Shown: positions 1 through 64,000 of the stretch, piece after piece
Layout of the letters: each line of letters starts with the position of its first letter
How positions within the stretch are numbered: position 1 is the stretch's first letter
DNA from: an uncultured Lachnospiraceae bacterium
GTDB taxonomy: Bacteria; Bacillota; Clostridia; Lachnospirales; Lachnospiraceae
NCBI GenBank assembly: GCA_947178125.1
Contig: CAMWXB010000003.1
Location: 28,919 to 92,918, forward strand
Length of the DNA stretch: 64,000 nt
Reading direction: 5' to 3'
The notes under the pieces: model-generated
What the model was told of the DNA's origin: nothing
The model's database searches: none
What the model saw: the letters and a program-made list of their open reading frames with translations, nothing else
Position numbers and translations under genes: made by a program

Positions 1-951
1 AATGCCTCTGTATCCATCGATATCCTTCATAACAGCCGTTCCGCCGGATACATTCATGACGCGGCCGTCCTCGCTGATATTGTCGAGAAGTCCCTTGATG
101 GCAAGGTTGATATGGCGGGTATGCAATGGATTGCCCCGCTCAAGCATTGCCGCAGCGATTCCTGCGGAAGCGGAAATTTCTTCATAAGATTCTTCGTCGT
201 TCAGGACCGTTCGCCAAAGACCTTTTTCTGTCTGGACTGTTTTCAGTGCAGCGAGCTGGTCGTTCAGGGAACCTGCCACATCCAGATATTTCGGGTAGAG
301 ATAACATTCCGGGAGCACGCTTCCTACCTTTGACATCGTATAAGCAGCCCAGGCATTGGCTCTGCCCCAGTATATACCGGACATGTGGTCCTTCGTAATA
401 TTGTTATAGCCGTGATAGTAGAAGCCCGTATTTTCATCCTGCAGATAATTGATGTGCCAGTACCATTGGTTCAGAGCGTCATCGATCATCGCTTCGTCTT
501 TGTTGATCACGCCGACTCTCAACAGAAAGAAGGCAGCCATAAATAACGTATCCGCCCATGCCTGCTCCGGAAAGTCATTTTTCGCGGAAACCGTATGCTG
601 AAGCACACTGTCGCCGAAGCGGAGAGCGTCTTTCTGTATGTATGCAATTTTGCTCATAACAAGGTCCCAGTATTTCTGTTCACCGGTGGCCTGATACAAC
701 GATACGAGACAATGTCCCATCGCGCAGGCATTTACCGTCCATACTTTCGGCAGGCCGAGTGAGATCAGTTCATCTACACGGTCTTTTAGAAGCGTCAGAT
801 ATTTTTCGTTTCCTGTTTTTTCATAAGCCTCGCTGATGCCGTAATAAGCAACGCCGCAGGGCCAGTCCCATGTCAGATCCATTTTCATGGTCCTGTCAAC
901 GATCCTGTCGATGACATTTTCTATCTGTTCCTTATTAAATTCCAACTGCAT
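1..951 (-). CDS. GH105/YteR-like unsaturated rhamnogalacturonyl hydrolase, partial (3' end outside the window)
   Basis: This is an open-ended minus-strand frame, absent from the ORF track because it has no stop in the window. My own translation from the ATG at 951-949 reads MQLEFNKEQIENVIDRIVDRTMKMDLTWDWPCGVAYYGISEAYEKTGNEKYL...QAWADTLFMAAFFL...GIYWGRANAWAAY, which is typical of this (alpha/alpha)6 hydrolase family. An AGGAGGG RBS lies 6 nt upstream. Confidence 0.7.
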   Translation of the reverse strand, partial: MQLEFNKEQIENVIDRIVDRTMKMDLTWDWPCGVAYYGISEAYEKTGNEKYLTLLKDRVDELISLGLPKVWTVNACAMGHCLVSLYQATGEQKYWDLVMSKIAYIQKDALRFGDSVLQHTVSAKNDFPEQAWADTLFMAAFFLLRVGVINKDEAMIDDALNQWYWHINYLQDENTGFYYHGYNNITKDHMSGIYWGRANAWAAYTMSKVGSVLPECYLYPKYLDVAGSLNDQLAALKTVQTEKGLWRTVLNDEESYEEISASAGIAAAMLERGNPLHTRHINLAIKGLLDNISEDGRVMNVSGGTAVMKDIDGYRGI

Positions 952-1208
952 AATCAGCCCTCCTGTTAAAAATATTTTGCGTATTTTACAATAAGATATA
1001 TATTCCATTATACAAAATTGGACATTTTTCTAATAGATTGCTTTCATTCAAAAATACAGCAATTTCGACCAAGTTTACAGACAATATGGAAGACAACATT
1101 TTATTTTTGTATTTTACAATAAAAACAAAACACTTTATAATAAAAAAAGAAGATTGTACGTCATTGTACATCAATTTTATGAAACGGATACAGGAAGGAG
1201 CAGATTGT

Positions 1209-1520
1209 ATGATCAAAGGATTTAAAATGAAACTATACCCTGGACAGGAGGCGGAATATGAGAGACGCCATAACGAACTCTGGCCGGAGATGAAGGACAT
1301 GATTCATGAGCATGGCGGAAAAAATTATTCTATTTTTCTGGATAAAGAGACGCTGACGCTGTTCGGCTATATCGAGATTGAAGATGAAGAACTCTGGGCA
1401 AAAGGCGCGGACACGGCAATCAATCGGAAATGGTGGGATTTCATGGCGGATATTATGGAGACGAATCCGGACAACAGCCCGGTGTCGGTTGATTTAAAAC
1501 CGCTGTTCCATTTGGATTGA
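1209..1520 (+). CDS. rhaM: L-rhamnose mutarotase
   Basis: The 103-aa product MIKGFKMKLYPGQEAEYERRHNELWPEMKDMIHEHGGKNYSIF...WWDFMADIMETNPD matches the RhaM/YiiL family. An AGGAAGGAG RBS precedes the ATG at 1209. The track ORF start at 1038 lies in AT-rich spacer with no RBS. Confidence 0.8.
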   Translation: MIKGFKMKLYPGQEAEYERRHNELWPEMKDMIHEHGGKNYSIFLDKETLTLFGYIEIEDEELWAKGADTAINRKWWDFMADIMETNPDNSPVSVDLKPLFHLD

Positions 1521-1616
1521 GACGAATTTATTCATCCTGCGAATGCTGCGGCCTGCGTACAGCGGACTGTGTTCGGATTCAAATGCAGCAGGCTGTGAGA
1601 AAATGGAGGTATCGGA

Positions 1617-2429
1617 ATGAAGATTGGCGTGAGAGCGCATGATTATGGAAAGATGGAAATTGAAAAGGCAGCCGAAACGCTGCACAGGGAAGGATATGAA
1701 GCGGCGCAGCTCGCACTGCCCAAAGTTTTTACCGGCATTGACAGTTATGAGGACATTACCGGGGAACATCTGGAAAGGATTCGGCGGGCTTTTGAAGAAT
1801 GGAAAGTGGAAATTCCCGTTTTCGGATGTTATATGGATTTGGGGAATCCCGATGAGGAGGTCCGCAGCCATGCTGTGAGCACACTGAAAAAATGTCTGGC
1901 CTACAGCCGGGAAATTGGCGCGAAAGTGGTCGGGACAGAGACCGCTTATCCGCATTTGAACCGGGAAGAAAAAGCCAAATGGTATCCTTATATGCTGGAC
2001 AGTGTGAAGCGTGTTGTGGAGGAAGCGGTGCGCCTCGATGTGAAACTGGCGGTCGAACCGGTATACTGGCATCCGCTTGAAAATCTGGAAGCGGTGAAGG
2101 ATGTACTGGAACAGGTGAATGACAGGGAGCATCTGCGGCTGATCTTTGATGCCTCCAATCTGCTGCAGTACCCGGATACGACAGATCAGTATGCCTATTG
2201 GCGGGAGTGGCTTGATAATGTCGGAGAATATGTGGAAGCGATGCACATCAAGGATTTCTATTTTGATGAAAAGGGCGGATATCACGGGGTACCGCTTGGA
2301 AAAGGTGTGATCCAATATCAGGCGGTTTCCGAATGGCTTCATGAAAACAGGCCGGATATGTATCTGCTCCGGGAGGAAATGGATCCGGCAATCGCGAAAG
2401 AAGACATAGGGTTTATGAAAAAGCTTTGA
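1617..2429 (+). CDS. sugar phosphate isomerase/epimerase (xylose isomerase-like TIM barrel)
   Basis: The 270-aa product has the family pattern: KIGVRAHDY..., VVGTETAY, LAVEPVYWHP and a HIKD motif. A GGAGG RBS is present. It lies next to rhaM and the GH105 gene. Confidence 0.65.
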   Translation: MKIGVRAHDYGKMEIEKAAETLHREGYEAAQLALPKVFTGIDSYEDITGEHLERIRRAFEEWKVEIPVFGCYMDLGNPDEEVRSHAVSTLKKCLAYSREIGAKVVGTETAYPHLNREEKAKWYPYMLDSVKRVVEEAVRLDVKLAVEPVYWHPLENLEAVKDVLEQVNDREHLRLIFDASNLLQYPDTTDQYAYWREWLDNVGEYVEAMHIKDFYFDEKGGYHGVPLGKGVIQYQAVSEWLHENRPDMYLLREEMDPAIAKEDIGFMKKL

Positions 2430-2595
2430 TATAGAAAGGTGTAATTCCGTAAAAGTAAAAATTGACGAAAATCGGGCAAAATTTGTATCTGTGCAGGCTT
2501 TGCTAAGGCTTGCATTCCTTTTTATGTCCTTTATAATATTCTTATATATTCTGATTCACTATCAAATAAATGAATGTTAATTAGAAAAACTCCAT

Positions 2596-4206
2596 ATGCT
2601 TAAATTTTTGAAAGACCGTTTGACGGCGAAATCGGTCAATCTTATTTTACCGGAAGGAATCTTTGACTTCATATTGTTTGTTAATGTAAGAAAAGGTACA
2701 TATGTACGGGAATATGGGAAGCAAAATTTACCATATGCCATACCGGAAGAAGGCGGATACGATGATTTCCTGAGAGGACTGTGCGAAAGGCTGTGCGGCA
2801 GCGAAGAAGAATTTCACGAGAATATGAAACTGATCAGAGTCCTCGGCGCATTGGCCGTTCAGGAGAAGTATACTGTAATATGCAGTTTGAAGATTGGGAA
2901 CGGTTTATATCATAAGAAAATTACTTTTATCAGGAATACTTTTTTTGAAAAGTCCAGTAAACAGAAAGAAAATATCATTGTTTTCTGTGAGGATATTACC
3001 GAAATTTTTTTCGATTGGGAAGTCCGGAGAGAAAACAGCGGAAGAAGATCCGGTCAGCAGAAGGAAAATGCAGAAATTCTGCAGAAACGGATCGTATATC
3101 TTGTCCACGAAATCAGAACATCTCTTAACAGCATCTATGGTAGTCTGACATTGCTGCGGGAGGAGTGGCATCCGGAGAGTGGATATCTGGATAATGCCGT
3201 TCTTTCCGCGGAATATCTTCTGAATCTTGTGAACAGCATTCTGGATATCTCTGCGTTGGAAGTTCAGGGCGTTGGGAAAACAGAGGCAGTTATGCTGGAG
3301 GAACTTGCAAGATATCCACAAGGGATTTTGGCACAGGAGGCAGAGAGGCGGAATATCCGGTTACAGTTTCTTTTTGGGGAACCGGTATATCAATATCTAT
3401 ATGTGAACAGAACAGTCGTCCAGCAGATTATCATCAACATGATCTCCAATGCACTGAAATATACAGAAGGTGGCGGACAGGTAGTCTGTCATATGAGAGA
3501 ACTGTATCAGGAGGAAAAAAGAGTCCGGCTTTTGCTGGAAGTGTCTGATACGGGAATCGGCATGGAAGAAGGATTTCTTGCCGATGTATGGAAATCTTAT
3601 ACGCGGGAAGGACGAAAGAGAGGAACAGAAGGGAGCGGACTTGGACTGGCCCTGACGAAGCGTCTGGTAGAGATGCTTCATGGCACGATACGAATTGAGA
3701 CAAAGAAAAATACAGGAACAACGGTAACAGTAGTACTGGAAGTGGATGGAGATGATGTCCTGTATGAATCGTCGGGAGCGTCCGGGAAAGCCGTCGGAGA
3801 GGAACCGGTTTCCATCAAAAGAGCGCTGGTCGCGGAAGATGAAGATGCAAATATGGAAGTCCTGTGCGGATATTTGGAAAAAATGGGCATTGCCGCAGAT
3901 AAAACATATGACGGCGATGAAGTGTTGGAGATTTTCAGGCAGTCGGAAGAATTTTATTATGATGTGATCCTGATGGATGTCCATATGCCCGGCATAAGCG
4001 GATATGAAGCAGCCGGGAAGATCAGGAGCATGGGAAGGAATGACAGCGGACTGCCGATCATTGCCGTGACGGCGGATATCCTTGATAAGCAGATTGCAGA
4101 AGAGATGTCCGTTAAAGTGAACGGATATCTTGTCAAGCCGTATCGCATAGAAGATATCAGGTCTGTGCTGCTGCAGATTTCCGGGTCCTGGAAGGGGAAT
4201 GATTAA
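2596..4206 (+). CDS. hybrid sensor histidine kinase (HisKA + HATPase_c + C-terminal receiver)
   Basis: H-box LVHEIRTSLNSIYG, N-box NMISNALKYT, G-boxes DTGIGM and GSGLGLALTKRLVEM, then a receiver domain (ALVAEDEDANMEVL...ILMDVHMPGISGYE...AVTAD...KP). I saw no obvious transmembrane segment. Confidence 0.8.
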   Translation: MLKFLKDRLTAKSVNLILPEGIFDFILFVNVRKGTYVREYGKQNLPYAIPEEGGYDDFLRGLCERLCGSEEEFHENMKLIRVLGALAVQEKYTVICSLKIGNGLYHKKITFIRNTFFEKSSKQKENIIVFCEDITEIFFDWEVRRENSGRRSGQQKENAEILQKRIVYLVHEIRTSLNSIYGSLTLLREEWHPESGYLDNAVLSAEYLLNLVNSILDISALEVQGVGKTEAVMLEELARYPQGILAQEAERRNIRLQFLFGEPVYQYLYVNRTVVQQIIINMISNALKYTEGGGQVVCHMRELYQEEKRVRLLLEVSDTGIGMEEGFLADVWKSYTREGRKRGTEGSGLGLALTKRLVEMLHGTIRIETKKNTGTTVTVVLEVDGDDVLYESSGASGKAVGEEPVSIKRALVAEDEDANMEVLCGYLEKMGIAADKTYDGDEVLEIFRQSEEFYYDVILMDVHMPGISGYEAAGKIRSMGRNDSGLPIIAVTADILDKQIAEEMSVKVNGYLVKPYRIEDIRSVLLQISGSWKGND

Positions 4207-4209
4207 ATC

Positions 4210-4863
4210 ATGAAGGGTATCATGGAACAGGAAAGGAAAGACGTGATTCGCCGGCTGAATCCGCATTTTCTTTTTAATACATTGGGCGCTGTCCGAATCA
4301 CAGTCAGGACCGACCCGGAGCTGGCTTATGACAGGATTTATGATCTTTCGAGATATTTAAGGACGGTCATTGGTTCTTTTGAGAAACAGGATAATATCCT
4401 TTTCCGGGAAGAGATGGATTGTGTATTTTCCTATGTGAATCTGGAAAGATTAAGATTCGGTGATAAGATCGTGTTCAACACAGAATTGTGGGAAAAGGAT
4501 TTCAGGATTCCGCCGCTGTCGGTGCTGCCGCTTGTGGATAATGCGATCAGACACGGTCTGCAGAGAGGCAGGAAAAAAGGGACGATAACGGTCAGAAGCT
4601 GTCGGATGTCACAGGAATATATCGTTCAGGTGGAGGATGACGGAACGGGATTTGAGATGTCGGAATGCGGCGCGGCGCCCGGAGAAGACGGAAAGAAAGC
4701 GGGAGGACTTTCGGACGTCAGATATCGTATGGAAAAAATGGTAAATGGAGGTATGGATATACTAAGTTATACGGGCGTCGGCACAGTGGTAACTTTGCAT
4801 ATTCCTGTTTTGGCAGAAAGGTGTGATGATTGCCATGAAGATAAGAACGATCATAGTAGATGA
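4210..4863 (+). CDS. short LytS/YesM-type histidine kinase core (His_kinase + HATPase_c) with no sensor or TM region
   Basis: LNPHFLFNTLGAV phospho-acceptor motif, LVDNAIRHGL N-box and VEDDGTGF G1 box. The protein is only 217 aa. Its start lies 4 nt after the upstream kinase stop, and its 3' end overlaps the next gene. Confidence 0.65.
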   Translation: MKGIMEQERKDVIRRLNPHFLFNTLGAVRITVRTDPELAYDRIYDLSRYLRTVIGSFEKQDNILFREEMDCVFSYVNLERLRFGDKIVFNTELWEKDFRIPPLSVLPLVDNAIRHGLQRGRKKGTITVRSCRMSQEYIVQVEDDGTGFEMSECGAAPGEDGKKAGGLSDVRYRMEKMVNGGMDILSYTGVGTVVTLHIPVLAERCDDCHEDKNDHSR

Positions 4864-5641
4864 TGAGTTGTGGAGCCTGAAGCAGTTCAAAGAGGAGTTC
4901 GAGAATGCTTCATGCATTGACCTGCAAGGGGAATTTGACAGCGTCGGGAGTGCGCTTGCCTATGCGGAAGAACATGCGGTCGATTTTGCCCTGTTGGATA
5001 TCCGGATGCCGGGTATGAACGGAATTGCGCTCGGGGAAAAGCTGCGGGAACTCAATCCTGAAATAATCCTCATTTATGTCACTGGCTATGAGGAGTTTTT
5101 AAAAGCGGCCATTTTGGACCTTCGTGCGGACTATTTTCTGATGAAGCCCTTTAATAATGCGGATGTTATGCAGATGATAGACAGAGTAAGATATCTTTCC
5201 GGCAGGCTGCAGAAGCGGGTATCGGTTCAGACATTTGGCGATTTTGATATCTTTGTTGACGGGCACCTGCTCGAATTTGCCAATCAGAAGGCCAAAGAAC
5301 TGTTCGCGATCTGTATCGACAGCGGCGGCGAGGTGACGATGAAAAAGAGTATTGATCTGCTCTGGGAGGGCAGGGGATATGATGATAAAGTAAAATGTCT
5401 GTACAGAAAGGCTGTCATTTATCTGAATGCGACGTTCAGGGAACATGGTGTTGCCGATATTTTCAGTAACAGAAGAGGAAGCTGTCATGTGAACAGGGAC
5501 GAGATATCATGTGATTATTATGAGGTGCTGGGCGGAAAGAATATCAAAGATACTTCTTTTGACGGCCGGTATATGTCCTCATATTCATGGGGCGAGGAAA
5601 CCTGCGGAAAACTGTGCCGTATGGCCGCCGAATATTTGTGA
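4835..5641 (+). CDS. response regulator with a winged-helix (OmpR/SARP-like) output domain
   Basis: Receiver motifs are IIVDDE, ALLDIRMPGMNG, YVTGY and KP. The C-terminal segment VQTFGDFDIFVDGHLLEFANQKAKELFAICID...IDLLWEG resembles SARP/OmpR DNA-binding domains. The start is ambiguous among 4823, 4826 and 4835. Confidence 0.7.
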   Translation: MKIRTIIVDDELWSLKQFKEEFENASCIDLQGEFDSVGSALAYAEEHAVDFALLDIRMPGMNGIALGEKLRELNPEIILIYVTGYEEFLKAAILDLRADYFLMKPFNNADVMQMIDRVRYLSGRLQKRVSVQTFGDFDIFVDGHLLEFANQKAKELFAICIDSGGEVTMKKSIDLLWEGRGYDDKVKCLYRKAVIYLNATFREHGVADIFSNRRGSCHVNRDEISCDYYEVLGGKNIKDTSFDGRYMSSYSWGEETCGKLCRMAAEYL

Positions 5642-5664
5642 TGAAGAAAAAATGTGGGAAACTC

Positions 5665-5691
5665 TAAAGTCTTTGCAAAATCATCCGATAC
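5665..5691 (+). promoter_or_regulatory. sigma-28 (FliA/SigD)-type promoter upstream of flgM
   Basis: TAAAGTCT-N11-TCCGATAC compared with the consensus TAAAGTTT-N11-GCCGATAA. It lies about 110 nt upstream of the flgM ATG. Confidence 0.55.
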
Positions 5692-5803
5692 ATTTAATAA
5701 CAGATGACAAAATTAAATTGATGTCTGCTGAAGCGGGCAAGGATTGTATGTAGAATGAAGCGATTCATGAAAATACAGAGATGGACAGGAAGGAGGGGTT
5801 TTT

Positions 5804-6085
5804 ATGCGTATTGAAGCATATACTCAGGTCCAACAGTTATATAACACAAAGAAAGCGGTCAGAACGCCTGCAGGCCAGAATGCCGGCACTTCCGATAAAA
5901 TACAGATTTCAAGCATCGGCAGGGACATTCAGGTAGCCAGAGCGGCGGTGGATGCGAGCAGCGATATCAGAGAAGAACTGATAGCTCCTCTCAGGGCCGG
6001 AATCGAGAACGGAACTTATCATGTGAGCGGCGAAAGTTTTGCGGAGAAATTATTACAGCAGTATGATGAGATTTCCGGTCTGTAA
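5804..6085 (+). CDS. flgM: anti-sigma-28 factor FlgM
   Basis: The 93-aa product contains DKIQISS...IREELIAPLRAGIENGTYHVSGESFAEKLL, which is typical of the FlgM C-terminus. A GGAAGGAGGGG RBS is present, and the gene sits at the head of the flagellar late genes. Confidence 0.8.
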   Translation: MRIEAYTQVQQLYNTKKAVRTPAGQNAGTSDKIQISSIGRDIQVARAAVDASSDIREELIAPLRAGIENGTYHVSGESFAEKLLQQYDEISGL

Positions 6086-6221
6086 AAGCGTGGGGAGAAC
6101 TTCTGCGGATTCGCATCGAAGGATATTCCGCCAGGAGGTTCTTCACACCGAAGAGTGCTGTTAAAACGGGCATTCTTCATCTGAACTTAGACCGCATAAA
6201 GCGGAGCATGGAGGATACAGC

Positions 6222-6740
6222 GTGGCAAGTTTAATGGAAGACTTGATAGACGTTTTGGAAAAGGAAAGCGGAGAATACAAAAATTTGTTGAATTTATCCA
6301 TGCAGAAGACGCAGGTCATTGTGTCAGAGGATTTGGACCAGTTAGCAAAAATCACGGATGAAGAACAGCTTATCGTGAGCAGAATCAACCATTTGGATAC
6401 GATTAGAAATGAGGCTGTACAGGATATAGCGAATGTACTTAACAAGGATGTTACAAAATTAAAAATTGCAGATTTGATCAAAATGCTCGAACAGAGACCG
6501 GAAGAACAGCAGAAACTGGCAGCGGCTTCTGATGCATTACAGTCAGTTGTAAGAAATGTGGCGAGAGTCAACGAGCAGAACCGGGAGTTGATTCAGAATG
6601 CGCTGGAAATGGTGCAGTTCAATATGAATCTTATCCAGTCAATGAAAGCGGCGCCGGAAACTGCTAACTACAACCGCGGCGCTTATAATACCGGCGATAT
6701 CATCGGTATTGAGCGGAAATCATTTGATGCAAAACAGTAA
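6222..6740 (+). CDS. flgN: FlgN-family flagellar chaperone
   Basis: GTG start with a GGAGGA RBS. The product is a helical 172-aa protein (LIDVLEKESGEYKNLLNLSMQKTQVIVSEDLDQLAKIT). Its position between flgM and flgK is the canonical one. Confidence 0.65.
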   Translation: MASLMEDLIDVLEKESGEYKNLLNLSMQKTQVIVSEDLDQLAKITDEEQLIVSRINHLDTIRNEAVQDIANVLNKDVTKLKIADLIKMLEQRPEEQQKLAAASDALQSVVRNVARVNEQNRELIQNALEMVQFNMNLIQSMKAAPETANYNRGAYNTGDIIGIERKSFDAKQ

Positions 6741-6766
6741 GAAAAATTGTTAAGGATGGTAGCGTT

Positions 6767-8443
6767 ATGTCATTAATGGGAAGCCTTTATCTGGGCGTAT
6801 CAGGATTACAAACTTCGAATAATGCGTTGAATACGACAGCGCATAATATGTCTAATCTGGACACCGTTGGCTATACAAGACAGCAGGTGTCTCAGGCAAC
6901 AAGAACCTATAATACAATTTCTAAGGGCCGGCCCAACTGGCAGCAGCTGGGTCTGGGTGTCAACTATTCCCAAACAAGACAGATAAGAGATTATTTTCTG
7001 GACAAAAATTATCGTCGTGAATCGGGCAGAAGCGCTTTTTACGATGTTGCCTATAGTGCATTGGAGGAAATCGAAGATGTACTTGGTGAATCCTATGAAG
7101 GCCATGCTTTTTCCATAGCGGTAACAGATTTGTGGACTGCGGTGGAAGAACTGAGCAAGGACCCTACGCTGGCGGTAAATCAGAACCTGTTCGTGACGCG
7201 TGCTAATGAGTTTATCACGAAAGCACAGGCAGTCTATACCAGTCTGGAAGAATATCAGGATAACATGAATCAGTCGGTGGCGCAGGATGTGGAAACGATC
7301 AACAAATATGCGCAGCAGATTGAAGCGCTGAATCGTCAGATTGCCAGAATGGAAGGCGGCGTAGAACATGCCAATGACCTGCGGGACCAGAGAAACTATC
7401 TGTTGGATGAACTGGCGACGATGGCATCCATTTCCTATCATGAAGATTCATTTGGTTATCTGAGTGTTCAGATGGAGGGCGTTGATCTGGTAAAAGGCGG
7501 ACTTGTCAATACCATTTCCCTTCATGAAGACCCGAAGACCGGATTTTATACTCCCTATTGGGAAATGCTGGCAAATTACAGCTATGATGAATATGGCAAT
7601 AAATATCTGACAGAAGATGCGCTTAAATCAGCACGGGTATTTGATCTGGAGCGGCCGATCTCTTCTATTACGAATACGGATATCGGTTCCCTGAAGAGCA
7701 CGCTTCTGGCCCGTGGCGATCACAGAGCGACAGCGCAGGAACTGAAAGATATCAATCCGGATGGAGAATATAAGGCGGGCTGGTATGATACGCATATTTC
7801 ACAGTCCATCATCATGAATGTCCAGGCGGAATTTGACCAGCTGATCAATGCAGTCGTTACGAAGATCAACGGAATTTTGAAAGAAGCAGCAGAACTGGAA
7901 TCGGCGTCTTATCCTAATTCTACATATCTCCGCGATGCGAACGGCAATCCGTATCAGCTGTTTGAACAGATCGTAGCGGATGGTTCCACTTGTAAACTGC
8001 CGGATGGAACGGTTGTGGAACTGGGATGGAATGTTTCCAATATCGAAATTAACATTGAACTCCGCCAGAGTCCGACACTGCTCGGTTTCAGACTGACGGA
8101 CAGCTCGGAAGACAATGCGACGACGGAAAAGCTGAAAAAGGCTTTCGAAGAAGCGATTTATACTTTGAATCCAAACGTACAGACGCCTGTCTGCTTCGTA
8201 GATTATTATAAAAATCTGGTTTCTCAGGTAGCGAATACCGGTTCCGTATTCGGAGATATCATGGAGAGCCAGACGGTTACGGTCGATTCTTTGTTCAATG
8301 CGAGAGAACAGATCATCGGTGTATCCTCCGATGAGGAACTGACCAATATGATCATGTTCCAGAATGCTTATAATGCTTCCAGCCGTTATATTAACGTTGT
8401 CAGCGAGATGCTGGAGCATATTCTGACAACACTGGGCCGTTAG
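6767..8443 (+). CDS. flgK: flagellar hook-associated protein 1 (FlgK), copy 1
   Basis: N-terminus SGLQTSNNALNTTAHNMSNLDTVGYTRQ and C-terminus DEELTNMIMFQNAYNASSRYINV are the conserved FlgK rod/hook-family termini. Confidence 0.85.
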   Translation: MSLMGSLYLGVSGLQTSNNALNTTAHNMSNLDTVGYTRQQVSQATRTYNTISKGRPNWQQLGLGVNYSQTRQIRDYFLDKNYRRESGRSAFYDVAYSALEEIEDVLGESYEGHAFSIAVTDLWTAVEELSKDPTLAVNQNLFVTRANEFITKAQAVYTSLEEYQDNMNQSVAQDVETINKYAQQIEALNRQIARMEGGVEHANDLRDQRNYLLDELATMASISYHEDSFGYLSVQMEGVDLVKGGLVNTISLHEDPKTGFYTPYWEMLANYSYDEYGNKYLTEDALKSARVFDLERPISSITNTDIGSLKSTLLARGDHRATAQELKDINPDGEYKAGWYDTHISQSIIMNVQAEFDQLINAVVTKINGILKEAAELESASYPNSTYLRDANGNPYQLFEQIVADGSTCKLPDGTVVELGWNVSNIEINIELRQSPTLLGFRLTDSSEDNATTEKLKKAFEEAIYTLNPNVQTPVCFVDYYKNLVSQVANTGSVFGDIMESQTVTVDSLFNAREQIIGVSSDEELTNMIMFQNAYNASSRYINVVSEMLEHILTTLGR

Positions 8444-8479
8444 ATTTAGACCGTTTTTGACGGTGGAAGGAGAGAAAAT

Positions 8480-10324
8480 ATGCCATCTACATTTTTTGGA
8501 TTAACAATAGCATCATCAGGACTCAGGGCTGCAAATGCGGCGCTCAATACGACAGGCAATAATATCAGTAATGTTGATACACTGGGCTACAGCCGTCAGG
8601 CAGTTACAACAGAGGCAGCACAGGCATTGCGTGTTTTTGCGACATACGGATGTGCGGGAGCCGGTGTTGAGACGATTGCGATCGAGCGTATCCGCGACAG
8701 CTTTTATGATGTCAAGTATCGGGAGAATGAGACGAGACTGGGTGAATATGATATTAAGGCATACTATATGCGTATGATAGAGAACTATCTGACGGATGAT
8801 AAGATATCCGGGTTCAAGACGATTTATGATAAGATCAGCGCAGCGCTGGAAGAGGTTACGAAGAACAGCAGTTCTACTTCCACTAAAGCGGAGTTTGTGT
8901 CTACCGTAAAGAACCTGACGGATTACTTTAACAATATGTACGGTAATCTGCAGAATCTTCAGGCGGATGTCAACGATGAGATCAAGATGCGCGTTGATGA
9001 GATCAACTCTATCGCACAGGATATTGCGACTGTCAATAAACAGATCAATGTTATCGAGCAGACGGGCGTTATTGCCAATGAACTGCGGGATAAAAGAGAT
9101 GTCCTGCTGGATCAGCTGTCCGGCATCGTTGATATGTCAACGGAAGAACTGCCGATTTTGAATCAGGCCGGAGAACCTTCGAATATGAACAGACTGATCG
9201 TCAGAATTGCCGGCGGGCAGGTATTGGTGGATTCGGATGATTACAGACAGTTAGAATGTATTGCAAGGAAAACAGAAGAGAAAGTGAACCAGTCGGATGT
9301 TGACGGGCTTTATGATATTCGATGGACGGACGGTATTGACTTCGGCCTGTATAATGAATCTATGGGCGGAGAACTGCGCGGACTGATTCAGATGCGCGAC
9401 GGTAATAACGGCGAGTATTTTAATGGTAAGGTAGATGGTCTTTATTATAATGTCGATACGACCAGGGTGGTCATCCATACGGATGCAGAATATCTTGGAA
9501 ATATGAGCAAGTGTACGCTCTCGGATACGGGCGGCAAGATAAATATCGGCAACCAGATTTATTATTATACCGAGTGGACTTACGACGGAGACGGTAATTA
9601 TTCTTTTATTATCGATAATAAAAAGAGCGATATGCCGCTCGTGAACGGTAAGATGGGTTTGGAAGCATCCATCGGCGCCGAGGTTCGTTATCAGGGTATT
9701 CCCTATTATATGGAGCAGATGAATGAATGGATCCGCGATTTCGCGAAGGCAGTCAACGATATTTTCACACAAGGCGTTACCGAGAAGAGCGAGGATGCAG
9801 GTATTCTTCTGACAGGTAATCTCCTGACGGAAAGCGGTCAGTATACAGAGGGCTGGCTGAATGGTGTGACAAGAAATGACAAAGGTAAAGTAAATGATAA
9901 AGGATATTATCATATTACGGCGGGCAATTTCGCGGTTGTCGAAGAAATTATGAAAGATGCTTCCCTGCTCGGAACGAGATCTGATCCGACTGCGGGTGTG
10001 GATGAATGCGAGCAGGTCAAGAAAGTCATTTCCATGATGAATGATGTGAATCAGTTCAACTTCCGGGGAAGGAATGCGGGAGGATTTCTGGAATGTGTGC
10101 TTTCGGATGCGGCTCTGAACGGCGAGAATGCGGAGACATTTTATACTACCTACCTGAGTTTGGAGACAAGTATCGACAATCAGCGGACTTCCATTTCGGG
10201 TGTGGATGAGGATGAAGAAGCGGTCAGCCTTGTAAAATATCAGAATTCCTATACGCTGGCTTCTAAAATGATCTCAACTCTGACGGAAATTTATGACAGG
10301 CTGATCCTGCAGACGGGTGTTTGA
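8480..10324 (+). CDS. FlgK-like hook-associated protein, copy 2 (614 aa)
   Basis: N-terminus SGLRAANAALNTTGNNISNVDTLGYSRQ and C-terminus DEEAVSLVKYQNSYTLASKMIS. It has the same termini architecture as copy 1 but a divergent, longer central region. Confidence 0.8.
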   Translation: MPSTFFGLTIASSGLRAANAALNTTGNNISNVDTLGYSRQAVTTEAAQALRVFATYGCAGAGVETIAIERIRDSFYDVKYRENETRLGEYDIKAYYMRMIENYLTDDKISGFKTIYDKISAALEEVTKNSSSTSTKAEFVSTVKNLTDYFNNMYGNLQNLQADVNDEIKMRVDEINSIAQDIATVNKQINVIEQTGVIANELRDKRDVLLDQLSGIVDMSTEELPILNQAGEPSNMNRLIVRIAGGQVLVDSDDYRQLECIARKTEEKVNQSDVDGLYDIRWTDGIDFGLYNESMGGELRGLIQMRDGNNGEYFNGKVDGLYYNVDTTRVVIHTDAEYLGNMSKCTLSDTGGKINIGNQIYYYTEWTYDGDGNYSFIIDNKKSDMPLVNGKMGLEASIGAEVRYQGIPYYMEQMNEWIRDFAKAVNDIFTQGVTEKSEDAGILLTGNLLTESGQYTEGWLNGVTRNDKGKVNDKGYYHITAGNFAVVEEIMKDASLLGTRSDPTAGVDECEQVKKVISMMNDVNQFNFRGRNAGGFLECVLSDAALNGENAETFYTTYLSLETSIDNQRTSISGVDEDEEAVSLVKYQNSYTLASKMISTLTEIYDRLILQTGV

Positions 10325-10349
10325 TAAATAAAGAAGGGATGGTAGTGTT

Positions 10350-12050
10350 ATGAGAATAACGAACAGAATCATGCGGAATAATTCGCTGTATAATATTAAT
10401 CAGAACAAGATACTGGAAGATAAGCTGAGCAATCAGATGACGAATCAGAGTAAGATTACAAGGCCTTCCGATGACCCTGTTGTGGCAATCAGAGCTTTGC
10501 GTCTCCGTACTAATGTAACGATGGTATCGCAGTATTATGATAAGAACTCGGAGGATGCGGACAGCTGGCTTTCTATCACCGGCGATGCACTGAATACGGT
10601 GGGCGATGTGCTGACAGACCTTTATAAGCAGGTTGAGGATGCTTCCAAGAAATCTCTGACATCGGCAGATTTGGATATTATTTTAACACAGATAAATGCC
10701 CTGACAACGGAATTTTATGCAAGCGGTAACGTAGACTTTGCAGGACGGTATGTATTTTCCGGTTTCAGGACCGATACACCGATTACCTTTACCGAAGAGA
10801 ATATCAAGGAATTTAATAAGGACCCGGAGAACAAACAAAGCTATGTCATCGAGGAGACACGAGGCTATAAGGATATTACCAGTATCAGTTATACGGACTG
10901 GAAAAATCAGACAGGCGGCGTGAAAGATGATGAGACACAGATTTATAACAAAACATTGTACCGATTCCGTTTGTCTTACGATGAACTGGATGAGACAATA
11001 AAGTCGCTCGATGCAAATGGGCAGACAGTTACGAAAACGGCTTTGCAGTTGGAAATCACAGGAGCAGATCCGACAGCAGCGAACGGAATTACGGTGTTCC
11101 AGAACGCAGAGGATGCTTATAAGGCGGTTGCCGATGGCAATGCAACGATGGCTTATATTCCTTCCACCGGTGAAATCGTGTTCGGTGAAAAATATTATAA
11201 CGACCCGCTGAAGGTTAACGAAAATATGCAGGTGAGAATCAAATACTCCAAGAGCACCTGGGAGGAAGGTGATATCAATCCTGTCCACTATTTCCACTGT
11301 ATCGCGAGCGACCAGCAGAATGCGCAGCGCGCGATGGATTTGGAAGGCGCGAAGAATACGCTGGAAAAGGCACAGTCAGATCTGAAAATAGCAGAGTCGA
11401 GTAGCAGCAGCACACCGGCACAGCTCGCAGCAGCCCGCAAAGCGGTCGAAGATGCACAGGCTGTAGTGGATGACATTATGAGCAATGTGATCGAGTACAA
11501 TCTTGAGGGTCAGGACCAGGATATCTATTACGCAATGGGCTTTAATCAGGATATTCAGGTAAATACCCTTGCGCATGAAGTGTTTACACATGGTGCAAGA
11601 AGGGATGCGGATGATTTCAAAATCTATCTGAAGCAGCTTCAGGATGTAGAGGCGTCCATAAAAGACATTGAAACGAAGATGAAGGAATATGCGGAGGATA
11701 CGCCGGAATATAAGGATTTACAATTACAGCTCGATGCGGCCAACAAAGCATATACTTATGTGAGAGAAAATGTTCAGAAAAAGTTCGAAAATCAGATTAC
11801 AAGATATCAGAGTTATATCGATGATACCAATGTGGCAGTTACGGATAACGGTACAAGAAGAAGCCGTCTGGAGCTGATCCAGAATCGGTTAATGAACCAG
11901 AAAGCCACCTTTAAGGATTTACAGAGCGCTAACGAAGATGTGGATGTGACGGAAGTTGCCGTACAGCTCAAGAGTTCGGAACTTACCTATGAGGCGGCGC
12001 TGGCGGCTACGAGTAAGATCATGCAGACCAATCTGATGAATTACATCTAA
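10350..12050 (+). CDS. flgL: flagellar hook-associated protein 3 (FlgL), enlarged (566 aa)
   Basis: N-terminus MRITNRIMRNNSLYNINQNK...ITRPSDDPVVAIRALRLR and C-terminus NEDVDVTEVAVQLKSSELTYEAALAATSKIMQTNLMNYI are flagellin-superfamily termini typical of FlgL. Confidence 0.8.
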   Translation: MRITNRIMRNNSLYNINQNKILEDKLSNQMTNQSKITRPSDDPVVAIRALRLRTNVTMVSQYYDKNSEDADSWLSITGDALNTVGDVLTDLYKQVEDASKKSLTSADLDIILTQINALTTEFYASGNVDFAGRYVFSGFRTDTPITFTEENIKEFNKDPENKQSYVIEETRGYKDITSISYTDWKNQTGGVKDDETQIYNKTLYRFRLSYDELDETIKSLDANGQTVTKTALQLEITGADPTAANGITVFQNAEDAYKAVADGNATMAYIPSTGEIVFGEKYYNDPLKVNENMQVRIKYSKSTWEEGDINPVHYFHCIASDQQNAQRAMDLEGAKNTLEKAQSDLKIAESSSSSTPAQLAAARKAVEDAQAVVDDIMSNVIEYNLEGQDQDIYYAMGFNQDIQVNTLAHEVFTHGARRDADDFKIYLKQLQDVEASIKDIETKMKEYAEDTPEYKDLQLQLDAANKAYTYVRENVQKKFENQITRYQSYIDDTNVAVTDNGTRRSRLELIQNRLMNQKATFKDLQSANEDVDVTEVAVQLKSSELTYEAALAATSKIMQTNLMNYI

Positions 12051-12068
12051 TAAGAGAGGGAAAACTTT

Positions 12069-12530
12069 ATGACGATAATGACAAGAGTATTCGGTGAGAT
12101 TACAATAGACGATGACAGGATTATCAAATTCTCCAAAGGAATTGTCGGATTCCCGGACCTGACGGATTTTGCGCTGCTTCATGACTCGGAAAAAGGAACC
12201 GATTCCATTCATTGGCTGCAGTCTTTACAGGAGCCCGGTTTCGCAATGCCGGTCATGGATCCGCTGCGGGTATGCCCTGACTATAATCCGGAAGTCGATG
12301 ATGAAATCCTGCAGAATCTTGGAGAATTGAATCCGGACGAAATGCTGGTGCTCGTTACGATGACCGTACCGAAAGACGTGAAACGGATGTCTGTCAACCT
12401 GAAAGGACCGATTGTCATTAACGCGGCACAGAAAACAGCAATACAGGTCATTGTGGAAGGCGATGAATATCCGGTGAAGTTTCCGATTTACGATATTCTG
12501 GAAGCCAATAAAAAGAAAGCAGGTGATTAG
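12069..12530 (+). CDS. fliW: flagellar assembly factor FliW
   Basis: RVFGEITIDDDRIIKFSKGIVGFPDLTDFALL...WLQSLQEPGFAMPVMDP...NLKGPIVIN is the FliW signature. The gene lies directly upstream of csrA. Confidence 0.9.
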   Translation: MTIMTRVFGEITIDDDRIIKFSKGIVGFPDLTDFALLHDSEKGTDSIHWLQSLQEPGFAMPVMDPLRVCPDYNPEVDDEILQNLGELNPDEMLVLVTMTVPKDVKRMSVNLKGPIVINAAQKTAIQVIVEGDEYPVKFPIYDILEANKKKAGD

Positions 12531-12749
12531 ATGTTAGCTTTATCCAGAAAAAAGAGCGAAGCGCTTATTATCAACAATAACATTGAAGTCACTGTGCTTG
12601 AGATCAAAGGAGAGCAGGTGAAACTCGGTATCAGCGCACCGAAGGAAGTGCCTATTTACCGAAAGGAAGTTTATATGCAGATTCAGGACTCCAATAAGGA
12701 AGCAATGAATACAGACGGTCTGGATGCGCTGCAGAATCTGCTGAAGTGA
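12531..12749 (+). CDS. csrA: carbon storage regulator CsrA
   Basis: MLALSRKKSEALIINNNIEVTVLEIKGEQVKLGISAPKEVPIYRKEVY is the canonical CsrA sequence. Its ATG directly abuts the fliW stop. Confidence 0.9.
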   Translation: MLALSRKKSEALIINNNIEVTVLEIKGEQVKLGISAPKEVPIYRKEVYMQIQDSNKEAMNTDGLDALQNLLK

Positions 12750-12863
12750 CAGGGATGAAAGAAAGAGTCGGGAAATCCTGAAAAATAATAGGAAATATCA
12801 TAAGATATGGGGAAGTGATGGTTACAGCGCTTCCCTGTAATTATATTATAAGGAAGAAATTTT

Positions 12864-13931
12864 ATGAAGAAAGTAAGTGTGGTGATTCCATGTTATAATG
12901 CGGTGAAATATATTGAAAGATGTATGAGATATTTGCTGGATCAGACGATAGGTATTGATAATATGGAGATTATTTTGGTGGATGATGCTTCAACAGATGG
13001 CGGGGAAACACTTCATTTGCTGCTGGAATATGAGGCAAGGTATCCGGATTCGATCATTGTGATTTCTCTTGAACAGAATATGCGTCAGGGCGGAGCCAGG
13101 AATGTGGGTATTTCTTATGCCGGCGGAGAATATTTGATGTTTTGTGACGTAGATGACTGGCTGGTGTCCGATGCGATGGAGAAATTATATCACATAGCAA
13201 AAGAAACAGACGCGGATGTGGTAGAGTTTCGAAACAAAGAAGTAACGGATAATACTATTGAGGCGGAAACGTTTTCTGGAGATGAGAAGAAGAGTCATAT
13301 ATACGAGTTTGATGAGGGAGAAGAGAAACGGCAGTTCATTATGTCTTCCTCTGAGGATTGTGGGTTAGGATGCTGGACCAAATTCTATCGGATGTCTGTT
13401 ATTCAGGATAATCAGATTCGATTTGCGGAGCATTTAATTTGCGAGGAACCTTCTTTTACTTTACCCGTCCGATTTTATGAAAAAAGACATGTGCTGACAA
13501 ATGAGATTTTCTATTGTTATTATCAGTCTCCCAATAGTACGATGCGGAGCAGCTGGGACGAGCGGAAGTTTGACAATATTACGGTTTGGATGACTTTGAT
13601 AGAGGATTTGCGGAAAAGAGGGTTTTTAGAGCCGTATCACGAAGAACTGGAATTTATGTTTTATGAATGGGGATTCGGGATGAGTATCAGAATGCTGGTC
13701 GCAAGATGCTATTTACTGACAAAGGAGGAACTGAATTTATTTAAAAAAAATACACTGCAACTGTTCCCGGAGATATTGCAGAATCCATATGTTGTAAAAA
13801 AAGAGGACGGTTGGAATCTGTTAATGAAAGGGCTTCTTGAAATGGAACTGACAGACGGGAATGTGCCGGAACTGAATCGCCTGATGAGATATTTTATACA
13901 GCGTTGTCAAGAAATATCCGGTGAAGCGTGA
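12864..13931 (+). CDS. family 2 glycosyltransferase
   Basis: N-terminus VSVVIPCYNAVKYIERCMRYLLDQT...ILVDDASTDG...FCDVDDW carries the GT-A DxD motifs. Confidence 0.85.
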   Translation: MKKVSVVIPCYNAVKYIERCMRYLLDQTIGIDNMEIILVDDASTDGGETLHLLLEYEARYPDSIIVISLEQNMRQGGARNVGISYAGGEYLMFCDVDDWLVSDAMEKLYHIAKETDADVVEFRNKEVTDNTIEAETFSGDEKKSHIYEFDEGEEKRQFIMSSSEDCGLGCWTKFYRMSVIQDNQIRFAEHLICEEPSFTLPVRFYEKRHVLTNEIFYCYYQSPNSTMRSSWDERKFDNITVWMTLIEDLRKRGFLEPYHEELEFMFYEWGFGMSIRMLVARCYLLTKEELNLFKKNTLQLFPEILQNPYVVKKEDGWNLLMKGLLEMELTDGNVPELNRLMRYFIQRCQEISGEA

Positions 13932-13996
13932 ACATGGAAAATCCGGTGAGTATTAAGTACAGAGAGGACATTTTTTCGGAAGCATCTCCATGAAAT

Positions 13997-15184
13997 TCAG
14001 GGATTGCTCAAAATCCGTATCATTTCGGCCAGACGCGTTTCATAGGTGTGGTATTTGACTGTTTTTTCATAGCCGTGTATGGCAATATTCATTCTTTCGG
14101 CTTCGTGATGCAGATAGTAGTCTACTTTCTGGATGAGCTCGTCAGTGCTCTCATACACCTCCAAATCTTTTCCGATTTCAAAATATTCCGGTATTTCTGC
14201 CTGATAATTGGTGAGCAGAAAACCGCCGCAGCCGAGTATATCCCAGATACGCAGAGAGAGTCCTGTTTCGATTGGGCGCATGGTGATATTCAGATTGATT
14301 TTGGAAGCCTGAAAGATTTTGGGCATTTCCGTCAGCGTACTGGCCCCGCCTTTTGTATGGACACGGGGAAGTCCGGACGTATCACTGCGGGTATAGAGCG
14401 ATACATCAAAGCGCTCTGACAGCGAGGAGAGGATCGCGTGCCTTTCCACACTGGCAAGCTTCATGCCGATATATTGATGTGCGACAAGATAACGGTCTGT
14501 ATCCAGAAAGATATCCTGCCCTTTGTAAAAAAGGGGATCCGCCGAAGCGATTTCCCGTATGACATCTTCAGAAAGCGTATCATAGATGAAATTGTAGCCA
14601 AAGACTTTCAGCTGCGCCTGTATCAGCCCGTTTACATAGCCCTGCGTATAAGAGGAGAGAGAATTGTTCTCAAGCAGCTTGTCATAACGGCATTTTTCGG
14701 AATAGAGAGAGCCGACAAAAGACACATCATGGCCATATTTCCGGTAATCCGCCTCTGTCATATCAAGAATTACTTTTTCCCAGCGTTTTGCATTTGTAGC
14801 AAGAGGCAGATAGTAGATGTGCTCGGGGTTATAGGGGTGAAAAAAATCGTACTGCGCTCTGTCGAATAAAAAGATGCGGTTCCATTCGTTTTTCAGCGCA
14901 TTTGAAAAAAGCTCCGGGACAGGACTATCTACGCTCCAGCAGACATAAGGTACTTTGAAATGGCTGCATGTATAGGAAATTGCGGGATAGAAGTTGACGC
15001 TGAATATGAAGGAGAGTTTATGTGAAAGAATCCATTCTGTGATTTTCATAGCACAGCGGGCGGGTGTGACCTGTTTGTCAGTCATTTCCATTTCTTCTCT
15101 ATGCACGGTGATGCCGAAGGATTCAAATACCTGGATGATATCAGGTTCACATATACTGTTGTATCGATAAATCAGAATTTCCAT
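13997..15184 (-). CDS. CgeB-like glycosyltransferase (DUF3880 + GT1-like C-terminal domain), paralog 1
   Basis: KINLNITMRPIETGLSLRIWDILGCGGFLLTNYQAEIPEYFEIGKDLEVY...HGYEKTVKYHTYETR resembles the CgeB spore-maturation family. It is clearly paralogous to 15343-16515 and 26776-28047. Confidence 0.6.
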   Translation of the reverse strand: MEILIYRYNSICEPDIIQVFESFGITVHREEMEMTDKQVTPARCAMKITEWILSHKLSFIFSVNFYPAISYTCSHFKVPYVCWSVDSPVPELFSNALKNEWNRIFLFDRAQYDFFHPYNPEHIYYLPLATNAKRWEKVILDMTEADYRKYGHDVSFVGSLYSEKCRYDKLLENNSLSSYTQGYVNGLIQAQLKVFGYNFIYDTLSEDVIREIASADPLFYKGQDIFLDTDRYLVAHQYIGMKLASVERHAILSSLSERFDVSLYTRSDTSGLPRVHTKGGASTLTEMPKIFQASKINLNITMRPIETGLSLRIWDILGCGGFLLTNYQAEIPEYFEIGKDLEVYESTDELIQKVDYYLHHEAERMNIAIHGYEKTVKYHTYETRLAEMIRILSNP

Positions 15185-15342
15185 AAACTGCTACCTTTTT
15201 ATTCCCTTTTTATGTTATAGTAGTCATAGAAATAGTGTAATGGAAAATGGGGAAAGTGCCAAGAGTAAAATGAAACTTTTTAGACATAAAATTTTCGATT
15301 AGAAAACTTTTTCATTTAGAATAAGGAGACATATATACTGCC

Positions 15343-16515
15343 ATGAAAATATTATTTATAGCAAGCGAGAATCAGCAGATTGCAAGCATTATGTGTGCAT
15401 TGGACAGAATGGGACACGAGACAGGAATGTATCCGAAATCGATAGAAACGATCGACAGCATTGAGGATGAAGAGAAACGGTTGAAAACTTTTCTGATGAA
15501 TAACAAGGTGGATTTCGTCATTTCAAATCTTTTTGCGCCCGTTATAGCACGGCTGACCTGGGGACTGGAAATCAAATATGCTGTTTATGGAATGGATTCT
15601 CCCATGTATGAAACGTATCTCCCGGTAATTCCACGTTATGATAATTGTTATCTTTTTTTCTTTGATAAGAGAGAATATCAAATGGCAAGGCGGAAAGAAT
15701 ATACGAATGTATATTATCTGCCCCTGGCAGCCGATGTTGCATGGACAGAAAATCTGGTCATTACGGATGAAGAAATCAGGAAGTACGGCTGTGATATGTC
15801 TTTTGTCGGAAGTCTGTACAGCAATAATATATATGATTGTTATAGCGAAAGGTTTTCTGATGAGGCTGGTCAGATATTTTCTGAAATTATGGAACAGAGC
15901 GCATTTCAGTGGGATGGACAGGACAGACTCGGTATGTTGTTAACACCGGAGCTGACCGCTTATATAAGAAAAGTATGCCCTGAGGTGTATTCAAAACCGT
16001 ATGAATTATCGGATGAATATTTTTTGAAAGAATATTTTCTGGCCAGGAAGCTGACGCATATAGAAAGGACGCTCCTGATGGAACTTTTGGCAGAACGGTA
16101 TGACATTCATTTGTATACGAGAAATGATGAAATTGTTCCGGAGGGCATCCGGAGGTTCCCGGAAGTATCACAAATGACGGGTGGATTTAAAATATTCTAT
16201 TCCAGTAAAATTAATTTGAATATTACAATGCGAAGCATTGAGAGCGGTGTTCCGCTCAGGGTCTTCGATATTATGAGTGTAGGCGGTTTTGTTTTGTCGA
16301 ACTATCAGGAGGAAATTCCTGAGCTGTTTGAAGAAGGGAAAGAAATTGTGACTTTTCGCACACCGGAAGAATTAGTCGATAAGGCGGATTATTATCTGAA
16401 GCACGAAAAAGAACGTATGAGGATTGGGCTCAATGGATATCAGAAGGTGAAAAAATGTTATACATATGAGCAGCAATTAAATAAAATTATTTCCATTTTA
16501 TTTCCGGCACACTAA
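15343..16515 (+). CDS. CgeB-like glycosyltransferase, paralog 2
   Basis: KINLNITMRSIESGVPLRVFDIMSVGGFVLSNYQEEIPELFEEGKEIVTF...NGYQKVKKCYTYEQQ. It is divergently arranged with paralog 1. Confidence 0.6.
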   Translation: MKILFIASENQQIASIMCALDRMGHETGMYPKSIETIDSIEDEEKRLKTFLMNNKVDFVISNLFAPVIARLTWGLEIKYAVYGMDSPMYETYLPVIPRYDNCYLFFFDKREYQMARRKEYTNVYYLPLAADVAWTENLVITDEEIRKYGCDMSFVGSLYSNNIYDCYSERFSDEAGQIFSEIMEQSAFQWDGQDRLGMLLTPELTAYIRKVCPEVYSKPYELSDEYFLKEYFLARKLTHIERTLLMELLAERYDIHLYTRNDEIVPEGIRRFPEVSQMTGGFKIFYSSKINLNITMRSIESGVPLRVFDIMSVGGFVLSNYQEEIPELFEEGKEIVTFRTPEELVDKADYYLKHEKERMRIGLNGYQKVKKCYTYEQQLNKIISILFPAH

Positions 16516-16539
16516 ATTATTATCGCGATATTCCGATAT
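16513..16539 (+). promoter_or_regulatory. sigma-28-type promoter upstream of flaG-fliD-fliS
   Basis: TAAATTAT-N11-TCCGATAT, about 105 nt upstream of the flaG ATG. Confidence 0.6.
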
Positions 16540-16647
16540 ATACAACAAGAGACTATTTTTCTTTACGAAAATAGTCGGGACGATTCTAAAAATTCTAAAT
16601 AATAAAGAAGGAACAATTCACAAAGTATCACACGGAGGTGATTAACA

Positions 16648-17112
16648 ATGGCACTTGAACCATTAAGCAGCGTAATGACTTTTCAGGCACAGGATGTAGT
16701 GAAACCGAAAGTCCAGTCTGTTCAGCCGGTTGACATGGAAGTTTCACCGGATGACCAGGCATCTAAAGTGGACGCTACTACGGCATCGATCGTTAAGGCT
16801 CAAGCGGAAGACGACGAGGCGGGCAGCGGAAGCGACAAGGAGAAGGATGCGGGCGGGAACCCCAGGCAGGCATTAAATTCTCAGCAGGCAGCATCGGAAC
16901 CTTTGAAAAAAGCGGTAGCAGAAATGAATCGCAAGATCAACAGCAAAGAAGAAGCAATTTTTGGTGTCCATGAAGATACGAACAGAATCATGATCAAAAT
17001 CGTTGATAAGGACACAAAGGAAATTGTTAAGGAATTTCCGCCGGAAAAGACCCTTGATATGATCGCAAAGGTCTGGGAGATTGCAGGAATCCTTGTAGAT
17101 GAGAAGTTATAA
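16648..17112 (+). CDS. flaG: FlaG family flagellar protein
   Basis: The C-terminus HEDTNRIMIKIVDKDTKEIVKEFPPEKTLDMIAKVWEIAGILVD is the FlaG signature. The gene lies upstream of fliD. Confidence 0.75.
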   Translation: MALEPLSSVMTFQAQDVVKPKVQSVQPVDMEVSPDDQASKVDATTASIVKAQAEDDEAGSGSDKEKDAGGNPRQALNSQQAASEPLKKAVAEMNRKINSKEEAIFGVHEDTNRIMIKIVDKDTKEIVKEFPPEKTLDMIAKVWEIAGILVDEKL

Positions 17113-17130
17113 GAGATAGGAGGAAGACAG

Positions 17131-19839
17131 ATGTCTATTAGAATTACAGGAATGTTCTCCGGACTCGATACGGAGAGTATTATTTCCGAACTGGTATCTG
17201 CGCAGAGCGTTAAGAAAAATTCTCTTGTGAAGGCACAGACGAAACTGAGTTGGAAGCAGGATGCGTGGAAAGCGCTGAATACGAAGATTTACAGTTTCTA
17301 TACGAATACGCTCAGCGATATGCGTTATGAGGGCTCGTATTTGAAGAAAATAACGAAAGTCTCCAATACGAATGCAATCAATGTTATCACGAGCAACGAT
17401 GCAGTGGATGGCGTAAGGAGCGTCATGGTCAATCAGCTTGCGAAAGGCGCGAGACTTACAAGCGGCGCATTGAACTCAAAGAGCGGGGTCTATTTCAGCG
17501 GCGCAGCAAGCCTGGCTCAGCTGCGTAATAACAGAGGAATGGATGTATTTAAAGGTGATTACAAATCCCAATCCGTAACGGGCAGCTTCCGGGTTCTTGG
17601 CGCACAGGGTCAGTATGTAGATTTTAATGTCGATGAGAATACGACGATTGATGATATTGTCAGCATGATAAAGACCACCGGACTGAATGCAAATTATGAT
17701 CAGGAAAACCAGAGAATCTTTATCAGTTCCAAGAATACCGGTGCAGCCAATAATTTCAATCTGGTAGCGAACGATGAAGGCGGTATGAATGCGCTTGCAT
17801 TGCTGGGCTTATTGTCTAAGGACGATCTGGCGAGTGAGGAGAATCAGAAGTGGGCGGCTTATAAGGACGGAAATGGCTATACGCAGGACTTTTATGACGA
17901 TCTTTCGGCCGAAATTAAGGAACGTCTGGATGCTTTACTGGAAGCTAATGAGGAACTGAAAAAGCAGAATACCGGCTTAAAGGATACAAATGATAAATTA
18001 GCACTGGATAATGCCGACCTTTTAAACAGCCTGACAGCTGCAGATGATAGCACTTTGTCATCTTTGGGAACCTTGGCCGGTAAAACGTTTTCTCAGGCAT
18101 TGAAGAATCTGTATGGGACAGGCGGCATATATGATACAATGGCGGGAAAGAAGACTGTATATACAGAGGCGAAGACCGCATTGCAGAAGGCGCAGGAAGC
18201 CTATGATGCGATAAAGGATTCAAATGATGCAGCGCAGGCCGATAAAGATGCGGCGCAGGCTGCTCTTGCCGCGGCACAGGCTGCACATGATACTGCCAAG
18301 GCGGATTATGATACGGCACAGGGCGCATATGACGGTGCATATAATGAGATATCTGATTTTATAAATGATGTAGTCTATGGCAAATTGGAGAATAAGGAAG
18401 TACAGGGCCTTGCAAACAGTGCGCATGCAGGTACTTATTATCAGCTGCGGAATGAGAACGGCAAAGCGCTTAATGTCTATGAGAAATTAAACAGCAATAA
18501 AACAGGAACCGGCGAATTTTATGCTATGGACGGTACCCTTCTTTATAAGAAGAGGTCTGATGGCAGCTATGAGGATGGTGCGGGCAATCTGCTTTCACAG
18601 GATGCTCAGGGCAATTATCTCGATAAGGATGGTAATGTTATCGCTAACTGCACATATGTGCAGGAGCGCGGGGGCGGACTCAAGGAAGCTTATGAGGAAG
18701 CTGAGAAGAATGGAACTGTAACGAGTACAATGAAGGCACAGGTCGAAGCCATGAATAAGCTGAACAATGTATTCCTTACAGTTGGAGAGAATAAAACTGC
18801 CATTACCGCTAATGCAGATAAAATAGCAGACAATAAGGCTACAATAAAGTTCAATGAGGAATATGTTGACGATGCGGGGGGAACTGCCACATCACAACTG
18901 GCAAAGGATGTTCAGGCACAGTTCGAAGCGAAAGTAGAAGCAGCGAACAAAGCATTGGCAATTGCGGGTAATCCGAATGCCAATGCAGGTATGCTTGCAG
19001 GAACCAAAATCAATGCGCAGGATGCAGAGATTCTGATCGATGGCGCTAAATTTACATCCATGACCAATACGTTCAACGTAAACGGCCTGACACTGACGGC
19101 ACAGGAAGTAACGGATAAAGAAATTACGATGACGACTTCTACGGATGCGGACGGCATCTATAGCATGATCAAGAATTTCTTCTCGGAATACAATAAGCTG
19201 ATCAATGAGATGGATTCCTTATATAATGCGGAATCGTCGAAAGGGTATGAGCCGCTTCTTTCCGAGGAAAAAGATGCTTTGAGCGACAGTGAAGTCGAGG
19301 AGTGGGAGAAGAAAATCAAAGATTCGCTGCTCCGCAGGGACAGTACGTTAAGTTCCGTATCTTTCAGCATGGCGTCCGTTCTGCTGCAGGGTGTGGAAAT
19401 AAACGGCAAAAAGATGTACCTCTCGGATTTTGGAATCAATACGTTAGGATATTTCAAAGCAGCGGAAAATGAGAGGAATGCTTATCATATCGATGGCGAT
19501 CCGGATGATTCGGCGACGAAAGCAAACGAAGATATTTTGAAGTCGATGATTGCATCCGATCCTGAGACTGTCATGAGTTTCTTTACGAAGCTGTCTACGA
19601 ATTTATATGACGATTTGACGAAGAAAATGGCAGGTACGACGCTCAGCAGTGCGATGACGGTTTATAATGACAAGCAGATGAAAACAGAGTATGATGATTA
19701 TACCGATAAGATCAAGAAGCAGGAAGAAAAGCTGAATGCGATGATGGATAAGTGGTATGCAAAGTTTTCCGCAATGGAAGTTGCAATGTCAAAACTGGAA
19801 TCCAGGAGCAGTTCTCTTGCGAGTCTACTCGGGGGCTGA
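17131..19839 (+). CDS. fliD: flagellar filament cap protein FliD, enlarged (902 aa)
   Basis: N-terminus ITGMFSGLDTESIISELVSAQS...KLSWKQDAWKALNTKIYSF and C-terminus KQEEKLNAMMDKWYAKFSAMEVAMSKLESRSSSLASLLG are the conserved FliD termini. Confidence 0.85.
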   Translation: MSIRITGMFSGLDTESIISELVSAQSVKKNSLVKAQTKLSWKQDAWKALNTKIYSFYTNTLSDMRYEGSYLKKITKVSNTNAINVITSNDAVDGVRSVMVNQLAKGARLTSGALNSKSGVYFSGAASLAQLRNNRGMDVFKGDYKSQSVTGSFRVLGAQGQYVDFNVDENTTIDDIVSMIKTTGLNANYDQENQRIFISSKNTGAANNFNLVANDEGGMNALALLGLLSKDDLASEENQKWAAYKDGNGYTQDFYDDLSAEIKERLDALLEANEELKKQNTGLKDTNDKLALDNADLLNSLTAADDSTLSSLGTLAGKTFSQALKNLYGTGGIYDTMAGKKTVYTEAKTALQKAQEAYDAIKDSNDAAQADKDAAQAALAAAQAAHDTAKADYDTAQGAYDGAYNEISDFINDVVYGKLENKEVQGLANSAHAGTYYQLRNENGKALNVYEKLNSNKTGTGEFYAMDGTLLYKKRSDGSYEDGAGNLLSQDAQGNYLDKDGNVIANCTYVQERGGGLKEAYEEAEKNGTVTSTMKAQVEAMNKLNNVFLTVGENKTAITANADKIADNKATIKFNEEYVDDAGGTATSQLAKDVQAQFEAKVEAANKALAIAGNPNANAGMLAGTKINAQDAEILIDGAKFTSMTNTFNVNGLTLTAQEVTDKEITMTTSTDADGIYSMIKNFFSEYNKLINEMDSLYNAESSKGYEPLLSEEKDALSDSEVEEWEKKIKDSLLRRDSTLSSVSFSMASVLLQGVEINGKKMYLSDFGINTLGYFKAAENERNAYHIDGDPDDSATKANEDILKSMIASDPETVMSFFTKLSTNLYDDLTKKMAGTTLSSAMTVYNDKQMKTEYDDYTDKIKKQEEKLNAMMDKWYAKFSAMEVAMSKLESRSSSLASLLGG

Positions 19840-19882
19840 TAACTGACAGCGGTGTGTGTTAAGATCAAGGAGGAGAATGACA

Positions 19883-20260
19883 ATGCCAGCACGCAATCCC
19901 TTTGCTGAATATACAAATAATAAGATCATGACCGCTTCACCGGCGGAAATAACGCTTATGCTTTATGAAGGGGCGATTAAGTTCTGTAATATTGCGATCA
20001 TAGCAATTGAAAATGGCGAAATTGAGAAGGCCCATGTCAATATCAAGAAGACGCAGCGTATCATAGAAGAGTTTCGGAATACGCTGGACCGTCAATACAA
20101 AGTCGCGGAGGACTTTGACAGGATTTATGTGTATCTTCTCCAGCGGCTGTTGGAGGCCAATATCAAAAAAGATAAGGAAATTTTAGAAGAGGTCAATATG
20201 CACCTGAGGAGTGTCAGAGATACATGGAAAGAGGTCATGAGACGCAACAGGCAGGCGTAG
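19883..20260 (+). CDS. fliS: flagellar export chaperone FliS
   Basis: YTNNKIMTASPAEITLMLYEGAIKF...KAHVNIKKTQRIIEEFRNTLD...LEANIKKD is the FliS signature. An AAGGAGGAG RBS lies 9 nt before the ATG at 19883; the track start at 19856 lacks an RBS. Confidence 0.85.
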   Translation: MPARNPFAEYTNNKIMTASPAEITLMLYEGAIKFCNIAIIAIENGEIEKAHVNIKKTQRIIEEFRNTLDRQYKVAEDFDRIYVYLLQRLLEANIKKDKEILEEVNMHLRSVRDTWKEVMRRNRQA

Positions 20261-20271
20261 AGAGGGCAGGC

Positions 20272-20748
20272 ATGAGTCAGAATATTGCACAAATATTATT
20301 GCAGGGTCTTGAGAAAAAGAACCAGATACTCGATGATATCATCAAAGAAAATGAGCAGCAGGCGGAAATCCTGAAGCAGGAAGTTCTCGATATGGATGCG
20401 CTGGATGCTTCTTTGGACAGAATCGGCGCTTATACGGAGATGCTTGAGAAGCTCGATGACGGATTTGAAGCATTGTACGACAGGGTTCGTACGGAAATCA
20501 TGACGAATAAGTCCGCTTATCAGACGGAAATCGTACAGATGCAGAATCATATCCAGCAGATAACCGACAAGGTGGTAAAAATCAATACCGCCAGAATGCG
20601 CAATCAGATGCGGGCAGACAGCCAGTTCAAGAAGCAGGCTCAGGAAATCAAGAATGCGATGTCTAAAACAAGGGCGACCAAAAACTATTATAACAGCATG
20701 AACAAGCTCAATTATGTATCACCGCAGTTTTATGACAGCAAAAAGTAG
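20272..20748 (+). CDS. hypothetical helical protein in the FliT/FlgN-like position downstream of fliS
   Basis: The 158-aa coiled-coil-like product (LLQGLEKKNQILDDIIKENEQQAEILKQEVLDMDALD) has no recognisable catalytic motif. The function is inferred from position only. Confidence 0.35.
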   Translation: MSQNIAQILLQGLEKKNQILDDIIKENEQQAEILKQEVLDMDALDASLDRIGAYTEMLEKLDDGFEALYDRVRTEIMTNKSAYQTEIVQMQNHIQQITDKVVKINTARMRNQMRADSQFKKQAQEIKNAMSKTRATKNYYNSMNKLNYVSPQFYDSKK

Positions 20749-20794
20749 TACTTACGGGTAAATTAAAAATTTTAAAAAAAATTCAAATTTACCC

Positions 20795-20821
20795 TAAAGT
20801 AAATCGGAGAAACACCGATAT
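20795..20821 (+). promoter_or_regulatory. sigma-28-type promoter of the flagellin gene
   Basis: TAAAGTAA-N11-ACCGATAT, about 225 nt upstream of the fliC ATG. Confidence 0.65.
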
Positions 20822-20896
20822 ATATTACAAGTAAAGCAAGCTAATTACTTACTTGACCAAAAGTTACGAAGTAGTAAAAACAGCTTTGTAACAACA

Positions 20897-20950
20897 GTTA
20901 CATCAGTAGCAACAGTTACTTCTGTAACAAGAGTTGCTTCCGTAACTGAG
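20897..20950 (+). repeat. three imperfect tandem 18-nt repeats in the fliC 5' leader
   Basis: The units are gttacatcagtagcaaca / gttacttctgtaacaaga / gttgcttccgtaactgag (14/18 and 12/18 identities), with a degenerate fourth copy at 20879-20896. Alternating GTTAC and GTAAC motifs can pair with each other. Confidence 0.55.
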
Positions 20951-21006
20951 TAATGGTCCGATGGCAGCGTACGAGCCGGAGAACCATTACGAACCCAAAA
21001 ACAATG

Positions 21007-21038
21007 CGGCATGGATGCCGTATAAAATTCAAGGAGGA
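21007..21038 (+). promoter_or_regulatory. putative CsrA binding sites: a GGA-loop hairpin plus a GGA-containing Shine-Dalgarno
   Basis: cggca[tgga]tgccg has a 5-bp stem with GGA in the loop, and CAUGGAUG resembles the CsrA consensus. It lies 10 nt upstream of the SD AAGGAGGA (21031-21038). FliW and CsrA are encoded 8.5 kb upstream. Confidence 0.5.
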
Positions 21039-21045
21039 ATATAAT

Positions 21046-22110
21046 ATGGTAGTACAACACAACATTACAGCGATGAACTCTAACAGAATGCTTGGTTTAA
21101 CAACAAGCGCTCAGGCAAAATCAACTGAGAGACTGTCTTCCGGTTATAAGATTAACCGTGCAGCAGATGATGCAGCAGGTCTTGCTATTTCCGAGAAAAT
21201 GAGACGTCAGATCAGAGGTCTTACACAGGCTTCTTCAAACGCTCAGGACGGTATTTCTACTGTACAGACAGCAGAAGGTGCATTGGCAGAAGTTCAGGAT
21301 ATGTTACAGAGAATGAACGAACTGGCTGTTAAAGGTGAGAACGGTACTCTTACAACATCAGACCGTGCATCCATCCAGTCTGAAATCGGACAGTTGATGA
21401 GTGAAATCGACCGTGTACAGAGCACAACGACCTTCAACGAGATGAACCTGTTAGACGGTTCCTTCATCAAAGGCCTTCAGGTTGGTGCAGAAGCTGGTCA
21501 GCACATCAACATCAGCATCGCTAACATGAGTATGGCAGGTCTTGCTCACAATATCGACAACAAGCTGTATACGAAGGTTACATTTAGAAATCTGACAGCT
21601 GGTCAGGTTAGTGGCACGATGTCAACTTACAAGCAGAGCCAGTTGACACAGTCTAAAGCAAATGTAATCATCGGCTCGATGACACAGGGAACTGTAAATA
21701 CATGGTCTACAATCAATACTACGACTGGTACTTACAACAGCGCTACACTTACATCCAATATGGCTACAAAGATCATGAATACATTCATGAGACTGGATGC
21801 TGGTAATGCGAAATCTGTTGCTACAGCTCAGGATTTCAACTCCCTGAACGCATTCATCAAGGGTGCATTGTCCTTAGTATCTCAGCAGAGATCTGATCTT
21901 GGTGCTATCCAGAACAGACTTGAGCATACAATCAACAACTTGGATAACATCGTTGAGAATACAACATCTGCTGAATCTGCTATCCGTGATACAGATATCG
22001 CTACTGAAATGGTTAAATACTCCAACAACAGTATCCTTCAGCAGGCTGGTACATCAATGTTGTCACAGGCAAATCAGGGCAATCAGTTGGCACTGTCCTT
22101 ACTTGGCTAA
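21046..22110 (+). CDS. fliC: flagellin
   Basis: MVVQHNITAMNSNRMLGLTTSAQAKSTERLSSGYKINRAADDAAGLAISEKMRRQIRGL... and the C-terminus RSDLGAIQNRLEHTINNLDN...TEMVKYSNNSILQQAGTSMLSQANQ. The AAGGAGGA RBS fixes the start at 21046, not the track start at 20953. Confidence 0.95.
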   Translation: MVVQHNITAMNSNRMLGLTTSAQAKSTERLSSGYKINRAADDAAGLAISEKMRRQIRGLTQASSNAQDGISTVQTAEGALAEVQDMLQRMNELAVKGENGTLTTSDRASIQSEIGQLMSEIDRVQSTTTFNEMNLLDGSFIKGLQVGAEAGQHINISIANMSMAGLAHNIDNKLYTKVTFRNLTAGQVSGTMSTYKQSQLTQSKANVIIGSMTQGTVNTWSTINTTTGTYNSATLTSNMATKIMNTFMRLDAGNAKSVATAQDFNSLNAFIKGALSLVSQQRSDLGAIQNRLEHTINNLDNIVENTTSAESAIRDTDIATEMVKYSNNSILQQAGTSMLSQANQGNQLALSLLG

Positions 22111-22148
22111 TTGCTTGAGTATTAACGAACATTGCATAATGAACTACC

Positions 22149-22181
22149 AATCCCCGCTCAATATGAGCGGGGATTTTGCTA
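22149..22181 (+). terminator. rho-independent terminator of fliC
   Basis: aatccccgctca-ata-tgagcggggatt has a 12-bp GC-rich stem followed by a T-rich run (ttgctattcctttttt). Confidence 0.8.
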
Positions 22182-22230
22182 TTCCTTTTTTGATGGCGCT
22201 TTTCTGAATCGATAAAAGAGGGATTTTACA

Positions 22231-22317
22231 ATCTATTACCATGCCTTTCTCTCAACCTGCGATATTTGAGCCGCAGGCACAAATTCGCGGTTGAAAAATC
22301 TCTGATTTTTCAACCTA
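22231..22317 (-). repeat. dispersed two-hairpin repeat, copy A
   Basis: The reverse complement reads TAGGTTGAAAAATCAGAGATTTTTCAACCGCGAATTTGTGCCTGCGGCTCAAATATCGCAGGTTGAGAGAAAGGCATGGTAATAGAT. Its leading TAG is the stop codon of gene 22315-23364. Confidence 0.85.
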
Positions 22318-23364
22318 ATATTCCATCCGCTGCAAAGCTTCCAATGCGGGCTCGAACTCCCCACACTTTTGATAGTGTTGTCTTGCAATATCTTTCTGCT
22401 GAAAAGACTCGTAAATATAGCCTATATAATAAGAGATAACTTTTGATTCTACGGAATCCCGCGACGGGGCGGAGAGGGCTTTGACGAACTCCGGCAATGC
22501 TTTCAGGAGTTGATTTCGTTGAAGATACATAACACCGATCATACATAAGTAATCGGCATTATTGCAGTAATACTCATAGAAGGATAACAAGGAGGATGCC
22601 TCCTCGGCTTTTCCGGCATCCAACAGGATATTGCCGTAATTGCATACCAGTATGCGGGTGTAATCCTCTTCCGGCGCCGGATTGCGTTCCATTGCCATTT
22701 GAAAGTATTCAAGAGCATGTTCACGTTCCCGCATACAAAGGTAACTCTGTGCCATTTGAAAATAGTAATATGGTTCATCGGGATTTTTTTCAATTTCCGG
22801 AATCAAAAGATTGATATCCCGCATCGATTTTTCATATAATTTGTCCGCGGAACCGATATAACCCACATGGTCGGCGACGATTGGAAGAGTATAGCTTGTG
22901 GTAGACAGATTGGCGGTCGGGACCAGGATTTCATGGATGGGCCGTTCGTAATGATAATATTTCCGGTTGAAAAGGCGGTCAATGATGGTCGTCTGACAAT
23001 GTCTTTCACCGTCAGTTTCAAAATAGTCTAGGCGTTTAATCAGGCCGACGCTTTTAGGGTGTTCGCTCATGAGCTGCTGTATCTGGTCGAAATCGAATTC
23101 TACAAGAAATTCATCGGTATCCAGAACAAGGATCATATTGTGAGAAGCGCGGCTGATGGAGAAATTTCTGGCGGCGCTGAAATCATTTATCCATTCAAAA
23201 TCAAAAACTTTATCGGTATATTTGCGGGCGATTTCTTTTGAGTTATCGCTGGAGCCGGTGTCCACAACGACGATTTCAAAAGGATAGGGACTGAGCGATT
23301 TCAGACATTTATCCAGATTTTCGGCTTCATTTTTGGTAATGATACATACGGAAATGGGAATCAT
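22315..23364 (-). CDS. GT2 glycosyltransferase with C-terminal TPR repeats, paralog 1
   Basis: MIPISVCIITKNEAENLDKCLKSL...EIVVVDTGSSDNSKEIA...DFSAARNFS...VLDTDEF (GT-A), then TPR-like YYFQMAQSYLCMREREHALEYFQMAMERNP. Confidence 0.75.
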   Translation of the reverse strand: MIPISVCIITKNEAENLDKCLKSLSPYPFEIVVVDTGSSDNSKEIARKYTDKVFDFEWINDFSAARNFSISRASHNMILVLDTDEFLVEFDFDQIQQLMSEHPKSVGLIKRLDYFETDGERHCQTTIIDRLFNRKYYHYERPIHEILVPTANLSTTSYTLPIVADHVGYIGSADKLYEKSMRDINLLIPEIEKNPDEPYYYFQMAQSYLCMREREHALEYFQMAMERNPAPEEDYTRILVCNYGNILLDAGKAEEASSLLSFYEYYCNNADYLCMIGVMYLQRNQLLKALPEFVKALSAPSRDSVESKVISYYIGYIYESFQQKDIARQHYQKCGEFEPALEALQRMEY

Positions 23365-23418
23365 GATAGAGTTCTCCTTTTTGTTTCACTATTTAAGCTT
23401 GCTTGACCAGGCTGTAGT

Positions 23419-24486
23419 TCAACTGTTCAGGCTGCGTAGAATTTGCAGTCGTTTGACGGCGGGAGCAAAATTTCCACATTGCTGATAACAGGATATCGCG
23501 GCGGGAATATCGCCGAGAATCTCACAGATTTCTCCGGTCTGATAAACGGGCAGGAAACTGTTCGCGCCTTCCAGCCGGCACAGGGGTAGTCCGATTGCCT
23601 TTTGGTACTGTTCAAAGGCCTGTTCATACATTTGGTTCTCTTTGTAGATATTGCCCATGAGGTAGACAAAGTCTGCCAGGGGAGAAAAAGCGTCGTAAAT
23701 GCTTTCAAAACCGAGTGCAGTTTCCTGTTTTCCGGTGCGCAGCAGCGCATTCCCATAGGAAACGACCATTGCCTGAACATAGGCCAGTTCCGGGTTTAAA
23801 TCAAAGGAGAGGCCTTTGCCGTAATAGTCACAGGCAGTCGCATAGTCTTCGATAATTTCACAACTTTTCCCCAATTGATAATAGAGATAAGGATTTTCGG
23901 GTTCTCCTTCGAGCTGTTTTTTTAACAGGGTGAAGTTTCTGGTATACTTTGCGACGCGTTCTTCTTCCGTCATATCATATCCGCTATGTAGAATCGTGGT
24001 CTGCAGCAGATAAGCGGTCATTTCAGTTCCCCGCTTGGGTGTGAGCTGTTCGTGAATCATACCGGTATAATGATAGAGCCGCCGATCAAAAAACCGTTCT
24101 GTATTGTCTGTATTATTCAGAACGGGAATGCCGTTTTCCGTGACGATGTTTTCTCTGGAAACGGAACCGACACTGCTCGATAAATGTTTACGAAAATAGT
24201 TCAGTTCTTCCACATCGATTTTTTTGACCCATTCGTCGCAGTCGAGCATAAAAATCCAGTTATTTGATGCTGCGCGCAGCGAAAAGTTTCTTGCTGCGCT
24301 GAAATCGTCGCACCATACAAAGTCAAGTACCTGGTCGGCGTATTTGCCTGCGATTTCCTTTGTTCGGTCGGTGGAACCGGTATCTACAACGACGATCTCG
24401 AAACCATAGGGTTTGATGGAAGACAGGCACCTTTCAATTCTTTTTTCTTCGTTCTTTGCAATAATACATACGGAGATAGGGTGCAT
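23419..24486 (-). CDS. GT2-TPR glycosyltransferase, paralog 2
   Basis: MHPISVCIIAKNEEKRIERCLSSIKPYGFEIVVVDTGSTDRTKEIA...DFSAARNFS...MLDCDEW, with a TPR-like C-terminal half. Confidence 0.75.
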   Translation of the reverse strand: MHPISVCIIAKNEEKRIERCLSSIKPYGFEIVVVDTGSTDRTKEIAGKYADQVLDFVWCDDFSAARNFSLRAASNNWIFMLDCDEWVKKIDVEELNYFRKHLSSSVGSVSRENIVTENGIPVLNNTDNTERFFDRRLYHYTGMIHEQLTPKRGTEMTAYLLQTTILHSGYDMTEEERVAKYTRNFTLLKKQLEGEPENPYLYYQLGKSCEIIEDYATACDYYGKGLSFDLNPELAYVQAMVVSYGNALLRTGKQETALGFESIYDAFSPLADFVYLMGNIYKENQMYEQAFEQYQKAIGLPLCRLEGANSFLPVYQTGEICEILGDIPAAISCYQQCGNFAPAVKRLQILRSLNS

Positions 24487-24538
24487 TTTAAAGAAAATCC
24501 TTTCTGTATCTGATGATAAACGGTGTCGGAGGCGTAAG

Positions 24539-25627
24539 TCATGTCTGAGGTTTCGTTTTGATGCCTAAAAGATTCAGCCGCTCGATCGCTAACGGATAGC
24601 CATATGCAGCAGAACGCTGATAAAAGGAAACTGCAGCAGATATGTCTCCCAGCATTTCATTGATCAGACCGATATTATAATAAGGAAGGAAAGTGCTTAC
24701 ACCCTCTTCCCGGGCATTGGAGCATTGAATCGCCTTTACATATTCCACCATAGCCTTCATAGGCTGGTCAAGCTGCAGATAAGCGGCGCCGAGTGAGCAG
24801 AGAAAGCCGGCATCATTGGAGAATTCATCGTATCGTTTGGTAAAGAATGCAACCGCTTCTTCGGCACGTCCGGTGACATTCATAGAGTGCAGATAAGACT
24901 GCGCGATTACCGGGAGCCAGGGCTGACGCGGGTCGATTGGCAATTCAAAGGCCTTTTTGTAATAAATGTAGGCATTCTCATAATCTGCTATGGAATTGTA
25001 GGACTGGCCTATCTGGAAATAAAAATACGGATCGTTCGGATTTTTTTCAATTTCCTTCAGGAGCAGCGTATTATTCCGTTCCACTTTCTGCAGCATACTT
25101 TCCATACCGCCGCAGTAGCCGACATGATCTACCGTGAGCGGAATATCATAACGCTCATAAATGGTACCGCCGGTTTGGGAATTTGTGACCTGTTCGTGAA
25201 TGGAGAGGGTATAGTGATAATACCGCTTATGAAAGAGCCGTTCTACGCGGTCCGGATAAGATACCTGCATACCGCCACTATTGTAGTAGCTGTGGCGCAG
25301 CAGCATACCGACACCGCGGGGATGCTCCTCGATTGCCTGGCAAATGGCATCCAGATCGATTTCGGTCAGAAATTCATCGCAGTCTAAAACCAGTACATAG
25401 TTGTGCGATGCTTTTTTCAGGGAAAAATTCCTGGCGGCGCTGAAATCGTTGACCCATTCAAAGTCGTAAACAAGGTCAGTGTATTTTCGGGCAATCTCCT
25501 TTGTGCGGTCGGTGGAGCCGGTATCTACAAAAATAATTTCAAAGTTGTAGGGCACCAGAGGAGCCAGACATTTTTCAATATTCTTTTCTTCATTTTTGGC
25601 AATGATACAGACTGATATAGGAATCAT
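24539..25627 (-). CDS. GT2-TPR glycosyltransferase, paralog 3
   Basis: MIPISVCIIAKNEEKNIEKCLAPLVPYNFEIIFVDTGSTDRTKEIA...DFSAARNFS...VLDCDEF, with a TPR-like C-terminal half. Confidence 0.75.
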   Translation of the reverse strand: MIPISVCIIAKNEEKNIEKCLAPLVPYNFEIIFVDTGSTDRTKEIARKYTDLVYDFEWVNDFSAARNFSLKKASHNYVLVLDCDEFLTEIDLDAICQAIEEHPRGVGMLLRHSYYNSGGMQVSYPDRVERLFHKRYYHYTLSIHEQVTNSQTGGTIYERYDIPLTVDHVGYCGGMESMLQKVERNNTLLLKEIEKNPNDPYFYFQIGQSYNSIADYENAYIYYKKAFELPIDPRQPWLPVIAQSYLHSMNVTGRAEEAVAFFTKRYDEFSNDAGFLCSLGAAYLQLDQPMKAMVEYVKAIQCSNAREEGVSTFLPYYNIGLINEMLGDISAAVSFYQRSAAYGYPLAIERLNLLGIKTKPQT

Positions 25628-25682
25628 AATAAGTTCTCCTTCTATATTATTTGTTGGTAATATTATCTGTTTAGTACAGTTC

Positions 25683-26495
25683 TCATGTCTGTTGTAGAAA
25701 ATATTGCAGGATTTTGGATACCTGCGCTAAAATACCCAGTTTTTCAGCGGACTCTAAAATATCTTTTGTGACATCCTGAAAAATACCGTATCGCAGGAGC
25801 GCTTCCCTGTGTTCGGCGAGCATATAGCATCTTGCTTCATAGTAGCCGGAAATATTGTGGGATACGCCGTCCGTGCTCAAATTGACGAGTACCATCGGTT
25901 CATCCTGAAAGGCAATTTCATGGTCTCTGGCAATCCGAAGGAATAACTCCCAATCCTCCAGACAGGTCAGAGATTCGCAGAAAAGGCCGGATTGCTCAAA
26001 ACATTGTCTGCGTACCAGTACGCCGGGCGTACCGATTGTATTTCGAAGCAGCATATAACGGTAGATATTCCCCTGTTTTTCGTCTGCCGGCATATTGTGG
26101 TCAGGAACAAGAAGGAGAGTACCGTCGGCTTTGTGGCATTCATAAGGGCAGTAGAGCAGGCCGATTTCCGGCTTCTGTGCCAGAAAGGCCATTTGCTTTT
26201 CCAGTTTATCCGGTTTCCAGTAATCGTCACTGTCCTGAAAAGCAATATAGTCATATTCTGCCTGCCGGATGCCTTCATTTCTTGCCGCAGCAACACCTTT
26301 GTTCTCAGGCATTTTCAAATAGCGTATGCGTTCATCATGAATAGACTCTACCACGATGTCAGTGTTATCTATGGAACCATCGTCAACAATAAGCAGTTCA
26401 AAGTCAGTATATGTCTGCTGCAATACGCTCTGTATGGATGTGATCAGAACATCGGCCCTGTTATAGGTCGGTATGATGATGCTTACTTTTTCCAT
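25683..26495 (-). CDS. family 2 glycosyltransferase
   Basis: VSIIIPTYNRADVLITSIQSVLQQTYTDFELLIVDDGSIDNT...FQDSDDYW carries the GT-A motifs. Confidence 0.85.
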   Translation of the reverse strand: MEKVSIIIPTYNRADVLITSIQSVLQQTYTDFELLIVDDGSIDNTDIVVESIHDERIRYLKMPENKGVAAARNEGIRQAEYDYIAFQDSDDYWKPDKLEKQMAFLAQKPEIGLLYCPYECHKADGTLLLVPDHNMPADEKQGNIYRYMLLRNTIGTPGVLVRRQCFEQSGLFCESLTCLEDWELFLRIARDHEIAFQDEPMVLVNLSTDGVSHNISGYYEARCYMLAEHREALLRYGIFQDVTKDILESAEKLGILAQVSKILQYFLQQT

Positions 26496-26563
26496 TTGAC
26501 TCCTTTCTTTTTGTCTGGCGCAGGCTTGTCATGGAGAATAGCATGTATTTTGGGCGTTCTTCG

Positions 26564-26700
26564 GTGTGAAGAAGATTTGCTTTGCAAATCCATAGAAGTT
26601 CCAAGTCAACTACGCTGACTTTGCGAAACAGCCAAGCCTGGGAACCAGGCTTTAGCTGTATGAGCAAGACTGCTTCGCAAGTCAGAACTTCTCTTCACAC
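26564..26700. other. 137-nt extended imperfect palindrome or structured element in the intergenic region
   Basis: Nested complementary segments:
- gtgtgaaga (26564-72) pairs with tcttcacac (26692-700).
- agaagttc (26594-601) pairs with gaacttct (26685-92).
- ctgactt(t)gcgaa (26615-27) pairs with ttcgcaagtcag (26674-85).
- acagc pairs with gctgt.
- aagcctgg-gaa-ccaggctt forms the apex.
- gatttgc-ttt-gcaaatc forms a side hairpin. Confidence 0.4.
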
Positions 26701-26783
26701 TAATAATCATGCCTTTCCCACAACCTGCGAGTTTGGGCGCAAGCACAAACTTGCGATTGAAAAATCTTTGATTTTTCAATCTA
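26694..26783 (-). repeat. dispersed two-hairpin repeat, copy B
   Basis: The reverse complement reads TAGATTGAAAAATCAAAGATTTTTCAATCGCAAGTTTGTGCTTGCGCCCAAACTCGCAGGTTGTGGGAAAGGCATGATTATTAGTGTGAA. Gene 26776-28047 terminates at the TGA inside its first 8 nt. Confidence 0.85.
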
Positions 26784-28047
26784 GCATTTCCCGAACCCGA
26801 TGGCGGTAGGTGTGCGCCGCAGCAATCTTATCGTGTCCGTTTCGGGCGATTTGGAGGCGTTCGGCCTCATTGGCCAGGTAATAGTCGATCTTATTTAGCA
26901 AGTCCGATTTGCTTTCATAAAAATCAAAATCTTCGCCTGGTGTAAAATAATCCAGAAAGTCATTTTGATAATTGCTGAGCAGAAAACCGCCGCTGCCCAT
27001 GATATCGAAAGCGCGCTGTGGAATGCCGCTCTTAATACTGCGCAGCGATATATTCAGATTAATTCTGCTCTGCTTGAAAACAAGAGGCATTTCCCGGTAA
27101 TTGTCAACGGAGCCGTGGTTGGTGAGACCGGGAAGCTGGAAGTTTCTGTCATGCGTAAATAAGTCAAAGGGATGTTTCCCGGCGATGGCCTGAATGAGGT
27201 CATATCGTTCCAGTCCTGTAATCTTGCGGTTGATGACATACTGTGCATAGAGATATTCCTTTGTTTCCACGCCGTCAGGATTCGGTTCCATGGGGAGTGC
27301 GTAATATAAGTCTTCCATAATAGGAGACAATGATTCCTGTATGAAGTTATATCCCTGCACATTCATCTGCGCGGACATCAGCGCATCCAGATAACCTCTG
27401 GTATAATCGGACAGACCGGTCATCCGTTCGAAGAAGTTATGCTTCTCGGTATAGAGGGAGCCGATGAAAGAGATGTCGTATAAAAAGCTGCGGTTATCCA
27501 TACTAATAACCATGTCCTTCTTCTCAACCTGCGAACTTTGGGCCGCAGGCACAAATTCGCGATTGAAAAATCTCTGATTTTTCAATCTATTTGTATTCGT
27601 ATGATTGGTATCAGCATAATGGGCTGTATCAGGAAGCAGCGTATCCAGCCGTTCCACGTTCGCGGCCATCGGCAGGTAATGCACGGTGGAAATGCCGGCT
27701 TTATGAAATTCCAGATAGACATCTTTATCAAAGACATAAATCGTATTGCATGGATTGATGGCAGTGTACGAATATAACATGACATAGGGACTGTCATAAA
27801 TCCACGAGATATAGCGGATGTTTTCCTGCTTGCAGACATTGGAAACAATCGGAAAGTAGTTGAAAGAAAAGACAATATCCGGCGTTTCTTTGTGGAGAAG
27901 GGCAGGAAGTCCGGCTACGGCCGAACCATCGCTTCTTGCATCTTTGTTGAAAAAAGGGAAGCAGACGAGGGTATGACCCTCTTTGCGGAATGCCTCTTTC
28001 ATATCTTCATTTCCATAGCTTGCCCATTCGATGAATAGTATTTTCAT
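26776..28047 (-). CDS. CgeB-like glycosyltransferase, paralog 3, carrying an in-frame repeat insertion
   Basis: RINLNISLRSIKSGIPQRAFDIMGSGGFLLSNYQNDFLDYFTPGEDFDFY...NGHDKIAAAHTYRHR. At 423 aa it is longer than its paralogs (395 and 390 aa). The extra segment ...NRLKNQRFFNREFVPAAQSSQVEKKDMVISMD... is encoded by repeat copy C. Confidence 0.6.
   Translation of the reverse strand: MKILFIEWASYGNEDMKEAFRKEGHTLVCFPFFNKDARSDGSAVAGLPALLHKETPDIVFSFNYFPIVSNVCKQENIRYISWIYDSPYVMLYSYTAINPCNTIYVFDKDVYLEFHKAGISTVHYLPMAANVERLDTLLPDTAHYADTNHTNTNRLKNQRFFNREFVPAAQSSQVEKKDMVISMDNRSFLYDISFIGSLYTEKHNFFERMTGLSDYTRGYLDALMSAQMNVQGYNFIQESLSPIMEDLYYALPMEPNPDGVETKEYLYAQYVINRKITGLERYDLIQAIAGKHPFDLFTHDRNFQLPGLTNHGSVDNYREMPLVFKQSRINLNISLRSIKSGIPQRAFDIMGSGGFLLSNYQNDFLDYFTPGEDFDFYESKSDLLNKIDYYLANEAERLQIARNGHDKIAAAHTYRHRVREMLD
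27498..27589 (-). repeat. dispersed two-hairpin repeat, copy C (inside a CDS)
   Basis: The reverse complement reads TAGATTGAAAAATCAGAGATTTTTCAATCGCGAATTTGTGCCTGCGGCCCAAAGTTCGCAGGTTGAGAAGAAGGACATGGTTATTAGTATGGA. It is read through in its only open frame. Confidence 0.85.
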
Positions 28048-28216
28048 GCCAGTCCTCCATGCAAATAGTATAGCAAAAGTTTGGGGATTTGGAAAGAGTG
28101 AAGGTTTTTTGCGTTGATTATGTGTGGTACTTTAGGTTGACAGAACGGCACATATTTTATAAAGTATATATATCTTATTTTATAATATGTAGAGTATGAA
28201 GGAGCAGAAAATAATC

Positions 28217-28933
28217 ATGAATATCGCTATGATTTTAGCAGGCGGAACAGACTCAAGATTTCAAATGAGTGTTCCCAAGCAATTTGTGAATGTTTATAAT
28301 CGGCCGGTAATTGTTTATACATTGGAGGCTTTTCAGAGACATGATGAAATTGATGCAATCATGGTCTCTTGTCTGGATGGCTGGCAGGAAATGGTCAGAG
28401 CATACGCAAAACAGTTTAATATCACTAAATTGAAATGGGTCATTCCGGGGGGCCGGGACGGACAGGCATCCGCAAGAAACGGTATTCTTGCTTTGAAAGA
28501 AAAATGCCACGATGATGACATGGTCATTCTTCACGATTCTATCAGACCTTTTGTATCAGAGGATATTATCACCGACAGCTTAAGAGTATGCCGAATCCAT
28601 GGTATGGGGGTGGCGGCAGTGCGGACGATGGATACCATTATGAAAACGCAGGATGGTCTGGTAGGAACAGATAGTATTTCGCGTTATGCGATTATTCGAA
28701 TTCAGACACCGCAGGCATACAGAATGGATAAACTCTGGGATGTTCATGAAAAAGCAATTGAAAAAGGGATTACAGGAGAAGTAGATACCAACAGCGTTAT
28801 TTCAAAGCTGGGCGAATCAGTGTATTTTTCAAAGGGCTCCGATTTGAATATGAAGATCAATACAGTGGAAGACGTGGAAATGTTTAAGGCATTGTACAAG
28901 ATGCGGCAGGAAGCGGAGAAGGAAAATACGTGA
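28217..28933 (+). CDS. IspD/TarI-family cytidylyltransferase, paralog 1
   Basis: MNIAMILAGGTDSRFQMSVPKQFVNVYNRPVIVYTLEAF...GGRDGQASARNG...IQTPQAY is the nucleotidyltransferase signature. The start is set at 28217 by alignment with the paralog and by GAAGGAG upstream. Confidence 0.7.
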   Translation: MNIAMILAGGTDSRFQMSVPKQFVNVYNRPVIVYTLEAFQRHDEIDAIMVSCLDGWQEMVRAYAKQFNITKLKWVIPGGRDGQASARNGILALKEKCHDDDMVILHDSIRPFVSEDIITDSLRVCRIHGMGVAAVRTMDTIMKTQDGLVGTDSISRYAIIRIQTPQAYRMDKLWDVHEKAIEKGITGEVDTNSVISKLGESVYFSKGSDLNMKINTVEDVEMFKALYKMRQEAEKENT

Positions 28934-28970
28934 AAAGCGGTAGATTATAAAAGGAAGCAGAGGTTTACGG

Positions 28971-29681
28971 ATGAATATAGCACTATTGCTGGCTGGTGGC
29001 AGCGGAACGAGAACGGAGCAGGATGTTCCCAAACAGTTTTTTAATGTATATGAAAAGCCAATCATTATCTATACACTGGAAGCTTTTCAGCGGCATCCGG
29101 ATATCGATGGGATTATTGTTTCCTGTCTGGAAGGCTGGCATGAGATTTTGAGCGCGTATGCGAGAGAAGCCGGGATTACGAAATTACAGAAAGTAGTATG
29201 CGGTGGAGAAAATGGACAGGCATCCGCCAGAAACGCTCTGCGGGAATTAAAAGGTGTTTGTGAATTGGATGATATTGTTATCATTCATGATGCAATACGC
29301 CCGATGGTCTCTGCAGAAATCATATCCGACTGTATTGTAAAATGTAAGCAATATGGTTCCGGTCTTGCGGCAATGCGTTGCCAGGAGACAATTGTCGAAA
29401 CTAATGATGGAATTAAGGGGGATACAGGTATCAGCCGAAATCATATCATGCGCGTACAGACACCTCAGGCGTATAAATATGGAACCGTGATGGACGCTCA
29501 TGAAAAAGCGTTGGAACAGGGTATTACGAACGCTGTTTATACGAACACGCTGATGCTTGATTTGGGGGAGACGCTTTACTTTGCAATGGGCTCTGAGAAG
29601 AATCTGAAGATTACGACGATGGAGGATGTGGAGATTTTTAAGGCACTGCTCAAGATGAAGAGAGAGGATTGGGTGAAATAG
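28971..29681 (+). CDS. IspD/TarI-family cytidylyltransferase, paralog 2
   Basis: MNIALLLAGGSGTRTEQDVPKQFFNVYEKPIIIYTLEAF...GGENGQASARNA...VQTPQAY. It is clearly paralogous to 28217-28933. Confidence 0.7.
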   Translation: MNIALLLAGGSGTRTEQDVPKQFFNVYEKPIIIYTLEAFQRHPDIDGIIVSCLEGWHEILSAYAREAGITKLQKVVCGGENGQASARNALRELKGVCELDDIVIIHDAIRPMVSAEIISDCIVKCKQYGSGLAAMRCQETIVETNDGIKGDTGISRNHIMRVQTPQAYKYGTVMDAHEKALEQGITNAVYTNTLMLDLGETLYFAMGSEKNLKITTMEDVEIFKALLKMKREDWVK

Positions 29682-29989
29682 ATTGCAGAATTGGTACAGG
29701 AATAAGACAAAAAGTGATATGCTATGTGAATGTTATAACAGTAGTGTTTTTTTGCTAAAATAAAAATAAATTTTTAATAGATTTATAGGAAACAAGATTT
29801 ATGTGATGTTCATAGCAAACATAGTCCGTAATTATATATTCTGGGGATAAAAAAGTGCGTGAAAAGAAAAGAGTTTTTGTTGCACCAAATAAGCAAATTT
29901 TGAAAGTATTAGTTTTGTGATTTAAAGTCACATAATTACGTTTTTTTCGGCGTTTAATAAATTTGAGTTTCTTGGAGTAAAGCAATAAC

Positions 29990-30016
29990 TAATGTTTTAT
30001 TTCGTTTTGCCGATAT
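29990..30016 (+). promoter_or_regulatory. sigma-28-like promoter ahead of the AT-rich 31-gene array
   Basis: TAATGTTT-N11-GCCGATAT has a perfect -10 element and 3/4 match in the -35 core. It lies about 215 nt upstream of the ATG at 30233, inside a 550-nt AT-rich spacer. Confidence 0.45.
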
Positions 30017-30232
30017 ATACATCAGTTAGTTAAAATGTAATAAGTTCTGTTTATAGTTCATTTTTAGCAAGGATTGCGTGATGTTGCATGGATGCAGAGA
30101 TAGGATTGAGAGAACCTGCTATTTGCAATAGTATGCAATGGCAGGTATTTAATTATATCGTGTATTAGTATTTAATAGCACTTTGCCAATAATATAGAAA
30201 ATATAAATTGTAAAAAGGCTGGTGGTTATACT

Positions 30233-31588
30233 ATGCGTAAATTTCAGAAACAGCAATTATTAGATATTGTTGTAAGTTTGCACACTCTTCATCAGGAAAG
30301 CAAGGGTAGGATGGAGAAAAAAGACTATGTGACAGTTCAGAGTGCTTTATCTGATTGTCAGGAAGCGGCAATTCAGATGGGAGAAGCAATTGAACGGATG
30401 GAGGGAACGGGGACTGCTGCTGTCGCTTATTTAGAAAAATATTGCGAAAAATTGTATCAAGTTAATATGCAATTAGAGGAAATATCCGCGCAGAAAGCCT
30501 ATAAATCACTGGAAAGTATTCTGGTAAAGGCCGAAAATGAAATCAATCATATGTCGGTGCGTAAAGAAGTCGTATTTCTACCATACAAGGTAAGTATGTG
30601 GGATTCTATGGAAAGTGTATATCTGGCAGCGAAAGAAGATGAAAATTGTGATGCGTATGTAGTGCCAATTCCATATTATGACAGAAAAATGGATAGAAGC
30701 TTGGGAGAAATGCATTATGAAGGCAACGAATATCCTAAGAATATAGAAATTACGGATTATAGAATATATAATGTGGAAGAAAGACGTCCAGATGTTATTT
30801 ATATTCATAATCCATATGATGAATTTAATAATGTTACCTGTGTTCCAGAGGAGTTTTATAGCAGGCATCTTAAAAATTATACAGACTGCTTAGTTTATAT
30901 ACCTTATTTTATATTGGGTGAAATAGAACCGGATGACCAAAAACGGATAGATGGGATGAGTCACTTTTGTTTTGTACCAGGAGTTATTTACGCACATAAA
31001 GTTATCGTTCAATCTGAAAAGATGCGACAGATATATATTAATGAATATATTAAAGCCGCAAAATCAGTGAGGTTACCGATAGACCAGAATATGTTAAAGC
31101 ATAAAATACTGGGTATTGGTTCACCTAAATTGGATAAGATGAAAAATACTAAAAAAGAGGATTTGGAAATACCTGAAGAGTGGCTAAGAGTTATAGAGAA
31201 ATCGGATGGAACATGGAAAAAGATTGTTTTTTATAATACAAGTATTAATGCCTTATTAAGGCATAATGGACGCATGTTGAAAAAAATAAGAAATGTTTTT
31301 CAATATTTTAAGGAACGGCAGTATAAGGTTGCGCTTTTTTGGAGACCACATCCATTGATACCGAGTACAATAAAGTCCATGAGACCAGAGTTGTGGGCAG
31401 AATATGAGAAAATTGAGAGAAAATACAGGGAAGAAGGATGGGGGATTTATGATGATAGTGCAGACCTGAATAGGGCTATCGCGATAAGTGATGCATATTA
31501 TGGGGATAATAGCAGTGTTGTAAATTTATATAAAAAAACAGGAAAACCGTTAATGCTGCAAAATGTAGACGAGGGTGAAGAATTATGA
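30233..31588 (+). CDS. putative TagB/TagF-like CDP-alditol/glycerol phosphotransferase family protein
   Basis: IVFYNTSINALL, GIGSPKLDKM and ALFWRPHPL resemble the ILYAPTWR / GxPRxD / HP motifs of the glycerophosphotransferase family. This is a by-eye call only. Its stop overlaps the cysP start (ATGA). Confidence 0.4.
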   Translation: MRKFQKQQLLDIVVSLHTLHQESKGRMEKKDYVTVQSALSDCQEAAIQMGEAIERMEGTGTAAVAYLEKYCEKLYQVNMQLEEISAQKAYKSLESILVKAENEINHMSVRKEVVFLPYKVSMWDSMESVYLAAKEDENCDAYVVPIPYYDRKMDRSLGEMHYEGNEYPKNIEITDYRIYNVEERRPDVIYIHNPYDEFNNVTCVPEEFYSRHLKNYTDCLVYIPYFILGEIEPDDQKRIDGMSHFCFVPGVIYAHKVIVQSEKMRQIYINEYIKAAKSVRLPIDQNMLKHKILGIGSPKLDKMKNTKKEDLEIPEEWLRVIEKSDGTWKKIVFYNTSINALLRHNGRMLKKIRNVFQYFKERQYKVALFWRPHPLIPSTIKSMRPELWAEYEKIERKYREEGWGIYDDSADLNRAIAISDAYYGDNSSVVNLYKKTGKPLMLQNVDEGEEL

Positions 31589-32622
31589 AAAAAAGAAAAA
31601 TACGCGTGTGTTTATATGTACTAATAATTGTTTTGTTAACAGCAATAATTTCAGGATGCAGCCAAGCTTCTGATGTTGTGTCAGATAATGATGCAAATAT
31701 AGAAATGTTAAATGTTTCTTATGATCCTACAAGAGAGTTTTATGCAGCGTATAATGAATTGTTCTGTGAATACTGGAAAAGAGAAAATGGGCAGAATGTT
31801 ATGATAACTCAGTCACATGGAGGTTCTGGTTCACAGGCGCGTTCTGTAATAGAAGGTAATGAGGCTGATGTAGTAACATTGGCACTTGCTCATGATATTA
31901 CGGCAATTGAAGAAAGTGGAATGATTGACAGTGGGTGGTTGAATGAATTCTCTGGTAATAGTTCTCCATATACATCAACGATTGTATTTCTGGTACGAAA
32001 AGGAAATGAAAAGAATATACAAGATTGGGATGATCTGATAAGGGATGGAGTAGAAGTAATTACACCAAATCCAAAGACATCAGGTGGCGCATGTTGGAAT
32101 TTCCTTGCTGCATGGGCTTATCAGGAGGTGCAAGATGGTGGTAATGAAGAAGAAACCAGAGAATTTATGAAAAAGTTGTATAAAAATGTGTTGGTATTAG
32201 ATTCGGGCGCCAGAGGAGCAACAAACACTTTCGTAGAGAATGGTCAGGGTGATGTGTTGATTGCTTGGGAGAACGAGGCATATCTTTCAATTAAAGAATA
32301 TCCTGATGAGTATGAAATTATAACTCCAAGTATCAGTATTTTGGCACAACCATCCGTCGCGATAGTGGATAGTAACGTAGACGAACATGGAACTAGAGAA
32401 GTAGCGGAGGCTTATTTGGAGTATTTATACAGTGATGAGGCTCAGAGGCTAGCGGGTAATCATTATTATCGTCCATTTAAGGAAAATATTTTGCAAGAAT
32501 TTTCGGAACAGTTTGATCTTAATATGAATCTTGTTACAATTGATGATTTTGGTGGATGGGATGAGGCATATCGGATTTATTTTGATGATGGTGCAATTTT
32601 TGACCAGATATATGAGGATTAG
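31585..32622 (+). CDS. cysP: sulfate/thiosulfate ABC transporter substrate-binding lipoprotein
   Basis: Lipobox LLTAIISGC. NVSYDPTREFYAAYNELF...QSHGGSGSQARSVIEGNEADVVTLALAHDI...PYTSTIVFLVRKGN...ITPNPKTSGGACWNFLAAWAY is near-collinear with E. coli Sbp/CysP. Confidence 0.9.
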   Translation: MKKRKIRVCLYVLIIVLLTAIISGCSQASDVVSDNDANIEMLNVSYDPTREFYAAYNELFCEYWKRENGQNVMITQSHGGSGSQARSVIEGNEADVVTLALAHDITAIEESGMIDSGWLNEFSGNSSPYTSTIVFLVRKGNEKNIQDWDDLIRDGVEVITPNPKTSGGACWNFLAAWAYQEVQDGGNEEETREFMKKLYKNVLVLDSGARGATNTFVENGQGDVLIAWENEAYLSIKEYPDEYEIITPSISILAQPSVAIVDSNVDEHGTREVAEAYLEYLYSDEAQRLAGNHYYRPFKENILQEFSEQFDLNMNLVTIDDFGGWDEAYRIYFDDGAIFDQIYED

Positions 32623-32710
32623 ATTGAAAAATCAGAGATTTTTCAATCGCGAATTTATGCCTGAGGCGAAAATATCGCAGGTTGTGAGAAAGGCATAATT
32701 ATTAGTATGA
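32620..32710 (+). repeat. dispersed two-hairpin repeat, copy D
   Basis: TAGATTGAAAAATCAGAGATTTTTCAATCGCGAATTTATGCCTGAGGCGAAAATATCGCAGGTTGTGAGAAAGGCATAATTATTAGTATGA. Its leading TAG is the cysP stop codon. Confidence 0.85.
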
Positions 32711-32785
32711 AATTTTATTCAGCATGGATTTATTAACAATTTACATTTTATTAGTGAGACAGTCTGGAAAGGAATATTTTACTTT

Positions 32786-33637
32786 ATGGAGCAGCAGATT
32801 ATAAAAGTAAAGAATAAGAAAGGCGTCAGAGTGATTCCGGGATTTGGACTTTCTTTAGGGGTAACACTTTTTATGCTGGGAACGCTTGTATTAATTCCAT
32901 TAGTATCTATATTTATTAGTGCCAGTCAACTCAGTTTTCAAGAATTCGTAAATATTATTATATCCCGTCAGATTGTATCTGGTTATGTTGTCAGCTTATC
33001 TTGCGCATTTTTTGCAGCTTTGATAAATGCAGTGTTTGGTTTGATGCTTGCATGGGTTTTAGTGCGGTATGATTTTCCGGGAAAGCGCTTGATGGATGGC
33101 CTGATTGAATTACCGTTTGCATTGCCGACTGCTGTAGCCGGTATTTCTCTTACATATCTTTATTCAGATAAAGGGTGGATTGGTTCTTTTTTTGACAAAG
33201 CTGGTATTAAGATTGCATATACGCGAATTGGTATAACATTAGCTATGATATTTGTGGGAATTCCATTTGTGGTAAGGGCGGTACAGCCTGTTTTGGAAAA
33301 GCTGGACAGGCAGTATGAGGAGGCCGCAATGATGCTTGGAGCAAGTGGAACATATACTTTTTTTCGTGTAGTTTTACCTGAATTGTTCCCGGCGTTGCTT
33401 GCAGGTTTTGGCCTTGCATTTGCAAGAGGAATTGGAGAGTATGGAAGCGTAGTATTTATTGCTGGCAATATTCCATATAAGACTCAGATAGCGCCGCTTC
33501 TGATTATGAGTAAGCTGGAACAATATAAATATGAAGATGCTACTGCAATTGCGCTTGTATTGCTGTTGATTTCTTTTTTTCTGATGTTCTTGATAAATTC
33601 TTTACAGATTTATATGCAGAAATTTAGTAGAACATAA
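32786..33637 (+). CDS. cysT: sulfate ABC transporter permease CysT
   Basis: A multi-TM protein with the EAA loop motif EEAAMMLGASGTYTFFRVVLP and LELPFALPTAVAGI, typical of CysT/CysU. Confidence 0.85.
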   Translation: MEQQIIKVKNKKGVRVIPGFGLSLGVTLFMLGTLVLIPLVSIFISASQLSFQEFVNIIISRQIVSGYVVSLSCAFFAALINAVFGLMLAWVLVRYDFPGKRLMDGLIELPFALPTAVAGISLTYLYSDKGWIGSFFDKAGIKIAYTRIGITLAMIFVGIPFVVRAVQPVLEKLDRQYEEAAMMLGASGTYTFFRVVLPELFPALLAGFGLAFARGIGEYGSVVFIAGNIPYKTQIAPLLIMSKLEQYKYEDATAIALVLLLISFFLMFLINSLQIYMQKFSRT

Positions 33638-33665
33638 TGTGTTTGGTGAAATGGGGAATTACATA

Positions 33666-34550
33666 ATGAAAGAAAAAAAAAGGAATTATGATCAGGATAT
33701 TGTAGGCGATGGAATAAATTCCATACAGAAAGTATTGGAACCTGCGAGCAGAGTTTCGAATAATACTGTGAAATATGCATTGATAGGTATTTGTACACTA
33801 TTTCTGTTGGTCATGTTGGTTCTGCCTTTAGTGGTGGTAATCGTAAACGCATTAAAAGATGGATGGATGGCTTATAGGAAAGCTGTGCAGGATGAATACA
33901 CAATTAAGGCACTGCAGCTTACATTGTTAGCGACTGTAGCTGCAGTAGCTATAAATACAATATTTGGTTTGTTTGCTTCTTTTCTCTTGTCAAAGTTCTA
34001 TTTCAAGGGGCGTCAGTTATTAGCTACATTGATTGATATTCCTTTTTCTATATCTCCGGTAATTGCAGGTTTGGCATTTATTTTAACTTTTGGAAATATT
34101 GGATGGATGGGAGATTTTTTGAAGAATCATGGTATAAAAATTGTATTTGCAGTACCGGGAATTATTTTGGCTACCATATTTGTTACATTTCCGTTTGTTT
34201 TTCGTGAATTATTTCCAGTGATGAACGCTCAGGGAAAAGATGAAGAAGAAGCGGCAGCACTTATGGGTGCAAATGGCTTTACTATTTTCCGCAGAATAAC
34301 ATTTCCACATATTAAATGGGCGTTGCTATATGGAATTATATTGTGTGCTGCCAGAGCGATGGGAGAATTTGGCGCAGTATCAGTAATTTCTGGTCATTTA
34401 AGGGGTAAGACGAATACGCTGCCGCTTCATGTGGAGATTCTTTATAATGAGTTCAATACTACAGAGGCTTTTGCAGTATCATCAATATTGGTAATACTTG
34501 CAGTATTAATATTGATAGCTAAAAACTTCGTAGAATGGAAGAAAAAGTGA
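33666..34550 (+). CDS. cysW: sulfate ABC transporter permease CysW
   Basis: A multi-TM protein with EEAAALMGANGFTIFRRITFP and DIPFSISPVIAGL. The start is ambiguous between GTG 33639 and ATG 33666. Confidence 0.85.
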   Translation: MKEKKRNYDQDIVGDGINSIQKVLEPASRVSNNTVKYALIGICTLFLLVMLVLPLVVVIVNALKDGWMAYRKAVQDEYTIKALQLTLLATVAAVAINTIFGLFASFLLSKFYFKGRQLLATLIDIPFSISPVIAGLAFILTFGNIGWMGDFLKNHGIKIVFAVPGIILATIFVTFPFVFRELFPVMNAQGKDEEEAAALMGANGFTIFRRITFPHIKWALLYGIILCAARAMGEFGAVSVISGHLRGKTNTLPLHVEILYNEFNTTEAFAVSSILVILAVLILIAKNFVEWKKK

Positions 34551-34564
34551 GGAATAGGGTCGAT

Positions 34565-35302
34565 ATGTATGTAGAAATGAAGCAGATTAATAAGACTTTT
34601 GATGGTTTTCATGCTTCCAACAATGTGAGTTTTGGAGTAGAAAGAGGATATTTGGCCGCATTGCTTGGTCCTAGTGGAAGCGGAAAGACAACTATTTTAA
34701 GAATGATTGCCGGGTTGGATAAACCGGATTCGGGCGATATACTGATAAATGGAACAAAAGTGAATGATATGCCGGGAAGCAAAAGAGGAATCGGATTTGT
34801 ATTTCAGAATTATGCGCTGTTTCGATATATGACTGTGGCTGACAATATTGCCTTTGGGCTTGAGGTACAGAAAAAGAGCAAGACAGAAATTAAAAATCGT
34901 GTAGAGGAACTTTTACAATTAATTTCCATGGAAGAATTAGGCAGTCGTTATCCACACCAGTTATCAGGAGGGCAGCGTCAACGAGTGGCATTTGCTCGAG
35001 CATTGGCACCAAATCCGCAGCTTTTGCTGCTGGATGAGCCGTTTGCAGCAATTGATGCCAAGGTGCGTAGAGAACTTCGTGTTTGGCTTAAGGGAATGAT
35101 TGAAATGGTAGGAATAACCAGTATTTTTGTTACACATGATCAAGAGGAAGCTATGGAAGTGGCGGACACAGTCATTATTACTAATCAGGGAAATGTAGAG
35201 CAGATTGGTACACCGGAAGAAATTTGCATGCATCCTCAGACAGATTTTGTCGCAGACTTTATTGATGCTACACGATGTGAAGCAATGGTTGCAGCAAGAT
35301 GA
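34565..35302 (+). CDS. cysA: sulfate ABC transporter ATP-binding protein CysA (short form)
   Basis: Walker A GPSGSGKTT, signature LSGGQRQRVAFARAL, Walker B LLLLDEPF and H-loop VTHD. The protein ends about 20 aa after the ATPase core. Confidence 0.85.
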   Translation: MYVEMKQINKTFDGFHASNNVSFGVERGYLAALLGPSGSGKTTILRMIAGLDKPDSGDILINGTKVNDMPGSKRGIGFVFQNYALFRYMTVADNIAFGLEVQKKSKTEIKNRVEELLQLISMEELGSRYPHQLSGGQRQRVAFARALAPNPQLLLLDEPFAAIDAKVRRELRVWLKGMIEMVGITSIFVTHDQEEAMEVADTVIITNQGNVEQIGTPEEICMHPQTDFVADFIDATRCEAMVAAR

Positions 35303-35374
35303 TTTTTTAAAATCAATAAGTTCATGTTATTTTGATATAAGTGATATTGATTATTTGTATGAAGGTGATAAGCA

Positions 35375-36151
35375 ATGAAGTGGGAGAGAGAACTGAAAGT
35401 AGCACAAAATGCGGCAATCAAAGCAGGAGAAGCAATCATAAAAATATATAATTTTGAAAAGTTTGATGTGACATATAAGGATGATAAGTCACCACTTACA
35501 ATGGCAGATAAAGAGGCTAATAAAATTATTGTGGAGATGTTGTCCAAAGATTTTCCGGAATATGCGATTTTATCTGAAGAAGAAAAAGATAATAAGGAGA
35601 GGCTGAAAAATGACTATTGTTTTGTGGTTGATCCATTAGATGGAACAAAGGAATTTATAAAACGTAATGGACAGTTTACAGTAAATATTGCATTAACATA
35701 TAAAGGGAGGTCTGTTATGGGAACAATATATGTTCCAGTAACAAAGGAATTATTTTGGGCGTCAGAAAATAGCGGAGCGTACTTAACAATAAATGAAGAA
35801 ACAAAACGAATACAGGTATCAGATAGAAAAGAAAATATTCGAGTAGTAATGAGTAATTCACATGGGTGTGCAGAAATGGATAATTTGATAAGGATAAATA
35901 ATCTTACTAATTATGTAAAAATTGGAAGTTCTCTAAAAGGTTGTATAATTGCAAAAGGTGATGCGGAGATTTATTATCGTTTTAATCCAACTATGGAATG
36001 GGATACCGCAGCCATGCAATGTATCGTGGAAGAAGCTGGTGCGATTTTTAGACAAATGGACGACACACCGATGAGATATAATCGTGAGGATTGTTTGAAT
36101 TCAAAAGGTTTTTATATTATTAATTGTTCAGAGAATAAAATGAAATGGTAA
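35375..36151 (+). CDS. cysQ: 3'(2'),5'-bisphosphate nucleotidase (PAP phosphatase)
   Basis: Inositol-monophosphatase fold motifs are ILSEEE, FVVDPLDGTKEF and MEWDTAAMQCIVEEAG. Its position between cysA and cysD supports a CysQ role. Confidence 0.7.
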   Translation: MKWERELKVAQNAAIKAGEAIIKIYNFEKFDVTYKDDKSPLTMADKEANKIIVEMLSKDFPEYAILSEEEKDNKERLKNDYCFVVDPLDGTKEFIKRNGQFTVNIALTYKGRSVMGTIYVPVTKELFWASENSGAYLTINEETKRIQVSDRKENIRVVMSNSHGCAEMDNLIRINNLTNYVKIGSSLKGCIIAKGDAEIYYRFNPTMEWDTAAMQCIVEEAGAIFRQMDDTPMRYNREDCLNSKGFYIINCSENKMKW

Positions 36152-36169
36152 GGATGAAAAGAGGAAAAC

Positions 36170-37069
36170 ATGAGAGAGTTAACGCATTTGGAACAATTAG
36201 AAGCAGAAGCAATATATATTATGAGAGAAGTTGCTGCTGAATGTGAGAAGCCGGTTATGCTTTATTCAATTGGAAAAGATAGTTCTGTTATGCTACATTT
36301 GGCAATGAAAGCATTTTATCCGGAAAAACCTCCATTTCCGTTTTTGCATATTGATACTACTTGGAAATTTAAGGAAATGATAACGTTTCGAGATGAGACG
36401 GCTAAAAAACTTGGAATAGAAATGTTGGTATATACGAATATGGATGGCGTAAAACAGGGGATAAATCCTTTCAATCATGGTTCGGCATATACTGATATTA
36501 TGAAAACGCAGGCTTTAAAACAAGCATTGGATATGTATGGATTTACAGCGGCATTTGGTGGCGGAAGACGGGATGAGGAGAAGTCTCGTGCAAAAGAACG
36601 AGTATTTTCTTTTAGAAATGCCCAGCATGCATGGGATCCTAAAAATCAAAGACCGGAAATGTGGAGGCTCTATAATACAAAGGTTAACAAAGGCGAGTCT
36701 ATTAGGGTATTTCCGCTGTCGAATTGGACAGAAAAGGATATCTGGCAATATATTCGTCAGGAAAATATAGATATTGTTCCGCTTTATTATGCGAAAGAGA
36801 GACCCGTTGTATATAGAGATGGAAATATTATTATGGTAGATGATGACAGAATGAAACTGAATTCAGGTGAAAAAATTGAAATGAAGAAGGTTCGTTTCAG
36901 GACATTAGGATGTTATCCATTGACTGGAGGGGTAGAGTCGAAGGCTGATACATTGGATGCTATTATTGAAGAAACCTTACAGGCAATTACTTCCGAACGG
37001 ACTAGCAGAGTAATAGATCATGAGGCTGCGGGAAGTATGGAAAGGCGCAAAAGAGAGGGATATTTCTAG
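36170..37069 (+). CDS. cysD: sulfate adenylyltransferase subunit 2
   Basis: [48 protein letters not shown]...[22 protein letters not shown]...[11 protein letters not shown]...[19 protein letters not shown] is collinear with E. coli CysD. Confidence 0.92.
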
Positions 37070-37070
37070 A

Positions 37071-38906
37071 ATGAAGAGCTTATTAAAATTTATCACATGC
37101 GGTAGTGTAGATGACGGAAAATCTACTTTGATAGGGCATATGCTTTATGATGCAAAATTAATATTTGCGGATCAGGAAAAAGCATTGGAATTAGATAGTA
37201 AAATAGGAAGCCGCGAAGGCAAAATTGATTATTCTCTTTTGTTGGATGGGTTGATGGCAGAGCGGGAACAAGGAATTACAATAGATGTAGCATATAGGTA
37301 TTTTACTACGGAAAAGAGAAGCTTTATTGTTGCGGATACACCGGGCCATGAAGAGTATACAAGAAATATGGCAGTGGGAGCTTCGTTTGCAGATGTTGCT
37401 GTAATTCTGGTAGATGCTACGCAGGGAATGTTAATTCAGACAAGACGTCATATTAGAATATGTTCGTTGATGGGAATTAAACATTTCGTTTTTGCCATTA
37501 ATAAAATGGATTTAGTTCATTATGATAAAAATATTTATGACAAAATATCCAGAGATATTAAGAGGTTTGTGGGAGAGTTTGATGTGGATAGTATCAAAAT
37601 GATACCGGTGTCAGCTACGGAGGGCGATAACGTTACTAAACATTCATTTAAAATGTTATGGTATCAAGAGGAAACTTTGCTGGAATATCTTGAGGATATT
37701 GAATTAATTAATTTTTCAAAGCAAGAAGAATTTCTTATGGCGGTACAGAGAGTCAGTAGACCGAATCATAATTTCAGGGGTTTTCAGGGGCAGATTAATG
37801 CAGGAGAGGTATCTGTTGGAGATGATATTATAGTATTGCCGAGTGGTGAGCATGCAAAAGTATCGGGGATTTATGTGACGGATCAAGAAGTAAAAACAGC
37901 ACAGATGGGACAGCCTGTGACAATACAATTAGATAGTGAGATAGATATATCCAGGGGATGTGTAATTTGTAAAAATACCAGCATGAAAGTAACTGGCATA
38001 TTTACATCCAAACTGTTCTGGATGGATGAAGAAGCACTAATTCCAGGGAGAAATTATTGGATAAAATTAGGAACTAAAATTCTTCCGGCTGCAGTGATGA
38101 ATATTAAATATAAAATAGATGTGAACAGTGGAGAGCAAATTCCTGCGGAGCATATTTATAAAAATGAATTAGCTGTATGTGATGTGATACTTTCTGAAAA
38201 ATGTGCTGTAGATATATTTGATCATAATAAAGATTTAGGAAGTTTCATTTTTATTAACAGAGTATCGAATATGACGTCAGCTTGCGGAACGGTGATGCAT
38301 ACTCTTAGACGTTCAGATAATTTAGTATGGCATGAGACTGATATTACCAAAAAAATTCGTTCCGAGCAGAAAAACCAGAAGACTAGAACGGTGTGGTTCA
38401 CAGGATTGTCAGGATCAGGAAAATCTACACTTGCTAATGAATTAGAGAAACAACTGGTGGCAATGGGAAGACATACAATGCTTTTAGATGGTGATAATAT
38501 TCGCATGGGATTGAATAAAAATCTTGGATTTACTGAAGTGGACAGGGTGGAAAATATACGAAGAATTGCGGAAGTTGCGAAACTCATGAATGATGCAGGG
38601 CTTATTGTGCTTACGGCATTTATTTCACCGTATGAGAAAGATAGGGAAAATGCCAGAGAGATTATTGGAGATGATTTCTTTGAAGTGTACGTCAGCACGT
38701 CTCTTGAGGAATGTGAAAGAAGAGATGTTAAAGGGTTGTATAAGAAGGCGCGAAATGGCGAGATACCTAATTTCACAGGCATTACAAGTCCCTATGAGGT
38801 GCCGAAATCTCCCAATCTTATAATTGACACAAAAGAAATCACGTTGGACGATGCAGTATCTTTATTAATAGAAAAGTTAGAAGAAAATGAGAGGAATAAT
38901 GTATGA
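37071..38906 (+). CDS. cysNC: bifunctional sulfate adenylyltransferase subunit 1 / adenylylsulfate (APS) kinase
   Basis: GTPase domain CGSVDDGKSTLIGHMLYD, DTPGHEEY and NKMD. C-terminal APS kinase P-loop VWFTGLSGSGKSTLANELE...LLDGDNIRMGLN. The ATG lies 2 nt after the cysD stop. Confidence 0.92.
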   Translation: MKSLLKFITCGSVDDGKSTLIGHMLYDAKLIFADQEKALELDSKIGSREGKIDYSLLLDGLMAEREQGITIDVAYRYFTTEKRSFIVADTPGHEEYTRNMAVGASFADVAVILVDATQGMLIQTRRHIRICSLMGIKHFVFAINKMDLVHYDKNIYDKISRDIKRFVGEFDVDSIKMIPVSATEGDNVTKHSFKMLWYQEETLLEYLEDIELINFSKQEEFLMAVQRVSRPNHNFRGFQGQINAGEVSVGDDIIVLPSGEHAKVSGIYVTDQEVKTAQMGQPVTIQLDSEIDISRGCVICKNTSMKVTGIFTSKLFWMDEEALIPGRNYWIKLGTKILPAAVMNIKYKIDVNSGEQIPAEHIYKNELAVCDVILSEKCAVDIFDHNKDLGSFIFINRVSNMTSACGTVMHTLRRSDNLVWHETDITKKIRSEQKNQKTRTVWFTGLSGSGKSTLANELEKQLVAMGRHTMLLDGDNIRMGLNKNLGFTEVDRVENIRRIAEVAKLMNDAGLIVLTAFISPYEKDRENAREIIGDDFFEVYVSTSLEECERRDVKGLYKKARNGEIPNFTGITSPYEVPKSPNLIIDTKEITLDDAVSLLIEKLEENERNNV

Positions 38907-40072
38907 TAAAGGATCATGAGTTACTCAGAAATATTAATTTATTGTATACAAAGAAGTTTGTGATTTGGGGATTGGGTGAGAGAGGAAAAGAATTAGCGGA
39001 AAGAATGTACGAGCAGACAAAAGACATCAGCTTTGTTGATTCAGATAAGACTAAGGTAGGCGTATGGGGAAAAATCCCAGTTTTTAGTCCAGAAAAAATT
39101 GCAGAGTATTCCAAAGTAGAAATTGCAATTGTAATACCAACGGATAATGAGAATGTGCAGGAAAGCATTATGGGGCAGATTATATCAATGGGGTATCAGG
39201 ATATTGATTTATATACCAGGTATGCAATGGATGCAATTTTAAGTTTTGTGAAGAAGAATAAGAGTATTGAAAGCAGGGGGGAGACTAAGCAGGAACTTTT
39301 ATCAATGAAGATAGAAGCGCAGCAAGGAAGAATAAATTACTTGAGTAATTTATGTAAGATGATGAATCAGATATTATTGGCCGAAATAGCGGACAATTCA
39401 GTATATGTATATCAAAGTAAGAAAGTTGCTTCCACATCGATATATGTGGGCGCCAGAGCCGCAGGCGTGTTCGGTGTTCATGTGCATAATTTTGCAGTAC
39501 TTGATTTGCCTGATTGTTTGGTGAAGAGCATGATAAAAAAGACATCAGGTAAAGTGATTTCGATTGTTAGAGAACCGGTCGCACGGCAGATTTCTTTGCT
39601 ATGGTCTTATTGGAAAAACGGAGAGTCTTTTCTTAAGAATTATGGTTCGCTGGAGGAGTTGGAAAGCAAGTTTTATTCAATTCCCAATAAAGAGGATGAA
39701 TTTGAATGGTACCACAAAGAGTTTAAAGACATATTAGATGTTAATATATATGATTATCCATTTGATCGAGATCTTGGATATTCAATTATAGAGAAAGATG
39801 GAATTTCAATACTATTATTGAAATTGGAAAAATTAAGTTCTCTGGAAAAAGTAATTGGTGATTTTCTTGAAGTAGAGAATTATAAATTAGTGAATACTAA
39901 TACAGGTAAAGAAAAATCTTATCGGTATGCATATGAAAATTATTTAGAACATGTAAAAATACCACGGGCATTTTGGGAACATTATTATTCTAAAAATGAA
40001 TATATGGATTATTTTTATACGGAAGCTGAGAAAAAGATGTTTTTTGAGCATTGGAAAGAATACTTGCGATGA
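38903..40072 (+). CDS. putative PAPS-dependent sulfotransferase with an N-terminal PglD_N-like Rossmann module
   Basis: YQSKKVASTSIY resembles the 5'-PSB loop (PKxGTT/S) and IVREPVARQISLLWSY resembles the 3'-PB motif (RxPxxRxxS). The N-terminus is FVIWGLGERGKELAERM...SFVDSD. Its ATG overlaps the cysNC stop (GTATGA). Confidence 0.55.
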   Translation: MIKDHELLRNINLLYTKKFVIWGLGERGKELAERMYEQTKDISFVDSDKTKVGVWGKIPVFSPEKIAEYSKVEIAIVIPTDNENVQESIMGQIISMGYQDIDLYTRYAMDAILSFVKKNKSIESRGETKQELLSMKIEAQQGRINYLSNLCKMMNQILLAEIADNSVYVYQSKKVASTSIYVGARAAGVFGVHVHNFAVLDLPDCLVKSMIKKTSGKVISIVREPVARQISLLWSYWKNGESFLKNYGSLEELESKFYSIPNKEDEFEWYHKEFKDILDVNIYDYPFDRDLGYSIIEKDGISILLLKLEKLSSLEKVIGDFLEVENYKLVNTNTGKEKSYRYAYENYLEHVKIPRAFWEHYYSKNEYMDYFYTEAEKKMFFEHWKEYLR

Positions 40073-40117
40073 TATGTGGTGAAAAAGTTTGTATAATCGT
40101 GAACAGGAGAAAGGTAA

Positions 40118-41950
40118 ATGATTATTTTAGGAATTTCTGCATTATATCATGATGCTGCAGCAAGTTTGGTTATTGATGGGAAAATAACGGCGGCGGCTCA
40201 ACAGGAGAGATTTTCAAGAAAAAAACATGATATGGGTATACCTTATAATGCAATAAAATTTTGCCTCAAAGAAGGGAATGTAACTTCAAAGGATATTGAC
40301 TATATTGTGTTTTATGATAATCCGCTTTTGACTTTAGATAGATATATGAAGAACATTTTAGCTGCAGGGGATGATTCAAGAGATGTAATAGAGCGAAGCT
40401 ATATTTCTATGTTTACACAAAAAATATGGATACATAACGTAATACATAATCTTCTGGATACAGATGCAGAGATTCTGATTTGCGAACATCATGTATCGCA
40501 TGCCGCATCCGCTTTTTATCCATCTCCATTTGAAGAAGCTGTCGTTATTACACTGGATGGAGTAGGTGAGTGGGCAACAACTACTATAGGGGTTGGAAGA
40601 GGCGCTGAGTTAATTATAAAAGAGGAAATAAAGTTCCCACATTCATTAGGATTGTTATATAGTGCTTTTACTTACTTTTGCGGATTCAAAGTTAATTCCG
40701 GTGACTATAAATTTATGGGTCTGGCGCCATATGGAGAGCCTATTTATGAAGAGACTATACGTGAACATCTAATAGATATAAAAGAAGATGGTTCATTTAG
40801 ATTAAATTTGGAATATTTTGATTTTCAGTATGGAAGAGCAATGACAAATGATAAATTCGGAGCACTTTTTGGGGGAGGACGAAGAGAACCAGAAACAGTA
40901 ATAACAAAACGAGAAATGGATATTGCGGCTTCGGCACAGAAAGTTACTGAAGATATTATTTTAAAAATGGTAAAACATGCAAAGAATGAATATGGAGAAG
41001 ATATAGATAATTTAGTATTAGCAGGAGGAGTGGCACTAAATTGTGTTGCAAATGGAAAAATAAAGAATTCCGAAATATTTAAGAATATTTGGATACAGCC
41101 GGCGGCTGGTGATGCAGGCGGCAGTTTAGGTGCTGCATTATACACCGCGTATAATTATGCAGGAATTAAACGGGAAATAAATGGTATGGATTCACAAAAT
41201 GGAAGTTATTTAGGTCCTGCTTATTCCAATTTAAGCATTAAGGAATATTTGAAGTCAAATAATATAATGTATCATGAATATTCTGATGACGTATTATTTG
41301 ATAAGATTGCTGACGAATTGTCGAATGGTATGGTAATAGGTTTATTTCAGGGAAGAATGGAGTTTGGTCCACGTGCATTGGGTAATAGAAGTATAATTGC
41401 TGATCCAAGATCTGAAACAATGCAGAGTAAGCTGAATTTGAAGATAAAATATAGAGAATCATTTAGACCATTTGCACCTTCAGTATTAAGAGAAGATGTA
41501 AATGAATACTTTGAACTTAAAGATGAAAGTCCATATATGTTACTGGTTGAAAACGTGCAAAGTAATAGAAGGTGTGCAAGTAATGTGCAAAATGATCTAA
41601 TAAAATATGATAATAATATGCTGGAGATTGTAAAACAAAAAAGGTCAGATATATCGGCTGTTACCCATGTGGATTATAGCGCAAGAATTCAGACAGTGTC
41701 TGAAGAGAGGAATGGATATTATTATAAAGTATTAAAGGCCTTTAAAGAAAAAACCGGATGTAGTGTATTGGTTAATACATCTTTTAATGTAAGAGGTGAA
41801 CCAATAGTATGTACGCCAATGGATGCATATAAGTGTTTTATGCGAACAGAGATGGATGTACTTGTATTAGAAAATTGCGTTTTATATAAAGAGGAACAGC
41901 CCGAATGGAATGAGCAGGAAGATTGGCATAAAACATATGAACTGGATTAG
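40118..41950 (+). CDS. NodU/CmcH-family carbamoyltransferase
   Basis: MIILGISALYHDAAASLVIDGKITAAAQQERFSRKKHD...HHVSHAASAF...GGVALNCVANGK...NTSFNVRGEPIV covers the family-wide motifs. Confidence 0.9.
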   Translation: MIILGISALYHDAAASLVIDGKITAAAQQERFSRKKHDMGIPYNAIKFCLKEGNVTSKDIDYIVFYDNPLLTLDRYMKNILAAGDDSRDVIERSYISMFTQKIWIHNVIHNLLDTDAEILICEHHVSHAASAFYPSPFEEAVVITLDGVGEWATTTIGVGRGAELIIKEEIKFPHSLGLLYSAFTYFCGFKVNSGDYKFMGLAPYGEPIYEETIREHLIDIKEDGSFRLNLEYFDFQYGRAMTNDKFGALFGGGRREPETVITKREMDIAASAQKVTEDIILKMVKHAKNEYGEDIDNLVLAGGVALNCVANGKIKNSEIFKNIWIQPAAGDAGGSLGAALYTAYNYAGIKREINGMDSQNGSYLGPAYSNLSIKEYLKSNNIMYHEYSDDVLFDKIADELSNGMVIGLFQGRMEFGPRALGNRSIIADPRSETMQSKLNLKIKYRESFRPFAPSVLREDVNEYFELKDESPYMLLVENVQSNRRCASNVQNDLIKYDNNMLEIVKQKRSDISAVTHVDYSARIQTVSEERNGYYYKVLKAFKEKTGCSVLVNTSFNVRGEPIVCTPMDAYKCFMRTEMDVLVLENCVLYKEEQPEWNEQEDWHKTYELD

Positions 41951-41971
41951 TTATATAGGAGCAGAATTAAC

Positions 41972-42322
41972 ATGGATAAAAATATCAAAGAGAAAGAACG
42001 CTTATTTCAATGGGCGTGTAAATATGATTCAATTAAGTTAACAGAAAAGATCTTTACTCCTATTGATTCAAATAAGGATAGTTATTTTACAAAACGTGAA
42101 GAGACAGGGAATTATTTGCATAAGTATAAGTTTCAGGATTTGCCGGAATTAAGGAATGAACTGGAAAAAATGTGGAATGAAGAAGATTATATGATGGAAA
42201 TAATGACAACTGTTTTAGCTGGTGCTTATAAAAATCGGATAGAGATTTGTGAAGAAATTGGTGAAGCGGTTAATGGAACTGGGGATGCAGAAGAATTATC
42301 CCCATACATTTATAATTTTTAG
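41972..42322 (+). CDS. hypothetical protein (116 aa)
   Basis: A good RBS (AGGAGC) is present and the gene is tightly packed between the carbamoyltransferase and the next gene. I recognised no motif. Confidence 0.4.
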   Translation: MDKNIKEKERLFQWACKYDSIKLTEKIFTPIDSNKDSYFTKREETGNYLHKYKFQDLPELRNELEKMWNEEDYMMEIMTTVLAGAYKNRIEICEEIGEAVNGTGDAEELSPYIYNF

Positions 42323-42332
42323 GAGGTGCTCT

Positions 42333-44177
42333 ATGAAGAATAATTTAGAGCCGCTTTATGTGCTCAATCCATTACTCCTAAATGACTTTAAATATTATAT
42401 CTTAGGCAATGGTAAGGCAGCGTCTCAACTATTTGTTCAATTATGTTCGTCATTTGTTAAAATAGACGGTTTCATTTGCGATGAATATAAAGGAACAACT
42501 TTGTGGCATAAACCAGTGCTCTCATTTGATGATATTCGGGGCTGTGATAATGTTATCTGCATCACTACAAGAGAGACAAATGATAAAAATACTCGTGAAA
42601 AAGGAATAATATATCATGATCCTATGATTTTAAATCCTGAATTTGATAAAAATCAAGCGGTGATATTTGGCGCAGGCATGATTGGTGTGGAAGTTTTGCA
42701 TTTCTTACGAAACGTGAATATTGAAGTGATTTGTTTTATTGATTCTAATAAGAAATTAGTCGGTAATAAAGTTGAGGATGTGTTAGTCAGAGATATAACT
42801 TATCTTACAGAGTTATCTGAGAATACATATGTGATAGAAGCTGGAAAGTATTATAAAGAGATAGATGAGATAGTGACAAAATATGTTGATGGAAATAAGC
42901 GTTTCTTTTTGGAGACTCCTTATGGGGGAAGTAGTAATGCTATTTTCGTAGATTCTGATATTGATATTAATTTGAAGAGTGTAATGTTCTTGGAAGAATT
43001 TTTTGAGGAGAGAAATCTATATTTATATGGTGATTATGAATTATCTAAAAAATATCAGGCAGTTATGGAAATGTTGGGATTTACGGTTGGTATTATAAGA
43101 GATACTACTGATAATACAGAAGAAATGTGTATAGAAGATTTATTATATGAAGAGAATTATTTGATTTTGTTGGTAGAGGGCTGGTCCAAATTGATCAACA
43201 AACTGGAATGTTTAGGGTTTCGTGAAGCTGTAGACTATGTATGGATAGAAAACCCATATATTTTTTATAATTTTTCTCGAAATGAAATGTTGGATATGAA
43301 TTTAGGATATACATATATAATGAATGAGGAATATCCAGGAATTAAAATTTTGGGAAATAACAATGCTGATGATTATAAGATTGCTGTTTTAGGTGGAAGC
43401 ACTACAGATTCTGAAGCTTGTACGGTAACATCATGGGTAGATTTTCTATATTCAAAATGTGAAAAATATAGTGTAACCATATTTAACGGGGGCACTGATG
43501 GGTACACTTCGACCATGGAATTAATTAAGTTGTTAAGGGATATTCTAAGTTTAAATCCTGATATGGTAATAGTATATGATGGTGTAAATGATGCGGTAAA
43601 ACTTACAGAAAAACCTTATGAATTTGCATATTTAAAGAGAGCTCTTTCATTCGCCGGAACAAGACAAGCTAAAAATCTGGATAATGGTAAGCAGGCTTAT
43701 AATGCTGTATGGAGCAGATCATGGGCTCGTGAGGCTGATAGAAATGAGTGTCAAATAAATTCGGGATTTTCAGAAAATAGAACTCCCTTTGATATTTGGC
43801 TTAATAATATGGAACTTATGTATGCAATATCACGTAGCAGAGGTATTAATTTTTTCAGTTTTCTTCAGCCTATGCTGTTAAGTAAGAAAGAATCGGCATT
43901 AACATTACGGGATAAGTCTTGGATTAATGCAGAATACATATGCAGGCACCAGCGAGCGATAGATGCCCAGAAAAATTTTAGAAAATTGATGACAGAACGA
44001 AAAGTAGCAGATACGCATGATTATATGTATGACTTATCGGCGATTTTTGATACCGAAGATGTATACATGGATTTTTGTCATGTTTATGAACATGGTAATC
44101 ATATGATTGCAGAAGAAATTTGGAAAATAATAAAAAAGTATGTGGTGCAACAGAATGATGAAATTGGAGGAAAGTAA
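42333..44177 (+). CDS. multi-module protein: three PglD_N-like Rossmann modules plus a C-terminal SGNH/GDSL-like domain
   Basis: AGGAGG RBS before the ATG at 42333. Module copies are YYILGNGKAASQL...GFICDE, AVIFGAGMIGVEVLHFL...CFIDSN and LYLYGDYELSKKY. SGNH-like blocks are VLGGSTTDS, FNGGTDGY, YDGVNDA and DFCHV. Confidence 0.45.
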   Translation: MKNNLEPLYVLNPLLLNDFKYYILGNGKAASQLFVQLCSSFVKIDGFICDEYKGTTLWHKPVLSFDDIRGCDNVICITTRETNDKNTREKGIIYHDPMILNPEFDKNQAVIFGAGMIGVEVLHFLRNVNIEVICFIDSNKKLVGNKVEDVLVRDITYLTELSENTYVIEAGKYYKEIDEIVTKYVDGNKRFFLETPYGGSSNAIFVDSDIDINLKSVMFLEEFFEERNLYLYGDYELSKKYQAVMEMLGFTVGIIRDTTDNTEEMCIEDLLYEENYLILLVEGWSKLINKLECLGFREAVDYVWIENPYIFYNFSRNEMLDMNLGYTYIMNEEYPGIKILGNNNADDYKIAVLGGSTTDSEACTVTSWVDFLYSKCEKYSVTIFNGGTDGYTSTMELIKLLRDILSLNPDMVIVYDGVNDAVKLTEKPYEFAYLKRALSFAGTRQAKNLDNGKQAYNAVWSRSWAREADRNECQINSGFSENRTPFDIWLNNMELMYAISRSRGINFFSFLQPMLLSKKESALTLRDKSWINAEYICRHQRAIDAQKNFRKLMTERKVADTHDYMYDLSAIFDTEDVYMDFCHVYEHGNHMIAEEIWKIIKKYVVQQNDEIGGK

Positions 44178-44181
44178 TAGA

Positions 44182-45036
44182 ATGGAAGAATATAAAATAG
44201 GAGGGGTTGCGGGGAAAGAAAGATGTTTTGGGGTGTTTTCATCAGCATATGATGTACCGACATTTGGTATAAATGCATGGGAAGGTCAGGAGTGGTATGA
44301 TTTTAGTAAAGAAGTTATGATACCGCGTGTACAAAAAAGAATGGAACGAATTAAGAAAGCAGGAATATCATTAGTTAATGCCGATGCATATTTGTTTCCT
44401 TTGCTGCCGCTTATCAGGAGCAAAATTTTAGAGGGGAAAAAGTTAAAGATCGTGGATATTGGGGGAGGGCAAGGAGAGAATTACATTCGCATAGAAAGTT
44501 TTTTTGGTAGGGAATATTTAGAATATCATGTAGTGGAGCTCGGAGAAAACTGTAAAAATGGCAGGGAATTACACCTGCCGGGGAATATTTACTTTCACGA
44601 GAATGATGAAACAGATTCTAAGTGCTTGAATGAAGAAGCTGTCTCGTTATTAAAAGAATCAGATATTTGTTTAGTGATTGGAACGATGCAGTATTTTCTT
44701 TCATATATTGACTTGATAAAAGAGATTGCCGACACAGGGATTGAATATATTTATGTTGCCAGAACGTTAATTAGTAATATTGCTAATACATTTTTTACAC
44801 GACAGTATGAAGTGCTCAATGGTGGAAAATATAATAATATTGTCGTGGGCGATTGTGCAATGGCTGTTATTAACCATCAGGAATTGAATGTAAATATTGA
44901 TAATTTGGGTTATGATATTTGTTTTGATTTATTTGAGTCGGATGAATCTGAATATATTTGTAATTTACCAAAACCTTATAACGAGGCTGAATACAGGGAT
45001 ATGCTTTATCAATCGAGGAAATTCAAAACTTTATAA
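44182..45036 (+). CDS. putative class I SAM-dependent methyltransferase-like protein
   Basis: GGAGGA RBS before the ATG at 44182. KIVDIGGGQGENY is a glycine-rich SAM loop, and the N-terminus FGVFSSAY...AWEG resembles the LIC12133-type methyltransferase family. This is a by-eye call. Confidence 0.45.
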   Translation: MEEYKIGGVAGKERCFGVFSSAYDVPTFGINAWEGQEWYDFSKEVMIPRVQKRMERIKKAGISLVNADAYLFPLLPLIRSKILEGKKLKIVDIGGGQGENYIRIESFFGREYLEYHVVELGENCKNGRELHLPGNIYFHENDETDSKCLNEEAVSLLKESDICLVIGTMQYFLSYIDLIKEIADTGIEYIYVARTLISNIANTFFTRQYEVLNGGKYNNIVVGDCAMAVINHQELNVNIDNLGYDICFDLFESDESEYICNLPKPYNEAEYRDMLYQSRKFKTL

Positions 45037-45063
45037 TTTATAATATGAAAGGAGCTTTTAGCC

Positions 45064-45928
45064 ATGATAAATAATAATATAGGTGGTTTGTGTTTTAGAA
45101 ATAGACATGAGAATATATTTGATATATATAAGCAAAATGAAGGATTGCTTGTTATTTATGGAGCAGCAGCTTTTGGTAAGATGTTATTAGAAGAAATTGG
45201 AGGAGGTGGTAAAGACAAGCGGTAAACGTGCAACAATTATTATTTGTATAGGAACGAAGAAATTCTCTGTATTAAGTATTTACAATGATTTAATTAAACT
45301 TGATATAGAGGCGGATGTTTTTGATTATTTTGAAAATGATAGTGTTTTTTCTGATAAAAGTTTCATGTTTAACAGTAAAAAATATGAATTGTTTGAACAT
45401 TCCTTTAACTGTGGATATGTTGATTCAAGAATGACTGAGCGAAGCGTAGAGTTGGCATTAGCACAAGAGTGGCTTAAATGCTGCAGTGGTGAAGTTGTTG
45501 AGGTTGGGGCTGTAACACCATACTATTTTTATGATAAAAAAATTGTAAAAATAGTTGATCCAACGGATTTACACCATAGGGTAAATAACAAAAAGTCATT
45601 GTTTGAGTGTGATTTTAAAGAAAAAAATATTTTGTCAATTTCAACAGTTGAACATGTTGGAACCTGCGATTACGGTATGTCTGAGGAAAAGAATGTAATT
45701 GATGCAATAGAAAAGATTGTAGAAGAAGCGAAGTCTTTTCTTATAACAGCGCCGCTTGGATATAATGAATTATTGGATGATTGGATAAGAAATAATAGAA
45801 GTAATTCCATGATTAGAATTTTGAGACGCGGTATTAATAACCACTGGGTTGAGATCGGACTGCAAGATTATCAAGAAATAGTGTATGGTCCTTTGTGGGC
45901 ATATGGGTTAGTTGTGATAGAGAAATAA
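45064..45928 (+). pseudogene. split or frameshifted gene: a PglD_N-like module fragment (53 aa) plus a methyltransferase-fold-like body
   Basis: ORF 45064-45225 has an AAAGGAG RBS and encodes ...LLVIYGAAAFGKMLLEEIGGGGKDKR*. It overlaps a +1-frame ORF 45197-45928 (VVEVGAVTP...IVDP...ILSISTVEHVG) that has only a TTG start and no RBS. Confidence 0.4.
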
Positions 45929-45966
45929 ATCATGTGGTTGTATATAAACTAATATAAAGAAGGCTG

Positions 45967-47014
45967 GTGTTTGTAGTGGGAATATTGGAGGAAATAGCAT
46001 ATCTGCATATACATAATATAGTAAAACTAAGACCATTAGATATAAATATTGAGACAATAAATGTATGTCCTCTACAGTGTATTTTCTGTTGTAATCGTAT
46101 ATATAAAAGGGAATATACTATTATGGAAAATAAATTATTTGAAAATATTGTCAGGCAGTATTTTCAATTAGGGGGCGGCGGTTTGGGTATTAGCTCTATG
46201 CAGTCGGATTTTTTTTTCGGATCCTATATTAATAGACAGAATGAAAATTATTAAAAAGTATAAAAAAAGATTATGGGTATATGGTACTACACCGCTGATA
46301 TCCTGTAAAAGATACAGTGATAAAGAATTGTTATATATTTTACGGTTATTCAATCTTCTTCAGATTTCAGTAGAAGGCTACGATAAGGAAACTTATCAAA
46401 TCATGGCTGGTATTAATGGTTTTGATGTTTTTATGGAGCAGTTAAAAAGGATTGAGAGAATTAAAGAGGAAAATTCGTTAGAGGTAAAGATTGATATATG
46501 TTTTAGAACAAACAATAAGGAAAAATTATTGAGAAGTGAATTATATAAAGAATTAAGTCGTAAGTTTAACATTTATGATATAAAGGATACGTTTTTTTCT
46601 TGGTTTGGGTCTATCAAGAAAGAAGATCTTCCCAAAGGCGCAAAACTGCTATTGAAGTATAACAGTGGAAAAAAAGAAAACTGTAGTAATGCCAATGTTT
46701 CCATGACAGTTACGCCGGATGGTAAAGTGTTGGGATGCGGCTGTATTGACTGGCTGGGCAAATATGTTATAGGAGATTGCAGGAAAAACACATTACAGGA
46801 AATTTGGAGAAGTCCTAAAGCTATAAAATTCAGAAACGCTTTTAAAGATGGGAAATTGCCGTCAATTTGTGAAGAATGTGGATTATATACTTCATTTGAA
46901 GCTGGTATGAAAGATAAAGGTTTAATTAATTATAAGCCGACAGATGGACTGGTTTATCTGGTACGGCAAGAAAATAAGTGGGTGAGAAAATATGGAAAAA
47001 TTGGAATTAATTAA
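45967..47014 (+). pseudogene. radical SAM / SPASM-domain enzyme interrupted by a frameshift at a T9 tract
   Basis: A CX3CX2C motif (CPLQCIFC) lies in ORF 45967-46254, and the Cys-rich SPASM-like C-terminus (CSNANVS...GCGC...GDC...SICEECGLY) lies in ORF 46241-47014. The frames differ by +1 across T9 at 46209-46217. A T8 tract would read ...QSDFFSDPILIDRMKIIKKY... continuously. Confidence 0.65.
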
Positions 47015-47429
47015 AAAGAAAGAAAAGTTGCTGGCAATGATCATCAGAAATGATTATGTATGTGATGGAGTAGATTTTATTACTTCAAACGAGTATTCAC
47101 AGCAGGTGGCTTATATGCATCATCCTGCAGGAAAAACGATAGATGCGCATATACATAATATGATTCATAGGAATGTAGTACTTACTCAGGAAGTGCTGTT
47201 TATTAAAAAGGGAAAGCTGAGGGTAGATTTTTATGATGATTATGAAGATTATCTTGAAAGTCGTATATTGAATTATGGGGATGTAATTTTATTGGTATCA
47301 GGAGGTCATGGATTTCAGGTATTGGAAGAAGTGGAAATGATAGAAGTAAAGCAGGGGCCATATTCCGGGGAAATGGATAAGAAGCGTTTTGCTGGAATAT
47401 CTGAGGAAGAAGTAAAAATAAAAGAATAA
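46992..47429 (+). CDS. cupin-fold protein (WbuC / sugar ketoisomerase-like)
   Basis: The 145-aa product has HHPAGKTIDAHIH...GDVILLVSGGHGFQVLEE, a cupin His/Gly pattern. It lies directly upstream of the DegT aminotransferase. Confidence 0.5.
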   Translation: MEKLELIKKKEKLLAMIIRNDYVCDGVDFITSNEYSQQVAYMHHPAGKTIDAHIHNMIHRNVVLTQEVLFIKKGKLRVDFYDDYEDYLESRILNYGDVILLVSGGHGFQVLEEVEMIEVKQGPYSGEMDKKRFAGISEEEVKIKE

Positions 47430-47448
47430 TAATTTATAAGGAGAAATT

Positions 47449-48576
47449 ATGGATTTCATACCGGTAAACGAACCGCTATTAAACGGAAATGAAAAAAAAT
47501 ATTTGTGCGAATGTATTGATACAGGATGGATTTCGGCGGAAGGTCCTTTTGTAAAAAAGTTTGAACAAAGAATGAGTGAAACTGTTGATAGGAAATATGG
47601 CATTGCAGTATCCAATGGCACTGCGGCATTGGAAGTTGCTGCTATGGCAATTGGAATTGAGGCGGGCGATGAAATTATTATGCCTTCATTTACAATTATT
47701 TCATGTGCAATGGCAGTTACCAAACTGGGAGCGGTTCCAGTATTGGTAGATAGTGATTTGCATACATGGAATATGAATGTGAATGAAATAGAAGCTAAAA
47801 TAACAAATAAGACAAAGGCAATTATGATTGTTCATTTGTATGGATTACCGGTGGAAATAGATGCAGTTCTTGAATTGGCCCAAAAGTATAATTTAAAGGT
47901 TATTGAGGATGCGGCGGAAATGCATGGACAGACTTATAAAGGAAGGCCTTGTGGAAGCTTTGGGGATATTAGTACATTTAGCTTTTATCCAAATAAGCAT
48001 ATTACTACCGGAGAAGGCGGCATGGTTGTTACTGATGATGAAAAATTAGCAGAAAGATGTCGTATGCTTAGAAATTTATGTTTCAGAAAAGATGTTAGGT
48101 ATGTGCATGATGAAATAAGTGATAATTACCGTTTTACTAATCTGCAGGCAGCGGTAGGACTGGCGCAGTTAGAGAGATTGGATGAATTTATAGAGCGTAA
48201 AAGGGAAATGGGAAGATATTATACTGAAAAGCTGCGTGATGTAAAAGGCTTAATACTCCCTGTTGAAAAGACCGATTATGCTGATAATATATACTGGGTA
48301 TATGGTCTGGTATTAGACGAAAGTATTCAGTGTGATAATCAGACTGTACAAAAACTGCTTGCAGAGAAGGGTATTGGTTCAAGAACATTTTTTTGGTGTA
48401 TGCATGAGCAGCCCGTATACAAGAACGCTGGGTTATTTTCTAAAGAAATTTATGTTAATGCAGAATATCTGGCAAGGAAGGGATTCTATATTCCGAGTGG
48501 TTTAGCCTTAACGAAGGAACAGATGGATAAAGTAATTGTAACGTTAAGAGATATAATGGAGAAGGTAATTGTATAA
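47449..48576 (+). CDS. DegT/DnrJ/EryC1/StrS-family PLP-dependent sugar aminotransferase
   Basis: VSNGTAALEVAAMAIGIEAGDEIIMPSFT, IEDAAEMHG and FSFYPNKHITTGEGGMVVTDD (PLP lysine). Confidence 0.9.
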   Translation: MDFIPVNEPLLNGNEKKYLCECIDTGWISAEGPFVKKFEQRMSETVDRKYGIAVSNGTAALEVAAMAIGIEAGDEIIMPSFTIISCAMAVTKLGAVPVLVDSDLHTWNMNVNEIEAKITNKTKAIMIVHLYGLPVEIDAVLELAQKYNLKVIEDAAEMHGQTYKGRPCGSFGDISTFSFYPNKHITTGEGGMVVTDDEKLAERCRMLRNLCFRKDVRYVHDEISDNYRFTNLQAAVGLAQLERLDEFIERKREMGRYYTEKLRDVKGLILPVEKTDYADNIYWVYGLVLDESIQCDNQTVQKLLAEKGIGSRTFFWCMHEQPVYKNAGLFSKEIYVNAEYLARKGFYIPSGLALTKEQMDKVIVTLRDIMEKVIV

Positions 48577-48612
48577 AATACAGGGATTGTTTTAAGTTTG
48601 TAGGAGGCAGAT

Positions 48613-49371
48613 GTGGAAGTATTTAAGGATTATGCTTATTATTATAATGCATTTTACCAGGACAAAGATTATGTGGCTGAGGCAGTGCAGATTGATTTTT
48701 TATTAAAAAAATATGGGAAAGATATTTCAACAGTTATTAATTATGGCTGTGGTACGGGAAGACATGATATAGAGCTTGCTAAGATGGGATATCATTGTAC
48801 AGGAATCGATATGAGTGAGCTTATGATTGAGATTGCCAATAATAATGTTCGTAACCAAGATATGGGAATTTTTTTTTCGACGGAAGATATTCGGAAATTT
48901 GAATCTAAAATACAATATGATGCGGTAATATCATTATTTCATGTTATGAGCTATCAAAATAGGAATGAGGATATCTTATCAGCTTTCCGTTCTGCGAGAA
49001 GCGCATTGAATTCAGGTGGATTGTTTTTATTTGATGTGTGGTATGGACCGGGGGTTCTAAATGATAAACCTTGTGTCAGGGTCAAAGATATAGAGGATGA
49101 GAAGAATAAGCTGATAAGAATTGCAAGGCCAATTATGTATGACAAAGATAATGTGGTAGATGTTTGTTATGAAGTCTTTATTATTGATAAAGAAACCGGA
49201 GAGACGAAAGTCATTCATGAAACACACAGCATGAGGTATTTTTTTAGACCGGAATTAAATTTTTACTTAAAAGAGACTGGCTTTGAATTGATTGATAATT
49301 TAGATTGCAAAACGCTTGGCAAAACGGACTATAATTCATGGACAAGCTATTTTATTGCAAGAGCAATTTAG
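48613..49371 (+). CDS. class I SAM-dependent methyltransferase
   Basis: GTG start with an AGGAGG RBS. Motif I is INYGCGTGRHDIELAKMGYHCTGIDMSELMIE, and post-I is DAVISLFHVMSY. Confidence 0.8.
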   Translation: MEVFKDYAYYYNAFYQDKDYVAEAVQIDFLLKKYGKDISTVINYGCGTGRHDIELAKMGYHCTGIDMSELMIEIANNNVRNQDMGIFFSTEDIRKFESKIQYDAVISLFHVMSYQNRNEDILSAFRSARSALNSGGLFLFDVWYGPGVLNDKPCVRVKDIEDEKNKLIRIARPIMYDKDNVVDVCYEVFIIDKETGETKVIHETHSMRYFFRPELNFYLKETGFELIDNLDCKTLGKTDYNSWTSYFIARAI

Positions 49372-49400
49372 AAAACATATGTGATATAAGGATGAATAAT

Positions 49401-50738
49401 ATGGTGAATGTAAACTTAAATTATGATTATTATGATTATGTTAGGAACAATCCGGATTGTAAGGTTATTATGTATGGAGCTGGATATGAAGCAAGGAAAA
49501 ATTATAAATATTTTGACCGTATAGATTACTTTTGTGATCAAAAAGCAAAAAGTATTGAACTAATTGAAAATATTCCATGTTTATTGCCGGAAGAACTTGT
49601 GGAAATTCAAGGAAAAATGATTATTATTATCTGTATCAGGAACAAGAGTGTTGCAGAACATGTATGCTTAATGCTAGGCCGGTTACCAATAGACGCAGAA
49701 GTATTTTGTTTTTTCGATAATCCGGCTTGTTCAACTTATGATGACTCACCTTATTTATATCATTTGAATGCTAAGGATAAATTAAAAATATGTATTGTAT
49801 CAAGAAATGATGATTGGATATTAGGTAAGTTTACAAGAAAATTGCAAGAGGAGTTATGTAGACTGGGACAGGAGGCTTATATATCGAGCGAAGAAGACCC
49901 TGAAGCAGATATAAATCATTATGTGCATTTTGAGTTTCTTAGCAGAATTTATGGAAACGGAACTACTGTGAGGACAACAATGATTACGCATTCAGATTGT
50001 TTGTTCCATAAAGAAAGAATAAAGTATCATGCGCAGAATGGTGTTACCGGGATCTGCATGTCTTCGTATACATTAAATATGCTTTCGATTTGTGGAATAC
50101 CAAGAGATAAATTGTGTTATGTAAACCCGGCCCATGATGGAGATATTAAGCCAAGGAAAATAGTAATAGGAATTACATATCGTTGTCATTCGGATTATGA
50201 TCTCAGAAAAAGAGATGATTTGATTTTGCAGGTATGTAAACAGCTTGATGCCTGTTTCTTTAAGCTGAGGATTATGGGAGATGGATGGGATGAAACAGTT
50301 AGTCAGTTAGAAAAAATGGGATTTGAGGTTGACTACTATCCTGATTTTGACAGGGAAATATATAAAGAATTGATGCCCAGTCTGGATTATTGGTTTTTTT
50401 CCGGTTTTGATGAAGGCGGTATGGGATATCTGGATGCGTTGGCAGCTGGTGTAAAGACAATTGTTACGCCGCAGGGATTTCATTTGGATGCAAAAGGTGG
50501 ATTGACTTATCCATGTAGTACCATTGAAGATTTTACTAATGTTTTAAAACAGATTCAGGAGGAAAAAAGAAAAATTACAGAAGCGGTAAAAGGTTGGACT
50601 TGGGAGAACTATGCCAAAAAACATTTGGAAATATGGCAATATCTTACGCGCTCAAAACCGCTGAAAGAAATATATCTTCACCAAAGCGAGTATATGGATG
50701 GAATCTTTTCCTTGTTGATATGCGATAGCAGAGGGTAA
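49401..50738 (+). CDS. PglD_N-like module fused to a putative GT-B-type glycosyltransferase-like domain
   Basis: N-terminus KVIMYGAGYEARKNYKYFDRIDYFCDQ. C-terminus GFDEGGMGYLDALAAGVKTIVTPQGFH resembles the GT1/GT4 E-x7-E region. The start is ambiguous among 49338, 49392 and 49401. Confidence 0.35.
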   Translation: MVNVNLNYDYYDYVRNNPDCKVIMYGAGYEARKNYKYFDRIDYFCDQKAKSIELIENIPCLLPEELVEIQGKMIIIICIRNKSVAEHVCLMLGRLPIDAEVFCFFDNPACSTYDDSPYLYHLNAKDKLKICIVSRNDDWILGKFTRKLQEELCRLGQEAYISSEEDPEADINHYVHFEFLSRIYGNGTTVRTTMITHSDCLFHKERIKYHAQNGVTGICMSSYTLNMLSICGIPRDKLCYVNPAHDGDIKPRKIVIGITYRCHSDYDLRKRDDLILQVCKQLDACFFKLRIMGDGWDETVSQLEKMGFEVDYYPDFDREIYKELMPSLDYWFFSGFDEGGMGYLDALAAGVKTIVTPQGFHLDAKGGLTYPCSTIEDFTNVLKQIQEEKRKITEAVKGWTWENYAKKHLEIWQYLTRSKPLKEIYLHQSEYMDGIFSLLICDSRG

Positions 50739-50756
50739 TAATATTTTGTATGGAGT

Positions 50757-51944
50757 ATGGTTATGAAAGATTCTAATGTGTATTTGAAATTACTTGATTG
50801 TTGTCAGGTAGGAAATAGAGTATATTTTTTAAGTATTACCTTTAATGGACTCTTTTATTTAGATATAGAGGATTTTTCTATACATTTTGTTCATAATTTT
50901 TCGTTCGAACGTAAAAATATTCAAGTGCTAAGTGAATTAAGCCTTTATCATGAAAATGCGCTTTATTTCTTTCCTCACAGTACGAATGTCATTATGAAAT
51001 ATGATATTATGAAACGGCATGAAGAAAGCATACCTATGAATGGTTATAGGTGGAAATTTTTTGCAGCTGCAGGTATTATAAGGCAGCATAATTTGGTATA
51101 TATTTTCTCACTGCACTTGAAAAATGGAATATATGTATTTAATTTGCAAAATCAAAATGTTGAAAAGGATAGAAAATTAAGTTCATTATTTGAGGATGAT
51201 TCTGTCTGCAGCAGTGTATTTTTAATAAACGATAATTGCGTATTGATAAGTATGCTTGGAACTAATCGGTTTGTAGAGGTAAATTTAGACACAAAGCAGA
51301 TTATCTCTGTCAAAACATTAAACGCCGACATAGACATATATTCAGTATGTTATGATGGGAATAGCTATTGGATTTTATCAAGATGCTCAACGGATATTTA
51401 TGAGTGGAATAGAGAAAATGATACATTACAGGTATATAAAAATGAGAATGCAATATGGGAAGAACCAAAATACAGACCATATTCAACTATGATTTTTCTT
51501 GAAGATGAAATACTGGTACTGAATGGTTCTTTAAAGAGTATTCTACATGTGAATAAAGAAAAGAAAACAATAGATGATCCGATCGTAATGCCACAAGGAT
51601 ATCGCCTGGTTAATGATAATCTTAATCATTTGAATATTTATAATTGTTATACTGTTTTGGATGATAAAGTATTAATATATCCATGCAGGGGAAATATGCT
51701 GTTAATTTACGATAAAGCGACCAGAAGTATGTTAGGAAAGGAATTTACAGTTTCCGAAACTGAAGTTACCTATTTGAAGGAAGTATTACAAGAAGATTTT
51801 ATGGGAGAAAAAATATGTACTGAAAATGAGAATCTGGATACCTTAGATAGATTTTTACAAATTGTAGAAACAAATCAAAGCCCCAGTCAGCTTTCAGTAG
51901 CTGAAGATATAGGGCAATTGATTTTTGAACAGACAATTAAATGA
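50757..51944 (+). CDS. hypothetical protein (395 aa), possibly repeat or beta-rich
   Basis: The ORF is densely packed within the operon. I recognised no catalytic motif. An alternative ATG at 50763 has better spacing to the GGAG. Confidence 0.4.
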   Translation: MVMKDSNVYLKLLDCCQVGNRVYFLSITFNGLFYLDIEDFSIHFVHNFSFERKNIQVLSELSLYHENALYFFPHSTNVIMKYDIMKRHEESIPMNGYRWKFFAAAGIIRQHNLVYIFSLHLKNGIYVFNLQNQNVEKDRKLSSLFEDDSVCSSVFLINDNCVLISMLGTNRFVEVNLDTKQIISVKTLNADIDIYSVCYDGNSYWILSRCSTDIYEWNRENDTLQVYKNENAIWEEPKYRPYSTMIFLEDEILVLNGSLKSILHVNKEKKTIDDPIVMPQGYRLVNDNLNHLNIYNCYTVLDDKVLIYPCRGNMLLIYDKATRSMLGKEFTVSETEVTYLKEVLQEDFMGEKICTENENLDTLDRFLQIVETNQSPSQLSVAEDIGQLIFEQTIK

Positions 51945-51957
51945 TCATGGTGATAAT

Positions 51958-53682
51958 ATGTGTGGAATATTAGGTGGAAATATAGCGAATTGGGATTATT
52001 CTTCAGGGATTAATGCGATTAAGCATAGAGGACCAGATGCGCAAAAAGTAATTGAATATGCGGAATGTACGTTGGCGTTTGCAAGATTATCCATAATGGA
52101 TCTATCTATGGCGGCAATGCAGCCAATGGAGTCTGAGGATGGGCAGGTTGTTATACTGTTTAATGGGGAAATATACGGATTTGAAGATATAAGGAATGCT
52201 TTGGCCTCAAAATATAAATTCAGAACTACGTCAGATACGGAAGTAATCCTATATGCATATATGGAATATGGTGATAAATTCGCAGACTACATAGATGGAA
52301 TGTTTGCAATTGTAATCTATGATAAGAGGAAAGCGGTACTGAAAATTTTCAGAGACAGATATGGAATTAAACCTTTATATTATTATTACCAGGATAGCAT
52401 GTTCGCTTTCGCTTCAGAGCTAAAAGCGTTTCAGGCTGCTGCCGTCCATAATTGGCAATGGAAAGTGGATAATACCGCTATTTATGATTATCTTTTTTGT
52501 GGTTATATTCCCGAGCCTAAAAGTTTATATGAGAATGTATACAGATTAGAACCTGCAAATTATTTGGTTTATGATTTGCGAAAGAAAAGGATTATAAAAA
52601 AAGAGCGTTATTGGAGGCTGCATGTAAATACAAATGCGCATGGAAAAAGGAATCGTAAATCTATCAGGGAAGATATTCGCTATTTAATAGCTCAATCTGT
52701 AAAGGAGCAAATGGTGGCAGATGTTAATGTGGGAACATATTTAAGTGGCGGAGTTGATTCCAGTATTATTACATATGAATGTAGTCAGGTGAACAAAAAT
52801 ATAGCGGCTTTTTCAATTGGTTTTCCAGTGAAGGCATATGACGAAACACCGTATGCGGAAATAGTAGCACAAAAACATTCTATTAATCATAAAGTCAAAT
52901 ATTTTGATAAAAATAATTATTCAGATATGAAAGGACTATTATATCAATTATACGATGAGCCTTATGCAGATACGTCTGCATATCCTACATATTTCCTTTC
53001 ACAATTTGCTAAAGAGGAGGTGACCGTAGTTCTAACGGGAGATGGAGGCGATGAACTCTTTGGCGGATATGAGACACATAAAAAATTTTGTGAGCAGGAA
53101 GGCCGATATCTACATGATAATTATAATTTTGAAAGATTTGTGAATAGTATTTTTTCAGGTCATGATATGGTTAGTTCAAAAATAAGAGATATTACACAAA
53201 CAAAGTTTACAACATATTGTAAAACATTTGGAAGATATGGCAAGGAGGCTTATGAAGAATTTAGAGAAATTTTAAAGATAGGCAAAGATTATAATACTCA
53301 ATGGTTTTTCCAGAAGTATTATGTAAAAGATTTACCCAGGATGACAAGGGTAAGATATTTGGACTTTAAAACATATCTGCCAAGTGATATCTTAACAAAG
53401 GTTGATAGGGCAAGCATGGCTGTTTCCTTAGAAGCAAGGGTTCCGCTTCTAAATAGAAGGTTAGTTGAATATGTTTTCGGATTGGCTGAAGATGAATGTA
53501 GTTCAATGAATAATTTAAAAGCGATATTAAAGGATGCATATCGTGATGTAATACCTTCTGAAATATTAGACAGGCATAAAAGTGGCTTTGCCGTTCCAAA
53601 AAATTATTTTACGCTTAGGTCAAATAGCGCTGATCTTGTTGTAGATATATGGAAAAAGGAATGGAAAGAAATAAAGGCCTGA
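51958..53682 (+). CDS. asparagine synthase (glutamine-hydrolysing)-family amidotransferase
   Basis: The MCGILGG N-terminal nucleophile Cys2, FNGEIYGF and the PP-loop YLSGGVDSSIIT. Confidence 0.9.
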   Translation: MCGILGGNIANWDYSSGINAIKHRGPDAQKVIEYAECTLAFARLSIMDLSMAAMQPMESEDGQVVILFNGEIYGFEDIRNALASKYKFRTTSDTEVILYAYMEYGDKFADYIDGMFAIVIYDKRKAVLKIFRDRYGIKPLYYYYQDSMFAFASELKAFQAAAVHNWQWKVDNTAIYDYLFCGYIPEPKSLYENVYRLEPANYLVYDLRKKRIIKKERYWRLHVNTNAHGKRNRKSIREDIRYLIAQSVKEQMVADVNVGTYLSGGVDSSIITYECSQVNKNIAAFSIGFPVKAYDETPYAEIVAQKHSINHKVKYFDKNNYSDMKGLLYQLYDEPYADTSAYPTYFLSQFAKEEVTVVLTGDGGDELFGGYETHKKFCEQEGRYLHDNYNFERFVNSIFSGHDMVSSKIRDITQTKFTTYCKTFGRYGKEAYEEFREILKIGKDYNTQWFFQKYYVKDLPRMTRVRYLDFKTYLPSDILTKVDRASMAVSLEARVPLLNRRLVEYVFGLAEDECSSMNNLKAILKDAYRDVIPSEILDRHKSGFAVPKNYFTLRSNSADLVVDIWKKEWKEIKA

Positions 53683-53708
53683 TATTATGGAATAGGAGAA
53701 TAAGGGGA

Positions 53709-54935
53709 ATGCATATTACATATTTAACAAATGAGTTTGTAACTGAAAAAAAACCTTATGCTGGTTTGGCGACTTATTTGGATAATATTACTACGATTAT
53801 GAAAAGTAAGGGCCATAAAGTGTCTATAATAATATTATCTGAAGAAGATAGAGAATTTTATTATAAGAATGCAATTAAGGTAATATGTGTTAAGGCTAAA
53901 AAGAATAATGCATCCTCATCCGATTTAGAAAGGGTTATGATTGTTTTAAAGAATTGCTGGCGGATATATTGTGAATTGAAAAAGCTAAATAAGAAAGAGA
54001 AAATAGATATAGTACAAGCAGCTAGTGGTCAAGCTGTTGGATTCTTTAGGAGTTATAAGATTCCTACGGTGGTAAGAGCTTCTTCTGATAATGCTTTTTT
54101 ACGCAATGCAGCTTTACCGGATTTTAGTTATGATAAAGCTATGGTGGAAAAAAATTGGGAAGATAAGATGGAGCTATATTGCATAAAACATGCAGATGGT
54201 GTGTTTGTTCCTAGCAGATGCTGTGCCAGGATTTTGAAAAAGCGTTCAGGAAGAACGCTCAATGTTATAGAATCTCCGTATCAGCACCAAGATATTCAAA
54301 TGGATTATAGCGTTTATGAAAAGCTGCTAAAGGACAAAAAGTATCTTTTATTTAACAGTTCGCTTTCATTATTAAAGGGAACACATTTAGGAATACGCGC
54401 AACAGAACAAATCATGGAAAAATATCCGGAATTGTATATGGTTTATGCAGGAATAGACCACGGATTTAGAGGCTCTAAACGAAGTATTGCGGATATATTG
54501 AAAGAGCAGAATAGAAAATATCAAGGAAGAGTAATTTATTTGAATAAATTGAGTCATGAGCAGCTTTTCCCTGTAGTAGAGCATGCACTTGCATGTGTTC
54601 TGCCATCCAGAATAGATAATTTACCTAATTCATGTATAGAGGCTATGGCATATGAGAAAGTTGTGATAGGAACATATGGTGCAAGCTTTGAGCAATTAAT
54701 TAAGAATAAAGACAATGGCCTGCTTATTCAAAGAGATTCGGTGAAGGCATTGATCAGAGCAGTTGATTATCTTATGAATTTAACTGATAAAGAGCGTATA
54801 GCGATGGGGAAAAAGGCAAAAGAAACAATCAGGCGATTGGCGCCTGATGAGATATATGACCAGCTTATAAGGTATTACGAAAACATTATAGAGGAATTTA
54901 ATTCGAAGACTTATTTAGAACGTTTATTTAAATAG
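53709..54935 (+). CDS. GT4-family glycosyltransferase
   Basis: MHITYLTNEF...GLATYLDNI, and C-terminus PSRIDNLPNSCIEAMAYEKVVIGT (E-x7-E region). An AAGGGG RBS is present. Confidence 0.8.
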   Translation: MHITYLTNEFVTEKKPYAGLATYLDNITTIMKSKGHKVSIIILSEEDREFYYKNAIKVICVKAKKNNASSSDLERVMIVLKNCWRIYCELKKLNKKEKIDIVQAASGQAVGFFRSYKIPTVVRASSDNAFLRNAALPDFSYDKAMVEKNWEDKMELYCIKHADGVFVPSRCCARILKKRSGRTLNVIESPYQHQDIQMDYSVYEKLLKDKKYLLFNSSLSLLKGTHLGIRATEQIMEKYPELYMVYAGIDHGFRGSKRSIADILKEQNRKYQGRVIYLNKLSHEQLFPVVEHALACVLPSRIDNLPNSCIEAMAYEKVVIGTYGASFEQLIKNKDNGLLIQRDSVKALIRAVDYLMNLTDKERIAMGKKAKETIRRLAPDEIYDQLIRYYENIIEEFNSKTYLERLFK

Positions 54936-54972
54936 AAAAATTATTAAAATAAGTATACGGAAAAGCGGGGAT

Positions 54973-55464
54973 ATGAATATGAAAAAGGGAATAGGAACAA
55001 TTTTATCAACTTTAACAGGTGCATTGGTCGGAAGTGCAGTAGGAGTAGCAGTTTATAAGCAGCAACAGAAAGAAAGCAAAAAATGGAAAAATATGTCAGA
55101 TAAGCATTTGGCGTTAATGTGCCTGTTTAACCAGTGGATGATAACGAAGCAGGAGGGAAAGTCTGTTGTAGATTATTTTCATAATAACGGAATAAAGAGT
55201 GTAGCAATTTATGGAATGAGTTATTTAGGTGAGAGACTGCTTGATGAATTGTTAACTTCAGATATTGAAGTAAAATATGCTATTGATAAAAATTCAATTA
55301 GTATATATGCGAAAGTTGATGTTATTTCACCGGATGAGAATATTCCTATGGTTGATGCTATTGTTGTAACACCTGTATTTTTTTACAATGAAATTGAGGA
55401 AATGTTGTCAGCCAAAACTGAATGTAAGATTATTTCTTTGGAAGATATATTATATGAAATATAA
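54973..55464 (+). CDS. small N-terminally anchored protein with a PglD_N-like module, paralog 1
   Basis: Hydrophobic N-terminus GIGTILSTLTGALVGSAVGVAVY, then MSDKHLAL...KQEGKS...VAIYGMSYLGERLLDEL...VKYAIDKN...VDAIVVTPVFF...IISLEDILYEI. It is paralogous to 58425-58901. Confidence 0.5.
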   Translation: MNMKKGIGTILSTLTGALVGSAVGVAVYKQQQKESKKWKNMSDKHLALMCLFNQWMITKQEGKSVVDYFHNNGIKSVAIYGMSYLGERLLDELLTSDIEVKYAIDKNSISIYAKVDVISPDENIPMVDAIVVTPVFFYNEIEEMLSAKTECKIISLEDILYEI

Positions 55465-55496
55465 ATCCTAGAGACTATTATGAAAGGAGTTAAATA

Positions 55497-56780
55497 ATGG
55501 AGCAGGCAGCAAAATATCTATTGAATATAGAAAGTTTAAATAAGTGTATACAAGAGGCAGAGAGCATTGTAATTTATGGCGCAGGTGATTTTGGCAAATG
55601 TTTGATTGATTATATGATATCTATAAAAGAAGAAAAGAAAATAATAGGAATTGTCGTGACCAAGAAGAGTACGGACTGCGAATATAAAGGCATAGAAATT
55701 CATGAGGCAGTGTCTTTTCTTCCGGAGTGTGGAGACTGTTATGTGCTGATTGCTGCTTCTTACATTTATAAGCAAGATATGGCGGAAGTTGTTAATTGTT
55801 ATAATAAGCGGTATCGTTATATTTCAGATGAGTTATATATGGATATGACCGTCGAAATGGATGAGAGAACATTAGTGTCATATAGCGGTGTGGATTTTTT
55901 GTGTGTTGGTTTTTTTAAGTGCGGAACTACCTCTTTATATAGTGCGTTAAAGCCAATAGATAGTGTATATTTATCCGTAGTAAAAGAGACTGGTTTTTTT
56001 CAATGGTGTGATGCTGTGAAAAATGCTAAGGAAATGCTGATTGATAAGGTTTTTAATAAAATTAGAGAAGGTCAGATAGTAGGAATGATAGAACCTTCAT
56101 TTGCGTATACCGCTCGAAAAGTATATGATTTTTTTGGCGATAAAGTGAAAATATTTTTTTTGGTTAGAAATCCTGTTAATGCTGCTTTTTCGGGATTTAA
56201 AATGAATAATCGGGAAGGTATGGCGGGAATGGAAGCGGCATATCAAAGAGAAGGAGGCAGATTTGATATAGGAATATTTGATGTGTGGTTTGAGCGAGGT
56301 ATACATGAAGAGACTCTACTTGATTGGGAATATGCACACTGGATTGAGCAATTTAGTGAGTTATATCCAAAAGAGCAGATTAAAATAGTTATCTTTGAGG
56401 AACTTATTCAAAATCCTCAAGTGATAGTAAATGATATTTTGAAATTTATTGGTGCTTCGGAAAAATACGAATTTGAAAAACTGCCGTTAGCAAATGAAGG
56501 CGATTTTGTAATGGCGGATATAGAGGGATATAAATTAGGGAAAACGTTACATGACTGGTATTCGGCAGAGTACGCTTTAAGTATGGAAGAAATCAGAAAT
56601 AGAAGATATGAAAATTATAGTGAATATACAAAATTAAAGGAAAAATATAAGAAAGCGGAAAAAATATACGGAGTTAAAATGACAGCAGAACAGAGAAGAA
56701 AAGTAGAAAAATATTATGATGGAAGTGTTAGAAAATTAGAGAGCTTTATTAGTAGGGATTTATCTGATTTGTGGTTTTAA
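55497..56780 (+). CDS. PglD_N-like module fused to a sulfotransferase domain
   Basis: N-terminus IVIYGAGDFGKCLIDYM. The sulfotransferase 5'-PSB is LCVGFFKCGTTSLYSAL and the 3'-PB is FFLVRNPVNAAFSGF. Confidence 0.65.
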   Translation: MEQAAKYLLNIESLNKCIQEAESIVIYGAGDFGKCLIDYMISIKEEKKIIGIVVTKKSTDCEYKGIEIHEAVSFLPECGDCYVLIAASYIYKQDMAEVVNCYNKRYRYISDELYMDMTVEMDERTLVSYSGVDFLCVGFFKCGTTSLYSALKPIDSVYLSVVKETGFFQWCDAVKNAKEMLIDKVFNKIREGQIVGMIEPSFAYTARKVYDFFGDKVKIFFLVRNPVNAAFSGFKMNNREGMAGMEAAYQREGGRFDIGIFDVWFERGIHEETLLDWEYAHWIEQFSELYPKEQIKIVIFEELIQNPQVIVNDILKFIGASEKYEFEKLPLANEGDFVMADIEGYKLGKTLHDWYSAEYALSMEEIRNRRYENYSEYTKLKEKYKKAEKIYGVKMTAEQRRKVEKYYDGSVRKLESFISRDLSDLWF

Positions 56781-56828
56781 TTCAAATTATAAAGGAAAGA
56801 GTATACAGATGAGAACGGGAGATATAAT

Positions 56829-58388
56829 TTGAAAATAGCATATTTTATGGATTATGGAAGAGGTTTTGGTGGAGCGTGTGCCACGTTGCTGCATCAAATT
56901 GTATTAATAAAGAAATTAGGACATAAGGTGATTGTTTTCTTTTCCAATTATTATGGCGAAGAGATGAGTGATGAATATCGGAAAATATGTTTAGATTTTG
57001 GCATTGAATATGAATGGGAAACATATCGGATCAGTTCGCAGCCTGAGGATATAAATATTATAAGTATTGACAAAAATTATGAATATCTCAGGGATGTAAT
57101 AGTGGAAAATAATCCTGATTTGCTTCATTCAGTACAGATAAACCCTCTCGTGGAATTAATAAGTAGAGAAATAAGGAAGCCTCATATTATGAATGTTTAT
57201 CCGTTGCTTCCTGATTTTTTCAGTTTGAAATATATGAATATATTTCCACATTACCATCTTTGTGATTCATGGTATTATGCGAAACTATGGAATCGATACT
57301 TAAATACGGATTCTATGTGTATTCGAACAATAGCATGTAGTGCGTTTAAAAAGAAAGATTTTAGTAAGAAAACGATTAATTTTATTTGTGTTGGCTCAAT
57401 TTATAAAAAGAAAAATCAATTATCTGTCATTAGAGCTTTTCATAAGGCGTTATTATGTGGCGTGGAAGGCAAACTTACTATATGTGGTTATGCTGTTGGA
57501 GAATATTGTAACGAATGTATGAAATATGTAGAGGATAATAAGTTGCAAAACAAAATTATCTTCAAAGGCTTTTGTACGGATATGGAAAATGAATATCTAC
57601 AGAATGAAGTTTTGATTTGTGGAAGCACAAGGGAATCATATCCTAATGCAGTATCTGAAGCAATGGCGAATGGACTTATAATTTTATCAACTCCGGTCGC
57701 TGGAGTTCCGGAAGTAATTGAAGATAGAAAAAATGGATATCTGACAAGGGATTATTCAGCGGATGCTATATATGAAAAAATAATTCAGATTATAAAGGAT
57801 ATTGAAAATAATAAAATAGAAGAAGTTCTTATTAATTCTCGAAATACTTTTTTGGAAAATCATGCCCCCAATACTGTATCGGAGCAATTAATTAAATATT
57901 ATCGATACGTTCTGGATGATTATAGAAAAGACAAAAAAAGTAAAGACAGCATAATAAAAATAGATGATTTTCGCGCATCTTTTCACGAAATTATCAGCAA
58001 ATTTAATGAGAATAGGGCGGAATTTACTTATTTAGAAGAGATATCCAATAAGTTATGGTATCTGTATTATATCACAGATATTGTTAGTGATATGAGTGTG
58101 CGGGGGAAAAAACTATATATATGGGGTACGGGGAAATATGGAATAATAGTGAAAGAAATGGTTTCAGTTTTTTTTCCGCAAATATCTATAGAAGGTTTTA
58201 TTGATTCTAAGAGATGTGTAGAGTTTTATGATTATATAATATATAATCCGGATGATATATTGAGTAAAAAGGATGTCATTATATTTATTGCGGCAGTGAA
58301 TGGACAAGGGGAAATGATAGAAAAACTCGAAGCGATGAATAAGCGTTTTAATAGGGACTATTTTATTTTATCCGCAAGAGCATGGTAG
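56829..58388 (+). CDS. GT4-family glycosyltransferase with a C-terminal PglD_N-like module
   Basis: TTG start with a GGGAG RBS (LKIAYFMDYGRGFGG). GSTRESYPNAVSEAMANGLIILSTPVAGVPEVI is the E-x7-E region. The C-terminus is LYIWGTGKYGIIVKEM...GFIDSK. Confidence 0.7.
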   Translation: MKIAYFMDYGRGFGGACATLLHQIVLIKKLGHKVIVFFSNYYGEEMSDEYRKICLDFGIEYEWETYRISSQPEDINIISIDKNYEYLRDVIVENNPDLLHSVQINPLVELISREIRKPHIMNVYPLLPDFFSLKYMNIFPHYHLCDSWYYAKLWNRYLNTDSMCIRTIACSAFKKKDFSKKTINFICVGSIYKKKNQLSVIRAFHKALLCGVEGKLTICGYAVGEYCNECMKYVEDNKLQNKIIFKGFCTDMENEYLQNEVLICGSTRESYPNAVSEAMANGLIILSTPVAGVPEVIEDRKNGYLTRDYSADAIYEKIIQIIKDIENNKIEEVLINSRNTFLENHAPNTVSEQLIKYYRYVLDDYRKDKKSKDSIIKIDDFRASFHEIISKFNENRAEFTYLEEISNKLWYLYYITDIVSDMSVRGKKLYIWGTGKYGIIVKEMVSVFFPQISIEGFIDSKRCVEFYDYIIYNPDDILSKKDVIIFIAAVNGQGEMIEKLEAMNKRFNRDYFILSARAW

Positions 58389-58424
58389 GATAAATAGTCA
58401 AATAAGGAAAGGGGTTTAACTTAT

Positions 58425-58901
58425 ATGAAAAAAGGAATGATTGCAACAATATCAACAGTATTAGGTGTAGCTGCAGGTGCAGTCGTTGTAAGTAAGGCAG
58501 CCAGTGAAACAACAAGTAAAACAAAGCAGATGTCAGACAAACATCTGGCCCTCTATCTGATGATGAACAGATGGGTAGAGATTAAGCAGGAAGGAAAGAG
58601 TCTGGTTGATTTTTTTATTAAGAATAATTATAGGACAATTGCTGTTTATGGAATGAGTTATACAGGGGAAAGACTGCTGAATGAATTGAAGGATAGTAAT
58701 ATTACCGTAAAATACGGAATTGATCAAAGGGCAGATGAAATATATACAGGAATTGATCTTATTACAATGGATGATGAGTTCCCGGAAGTTGATGCTGTTG
58801 TAGTGACGCCTATTTTCTTTTTTGATGAGATTCGAAATAAGGTGTCATATAAAATAGACTGTCCTATTATCTCTTTGGAAGATATCTTATATGAATTATA
58901 G
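58425..58901 (+). CDS. small N-terminally anchored protein with a PglD_N-like module, paralog 2
   Basis: MIATISTVLGVAAGAVVV, then MSDKHLAL...KQEGKS...IAVYGMSYTGERLLNEL...VKYGIDQR...VDAVVVTPIFF...IISLEDILYEL. Confidence 0.5.
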   Translation: MKKGMIATISTVLGVAAGAVVVSKAASETTSKTKQMSDKHLALYLMMNRWVEIKQEGKSLVDFFIKNNYRTIAVYGMSYTGERLLNELKDSNITVKYGIDQRADEIYTGIDLITMDDEFPEVDAVVVTPIFFFDEIRNKVSYKIDCPIISLEDILYEL

Positions 58902-58922
58902 ATTTGATGAAAAGAGGGTATT

Positions 58923-59630
58923 ATGGTTTCAATTATTACGGTCTGTTTTAACAGTGAGAAGACAATTAGGGATACGATAGAAAGTGTATTGAAACAGTCA
59001 TATGAGGAAATAGAATATATCATTGTTGATGGTGGTTCTACAGATGGGACAATTTCAATAATAGAGGAATATGTTCTTTTATTTAATGGACGATTGAGAT
59101 ATATAAGTGAAAAGGATACCGGTATTTATAATGCCATGAATAAAGGAATTAGAATGTCGAAAGGAAGCTTGATAGGAATTATTAACAGTGACGATTTTTA
59201 TGAGCCTGATGCTGTAGAAAAGGCAGTTTCCTGTATGACAGAGGATGATTGTCAGGTAATATATGGATACTTACGAGTAATAGAGAAAACCGGAACAGTT
59301 AGATATACTCGGGTGAAGCATACGTCCCTTTCTGAAAAAATGATATCGCACCCTACCTGTTTTGTTACAAGGGAAACTTACAAGAAGTATGGATTATTTT
59401 TAGAAAGGCTGAAGGTTTCGGCAGATTATGAGTTGATGTTACGCTTTTATAAAAGCAACGGGGTTGTTTTTCATCATTGTCCTTATGTTATGGCGAATTT
59501 TAGAGCGGGAGGAGCTTCTTATGGCATACGGTCGAAAATGGAGCATGAATTTTCAAGATTGATGCATGGGTGTGGAAGTATAAAGGAATTTATGCAGGCT
59601 TATTGGAACTTTTTATTAAAAACGAGGTAA
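58923..59630 (+). CDS. family 2 glycosyltransferase
   Basis: VSIITVCFNSEKTIRDTIESVLKQSYEEIEYIIVDGGSTDGT...INSDDFY. Confidence 0.85.
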   Translation: MVSIITVCFNSEKTIRDTIESVLKQSYEEIEYIIVDGGSTDGTISIIEEYVLLFNGRLRYISEKDTGIYNAMNKGIRMSKGSLIGIINSDDFYEPDAVEKAVSCMTEDDCQVIYGYLRVIEKTGTVRYTRVKHTSLSEKMISHPTCFVTRETYKKYGLFLERLKVSADYELMLRFYKSNGVVFHHCPYVMANFRAGGASYGIRSKMEHEFSRLMHGCGSIKEFMQAYWNFLLKTR

Positions 59631-59635
59631 AGAGT

Positions 59636-60550
59636 ATGGATAATCGGAAACTGCAAATTGGGAACGTTATTTTAGATTTATGTAAATATAGTGGCAATGA
59701 CCAATATTCAGATGGTGATATTGAAGATGATATATTAGAGGCTGTAAAGACGGGGAAAGATTTTGACAAATATATAAGTGACAGCAGCCGCTTTGAAGTG
59801 TTCTATCATCTTTCCAAGGAGCGTGAATTAATTGCACAGATAATGGATATATCAAAAGATGACACTGTTTTGGAAGTCGGTGCGGGCTGTGGGGCTGTTA
59901 CAGGTGCTTTGGCGGATAAAGGAAAGACTGTAGAATGTGTTGAACTGTCATACAGGCGTTCCATGATTAATGCGTATCGTCATCGCAATTATGATAATAT
60001 TTTAATAAATGTAGGAAATTATGAAGATATTCAATTCGAAAAGAAATATGATGCCATTACATTAATAGGCGTTTTGGAGTATGCTGGTTATTATATACAT
60101 ACTGCCAATCCATATGAAGATTTTCTGACGGACATAAGACAAAAAATGGCTGGTGATGGAGTATTATATATTGCAATAGAAAACCGTCTGGGGATCAAAT
60201 ATTTTGCCGGATGTAAGGAAGATCATTTGAATAAAGAATATGTGGGAATTGAGGGATATCCTGATGGTGCCCGGGTCAGAACTTTTTCATACTATGAACT
60301 GAAAGAATTATTTGAGAGATGCGGATTTTCGGAATATAAATTTTTTTATCCTTACCCGGATTATAAATTCCCGCATGCGGTCTATTCAGATGATTATTTG
60401 CCGCGCAGAGGTGATTTTAAAGAAATAGGAAGCAATTATACGTCATCACGAAGAAAAATATTTAATGAATCGCATATGCTTGACAGCTTGGTAATGAAAG
60501 ATGAATTTAAAATTTTTTCTAATTCATTTCTGATTGCATTAAAAAAATAG
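59636..60550 (+). CDS. class I SAM-dependent methyltransferase
   Basis: Motif I is VLEVGAGCGAVTGALADKGKTVECVELS, followed by DAITLIGVLEY. A GAGG RBS precedes the ATG at 59636. Confidence 0.75.
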   Translation: MDNRKLQIGNVILDLCKYSGNDQYSDGDIEDDILEAVKTGKDFDKYISDSSRFEVFYHLSKERELIAQIMDISKDDTVLEVGAGCGAVTGALADKGKTVECVELSYRRSMINAYRHRNYDNILINVGNYEDIQFEKKYDAITLIGVLEYAGYYIHTANPYEDFLTDIRQKMAGDGVLYIAIENRLGIKYFAGCKEDHLNKEYVGIEGYPDGARVRTFSYYELKELFERCGFSEYKFFYPYPDYKFPHAVYSDDYLPRRGDFKEIGSNYTSSRRKIFNESHMLDSLVMKDEFKIFSNSFLIALKK

Positions 60551-60560
60551 GATGGTAATT

Positions 60561-61649
60561 ATGAGAGTTTTATATTGTAAGTCAACAGAAAAAAGACAGC
60601 CTGAATTTCAGATATATACCTCTATTGTGGAAGAAAACGGCAGTAGGTATGCTGTTAAGGAGAGTGTATATAACTGTGGAAAGAAACATATCAGGCAGAT
60701 TGCAGATTATTATGAAACCCTAAGACAGATATATGGTGAGTGTATCGTTGATAATGATATGAAAGATGGCAGGATATATTTCCCATATGTAGAAGGAGGA
60801 ACATTCGGAGATTATCTACGAAGCTTGATATATGCAAATGAGTCTGATGAAAAAATCAGACTGGCATTGCAGGAGTGGAGAACGTTTCTACGGGGGAACG
60901 AAAGCAATTTAACAGTGTTTGAGGAGTCTGTGCAATTTAAAGAAATATTTGGAGATGCAGAAAGTCTGGTGGGAGATAAAGCTCTTCGCATTACTAATTT
61001 TGATTGTATTGCAGATAATATAATTCTTTCAGAAAATGGAAGAAAAGTAATAGATTATGAATGGGTTTACGATTTCCCAATACCCGAGGAATTTACATAC
61101 TACCGTGTTTTAAAGATGTTTTTCTTAGATAATTCCAAATTATTAAATTTTGCGCAGCTGCTTTCTTTAACCGATATCAATGGGGATAAGGTTCCTATCT
61201 ACGAAAAATTATTACAGAACTTTGATACATATATTAGCCTGGATCGAGACAGAAATGTTAATTATGCAGAATTAGGGAAAATATATAAAGTGAATAAAAT
61301 ATTGTCTAAAGATGCGGATAATGATGCCCAATATCAATTTCCATTTGAAAACATTGACACGCAAAGTAAGGTTATTTTGTATGGCGCTGGGGATGTTGGA
61401 AGCGATTATTATCGTTTTATTAACAAGACAGAATGTTGCAAACTGACGGCATGGATTGATAAAAAGCATGAGCAGTATCAAAGGCTTGGATTACAGGTGT
61501 ATGGCATTGAAAAAATAGCTGAAAGTGAGTACGATTATATTATAATTGCTATTTATAATGATGAAACGGCACATGTGATTTGTGATTCTTTAGTAAGTCT
61601 CGGAATTGCAAAAGAAAAAATTTTGTGGAAAAAACCACAATATATTTAG
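60561..61649 (+). CDS. hypothetical protein: possible kinase-like (APH/ChoK-fold) N-domain plus a C-terminal PglD_N-like module
   Basis: NFDCIADNIIL...VIDYEW loosely resembles the HxDxxxxN...D motif of the phosphotransferase enzyme family. The C-terminus is VILYGAGDVGSDYYRFI...AWIDKK. The call is weak. Confidence 0.3.
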   Translation: MRVLYCKSTEKRQPEFQIYTSIVEENGSRYAVKESVYNCGKKHIRQIADYYETLRQIYGECIVDNDMKDGRIYFPYVEGGTFGDYLRSLIYANESDEKIRLALQEWRTFLRGNESNLTVFEESVQFKEIFGDAESLVGDKALRITNFDCIADNIILSENGRKVIDYEWVYDFPIPEEFTYYRVLKMFFLDNSKLLNFAQLLSLTDINGDKVPIYEKLLQNFDTYISLDRDRNVNYAELGKIYKVNKILSKDADNDAQYQFPFENIDTQSKVILYGAGDVGSDYYRFINKTECCKLTAWIDKKHEQYQRLGLQVYGIEKIAESEYDYIIIAIYNDETAHVICDSLVSLGIAKEKILWKKPQYI

Positions 61650-61660
61650 TGAAGGCGAGG

Positions 61661-62908
61661 ATGCTTAATATGAAAGTTTTTTTCTGGGGAATTGGTAAAA
61701 GATGCGAGAAAGCGCTTGATAGTTTTGTTGGAGAAGATTCGGAAATAGCTGGATTTATTGATAATAATCCCGAATATAAAGAAAAGAGATATCAGGGTAA
61801 ATCTATATATGCTTTTCATGATGTAATTGAACAGGAATTTGACTATATTGTGGTTACAATACAGAAATATAATGCAATTTTGTATCAAATTTCCAAGAGT
61901 GGTATAAGTTCGGACAGAGTAATCTGTTATTTCAGACCGGAAGACTGCGATAAGAAATATGATTCTATTTTTGATATACAAAAATGGAGAATAAATTTGT
62001 TGGAAGAAAGAGTAGAGCAACTAGAGTATTTGTTCAATATTAGATTTAATAATATTGGATATGAAGTAGCAGATAAAATTGAAAAAGAGAAGTATTGGTT
62101 TCCGACTATACTAGATGGTGAAGATGCAGTCGAACGGATAGTTGAAGAAGGATGTTCACTTGTACGTTTTGGGGATGGGGAATTTGGAATAATATCAAGG
62201 AAGAATCATCCTTGTTATCAGGACTATAATGATGTTTTGGCTGAACGTCTAAAACAGGTATTACAATCTAATGATGAAAAAATTATAGTTGCGATAGCAA
62301 GGAATTATGGAGATTTGGACATATATATTGAAGAAACAGCAGATGGAATCCGAAATTATATGACACAGAAAACCAGAGAACTACATAATTCATTGTTGAA
62401 AAAGGATAAAATATATTATGATGCATATCTTTTTAAAAGTTATTTCCCTTATCGAGATAAGGAGAATACAAAGAAACGTGTTGATATGATAAAACGTATA
62501 TGGAATGACAGGGATGTAGTAATAATAGAAGGCGACAAAACGAGAACCGGATATGATAATGACCTTATGGATAATGTGAAGTCATTGCATAGAATTTTAT
62601 GCCCTACACAGCATGCGTTTGCTTCTTATGATGCTATTTTAGAAGCTTCGCAGCAAGTCAATAAAGATAGTCTGATTTTGGTAGTTTTAGGACCTGCGGC
62701 TAAACCTTTAGTATATGATTTGGCGAAGAAAGGATATCAGGCAATTGATTTAGGGCAGATTGATATGGATTATGAGTGGTATAAGGCAGGTGTCGGACTT
62801 AAAGTTCCAAACCCGCGTAAATATGTTTCGCAGCTGCCGCCGGCTGAAGTTATAGAGATTGAGGACGAGAATTATGCAAAACAGGTAATTGCAAGGGTTG
62901 GCGTATAA
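61661..62908 (+). CDS. PglD_N-like module fused to a GT-D-type (DUF1792-like) glycosyltransferase domain
   Basis: N-terminus VFFWGIGKRCEKAL...GFIDNN. SLVRFGDGEFGIIS and the later IIEGDKTRTG...VLGPAAKPLVYDLAKKGYQAIDLG resemble the SP_1767/DUF1792 family. Confidence 0.55.
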   Translation: MLNMKVFFWGIGKRCEKALDSFVGEDSEIAGFIDNNPEYKEKRYQGKSIYAFHDVIEQEFDYIVVTIQKYNAILYQISKSGISSDRVICYFRPEDCDKKYDSIFDIQKWRINLLEERVEQLEYLFNIRFNNIGYEVADKIEKEKYWFPTILDGEDAVERIVEEGCSLVRFGDGEFGIISRKNHPCYQDYNDVLAERLKQVLQSNDEKIIVAIARNYGDLDIYIEETADGIRNYMTQKTRELHNSLLKKDKIYYDAYLFKSYFPYRDKENTKKRVDMIKRIWNDRDVVIIEGDKTRTGYDNDLMDNVKSLHRILCPTQHAFASYDAILEASQQVNKDSLILVVLGPAAKPLVYDLAKKGYQAIDLGQIDMDYEWYKAGVGLKVPNPRKYVSQLPPAEVIEIEDENYAKQVIARVGV

Positions 62909-62924
62909 TTGATTATATGAAGGA

Positions 62925-64000
62925 ATGATGAAGCAATTGAATCAATATAAATTGAAAAGACTGGCTATATTTGTAATGTATGATAAGGAAGGTATTGTAG
63001 ATGACTATATTACCTTTCTTTTGCGTAGTTTGAAGGTACATATTTCTGAATTAGTCATTGTATGCAATGGAACTGTTTTAGAGGAGGAACGATATAAGCT
63101 GGAGCAGTTTACCCATCAGATTATTGTGCGGGAAAATAATGGTTTTGATATTATGGCATGGAGAAGCGTTATATTGGAATATCTGTTGCATGGTAAATTG
63201 CAGTTTTATGATGAAGTGATTATATTGAACGATTCTTTTTATGGACCAGTGTATTCATTTCAAGATATGTTTCAAAAAATGGATAATGAAAATATAGATT
63301 TTTGGGGGATTACCAGACATCCTGAAAGTTATGATGCGGTTAGAGGCTGTATTCCGGAACATATACAAAGTTTTTTTGTGGCAATTCGTAAGAGGATGTT
63401 CGTGAATACTGATTTTTTCAGTTTCTGGGATAAATTAGATTTGTCAAACAAGGGGCTTCTTGATGCAATAATGGAGTTTGAATTGAGGTTTACGGAGTAT
63501 TTTTCTCAATTAGGTTATTGCTGGGATGTATATACGAAAACAGAGGACTTAGATTCGCCTGTTGATAATACATTGAATTTTAACCCGTATTATCTGACTC
63601 CATTGGAATTGGTAAAAGAATATAAGTGTCCAATTATTAAAAAGAAAGCGTTAATTGATGAAAATTTACAGGCGGTTGCGGGAGAAGAAGCGGAAAGGTT
63701 AATTGAATTTCTTCAGAATCATACAGAATATGATACGAAACTGATATGGGATAATTTGATTCGGATAATAGAAAAGGACAAGTTATATCAGGCCTTTCAT
63801 ATGAATTATGTGCTTTCTGGAAGTAGTGATGCGCCTCTTCCTCAGAAGAGTAAAATAGTTTTATTTATACGGGGAGATATTCATCAGATTGAGGAAGAAT
63901 TTATCTGGCTGAATCAAAGTATCATGAAATATGAGGTGAAAACGAAAGAACTCATCTTTGGCAATATAGAAGAAGTTGATTATATTGGAATGATAGATAT
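62925..64000 (+). CDS. rhamnan-synthesis protein F (RgpF)-like glycosyltransferase, partial (runs off the window)
   Basis: This open-ended frame is not in the ORF track. My own translation reads MMKQLNQYKLKRLAIFVMYDKEGIVDDYITFLLRSL...VCNG...ENNGFDIMAWR...ILNDSFYGP...DFWGIT...IQSFFVAIRKRM, the typical RgpF family pattern. Confidence 0.6.
   Translation, partial: MMKQLNQYKLKRLAIFVMYDKEGIVDDYITFLLRSLKVHISELVIVCNGTVLEEERYKLEQFTHQIIVRENNGFDIMAWRSVILEYLLHGKLQFYDEVIILNDSFYGPVYSFQDMFQKMDNENIDFWGITRHPESYDAVRGCIPEHIQSFFVAIRKRMFVNTDFFSFWDKLDLSNKGLLDAIMEFELRFTEYFSQLGYCWDVYTKTEDLDSPVDNTLNFNPYYLTPLELVKEYKCPIIKKKALIDENLQAVAGEEAERLIEFLQNHTEYDTKLIWDNLIRIIEKDKLYQAFHMNYVLSGSSDAPLPQKSKIVLFIRGDIHQIEEEFIWLNQSIMKYEVKTKELIFGNIEEVDYIGMID

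Follow-up and report, generated by a model that had tools for sequence, protein, structure and literature searches.

In Sinorhizobium meliloti, NodP and NodQ form a dedicated PAPS-producing set that acts with the carbohydrate sulfotransferase NodH in the sulfation of Nod factor. Mycobacterium tuberculosis feeds its Stf sulfotransferases (sulfolipid-1) by means of CysDNC and the SubI-CysTWA importer. The supply of PAPS to sulfotransferases by CysDNC is also stated in one account of that organism (PMC4373884). Sulfotransferase genes that are co-located with, or dependent on, cysD, cysN, cysC and cysQ have been described for marine sulfated capsules and for a Bacteroides cholesterol sulfotransferase (PMC11766843, PMC11641403), and the gut-bacterial sulfotransferase ErSULT of E. 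ramulus lies in a cluster with cysDNC (PMC13449962). Sulfated glycans are also found on motility filaments, in that the archaellins and S-layer proteins of Halobacterium carry sulfated N-glycans (PMC2913515, PMC2952790). Among clostridial flagellins, the type A glycan of Clostridioides difficile depends on FtaD, experimentally shown to be a TagF-like flagellin-glycan phosphotransferase (bioRxiv 10.64898/2026.02.12.704994), and the type B glycan bears a sulfur-containing acidic cap, in an account that mentions neither cys genes nor PAPS (PMC5207245).

The locus considered here lies in a window of 64,000 nucleotides, the whole stretch of DNA that was analyzed, from an uncultured gut member of the Lachnospiraceae (Table 1). 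Downstream of the flagellin gene fliC is a block of five glycosyltransferase genes, whose products are likely flagellin-directed; the block is kept beside fliC in the relative L043, and GT2 homologues reside downstream of fliC in L016 and L019. Beyond this block is an operon of glycan genes that occupies more than 34 kb of a single strand, with more than 30 genes separated by short gaps and a GC content of 0.32-0.37, as compared with ~0.45 upstream. The last ORF in view, which is RgpF-like, runs past the window end, leaving 34 kb of the island visible. A minimum of 20 contigs, originating from many samples, share the layout. The strain-specific insert that follows ST1 is missing from the same-species contigs L001-L003 and L046-L051. 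It is fairly probable that the cys genes of this island, together with the sulfotransferases ST1 and ST2, constitute a dedicated sulfation unit within a flagellin O-glycan biosynthesis operon of this bacterium.

Table 1. Features of the flagellar region and the adjoining glycan island, in window coordinates
Feature	Position	Strand	Basis or remark
Sigma-28-like motif, upstream of flaG-fliD-fliS	16513..16539	+	TAA-N17-CCGATAW
flaG	16648-17112		PF03646
fliD	17131-19839		
Sigma-28-like motif, upstream of fliC	20795..20821	+	TAAA-N15-ACCGATAT
fliC, flagellin, 354 aa	21047..22110	+	Flagellin_N and Flagellin_C matches; start read from sequence (ATG after AGGAGG)
Five glycosyltransferase genes (three GT2-TPR paralogues, one GT2, one DUF3880/Glyco_trans_1_2)	22315..28047	-	Pfam
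Two IspD/TarI-like cytidylyltransferase genes	28196..29681	+	PF01128 matches; kept in L043
Sigma-28-like motif, heads island operon	29990..30016	+	TAAT-N15-GCCGATAT
orf451, remotely TagF-like (CDP-alcohol phosphotransferase-like), first gene of island	30233..31588	+	PF04464 comparison
cysP/sbp, sulfate-binding lipoprotein	31585..32622	+	NF008022, 448 bits (cut-off 288)
cysT, sulfate ABC permease	32786..33637	+	TIGR02139, 383.5 bits (cut-off 246)
cysW, sulfate ABC permease	33639..34550	+	TIGR02140, 354.5 bits (cut-off 329)
cysA, sulfate ABC ATPase	34535..35302	+	TIGR00968, 342.6 bits (cut-off 342.75), borderline; PF00005 match
cysQ, 3'(2'),5'-bisphosphate nucleotidase, PAP removal	35375..36151	+	TIGR01331, 237.6 bits (cut-off 228.8)
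cysD, ATP sulfurylase small subunit	36170..37069	+	NF009214, 524.5 bits (cut-off 413)
cysNC, GTPase subunit-APS kinase fusion, PAPS-making	37071..38906	+	NF004035, 840 bits (cut-off 715); PF01583 and PF00009 matches; probable start, an ATG 1 base past the cysD stop (ORF opens at 37020)
ST1, 389 aa: PglD_N-like nucleotide-sugar-binding-type domain, long helix, NKWYS domain	38903..40072	+	
Strain-specific insert: NodU/CmcH-type carbamoyltransferase, orf116, 642-aa GDSL-like protein	40118..44177	+	Pfam
Glycan-tailoring genes: unknowns, SPASM protein, DegT aminotransferase, methyltransferase, AsnB-type amidotransferase, GT4	44140..55464	+	
ST2, PglD_N-like domain and canonical Sulfotransfer_1 domain	55497..56780	+	PF00685, 40.6 bits
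Island remainder: GT4, GT2, methyltransferase, orf365, GT-D, RgpF-like ORF	56829..64000	+	

The first-pass annotation had described cysP, cysT, cysW, cysA, cysQ, cysD and cysNC as consecutive genes of one strand, and the ORF coordinates and NCBIfam matches agree on this arrangement (+ strand, 31585-38906). All of the family assignments pass the curated NCBIfam cut-offs except that of CysA, which is borderline and represents a short, 255-aa form without the C-terminal regulatory domain. CysP has a single, N-terminal hydrophobic segment and CysT six TM-like segments; CysT and CysW are the only multi-pass membrane proteins of the visible island. The overlaps reported at either end of the set were confirmed, with the ATG of cysP overlapping the stop of the TagF-like gene orf451 (ATGA, 31585-31588) and the stop of cysNC overlapping the ATG of ST1, the protein in which sulfotransferase motifs had been noted (GTATGA, 38901-38906). 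The reductive branch, cysK and cysE, said to be missing from the 64 kb, were indeed not encountered: Pfam scans of the window's larger ORFs found no PAPS/APS reductase besides CysD itself, no sulfite reductase, no CysK and no CysE. Neither an S-box, a T-box nor another riboswitch was found on the cys genes.

Against PF04464, the product of orf451, the gene upstream of cysP, reaches 17.8 bits where the cut-off is 22.1; of the 25 members of its family, however, 22 match this profile (best E = 9e-7). The neighboring pair of IspD/TarI-like enzymes could furnish a CDP-activated donor for this TagF-like protein. Orf451 and the cys genes are one unit and travel together. In other Lachnospiraceae, a very similar orf451-cysQ-cysD-cysNC-lacI-cysPTWA locus is situated among housekeeping genes and is devoid of a sulfotransferase; its CysD is 92-93% identical, and the remaining cys genes and orf451 are close homologues as well. 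Thus, flagellar islands are not the sole setting of the cys module, which was probably recruited from this non-flagellar locus. A closely related bacterium whose flagellar backbone is the same has no cys genes whatever at this site.

Both proteins proposed earlier as candidate sulfotransferases bear out that proposal to differing degrees. ST2 is, to judge from its sequence, a canonical sulfotransferase; besides matching PF00685, it aligns with PDB 3rnl (E = 2e-14), including the KCGTTS and VRNPVNAAFS segments, and its relatives carry sulfotransferase annotation. ST1 displays the two expected PAPS-binding motifs, KKVASTS at residues 173-179 and REPVARQIS at residues 223-231. With deep profiles, its catalytic domain aligns to the sulfotransferase domain of the ST2 family with an hhalign probability of 85.5% (E = 5.7e-6; controls, 0.2% when reversed and 1.5%), the 5'-PSB and 3'-PB motifs being in register and three hallmark segments collinear; a shallow profile comparison gives a probability of only 5.6%. 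The Lys/Ser and Arg-x7-Ser motifs are nearly invariant among 164 diverse family members (K174 in 159, S177 in 157, R223 in 163, S231 in 143), as are H195 (162) and P225 (164). The top whole-domain fold match in the PDB is human SULT1C3 with PAP, albeit a weak one (Foldseek E = 0.025, TM 0.42-0.44), and a PDB sequence search returned no match. By these profiles, ST1, which belongs to the NKWYS family, is a divergent sulfotransferase that is predicted to use PAPS. The PglD_N-type domain binds the nucleotide of the NDP-sugar in PglD, PglB and VioB, and since such a domain is N-terminal in both ST1 and ST2, their acceptors may be nucleotide-sugars that are sulfated prior to transfer.

Relatives of ST1 are repeatedly associated with cys genes. 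In 11 of 33 loci from other species (L012-L016, L018-L020, L023, L029 and L039), an ST1-family gene lies within 10 kb of cysD, accompanied by cysNC in all but L012 and L039 and by cysP in five (L013, L015, L018, L020 and L023). Several relatives are fusions to a second, canonical-looking sulfotransferase domain, and in L004-L006, ST2 and ST1 are adjacent and occur with a stand-alone APS kinase. In the Lachnospiraceae loci L016 and L019, fliC, two GT2 genes, an orf451 homologue, sulfotransferases, cysD and cysNC all reside on one strand.

The sigma-28-like promoter noted ahead of the module is one of three matches to TAA-N17-CCGATAW in the window, as compared with 0.5 expected (none of 100 shuffles reach three). 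The site is kept in same-species contigs, and L043 has the counterpart TAAT-N15-GCCGATAC; no such motif lies upstream of the orf451 homologue at the non-flagellar site. These motif matches suggest that sigma-28 may control the island.

In the proposed pathway, CysPTWA would import sulfate, CysD and CysN would adenylate this to give APS, which the CysC domain of the fusion protein would phosphorylate to PAPS. ST1 and ST2, as soluble two-domain sulfotransferases, would pass the sulfate to sugars, and the inhibitory product PAP would be hydrolyzed by CysQ. The sulfated sugars are envisaged to end on Ser/Thr-linked glycans of flagellin. Assembly of these glycans would take place in the cytoplasm, through the TPR-glycosyltransferases encoded beside fliC, and their elaboration would fall to the TagF-like phosphotransferase, aminotransferase, amidotransferase, methyltransferases and carbamoyltransferase of the island. 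A sigma-28-type promoter would switch on the operon with the late flagellar genes.

The earlier proposal of a dedicated PAPS supply for glycan sulfation gains support, because translational coupling joins the module at either end to genes of the glycan operon that are not cys genes, because both ST1 and ST2 are sulfotransferase-like and because of the cysD linkage in 11 of 33 loci. The same genes could instead serve general sulfate assimilation, with PAPS or APS passing mainly to cysteine through a reductase and a sulfite reductase whose genes lie outside the window, the sulfotransferases tapping this pool and the location being a by-product of island shuffling. The sulfotransferase-free locus among housekeeping genes is in keeping with such a role, and the E. 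coli assimilatory set is likewise CysDN, CysC and CysQ. This explanation seems quite improbable when set against a window whose larger ORFs include no cysH, sulfite reductase, cysK or cysE, translational coupling to glycan genes on either side, a promoter that is sigma-28-like rather than sulfur-responsive, the co-occurrence with sulfotransferase genes in 11 other species and the close relative lacking cys genes at this site. There is also little likelihood that ST1 puts its P-loop-like motif to a different nucleotide-dependent use, for example a kinase reaction or other group transfer, leaving ST2 alone to sulfate the glycan. No member of the NKWYS family was found to have been studied in the literature, and the weak fold match, the empty PDB sequence search and the non-significant shallow comparison would fit such an activity; the deep-profile alignment with its clean controls, the near-invariant Lys, Ser, His and Arg-x7-Ser positions, the overlap with cysNC and the family's recurrence beside cysD-cysNC and in fusions argue for sulfotransfer.

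Flagellin as the target, also suggested by the first-pass annotation, is a prediction favored by the conserved sigma-28-like promoter and the two independent fliC-linked sulfation islands (L016 and L019), and by the position of the TPR-glycosyltransferase genes next to fliC in combination with an island suited to cytoplasmic assembly: the 34 kb visible in the window encode neither a flippase nor a polymerase, and neither an ABC exporter nor a lipid-carrier/polyprenyl-phosphate transferase. FtaD of C. difficile offers a precedent for a TagF-like enzyme that acts on a flagellin glycan. It is unlikely, though conceivable, that the sulfotransferases are fed by the module and yet act on a different product, such as a polymer of the wall or capsule, a glycoprotein other than flagellin or a small molecule that the cell secretes. 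The NKWYS family takes its name from a putative part in capsule synthesis, islands with orf451 at their head are also found apart from flagellar genes, the island continues beyond the window with its RgpF-like ORF, and ErSULT, itself from the Lachnospiraceae, sulfates hydroxy fatty acids with PAPS (PMC13449962). The lack of export and lipid-carrier functions in the visible 34 kb, the placement directly after fliC and the TPR-glycosyltransferase genes, the separate fliC linkages and the restriction of the sigma-28-like promoter to flagellar-locus copies all speak against these products. If the flagellin reading is correct, the flagellum would bear a sulfated sugar coat, which has not been described before in bacteria.

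Comparison with the known systems places this locus among several partial analogs. Like NodPQ-NodH, it clusters a dedicated CysD/CysN-CysC-type PAPS set with a sulfotransferase, presumably for glycan decoration rather than for cysteine, and Pfam NodS and Carbam_trans matches in the window parallel the methyl and carbamoyl tailoring by NodS and NodU; it adds a sulfate importer and CysQ, its sulfotransferases have a different, two-domain architecture, and its predicted target is a protein-linked glycan instead of a secreted lipo-chitooligosaccharide. M. tuberculosis shares the CysD and CysN-CysC fusion, a sulfate ABC importer of this type and the delivery of PAPS to sulfotransferases, but there the genes are dispersed and contribute to cysteine synthesis as well, via APS reductase, whereas those of the window form one operon that includes the sulfotransferases. 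The C. difficile type A (ftaABCD) and type B loci are likewise clostridial flagellin O-glycan islands beside fliC, and FtaD with its CDP-activated donor parallels the IspD-like enzymes and orf451; the sulfur of type B, however, belongs to the sulfonate of taurine within a peptidyl-amido cap and not to a sulfate ester derived from PAPS. Halobacterium also places sulfated glycans on a motility filament protein, but in another domain of life; the filament is unrelated, the N-linked glycans are built up on a lipid carrier, and no self-contained PAPS operon is described. The marine-capsule, Bacteroides and ErSULT clusters similarly associate sulfotransferase genes with cysD, cysN, cysC or cysQ, or make them dependent on these, yet the molecules sulfated are small lipids or polysaccharides destined for export, and none of the clusters is flagellum-linked or sigma-28-associated. 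Overall, the module appears to be a variant of the known dedicated-PAPS sulfation clusters, with a bacterial flagellin as the predicted target of sulfation.

Seven genes for sulfate import, PAPS synthesis and PAP clearance (cysP, cysT, cysW, cysA, cysQ, cysD and cysNC) lie consecutively within a series of plus-strand ORFs that, on the ORF map, runs unbroken from 30233 to the window end. NCBIfam models name all seven, and Pfam is in agreement (see table). Three components of the CysPTWA importer, CysP, CysT and CysW, score above their family cut-offs, and CysA, a short form of 255 aa, is borderline. CysNC joins the GTPase subunit to an APS kinase domain, and with CysD it is predicted to form the complex for PAPS synthesis from sulfate, ATP and GTP; the cysNC start is likely the ATG at 37071, one base past the cysD stop. 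Both overlaps reported by the first-pass annotation can be read in the sequence: ATGA between cysP and orf451, the gene directly upstream, and GTATGA between cysNC and the gene for the candidate sulfotransferase ST1. Likewise, among the sizeable ORFs of the 64 kb, Pfam detects no PAPS/APS reductase (CysD itself aside), sulfite reductase, CysK or CysE. The gene identities, the overlaps and the missing reductases therefore confirm the module as first described. Its arrangement is stable: a CysD identical to that of the window was found on at least 20 contigs, drawn from many samples, and each time with this layout. Rfam models give no riboswitch match, S-box and T-box included, in the 64 kb or at seven related loci, unlike what is expected of clostridial cysteine-biosynthesis genes.

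Features of the window, with the models that identify the cys genes (scores in bits against family cut-offs)
Feature	Coordinates	Strand	Remarks
fliC (true gene)	21047-22110		
Five glycosyltransferase genes after fliC		-	Three have a GT2 domain fused to TPR repeats
Two IspD/TarI-like cytidylyltransferase genes			Next after the glycosyltransferase genes; followed by a 550-bp gap
Putative sigma-28 promoter	29990-30016	+	
orf451	30233-31588	+	First gene of island
cysP	31585-32622	+	NF008022, 448 vs 288
Hairpin	32622-32655		Directly 3′ of cysP stop
cysT	32786-33637	+	TIGR02139, 383.5 vs 246
cysW	33639-34550	+	TIGR02140, 354.5 vs 329
cysA	34535-35302	+	TIGR00968, 342.6 vs 342.75 (borderline, just under)
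cysQ	35375-36151	+	TIGR01331, 237.6 vs 228.8; equivalog-level 3′(2′),5′-bisphosphate nucleotidase match
cysD	36170-37069	+	NF009214, 524.5 vs 413; full length; ATP-sulfurylase small subunit
cysNC	37020-38906	+	NF004035, 840 vs 715; PF00009 and PF01583 matches
ST1	38903-40072	+	PglD_N-like domain and NKWYS
Carbamoyltransferase, orf116, GDSL-like gene (642 aa)	40118-44177	+	Operon after cys genes
SPASM protein, DegT aminotransferase, AsnB-type amidotransferase, methyltransferases		+	Operon after cys genes
GT4, GT2 and GT-D glycosyltransferases, several unknowns		+	Operon after cys genes
ST2	55497-56780	+	PglD_N-like domain and Sulfotransfer_1
orf365	60552-61649	+	C-terminal PglD_N / C2185-like_N module
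RgpF-like ORF		+	Runs past window end; last of island seen

The 163-bp gap between cysP and cysT contains a perfect 12-bp hairpin (GAUUGAAAAAUC-AGA-GAUUUUUCAAUC) that lacks a U-run, and the gap as a whole folds better than its shuffles (z = -2.6). This element may adjust how much binding protein is made relative to permease, or may stabilise the transcript.

Two island proteins had been put forward as sulfotransferases, and profile comparison supports both. ST2 scores 40.6 bits on PF00685 (Sulfotransfer_1; cut-off 22) and matches the solved sulfotransferase 3rnl in the PDB at E = 2e-14; its segments KCGTTSL and VRNPVNAAFS align with the two PAPS-binding motifs, the 5′-PSB (K-x-G-T-T) and the 3′-PB (R-x-P ... 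S), respectively. Its relatives, in Lachnospiraceae, are annotated as sulfotransferases. ST1 has PF10364 (NKWYS) as its sole Pfam match, a large family (4,739 representatives at E <= 0.001 among 1.84 billion) of which no member appears in the searchable literature, and in which only 1 of 16 members has a secondary Pfam Sulfotransfer match (E = 0.24). The full-length AlphaFold model of ST1 is confident (pLDDT 90.7), and a fold search likens its N-terminal third to the N-domain that binds nucleotide-sugars in PglB, VioB and PglD-type acetyltransferases. This N-domain is common to ST1 and ST2 (hhalign 94.5%); BLASTP finds no significant similarity between the two proteins. The same type of module, PglD_N / C2185-like_N, also occurs on orf365, a protein of otherwise unassigned family, and at the N terminus of a 491-aa protein of another genome (L016 12072-13547), which suggests a substrate-handling domain common to several tailoring enzymes.

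Because the full-length fold search with ST1 returned only this N-terminal, Rossmann-like domain, the C-terminal domain was modelled separately. The best and only whole-domain PDB match of the catalytic-domain model is human SULT1C3-PAP, and it is weak (E = 0.025, TM 0.42-0.44, rmsd 12.6); the catalytic-domain profile has no match among PDB sequences. A profile of 21 sequences aligns with the ST2-family domain collinearly but not significantly in hhalign, so that a profile of 164 sequences was needed. The latter matches the ST2-family sulfotransferase domain over 159 columns with a probability of 85.5% (E = 5.7e-6), against 0.2% for the reversed template and 1.5% for an unrelated domain, and pairs YQxxKVxS with GFxKCGTTS and VREPxxRxxS with VRNPxxxxFS. 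The motif residues are kept in 143-164 of the 164 sequences (K174 in 159, S177 in 157, H195 in 162, R223 in 163, P225 in 164 and S231 in 143), and ST1 shares its Arg-x7-Ser spacing with ST2 and with canonical sulfotransferases. We conclude from these alignments that ST1 is a putative, divergent sulfotransferase-fold protein with PAPS-binding motifs, as had been proposed, and predict that it uses PAPS.

The gene for ST1 adjoins a variable segment. The carbamoyltransferase, orf116 and GDSL-like genes that follow it are missing from nine same-species loci (L001-L003, L046-L051), and ST1 is only 89% identical to its same-species versions where flanking genes are 97-100% identical, which suggests a patch of recent recombination. 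Other species (L007, L009, L033) have homologues of this three-gene cassette alongside their ST1 relatives.

In its left half the window carries a late flagellar locus with two flgK-like genes, flgL, glycosyltransferase genes, flaG, fliD, fliS and fliC, and glycan genes adjoin fliC in the arrangement by which flagellin O-glycosylation islands are recognised; the same backbone is found in L043, a locus from a close relative. By analogy with GmaR and FlmG (PMC7591256), the TPR domains of the glycosyltransferases may confer flagellin specificity. From about 28 kb, G+C falls from ~0.45 to 0.32-0.37. Only CysT and CysW are multi-pass membrane proteins among the 30 island ORFs in a hydropathy scan, and the island as seen, which extends beyond the window, contains no flippase, polymerase, exporter or lipid-carrier transferase; this is the gene content expected of cytoplasmic flagellin glycosylation rather than of wall or capsule synthesis. 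The segments 6767-12050 and 12864-16515 of this locus encode two FlgK-like hook-associated proteins in tandem (558 aa and 614 aa), a FlgL that is long at 566 aa and, inserted between flgL and flaG, one GT2 and two DUF3880-type glycosyltransferases. FliD is unusually long (902 aa).

A sigma-28-like promoter had also been noted ahead of the island. The 64 kb holds three copies of TAA-N17-CCGATAW where 0.5 would be expected, a number reached in 0 of 100 shuffles, and all three sites are intergenic and on the plus strand, preceding flaG-fliD-fliS, fliC and the island, respectively. The island site, TAAT-N15-GCCGATAT as compared with the reference type TAAA-N15-GCCGATAA, is a candidate for recognition by sigma-28 (FliA/SigD), and it is kept in L043 as TAAT-N15-GCCGATAC before the orf451 homologue, even though the cargo there is quite different. 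At one site away from flagellar genes, orf451 and the cys genes are instead preceded by an extended -10 promoter of the sigma-70 type. L016 and L019, from two other Lachnospiraceae, have on a single strand, in this order, fliC, a pair of GT2 genes, a homologue of orf451, sulfotransferase fusions, cysD and cysNC. In C. difficile, a TagF-like enzyme that draws on a CDP-activated donor has been proven by experiment to be a flagellin-glycan phosphotransferase, and larger fta-like clusters have been noted in a Lachnospiraceae species (bioRxiv 10.64898/2026.02.12.704994). The promoter motif, the fliC linkage, the cytoplasmic gene set and this precedent all favour the flagellin glycan as the target originally suggested, and flagellin is the predicted, and probable, acceptor of the sulfated glycan.

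Comparison with other genomes, one per species, yielded 33 loci with ST1 relatives, mostly in Lachnospiraceae. In tblastn searches with the window proteins, cysD lies within 10 kb of the ST1 relative in 11 of these (L012-L016, L018-L020, L023, L029, L039), and cysNC is also present in nine of the 11. Two loci, L015 (Hungatella) and L023, have the full set in another order (ST, cysD, cysNC, cysQ, cysP, cysT, cysW, cysA), and in a further species ST2 and ST1 adjoin each other together with a stand-alone APS kinase. In six loci (L013, L014, L016, L018, L019, L029), the NKWYS domain belongs to a three-domain protein of 600-700 aa, encoded at ~9.2-11.2 kb of the locus, in which it and a PglD_N-like domain are fused to a canonical-looking sulfotransferase N-domain that has the canonical motifs GMHRSGTS and KDPR; L016 carries a tandem pair of such genes. 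The linkage gives independent comparative support to the idea of a PAPS supply dedicated to sulfation, and it is quite likely that the module feeds the sulfotransferases of the island.

The surroundings of orf451 complicate this picture. Its family is very large and highly conserved in Lachnospiraceae (>6,490 matches at 65-79% identity), and is remotely TagF-like by profile: orf451 itself has no Pfam or NCBIfam match at default thresholds and no PDB sequence match, scoring 17.8 bits against Glyphos_transf (Pfam cut-off 22.1), and 22 of 25 family members match that model (best E = 9e-7). The Cys proteins closest to those of the window (CysD 92-93%, CysN 78-80%) come from L040-L042, where the order is orf451, orf227, cysQ, cysD, cysNC, lacI (opposite strand) and cysPTWA, flanked by housekeeping genes and with no sulfotransferase in reach. 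In another genome the same site holds heptose-type genes instead, and elsewhere orf451 stands beside TarI/TarJ-like genes. Thus orf451 and the cys genes form a unit that exists outside flagellar loci, and orf451 is the lead gene of glycan cassettes that vary in content, at two or more sites of the genome (L040-L045). The module does lie in a flagellum-linked island, as first described, but it is not confined to such islands, and the window arrangement looks like an orf451-cys unit recruited into a flagellar island and joined to sulfotransferases. Comparison of L043 with window 28196-31588 shows where such cassettes meet: FliC is 93% and the IspD-like genes are 90-95% identical, the flagellar backbone being common up to the latter, whereas orf451 is only 72% identical and is followed by entirely different cargo (heptose-type genes, no cys genes), which marks the intergenic segment at ~29.7-30.2 kb as a cassette-exchange boundary. 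The non-flagellar orf451-cys locus (L040-L042, L044; ~6-9.7 kb) lies just downstream of genes for an MCRA-type fatty-acid hydratase and a TetR regulator; hydroxy fatty acids are substrates of a sulfotransferase from Lachnospiraceae (PMC13449962), and the proximity may be coincidence.

It is the existence of this unit outside flagellar loci, with no sulfotransferase nearby, that keeps alive the alternative that the cys genes serve cysteine assimilation; against it, neither in the window nor in L015, L016, L040 and L042, followed to their ends, are the cys genes accompanied by one for a PAPS/APS reductase, sulfite reductase, CysK or CysE. Since orf451 is the only transferase-like gene in the L040-L042 operon with cysQ-cysD-cysNC and cysPTWA, its own use of APS or PAPS is worth considering as a low-probability reading. 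The 227-aa gene beside the non-flagellar orf451 was considered as a hidden sulfotransferase and set aside, having no motif and no family match. Independent comparative evidence supports the sulfation interpretation on a genomic rather than a chemical basis, and the full model, a dedicated sulfation unit within a flagellin glycosylation island, is somewhat favoured overall. A broader proposition is offered tentatively, as a little less than an even prospect: that a set of gut Lachnospiraceae sulfates its flagellar O-glycans by an uncharacterised two-domain sulfotransferase family (PglD_N-like plus NKWYS), probably at the nucleotide-sugar stage, the donor being supplied by a private sulfate importer and PAPS route expressed along with the late flagellar genes.

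Host immunity in the gut counts Lachnospiraceae flagellins among its major targets, and known decorations of flagellin glycans include nonulosonic acids and methyl, phospho-amino-acid and taurine groups. If the prediction holds, it would give the first example of a sulfated flagellin in bacteria, and one that concerns dominant immune antigens of the gut microbiota. A strongly anionic coat of sulfated glycan could alter filament antigenicity, receptor recognition, mucus interaction or phage adsorption; the prediction is open to direct test by mass spectrometry. In addition, the large, unstudied NKWYS family gains a functional context and a motif-level mechanism, and a TagF-like family that moves with cys genes across Lachnospiraceae is now described. 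In a literature search across about 8 million papers, no bacterial flagellin with a PAPS-derived sulfate ester came up; an Alteromonas paper that names both sulfation and the flagellum concerns O-chain genes, not a flagellar island. Gut Clostridia make PAPS from inorganic sulfate for the small-molecule sulfotransferase ErSULT (PMC13449962), and marine bacteria have sulfated capsule clusters with cysDNC (PMC11766843, PMC11641403). The present locus is a variant of the known sulfation clusters with dedicated PAPS supply, now placed in a flagellin glycosylation island. The nearest cases among filaments are the type B flagellin of C. difficile (PMC5207245), where the sulfur belongs to a taurine sulfonate cap whereas a PAPS-derived sulfate ester is predicted here, and archaeal filaments (PMC2913515, PMC2952790), which have sulfate on N-glycans rather than, as predicted for the window, on flagellin O-glycans.

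Follow-up and report, generated by a model that had tools for sequence, protein, structure and literature searches.

Recurring modules and their partner enzymes

The window, a 64,000-nucleotide stretch of contig CAMWXB010000003.1 from an uncultured Lachnospiraceae bacterium, carries between 38.9 and 62.9 kb ten segments of about 90 amino acids that were found to be homologous with both leave-one-out and independent profiles (Table 1). When the leave-one-out profiles were searched against a six-frame translation of the whole window, the held-out module was the top match each time (E 8e-8 to 2e-2), and the best non-module fragment had an E value of at least 0.08. For the independent profile A7, built solely from modules of 80 other species, the E values of the 10 window modules that matched ran from 5e-19 to 2e-4, and nothing else in the window fell below E 0.079. 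A7 matched neither the class I methyltransferases of the window nor the SDR epimerase and the FAD-type UDP-galactopyranose mutase encoded just downstream on the same contig. The module alignments span 70 to 95 positions with both kinds of profile, and the modules have features in common past the Gly loop, such as D-x(4)-K-x-G-x(3,4)-G-hydrophobic-P-V. BLASTP scores between modules were weak, at 14 to 28 bits, except for the two anchored paralogues (108 bits). These results demonstrate that the segments are true homologues and constitute one accessory domain. They confirm the recurring homologous segment described in the first-pass annotation and contradict the outcome that it had named as fatal, namely segments that fail to align and have only a generic signature in common.

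An eleventh copy, copy c of the SGNH protein, is visible only in the predicted structure and was detected by neither the leave-out nor the A7 profiles. The AF2 model contains a strand-helix-strand unit at copy a (E21-24, H28-39, E46-48) and a third such unit at copy c (E228-232, H235-247, E252-256, H267-272, E276-280, H285-293; pLDDT around 90), and the three-copy protein was modelled as one compact body (pTM 0.88). The twelfth copy, in the gene starting at 45064, is a deletion remnant: approximately 79 nt missing from the window are kept in the sister contigs L001 and L004, and the repaired L001 version matches as a full module (E 6.5e-8, profile positions 4 to 93). With three further copies immediately beyond the window, the island has 15 in all, 12 of them in the window region. 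The full RgpF protein (L001, L087) ends in a module (E 3.6e-14). Past the window end, one module each was also found in the RgpF gene that follows (8e-16) and in a DUF4422 gene (2.8e-5). All 12 places listed in the first-pass annotation were present where it had put them; its count of "at least 12" includes one site known by the AF2 model only and one remnant, and is an understatement by the three copies beyond the window.

The partners of the module are sulfotransferases, an SGNH esterase/acyltransferase and GT4, GT-D, RgpF and DUF4422 proteins, joined elsewhere by GT2 proteins and FkbM methyltransferases; these are enzymes of late-stage glycan building and tailoring. The sulfotransferase-like protein 38903-40072 has an NKWYS match (PF10364) in its C-terminal part, and the protein 55497-56780 matches Sulfotransfer_1 at amino acids 133-321 (E 2.5e-10). 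The GT4 protein matches Glycos_transf_1 at amino acids 173-326 (E 2.9e-26). The GT-D domain lies at amino acids 165-388 of its protein (E 5e-85); the solved GT-D enzymes 4phr and 5v4a are 274 to 277 amino acids long, and the N-terminal 150 or so amino acids of the window protein, which include the module, fall outside their alignment. Pfam, NCBIfam and PDB searches gave no match for the partner domain of 49401-50738, and the N-terminal partner domain of 60561-61649 has no family assignment. The proposed fusion of the module to unrelated catalytic domains is borne out by domain searches of both the window proteins and their relatives.

Table 1. Copies of the module in the window, with motifs and profile matches
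Feature	Position	Strand	Motif and evidence
Sulfotransferase-like protein 38903-40072, N-terminal module	38945..39217	+	WGLGERG ... FVD; A7 E 7.9e-14; leave-one-out E 8.4e-8
SGNH protein 42333-44177, copy a	42387..42584	+	LGNGKAA; A7 E 1.8e-4; leave-three-out E 2.6e-3
SGNH protein, copy b	42648..42887	+	FGAGMIG ... FID; A7 E 4e-14
SGNH protein, degenerate copy c (aa 225-315)	43005..43277	+	YGDYELS; no Gly loop, no Asp; AF2 basis only
Broken gene 45064-45928, module remnant	45136..45337	+	YGAAAFG ... then ATIIICIG; middle deleted; window fragment A7 E 0.079
Protein 49401-50738, N-terminal module	49461..49676	+	A7 E 1.4e-11; leave-one-out E 3.9e-4
Small membrane-anchored protein 54973-55464	55189..55458	+	YGMSYLG ... 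AID; no catalytic domain; A7 E 2.6e-14
Sulfotransferase 55497-56780, N-terminal module	55551..55838	+	YGAGDFG; Val at Asp position; A7 E 7.9e-12; PglD_N E 1.4e-3
GT4 glycosyltransferase 56829-58388, C-terminal module	58101..58346	+	WGTGKYG ... FID; A7 E 5.7e-14
Small membrane-anchored protein 58425-58901	58623..58895	+	YGMSYTG ... GID; A7 E 5.1e-12
Protein 60561-61649, C-terminal module	61356..61631	+	YGAGDVG ... WID; A7 E 3e-18; PglD_N E 1.2e-3; C2185-like_N E 0.012
GT-D glycosyltransferase 61670-62908, N-terminal module	61667..61933	+	WGIGKRC ... FID; A7 E 5.3e-19
RgpF-family gene, start	62937..64000	+	C-terminal module ~1.2 kb past window end

Family placement and solved relatives

The module is a Rossmann-type domain of small size, with a strand, a Gly-rich loop, a helix and then a strand that has Asp at its end. 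Its sequence places it in the group formed by PglD_N, CoA_binding_3 (of WbpM, PglF and WbaP), the nucleotide-binding domain of Rex and C2185-like_N (PF22674). Among 150 global relatives, PglD_N was the commonest Pfam match (58, best 2.5e-17), and CoA_binding was matched in 30, Methyltransf_14 in 26 and C2185-like_N in 21 (down to 5e-17). Taken individually, the window modules gave only sub-threshold matches to PglD_N (at most 19.8 bits versus a cut-off of 23.4) and to the N-terminal part of the NeuD family, as for SGNH copy b (PglD_N E 0.011; NeuD-family N-part E 3.7e-4). PF22674, named "C2185-like, N-terminal", is a precomputed annotation on the SGNH protein, 60561-61649 and the GT-D protein, and faintly on the anchored protein 58425, but a local scan (PF22674.2) gave window proteins 14.7 to 16.3 bits versus a cut-off of 27, and no match is on record for the majority of copies (the sulfotransferases, GT4, 49401 and the anchored 54973). 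The family has no attached function, and a search of one literature library found no paper on the module or on PF22674.

The best solved relative in a PDB profile search was 3nkl, the N-domain of a WbpM/PglF-type dehydratase (E 4.3e-13 over 83 profile positions). The alignments to 3nkl, Rex, VioB and 2g6t each span approximately 75 to 95 amino acids, and residues 146-226 of WbaP, a large phosphoglycosyl transferase whose PF13727 domain ("DUF") has an equal size and a Gly loop plus Asp, were matched at about 1e-3. The assignment to PglD_N and CoA_binding_3 made in the first-pass annotation is upheld by the relatives that match PglD_N and by 3nkl, VioB and WbaP PF13727, which align over the whole 80 or so amino acids, beyond GxGxxG. 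In the WbpM, PglF and WbaP proteins, the domain comes after a four-helix membrane bundle and before a single, fixed catalytic domain, and each protein has one copy. The island module, by contrast, is either soluble or attached to one helix, can lie at the N- or the C-terminus, and occurs in one to four copies and with dozens of partner families. Amino acids 1-78 of VioB (7txp, 1e-6) represent the NeuD/PglB/VioB family (PglD_N, TIGR03570), where GAG-G-HG resembles G-x-G-x-x-G and GFLD resembles GF(I/V)D, but the island modules lack the ensuing left-handed beta-helix (hexapeptide) acyltransferase domain. The NAD(H)-binding domain of Rex (Pfam CoA_binding) matched at E 4.3e-11 over about 90 positions; Rex, a nucleotide sensor that acts as a dimer, differs in its N-terminal winged-helix DNA-binding domain, its longer Rossmann domain and its lack of a glycan context. 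Amino acids 3-90 of 2g6t from Clostridium acetobutylicum matched at E 1.9e-5 (rmsd 3.0 over 98 columns against an anchored model), and the FkbM methyltransferase 2py6 was a weak relative (E 0.99 with profile A1) that also appeared in Foldseek results; the PDB entry names give neither function nor ligand for these two N-domains. The PDB search also gave generic Rossmann proteins (DapB, TrkA, dehydrogenases), with E values between 1e-5 and 1e-2.

Spread of the module and its membrane-anchored copies

Across 80 loci of other Lachnospiraceae species, each picked for carrying an anchored-protein homologue, 573 copies were found versus 0 decoys (none of the 15,897 reversed fragments reached 12 bits). 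In this set, the median density was 7 copies per 20 kb (range 1 to 13), approximately 40% of long ORFs carried the module, and about 75 partner families were fused to it at either terminus, FkbM being the second commonest. Tandem arrays of two to four modules per protein were common. The copies are only 18 to 21% identical overall, and two modules of the same island resemble each other no more than a random pair does (18%). The motif is nevertheless conserved in the 573 copies: the aromatic and the first Gly in 96% each, the second Gly in 76% (Ser in 15%), the third Gly/Ala in 78% and the strand-2 Asp in 79%, with Val at the Asp position in 13%. Because of this median density, and with the loci pre-chosen as they were, the window is typical of a lineage-wide pattern among gut Lachnospiraceae relatives, and the earlier proposal that reuse on this scale within one operon is unusual is not supported. 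The domain is old and promiscuous, and its fusions are old as well.

Stand-alone anchored copies are widespread, with 292 relatives in species genomes and approximately 1.6 copies per locus. Their membrane helix contains a conserved GAxxGA motif, and the SLEDILY motif at their C-terminus is invariant. Over 100 homologues of the protein 54973-55464 exist, approximately 158 amino acids in length, the majority with a precomputed PF22674 match. The AF2 model of 58425-58901 (pLDDT 86) consists of a single long N-terminal helix (9-55) and a strand-helix-strand-type domain (71-157). All Foldseek matches of the anchored model were generic Rossmann folds (E at least 7e-3), and PglD, WbaP and 3nkl were absent from the top 50.

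Possible roles of the module

In principle the likeness could be nothing but the generic GxGxxG signature of unrelated nucleotide-binding proteins, as the low BLASTP scores, the DapB, TrkA and dehydrogenase matches and the generic Foldseek results might suggest. This we regard as extremely improbable: it is contradicted by the profile recovery over 70 to 95 positions, the empty decoy set, the unmatched Rossmann neighbors on the same contig and the likeness beyond the loop. By analogy with the WbaP DUF, the module is instead most likely an accessory domain that binds a nucleotide and dimerises, a reading to which we give a probability of roughly 0.45. In WbaP, the PF13727 domain supplies most dimer contacts, is stabilised by UMP, UDP and UTP and is also present in PglF-type dehydratases, and the full-length enzyme is inhibited by UMP with an IC50 of 4.1 uM (PMC10942596). 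By the same token, the module would use its Gly loop and strand-2 Asp to bind an NMP, an NDP or the nucleotide portion of an NDP-sugar, and would pair with a second copy. The loop and Asp, conserved as a ligand-type motif in the 573 copies, speak for this reading. The common tandem arrays, the compact three-copy SGNH model and the GAxxGA motif were counted as hints of pairing. Against this reading, the motif is lost in some copies (SGNH copy c; Val for Asp in sulfotransferase 55497-56780), Foldseek gave only generic matches, and the window modules score below the gathering thresholds in a local Pfam scan. One common regulatory ligand is also not obvious, because the nucleotide differs from one catalytic partner to another (NDP-sugars, PAPS, SAM) and the SGNH enzyme uses none.

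Two other readings were considered. In PglD_N, the NDP-sugar is held by its nucleotide, and Methyltransf_14, the C-terminal domain of sugar C-methyltransferases, holds a dTDP-sugar in TcaB9. The module might likewise bind an NDP-sugar by its nucleotide and thereby let the catalytic domain fused to it act on the sugar, as in PglD and VioB, and sulfation, acylation and methylation would then take place on nucleotide-activated sugars, before transfer. The NeuD/PglB/VioB N-domains as significant relatives (TIGR03570 N-part E 2-4e-4), the Methyltransf_14 matches and the conserved loop and Asp favor this, but we consider it doubtful, given modules on GT2, GT4, GT-D and RgpF glycosyltransferases with their own donor sites and on anchored proteins that have no catalytic domain, the tandem arrays, and the absence of the module from the certain NDP-sugar enzymes of the island (DegT aminotransferase, SDR epimerase). 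Alternatively, nucleotide binding could be vestigial and the modules could pair mutually and with the two anchored copies, forming a membrane-tethered glycosylation line in the manner of docking domains or cohesin-dockerin pairs. The widespread anchored copies with their conserved helix and C-terminal motifs, the breadth of partner families at either terminus, the share of long ORFs that carry the module, the tandem arrays and the dimer contacts of the WbaP DUF are all in keeping with docking. It is nonetheless unlikely in our view, since a Gly loop and an Asp conserved this strongly point to a ligand that is still bound, and same-island modules, as unlike as random pairs, form no obvious matched pairs. 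The suggestion in the first-pass annotation of a handle for substrate recognition or for assembly is reasonable, and both halves of it have a precedent in the WbaP DUF.

Taken together, these results demonstrate that the module is a real domain, already catalogued in Pfam yet unstudied, that is used combinatorially. If it is a nucleotide-binding and dimerising domain, many enzymes of one pathway would thereby gain a common regulatory and dimerising handle, which the anchored copies would put at the membrane.

Homology of the recurring module

The first-pass annotation had listed 12 copies of a PglD_N-like small Rossmann module of ~80 to 100 amino acids, fused to various enzymes between 38.9 and 62.9 kb of the window. 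Pairwise BLASTP scores among the 11 intact segments were weak (14 to 28 bits), the exception being the two anchored paralogues (108 bits), each of which consists of one membrane helix and a module. When each module was left out of the HMM in turn and the profile was run over the complete set of 673 six-frame fragments from the window, the held-out module ranked first each time, with E values from 8e-8 to 2e-2, and all other fragments had values of at least 0.08. A separate profile, A7, derived from a diverse set of 96 modules in other species and free of window sequences, recovered 10 window modules at E values of 5e-19 to 2e-4. A7 did not match the window's class I methyltransferases, nor did it match the SDR epimerase and FAD-type mutase just downstream of the window. 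Because these other Rossmann-type proteins went unmatched, the module signal exceeds a generic GxGxxG pattern, and on the profile evidence the recurring segments are homologous, as originally proposed.

Two of the 12 copies are exceptions. Ten copies were found by A7; of the other two, the one within the broken gene at 45064 is a deletion remnant, and the third copy of the SGNH protein (copy c) was undetected by both the leave-one-out and A7 profiles. Copy c was visible only in an AF2 model of the whole SGNH protein (81-sequence alignment; pLDDT 89.5, pTM 0.88), in which three successive strand-helix-strand units precede the SGNH domain. Three more copies lie beyond the window end (E values of 3.6e-14, 8e-16, and 2.8e-5), and the island total is 15.

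In the window, the broken module gene is without ~79 nt that the sister metagenome contigs keep, the loss lying between short AAGAA repeats; one of these contigs, L001, is 99.3% identical to the window over 45188-64000. With the repaired sister sequence, the whole module was matched (E of 6.5e-8). The sister-contig version of this gene (compare L001 1-950) retains the 79 nt but is frameshifted at a run of 7 to 8 G residues, a tract that may be phase-variable or may stem from faulty assembly. The adjacent radical-SAM/SPASM gene is split at a T9 run into two parts, one of 95 aa that contains a CxxxCxxC motif and one of 257 aa with SPASM. The sister contigs carry the identical split, and this gene is therefore frameshifted or slippage-prone.

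Placement among known domain families

Local scanning with PF22674.2 (C2185-like_N) gave 16.3 bits for the protein at 60561-61649, 14.7 bits for the GT-D protein, and nothing for the others, against a gathering cutoff of 27 bits; among single window modules, the family appeared, below threshold, in 2 of 10. Precomputed PF22674.3 matches at E values of 1e-5 or lower exist for the same two proteins, and the family is also listed for the SGNH protein (no E value given) and faintly for the anchored protein at 58425. For PF17836 (PglD_N), the top window modules scored 19.8, 19.5, and 16.7 bits, all under the 23.4-bit gathering cutoff, and 4 of 10 isolated segments matched at an E value of 1 or lower (best, 1.2e-4). 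In relatives from other genomes, however, PglD_N passes in 58 of the best 150 of 9,520 proteins at E values of 1e-3 or lower (best, 2.5e-17), so the window copies are diverged relatives rather than scored members. NeuD, PglB, and VioB enzymes carry a PglD_N-type domain followed by a hexapeptide acyltransferase, whereas the window proteins share only the N-terminal match: TIGR03570, which describes these sugar N-acetyltransferases, aligned over profile positions 1-92 at ~20 to 21 bits (cutoff, 160.8 bits), and the hexapeptide-repeat acyltransferase domain was absent from all proteins carrying window modules in the Pfam and NCBIfam scans.

The A7 profile was also searched against all PDB sequences. 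It aligned with 3nkl, the soluble N-domain of a WbpM-type "UDP-D-quinovosamine 4-dehydrogenase" (E of 4.3e-13), the NAD(H) sensor Rex (4.3e-11), residues 1-78 of the PglD-family acetyltransferase VioB (7txp; 9.7e-7), the uncharacterised clostridial protein 2g6t (1.9e-5), and residues 146-226 of WbaP, a PF13727 domain (about 1e-3). The first four alignments span ~75 to 95 aa and have in common a Gly loop, an Asp in strand 2, and then K-x-G ... G-hydrophobic-P-V. The modules are therefore similar in sequence to the PF13727 domain of 3nkl and WbaP but differ from it in architecture. In large PGTs and PglF/WbpM dehydratases, a four-helix membrane bundle is followed by the PF13727 domain and then by a PGT or SDR catalytic domain, whereas Bac_transf, Polysacc_synt_2, and a four-helix bundle were all lacking from the window proteins, the anchored proteins having one helix. 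PF13727 itself was not among the Pfam matches listed for the window modules or the 150 relatives. On the sequence-profile evidence from Pfam, NCBIfam, and the PDB alignments, the initial assignment to a PglD_N/CoA_binding_3-type family stands.

Structural searches were less informative. The anchored protein, modelled with AF2 from an alignment of 116 sequences (pLDDT 86), has a long N-terminal helix followed by a small alpha/beta domain, and Foldseek comparison with the PDB returned only generic Rossmann folds (E values of at least 7e-3). The helix probably hampered this search, which therefore does not discriminate PglD_N from other subfamilies. Foldseek matches to the SGNH-protein model were dominated by SGNH esterases, with the module region uninformative.

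Four sizeable domains or whole proteins (in 49401-50738, 50757-51944, 60561-61649, and 45197-45928) gave no significant Pfam or NCBIfam match, only weak ones at E values of 0.012 or above. NCBIfam scans of 45197, 49401, 50757, and 54973 gave no match, and nothing was found in a PDB sequence search with the partner domains at 49401 and 60561. By eye, the former looks GT-B-like and the latter kinase-like (D-x-x-x-x-N ... D-x-E).

Distribution, partners, and history of the module

A profile of eight non-anchored window modules was searched against 1.84 billion cluster representatives, yielding 9,520 proteins at E values of 1e-3 or lower, 156 of them at 1e-10 or lower. The best 150 of these are 89 to 1170 aa long, most with several matched stretches, and on re-scanning, 131 of the 150 contained 2 to 4 module copies. 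Their Pfam partners include GDSL/SGNH (29), GT2 (16), FkbM methyltransferase (8), GT-D (6), radical SAM (6), GT4 (5), and SPASM (at least 3), together with WbsX, CDP-glycerol glycerophosphotransferase, LicD, GT8, and TylF.

Species-representative genomes contained 292 relatives of the anchored proteins. From these, 80 loci were kept (1.51 Mb, nearly all Lachnospiraceae); they were picked through an anchored-protein homologue and so represent islands that have one. A window-derived profile detected 573 modules in these loci at 12 bits or more and none in reversed-sequence decoys, with a median of 7 copies per ~20-kb locus (range, 1 to 13). The module was N-terminal in 241 cases, C-terminal in 157, internal in 43, and in small proteins in 132; 564 of 570 module ORFs shared the strand of the anchored gene, and ~40% of island-strand ORF fragments of at least 150 aa bore a module. 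The non-module parts formed 75 BLAST clusters, the biggest being GT2, FkbM, GT4, RgpF, GT-D, DUF268, DUF4422, and class I methyltransferases. The fusion pattern thus recurs in related genomes. The first-pass annotation had regarded such heavy reuse in a single operon as unusual, but the 11 to 12 copies in 24 kb of the window are typical of these loci, and module reuse is therefore a lineage-wide design rather than an oddity of one operon.

Copies from one island have diverged no less than the rest: the median identity between modules was 18% there and 21% on the same partner class across species. Only 14 of the 573 modules had their closest relative in their own locus, and 378 had it on a protein of the same partner class. 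Recent duplication within islands was therefore rejected; the fusions are old and move as gene units.

Both anchored proteins are members of a large family whose proteins are ~158 aa long. The single membrane helix contains a conserved GAxxGA motif, the stalk an invariant Trp, and the C terminus an invariant SLEDILY; there are ~1.6 such genes per related island.

Setting of the island

G+C content falls abruptly from 45% to 33% at ~28 kb and stays low over 28000-64000; GC skew is strongly positive across this block, and all its genes are on the plus strand. The drop and the skew suggest that the block was acquired horizontally or has a compositional regime of its own. Features are collected in the table.

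Features of the island and its flanks (window coordinates unless stated)
Feature	Position	Remarks
FliD	17131-19839	upstream of island
Flagellin	20953-22110	upstream of island
GT2-TPR paralogues, upstream flank	22315-25627 (-)	three genes; adjoin flagellin and FliD
Two IspD-like genes		inside block; inspection of sequence only
Sulfate ABC system, CysQ, CysD, CysNC	within 31585-40072	inside block, directly upstream of two sulfotransferase-type genes and the carbamoyltransferase gene; inspection of translations only
Sulfotransferase-type gene	within 31585-40072	
NodU-type carbamoyltransferase	40118-41950	inside block
SGNH protein	42333-44177	module copies a, b, c
Broken module gene	45064-45928	
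SPASM radical-SAM gene	45967-47014	inside block; T9 run at ~46212-46220
Module protein	49401-50738	partner domain, aa 130-445
Protein without family match	50757-51944	
Anchored protein	54973-55464	
Sulfotransferase 2	55497-56780	
Anchored protein	58425-58901	
Module protein	60561-61649	partner domain, aa 1-260
GT-D protein	61670-62908	
DegT aminotransferase, methyltransferases, AsnB-type amidotransferase		inside block
GT2-TPR paralogues, downstream flank	17152-19309 (-) of L087, a sequence reaching past the window end	two genes

Other glycosyltransferases also lie upstream of the island, and the contig beyond the window holds two RgpF genes, a DUF4422 gene, an SDR epimerase, and a UDP-galactopyranose mutase. 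The GT2-TPR genes on both flanks resemble GmaR-type flagellin glycosyltransferases. Since no exporter, flippase, or priming transferase was seen among the island genes examined, and GT2-TPR and flagellar genes flank the island, the arrangement fits a cytoplasmic flagellin-glycosylation island. This link is drawn from FliD, flagellin, and the GT2-TPR genes of the present contig; no flagellin was found within 10 kb on either side of the 80 related loci, a radius too short to reach even the flagellin of the present window. From the sulfate genes, sulfotransferases, and carbamoyltransferase, a glycan bearing sulfate and carbamoyl groups is predicted, which recalls the decorations of Nod factors.

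Nucleotide-binding fingerprint and proposed role

Eight of the 12 window copies have the G-x-G-x-x-[GAC] loop; it is G-x-S-x-x-G in the anchored pair and G-x-A-x-x-G in the broken gene and is lost in SGNH copy c. An Asp ends strand 2 in 9 of 12 copies (the broken copy being read from sister-contig sequence). In SGNH copy a, the Asp lies one position off; sulfotransferase 2 has Val at this position, and copy c has Arg, with an Asp one position away. Across the 573 copies, conservation is highest at an aromatic position (96%), two Gly positions (96% and 76%, the latter with Ser in 15%), a G/A position (78%), and the strand-2 Asp (79%). As judged from sequence, these positions are those of a classical nucleotide-binding (Rossmann) fingerprint, and the AF2 secondary structures of the anchored and SGNH models agree with its order.

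Close relatives of the module are all nucleotide binders: the ligand of Rex is NAD(H), and in PglD and VioB the N-domain holds the NDP part of the sugar substrate. In WbaP, the nucleotides UMP, UDP, and UTP stabilise the isolated domain, which supplies most dimer contacts, and full-length WbaP is inhibited by UMP; the authors of that study suggested that the domain, which PglF-type dehydratases share, serves generally as a regulatory device (PMC10942596). Given the fingerprint and these relatives, we favour a role for the module as a nucleotide-binding, pairing accessory domain, which would give many late-stage enzymes a common handle.

A simple substrate handle acting in cis would also use nucleotide binding, but is argued against by the presence of modules on glycosyltransferases with donor sites of their own and on anchored proteins that have no catalytic domain, and by their absence from the island's clear NDP-sugar enzymes. 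The module might instead be a docking unit, the copies on soluble enzymes pairing with one another and with the stand-alone anchored copies, a principle for glycan assembly likened to cohesin/dockerin or PKS docking. The conserved GAxxGA helix and invariant SLEDILY tail of the anchored copies, the tandem module arrays, and the compact three-module SGNH model (AF2) leave room for docking or assembly, which could coexist with ligand binding. In Lachnospiraceae, docking would gather a whole set of interchangeable glycosyltransferases and tailoring enzymes into one membrane-tethered, nucleotide-gated glycosylation machine, probably for flagellin; we consider this reading unlikely, with roughly one chance in five. 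The accessory role, nucleotide-binding and pairing, remains the reading that we favour; the observation itself is solid and general.

Implications for Lachnospiraceae glycans

The domain was already catalogued (PF22674, PglD_N), and its placement on the window proteins is in public precomputed tables. What appears to be new is the massively combinatorial use of a known kind of domain, including free membrane-anchored copies; our literature search found no paper on the PF22674 family or its fusion pattern, the WbaP paper being the only relevant one. Flagellins of gut Lachnospiraceae are major immune targets, and in the literature searched, their glycans are almost unstudied. The module profile is a sensitive marker for such islands (573 matches and no decoys in 1.5 Mb). 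If most late-stage enzymes of these islands are regulated or assembled through one shared domain, its ligand or pairing partner would offer a single experimental handle on a highly diverse glycan repertoire. It would also account for the swapping of enzymes between islands as ready-made fusion units and would carry the "one-size-fits-all" nucleotide-sensing idea put forward for WbaP beyond initiating enzymes, to whole pathways.
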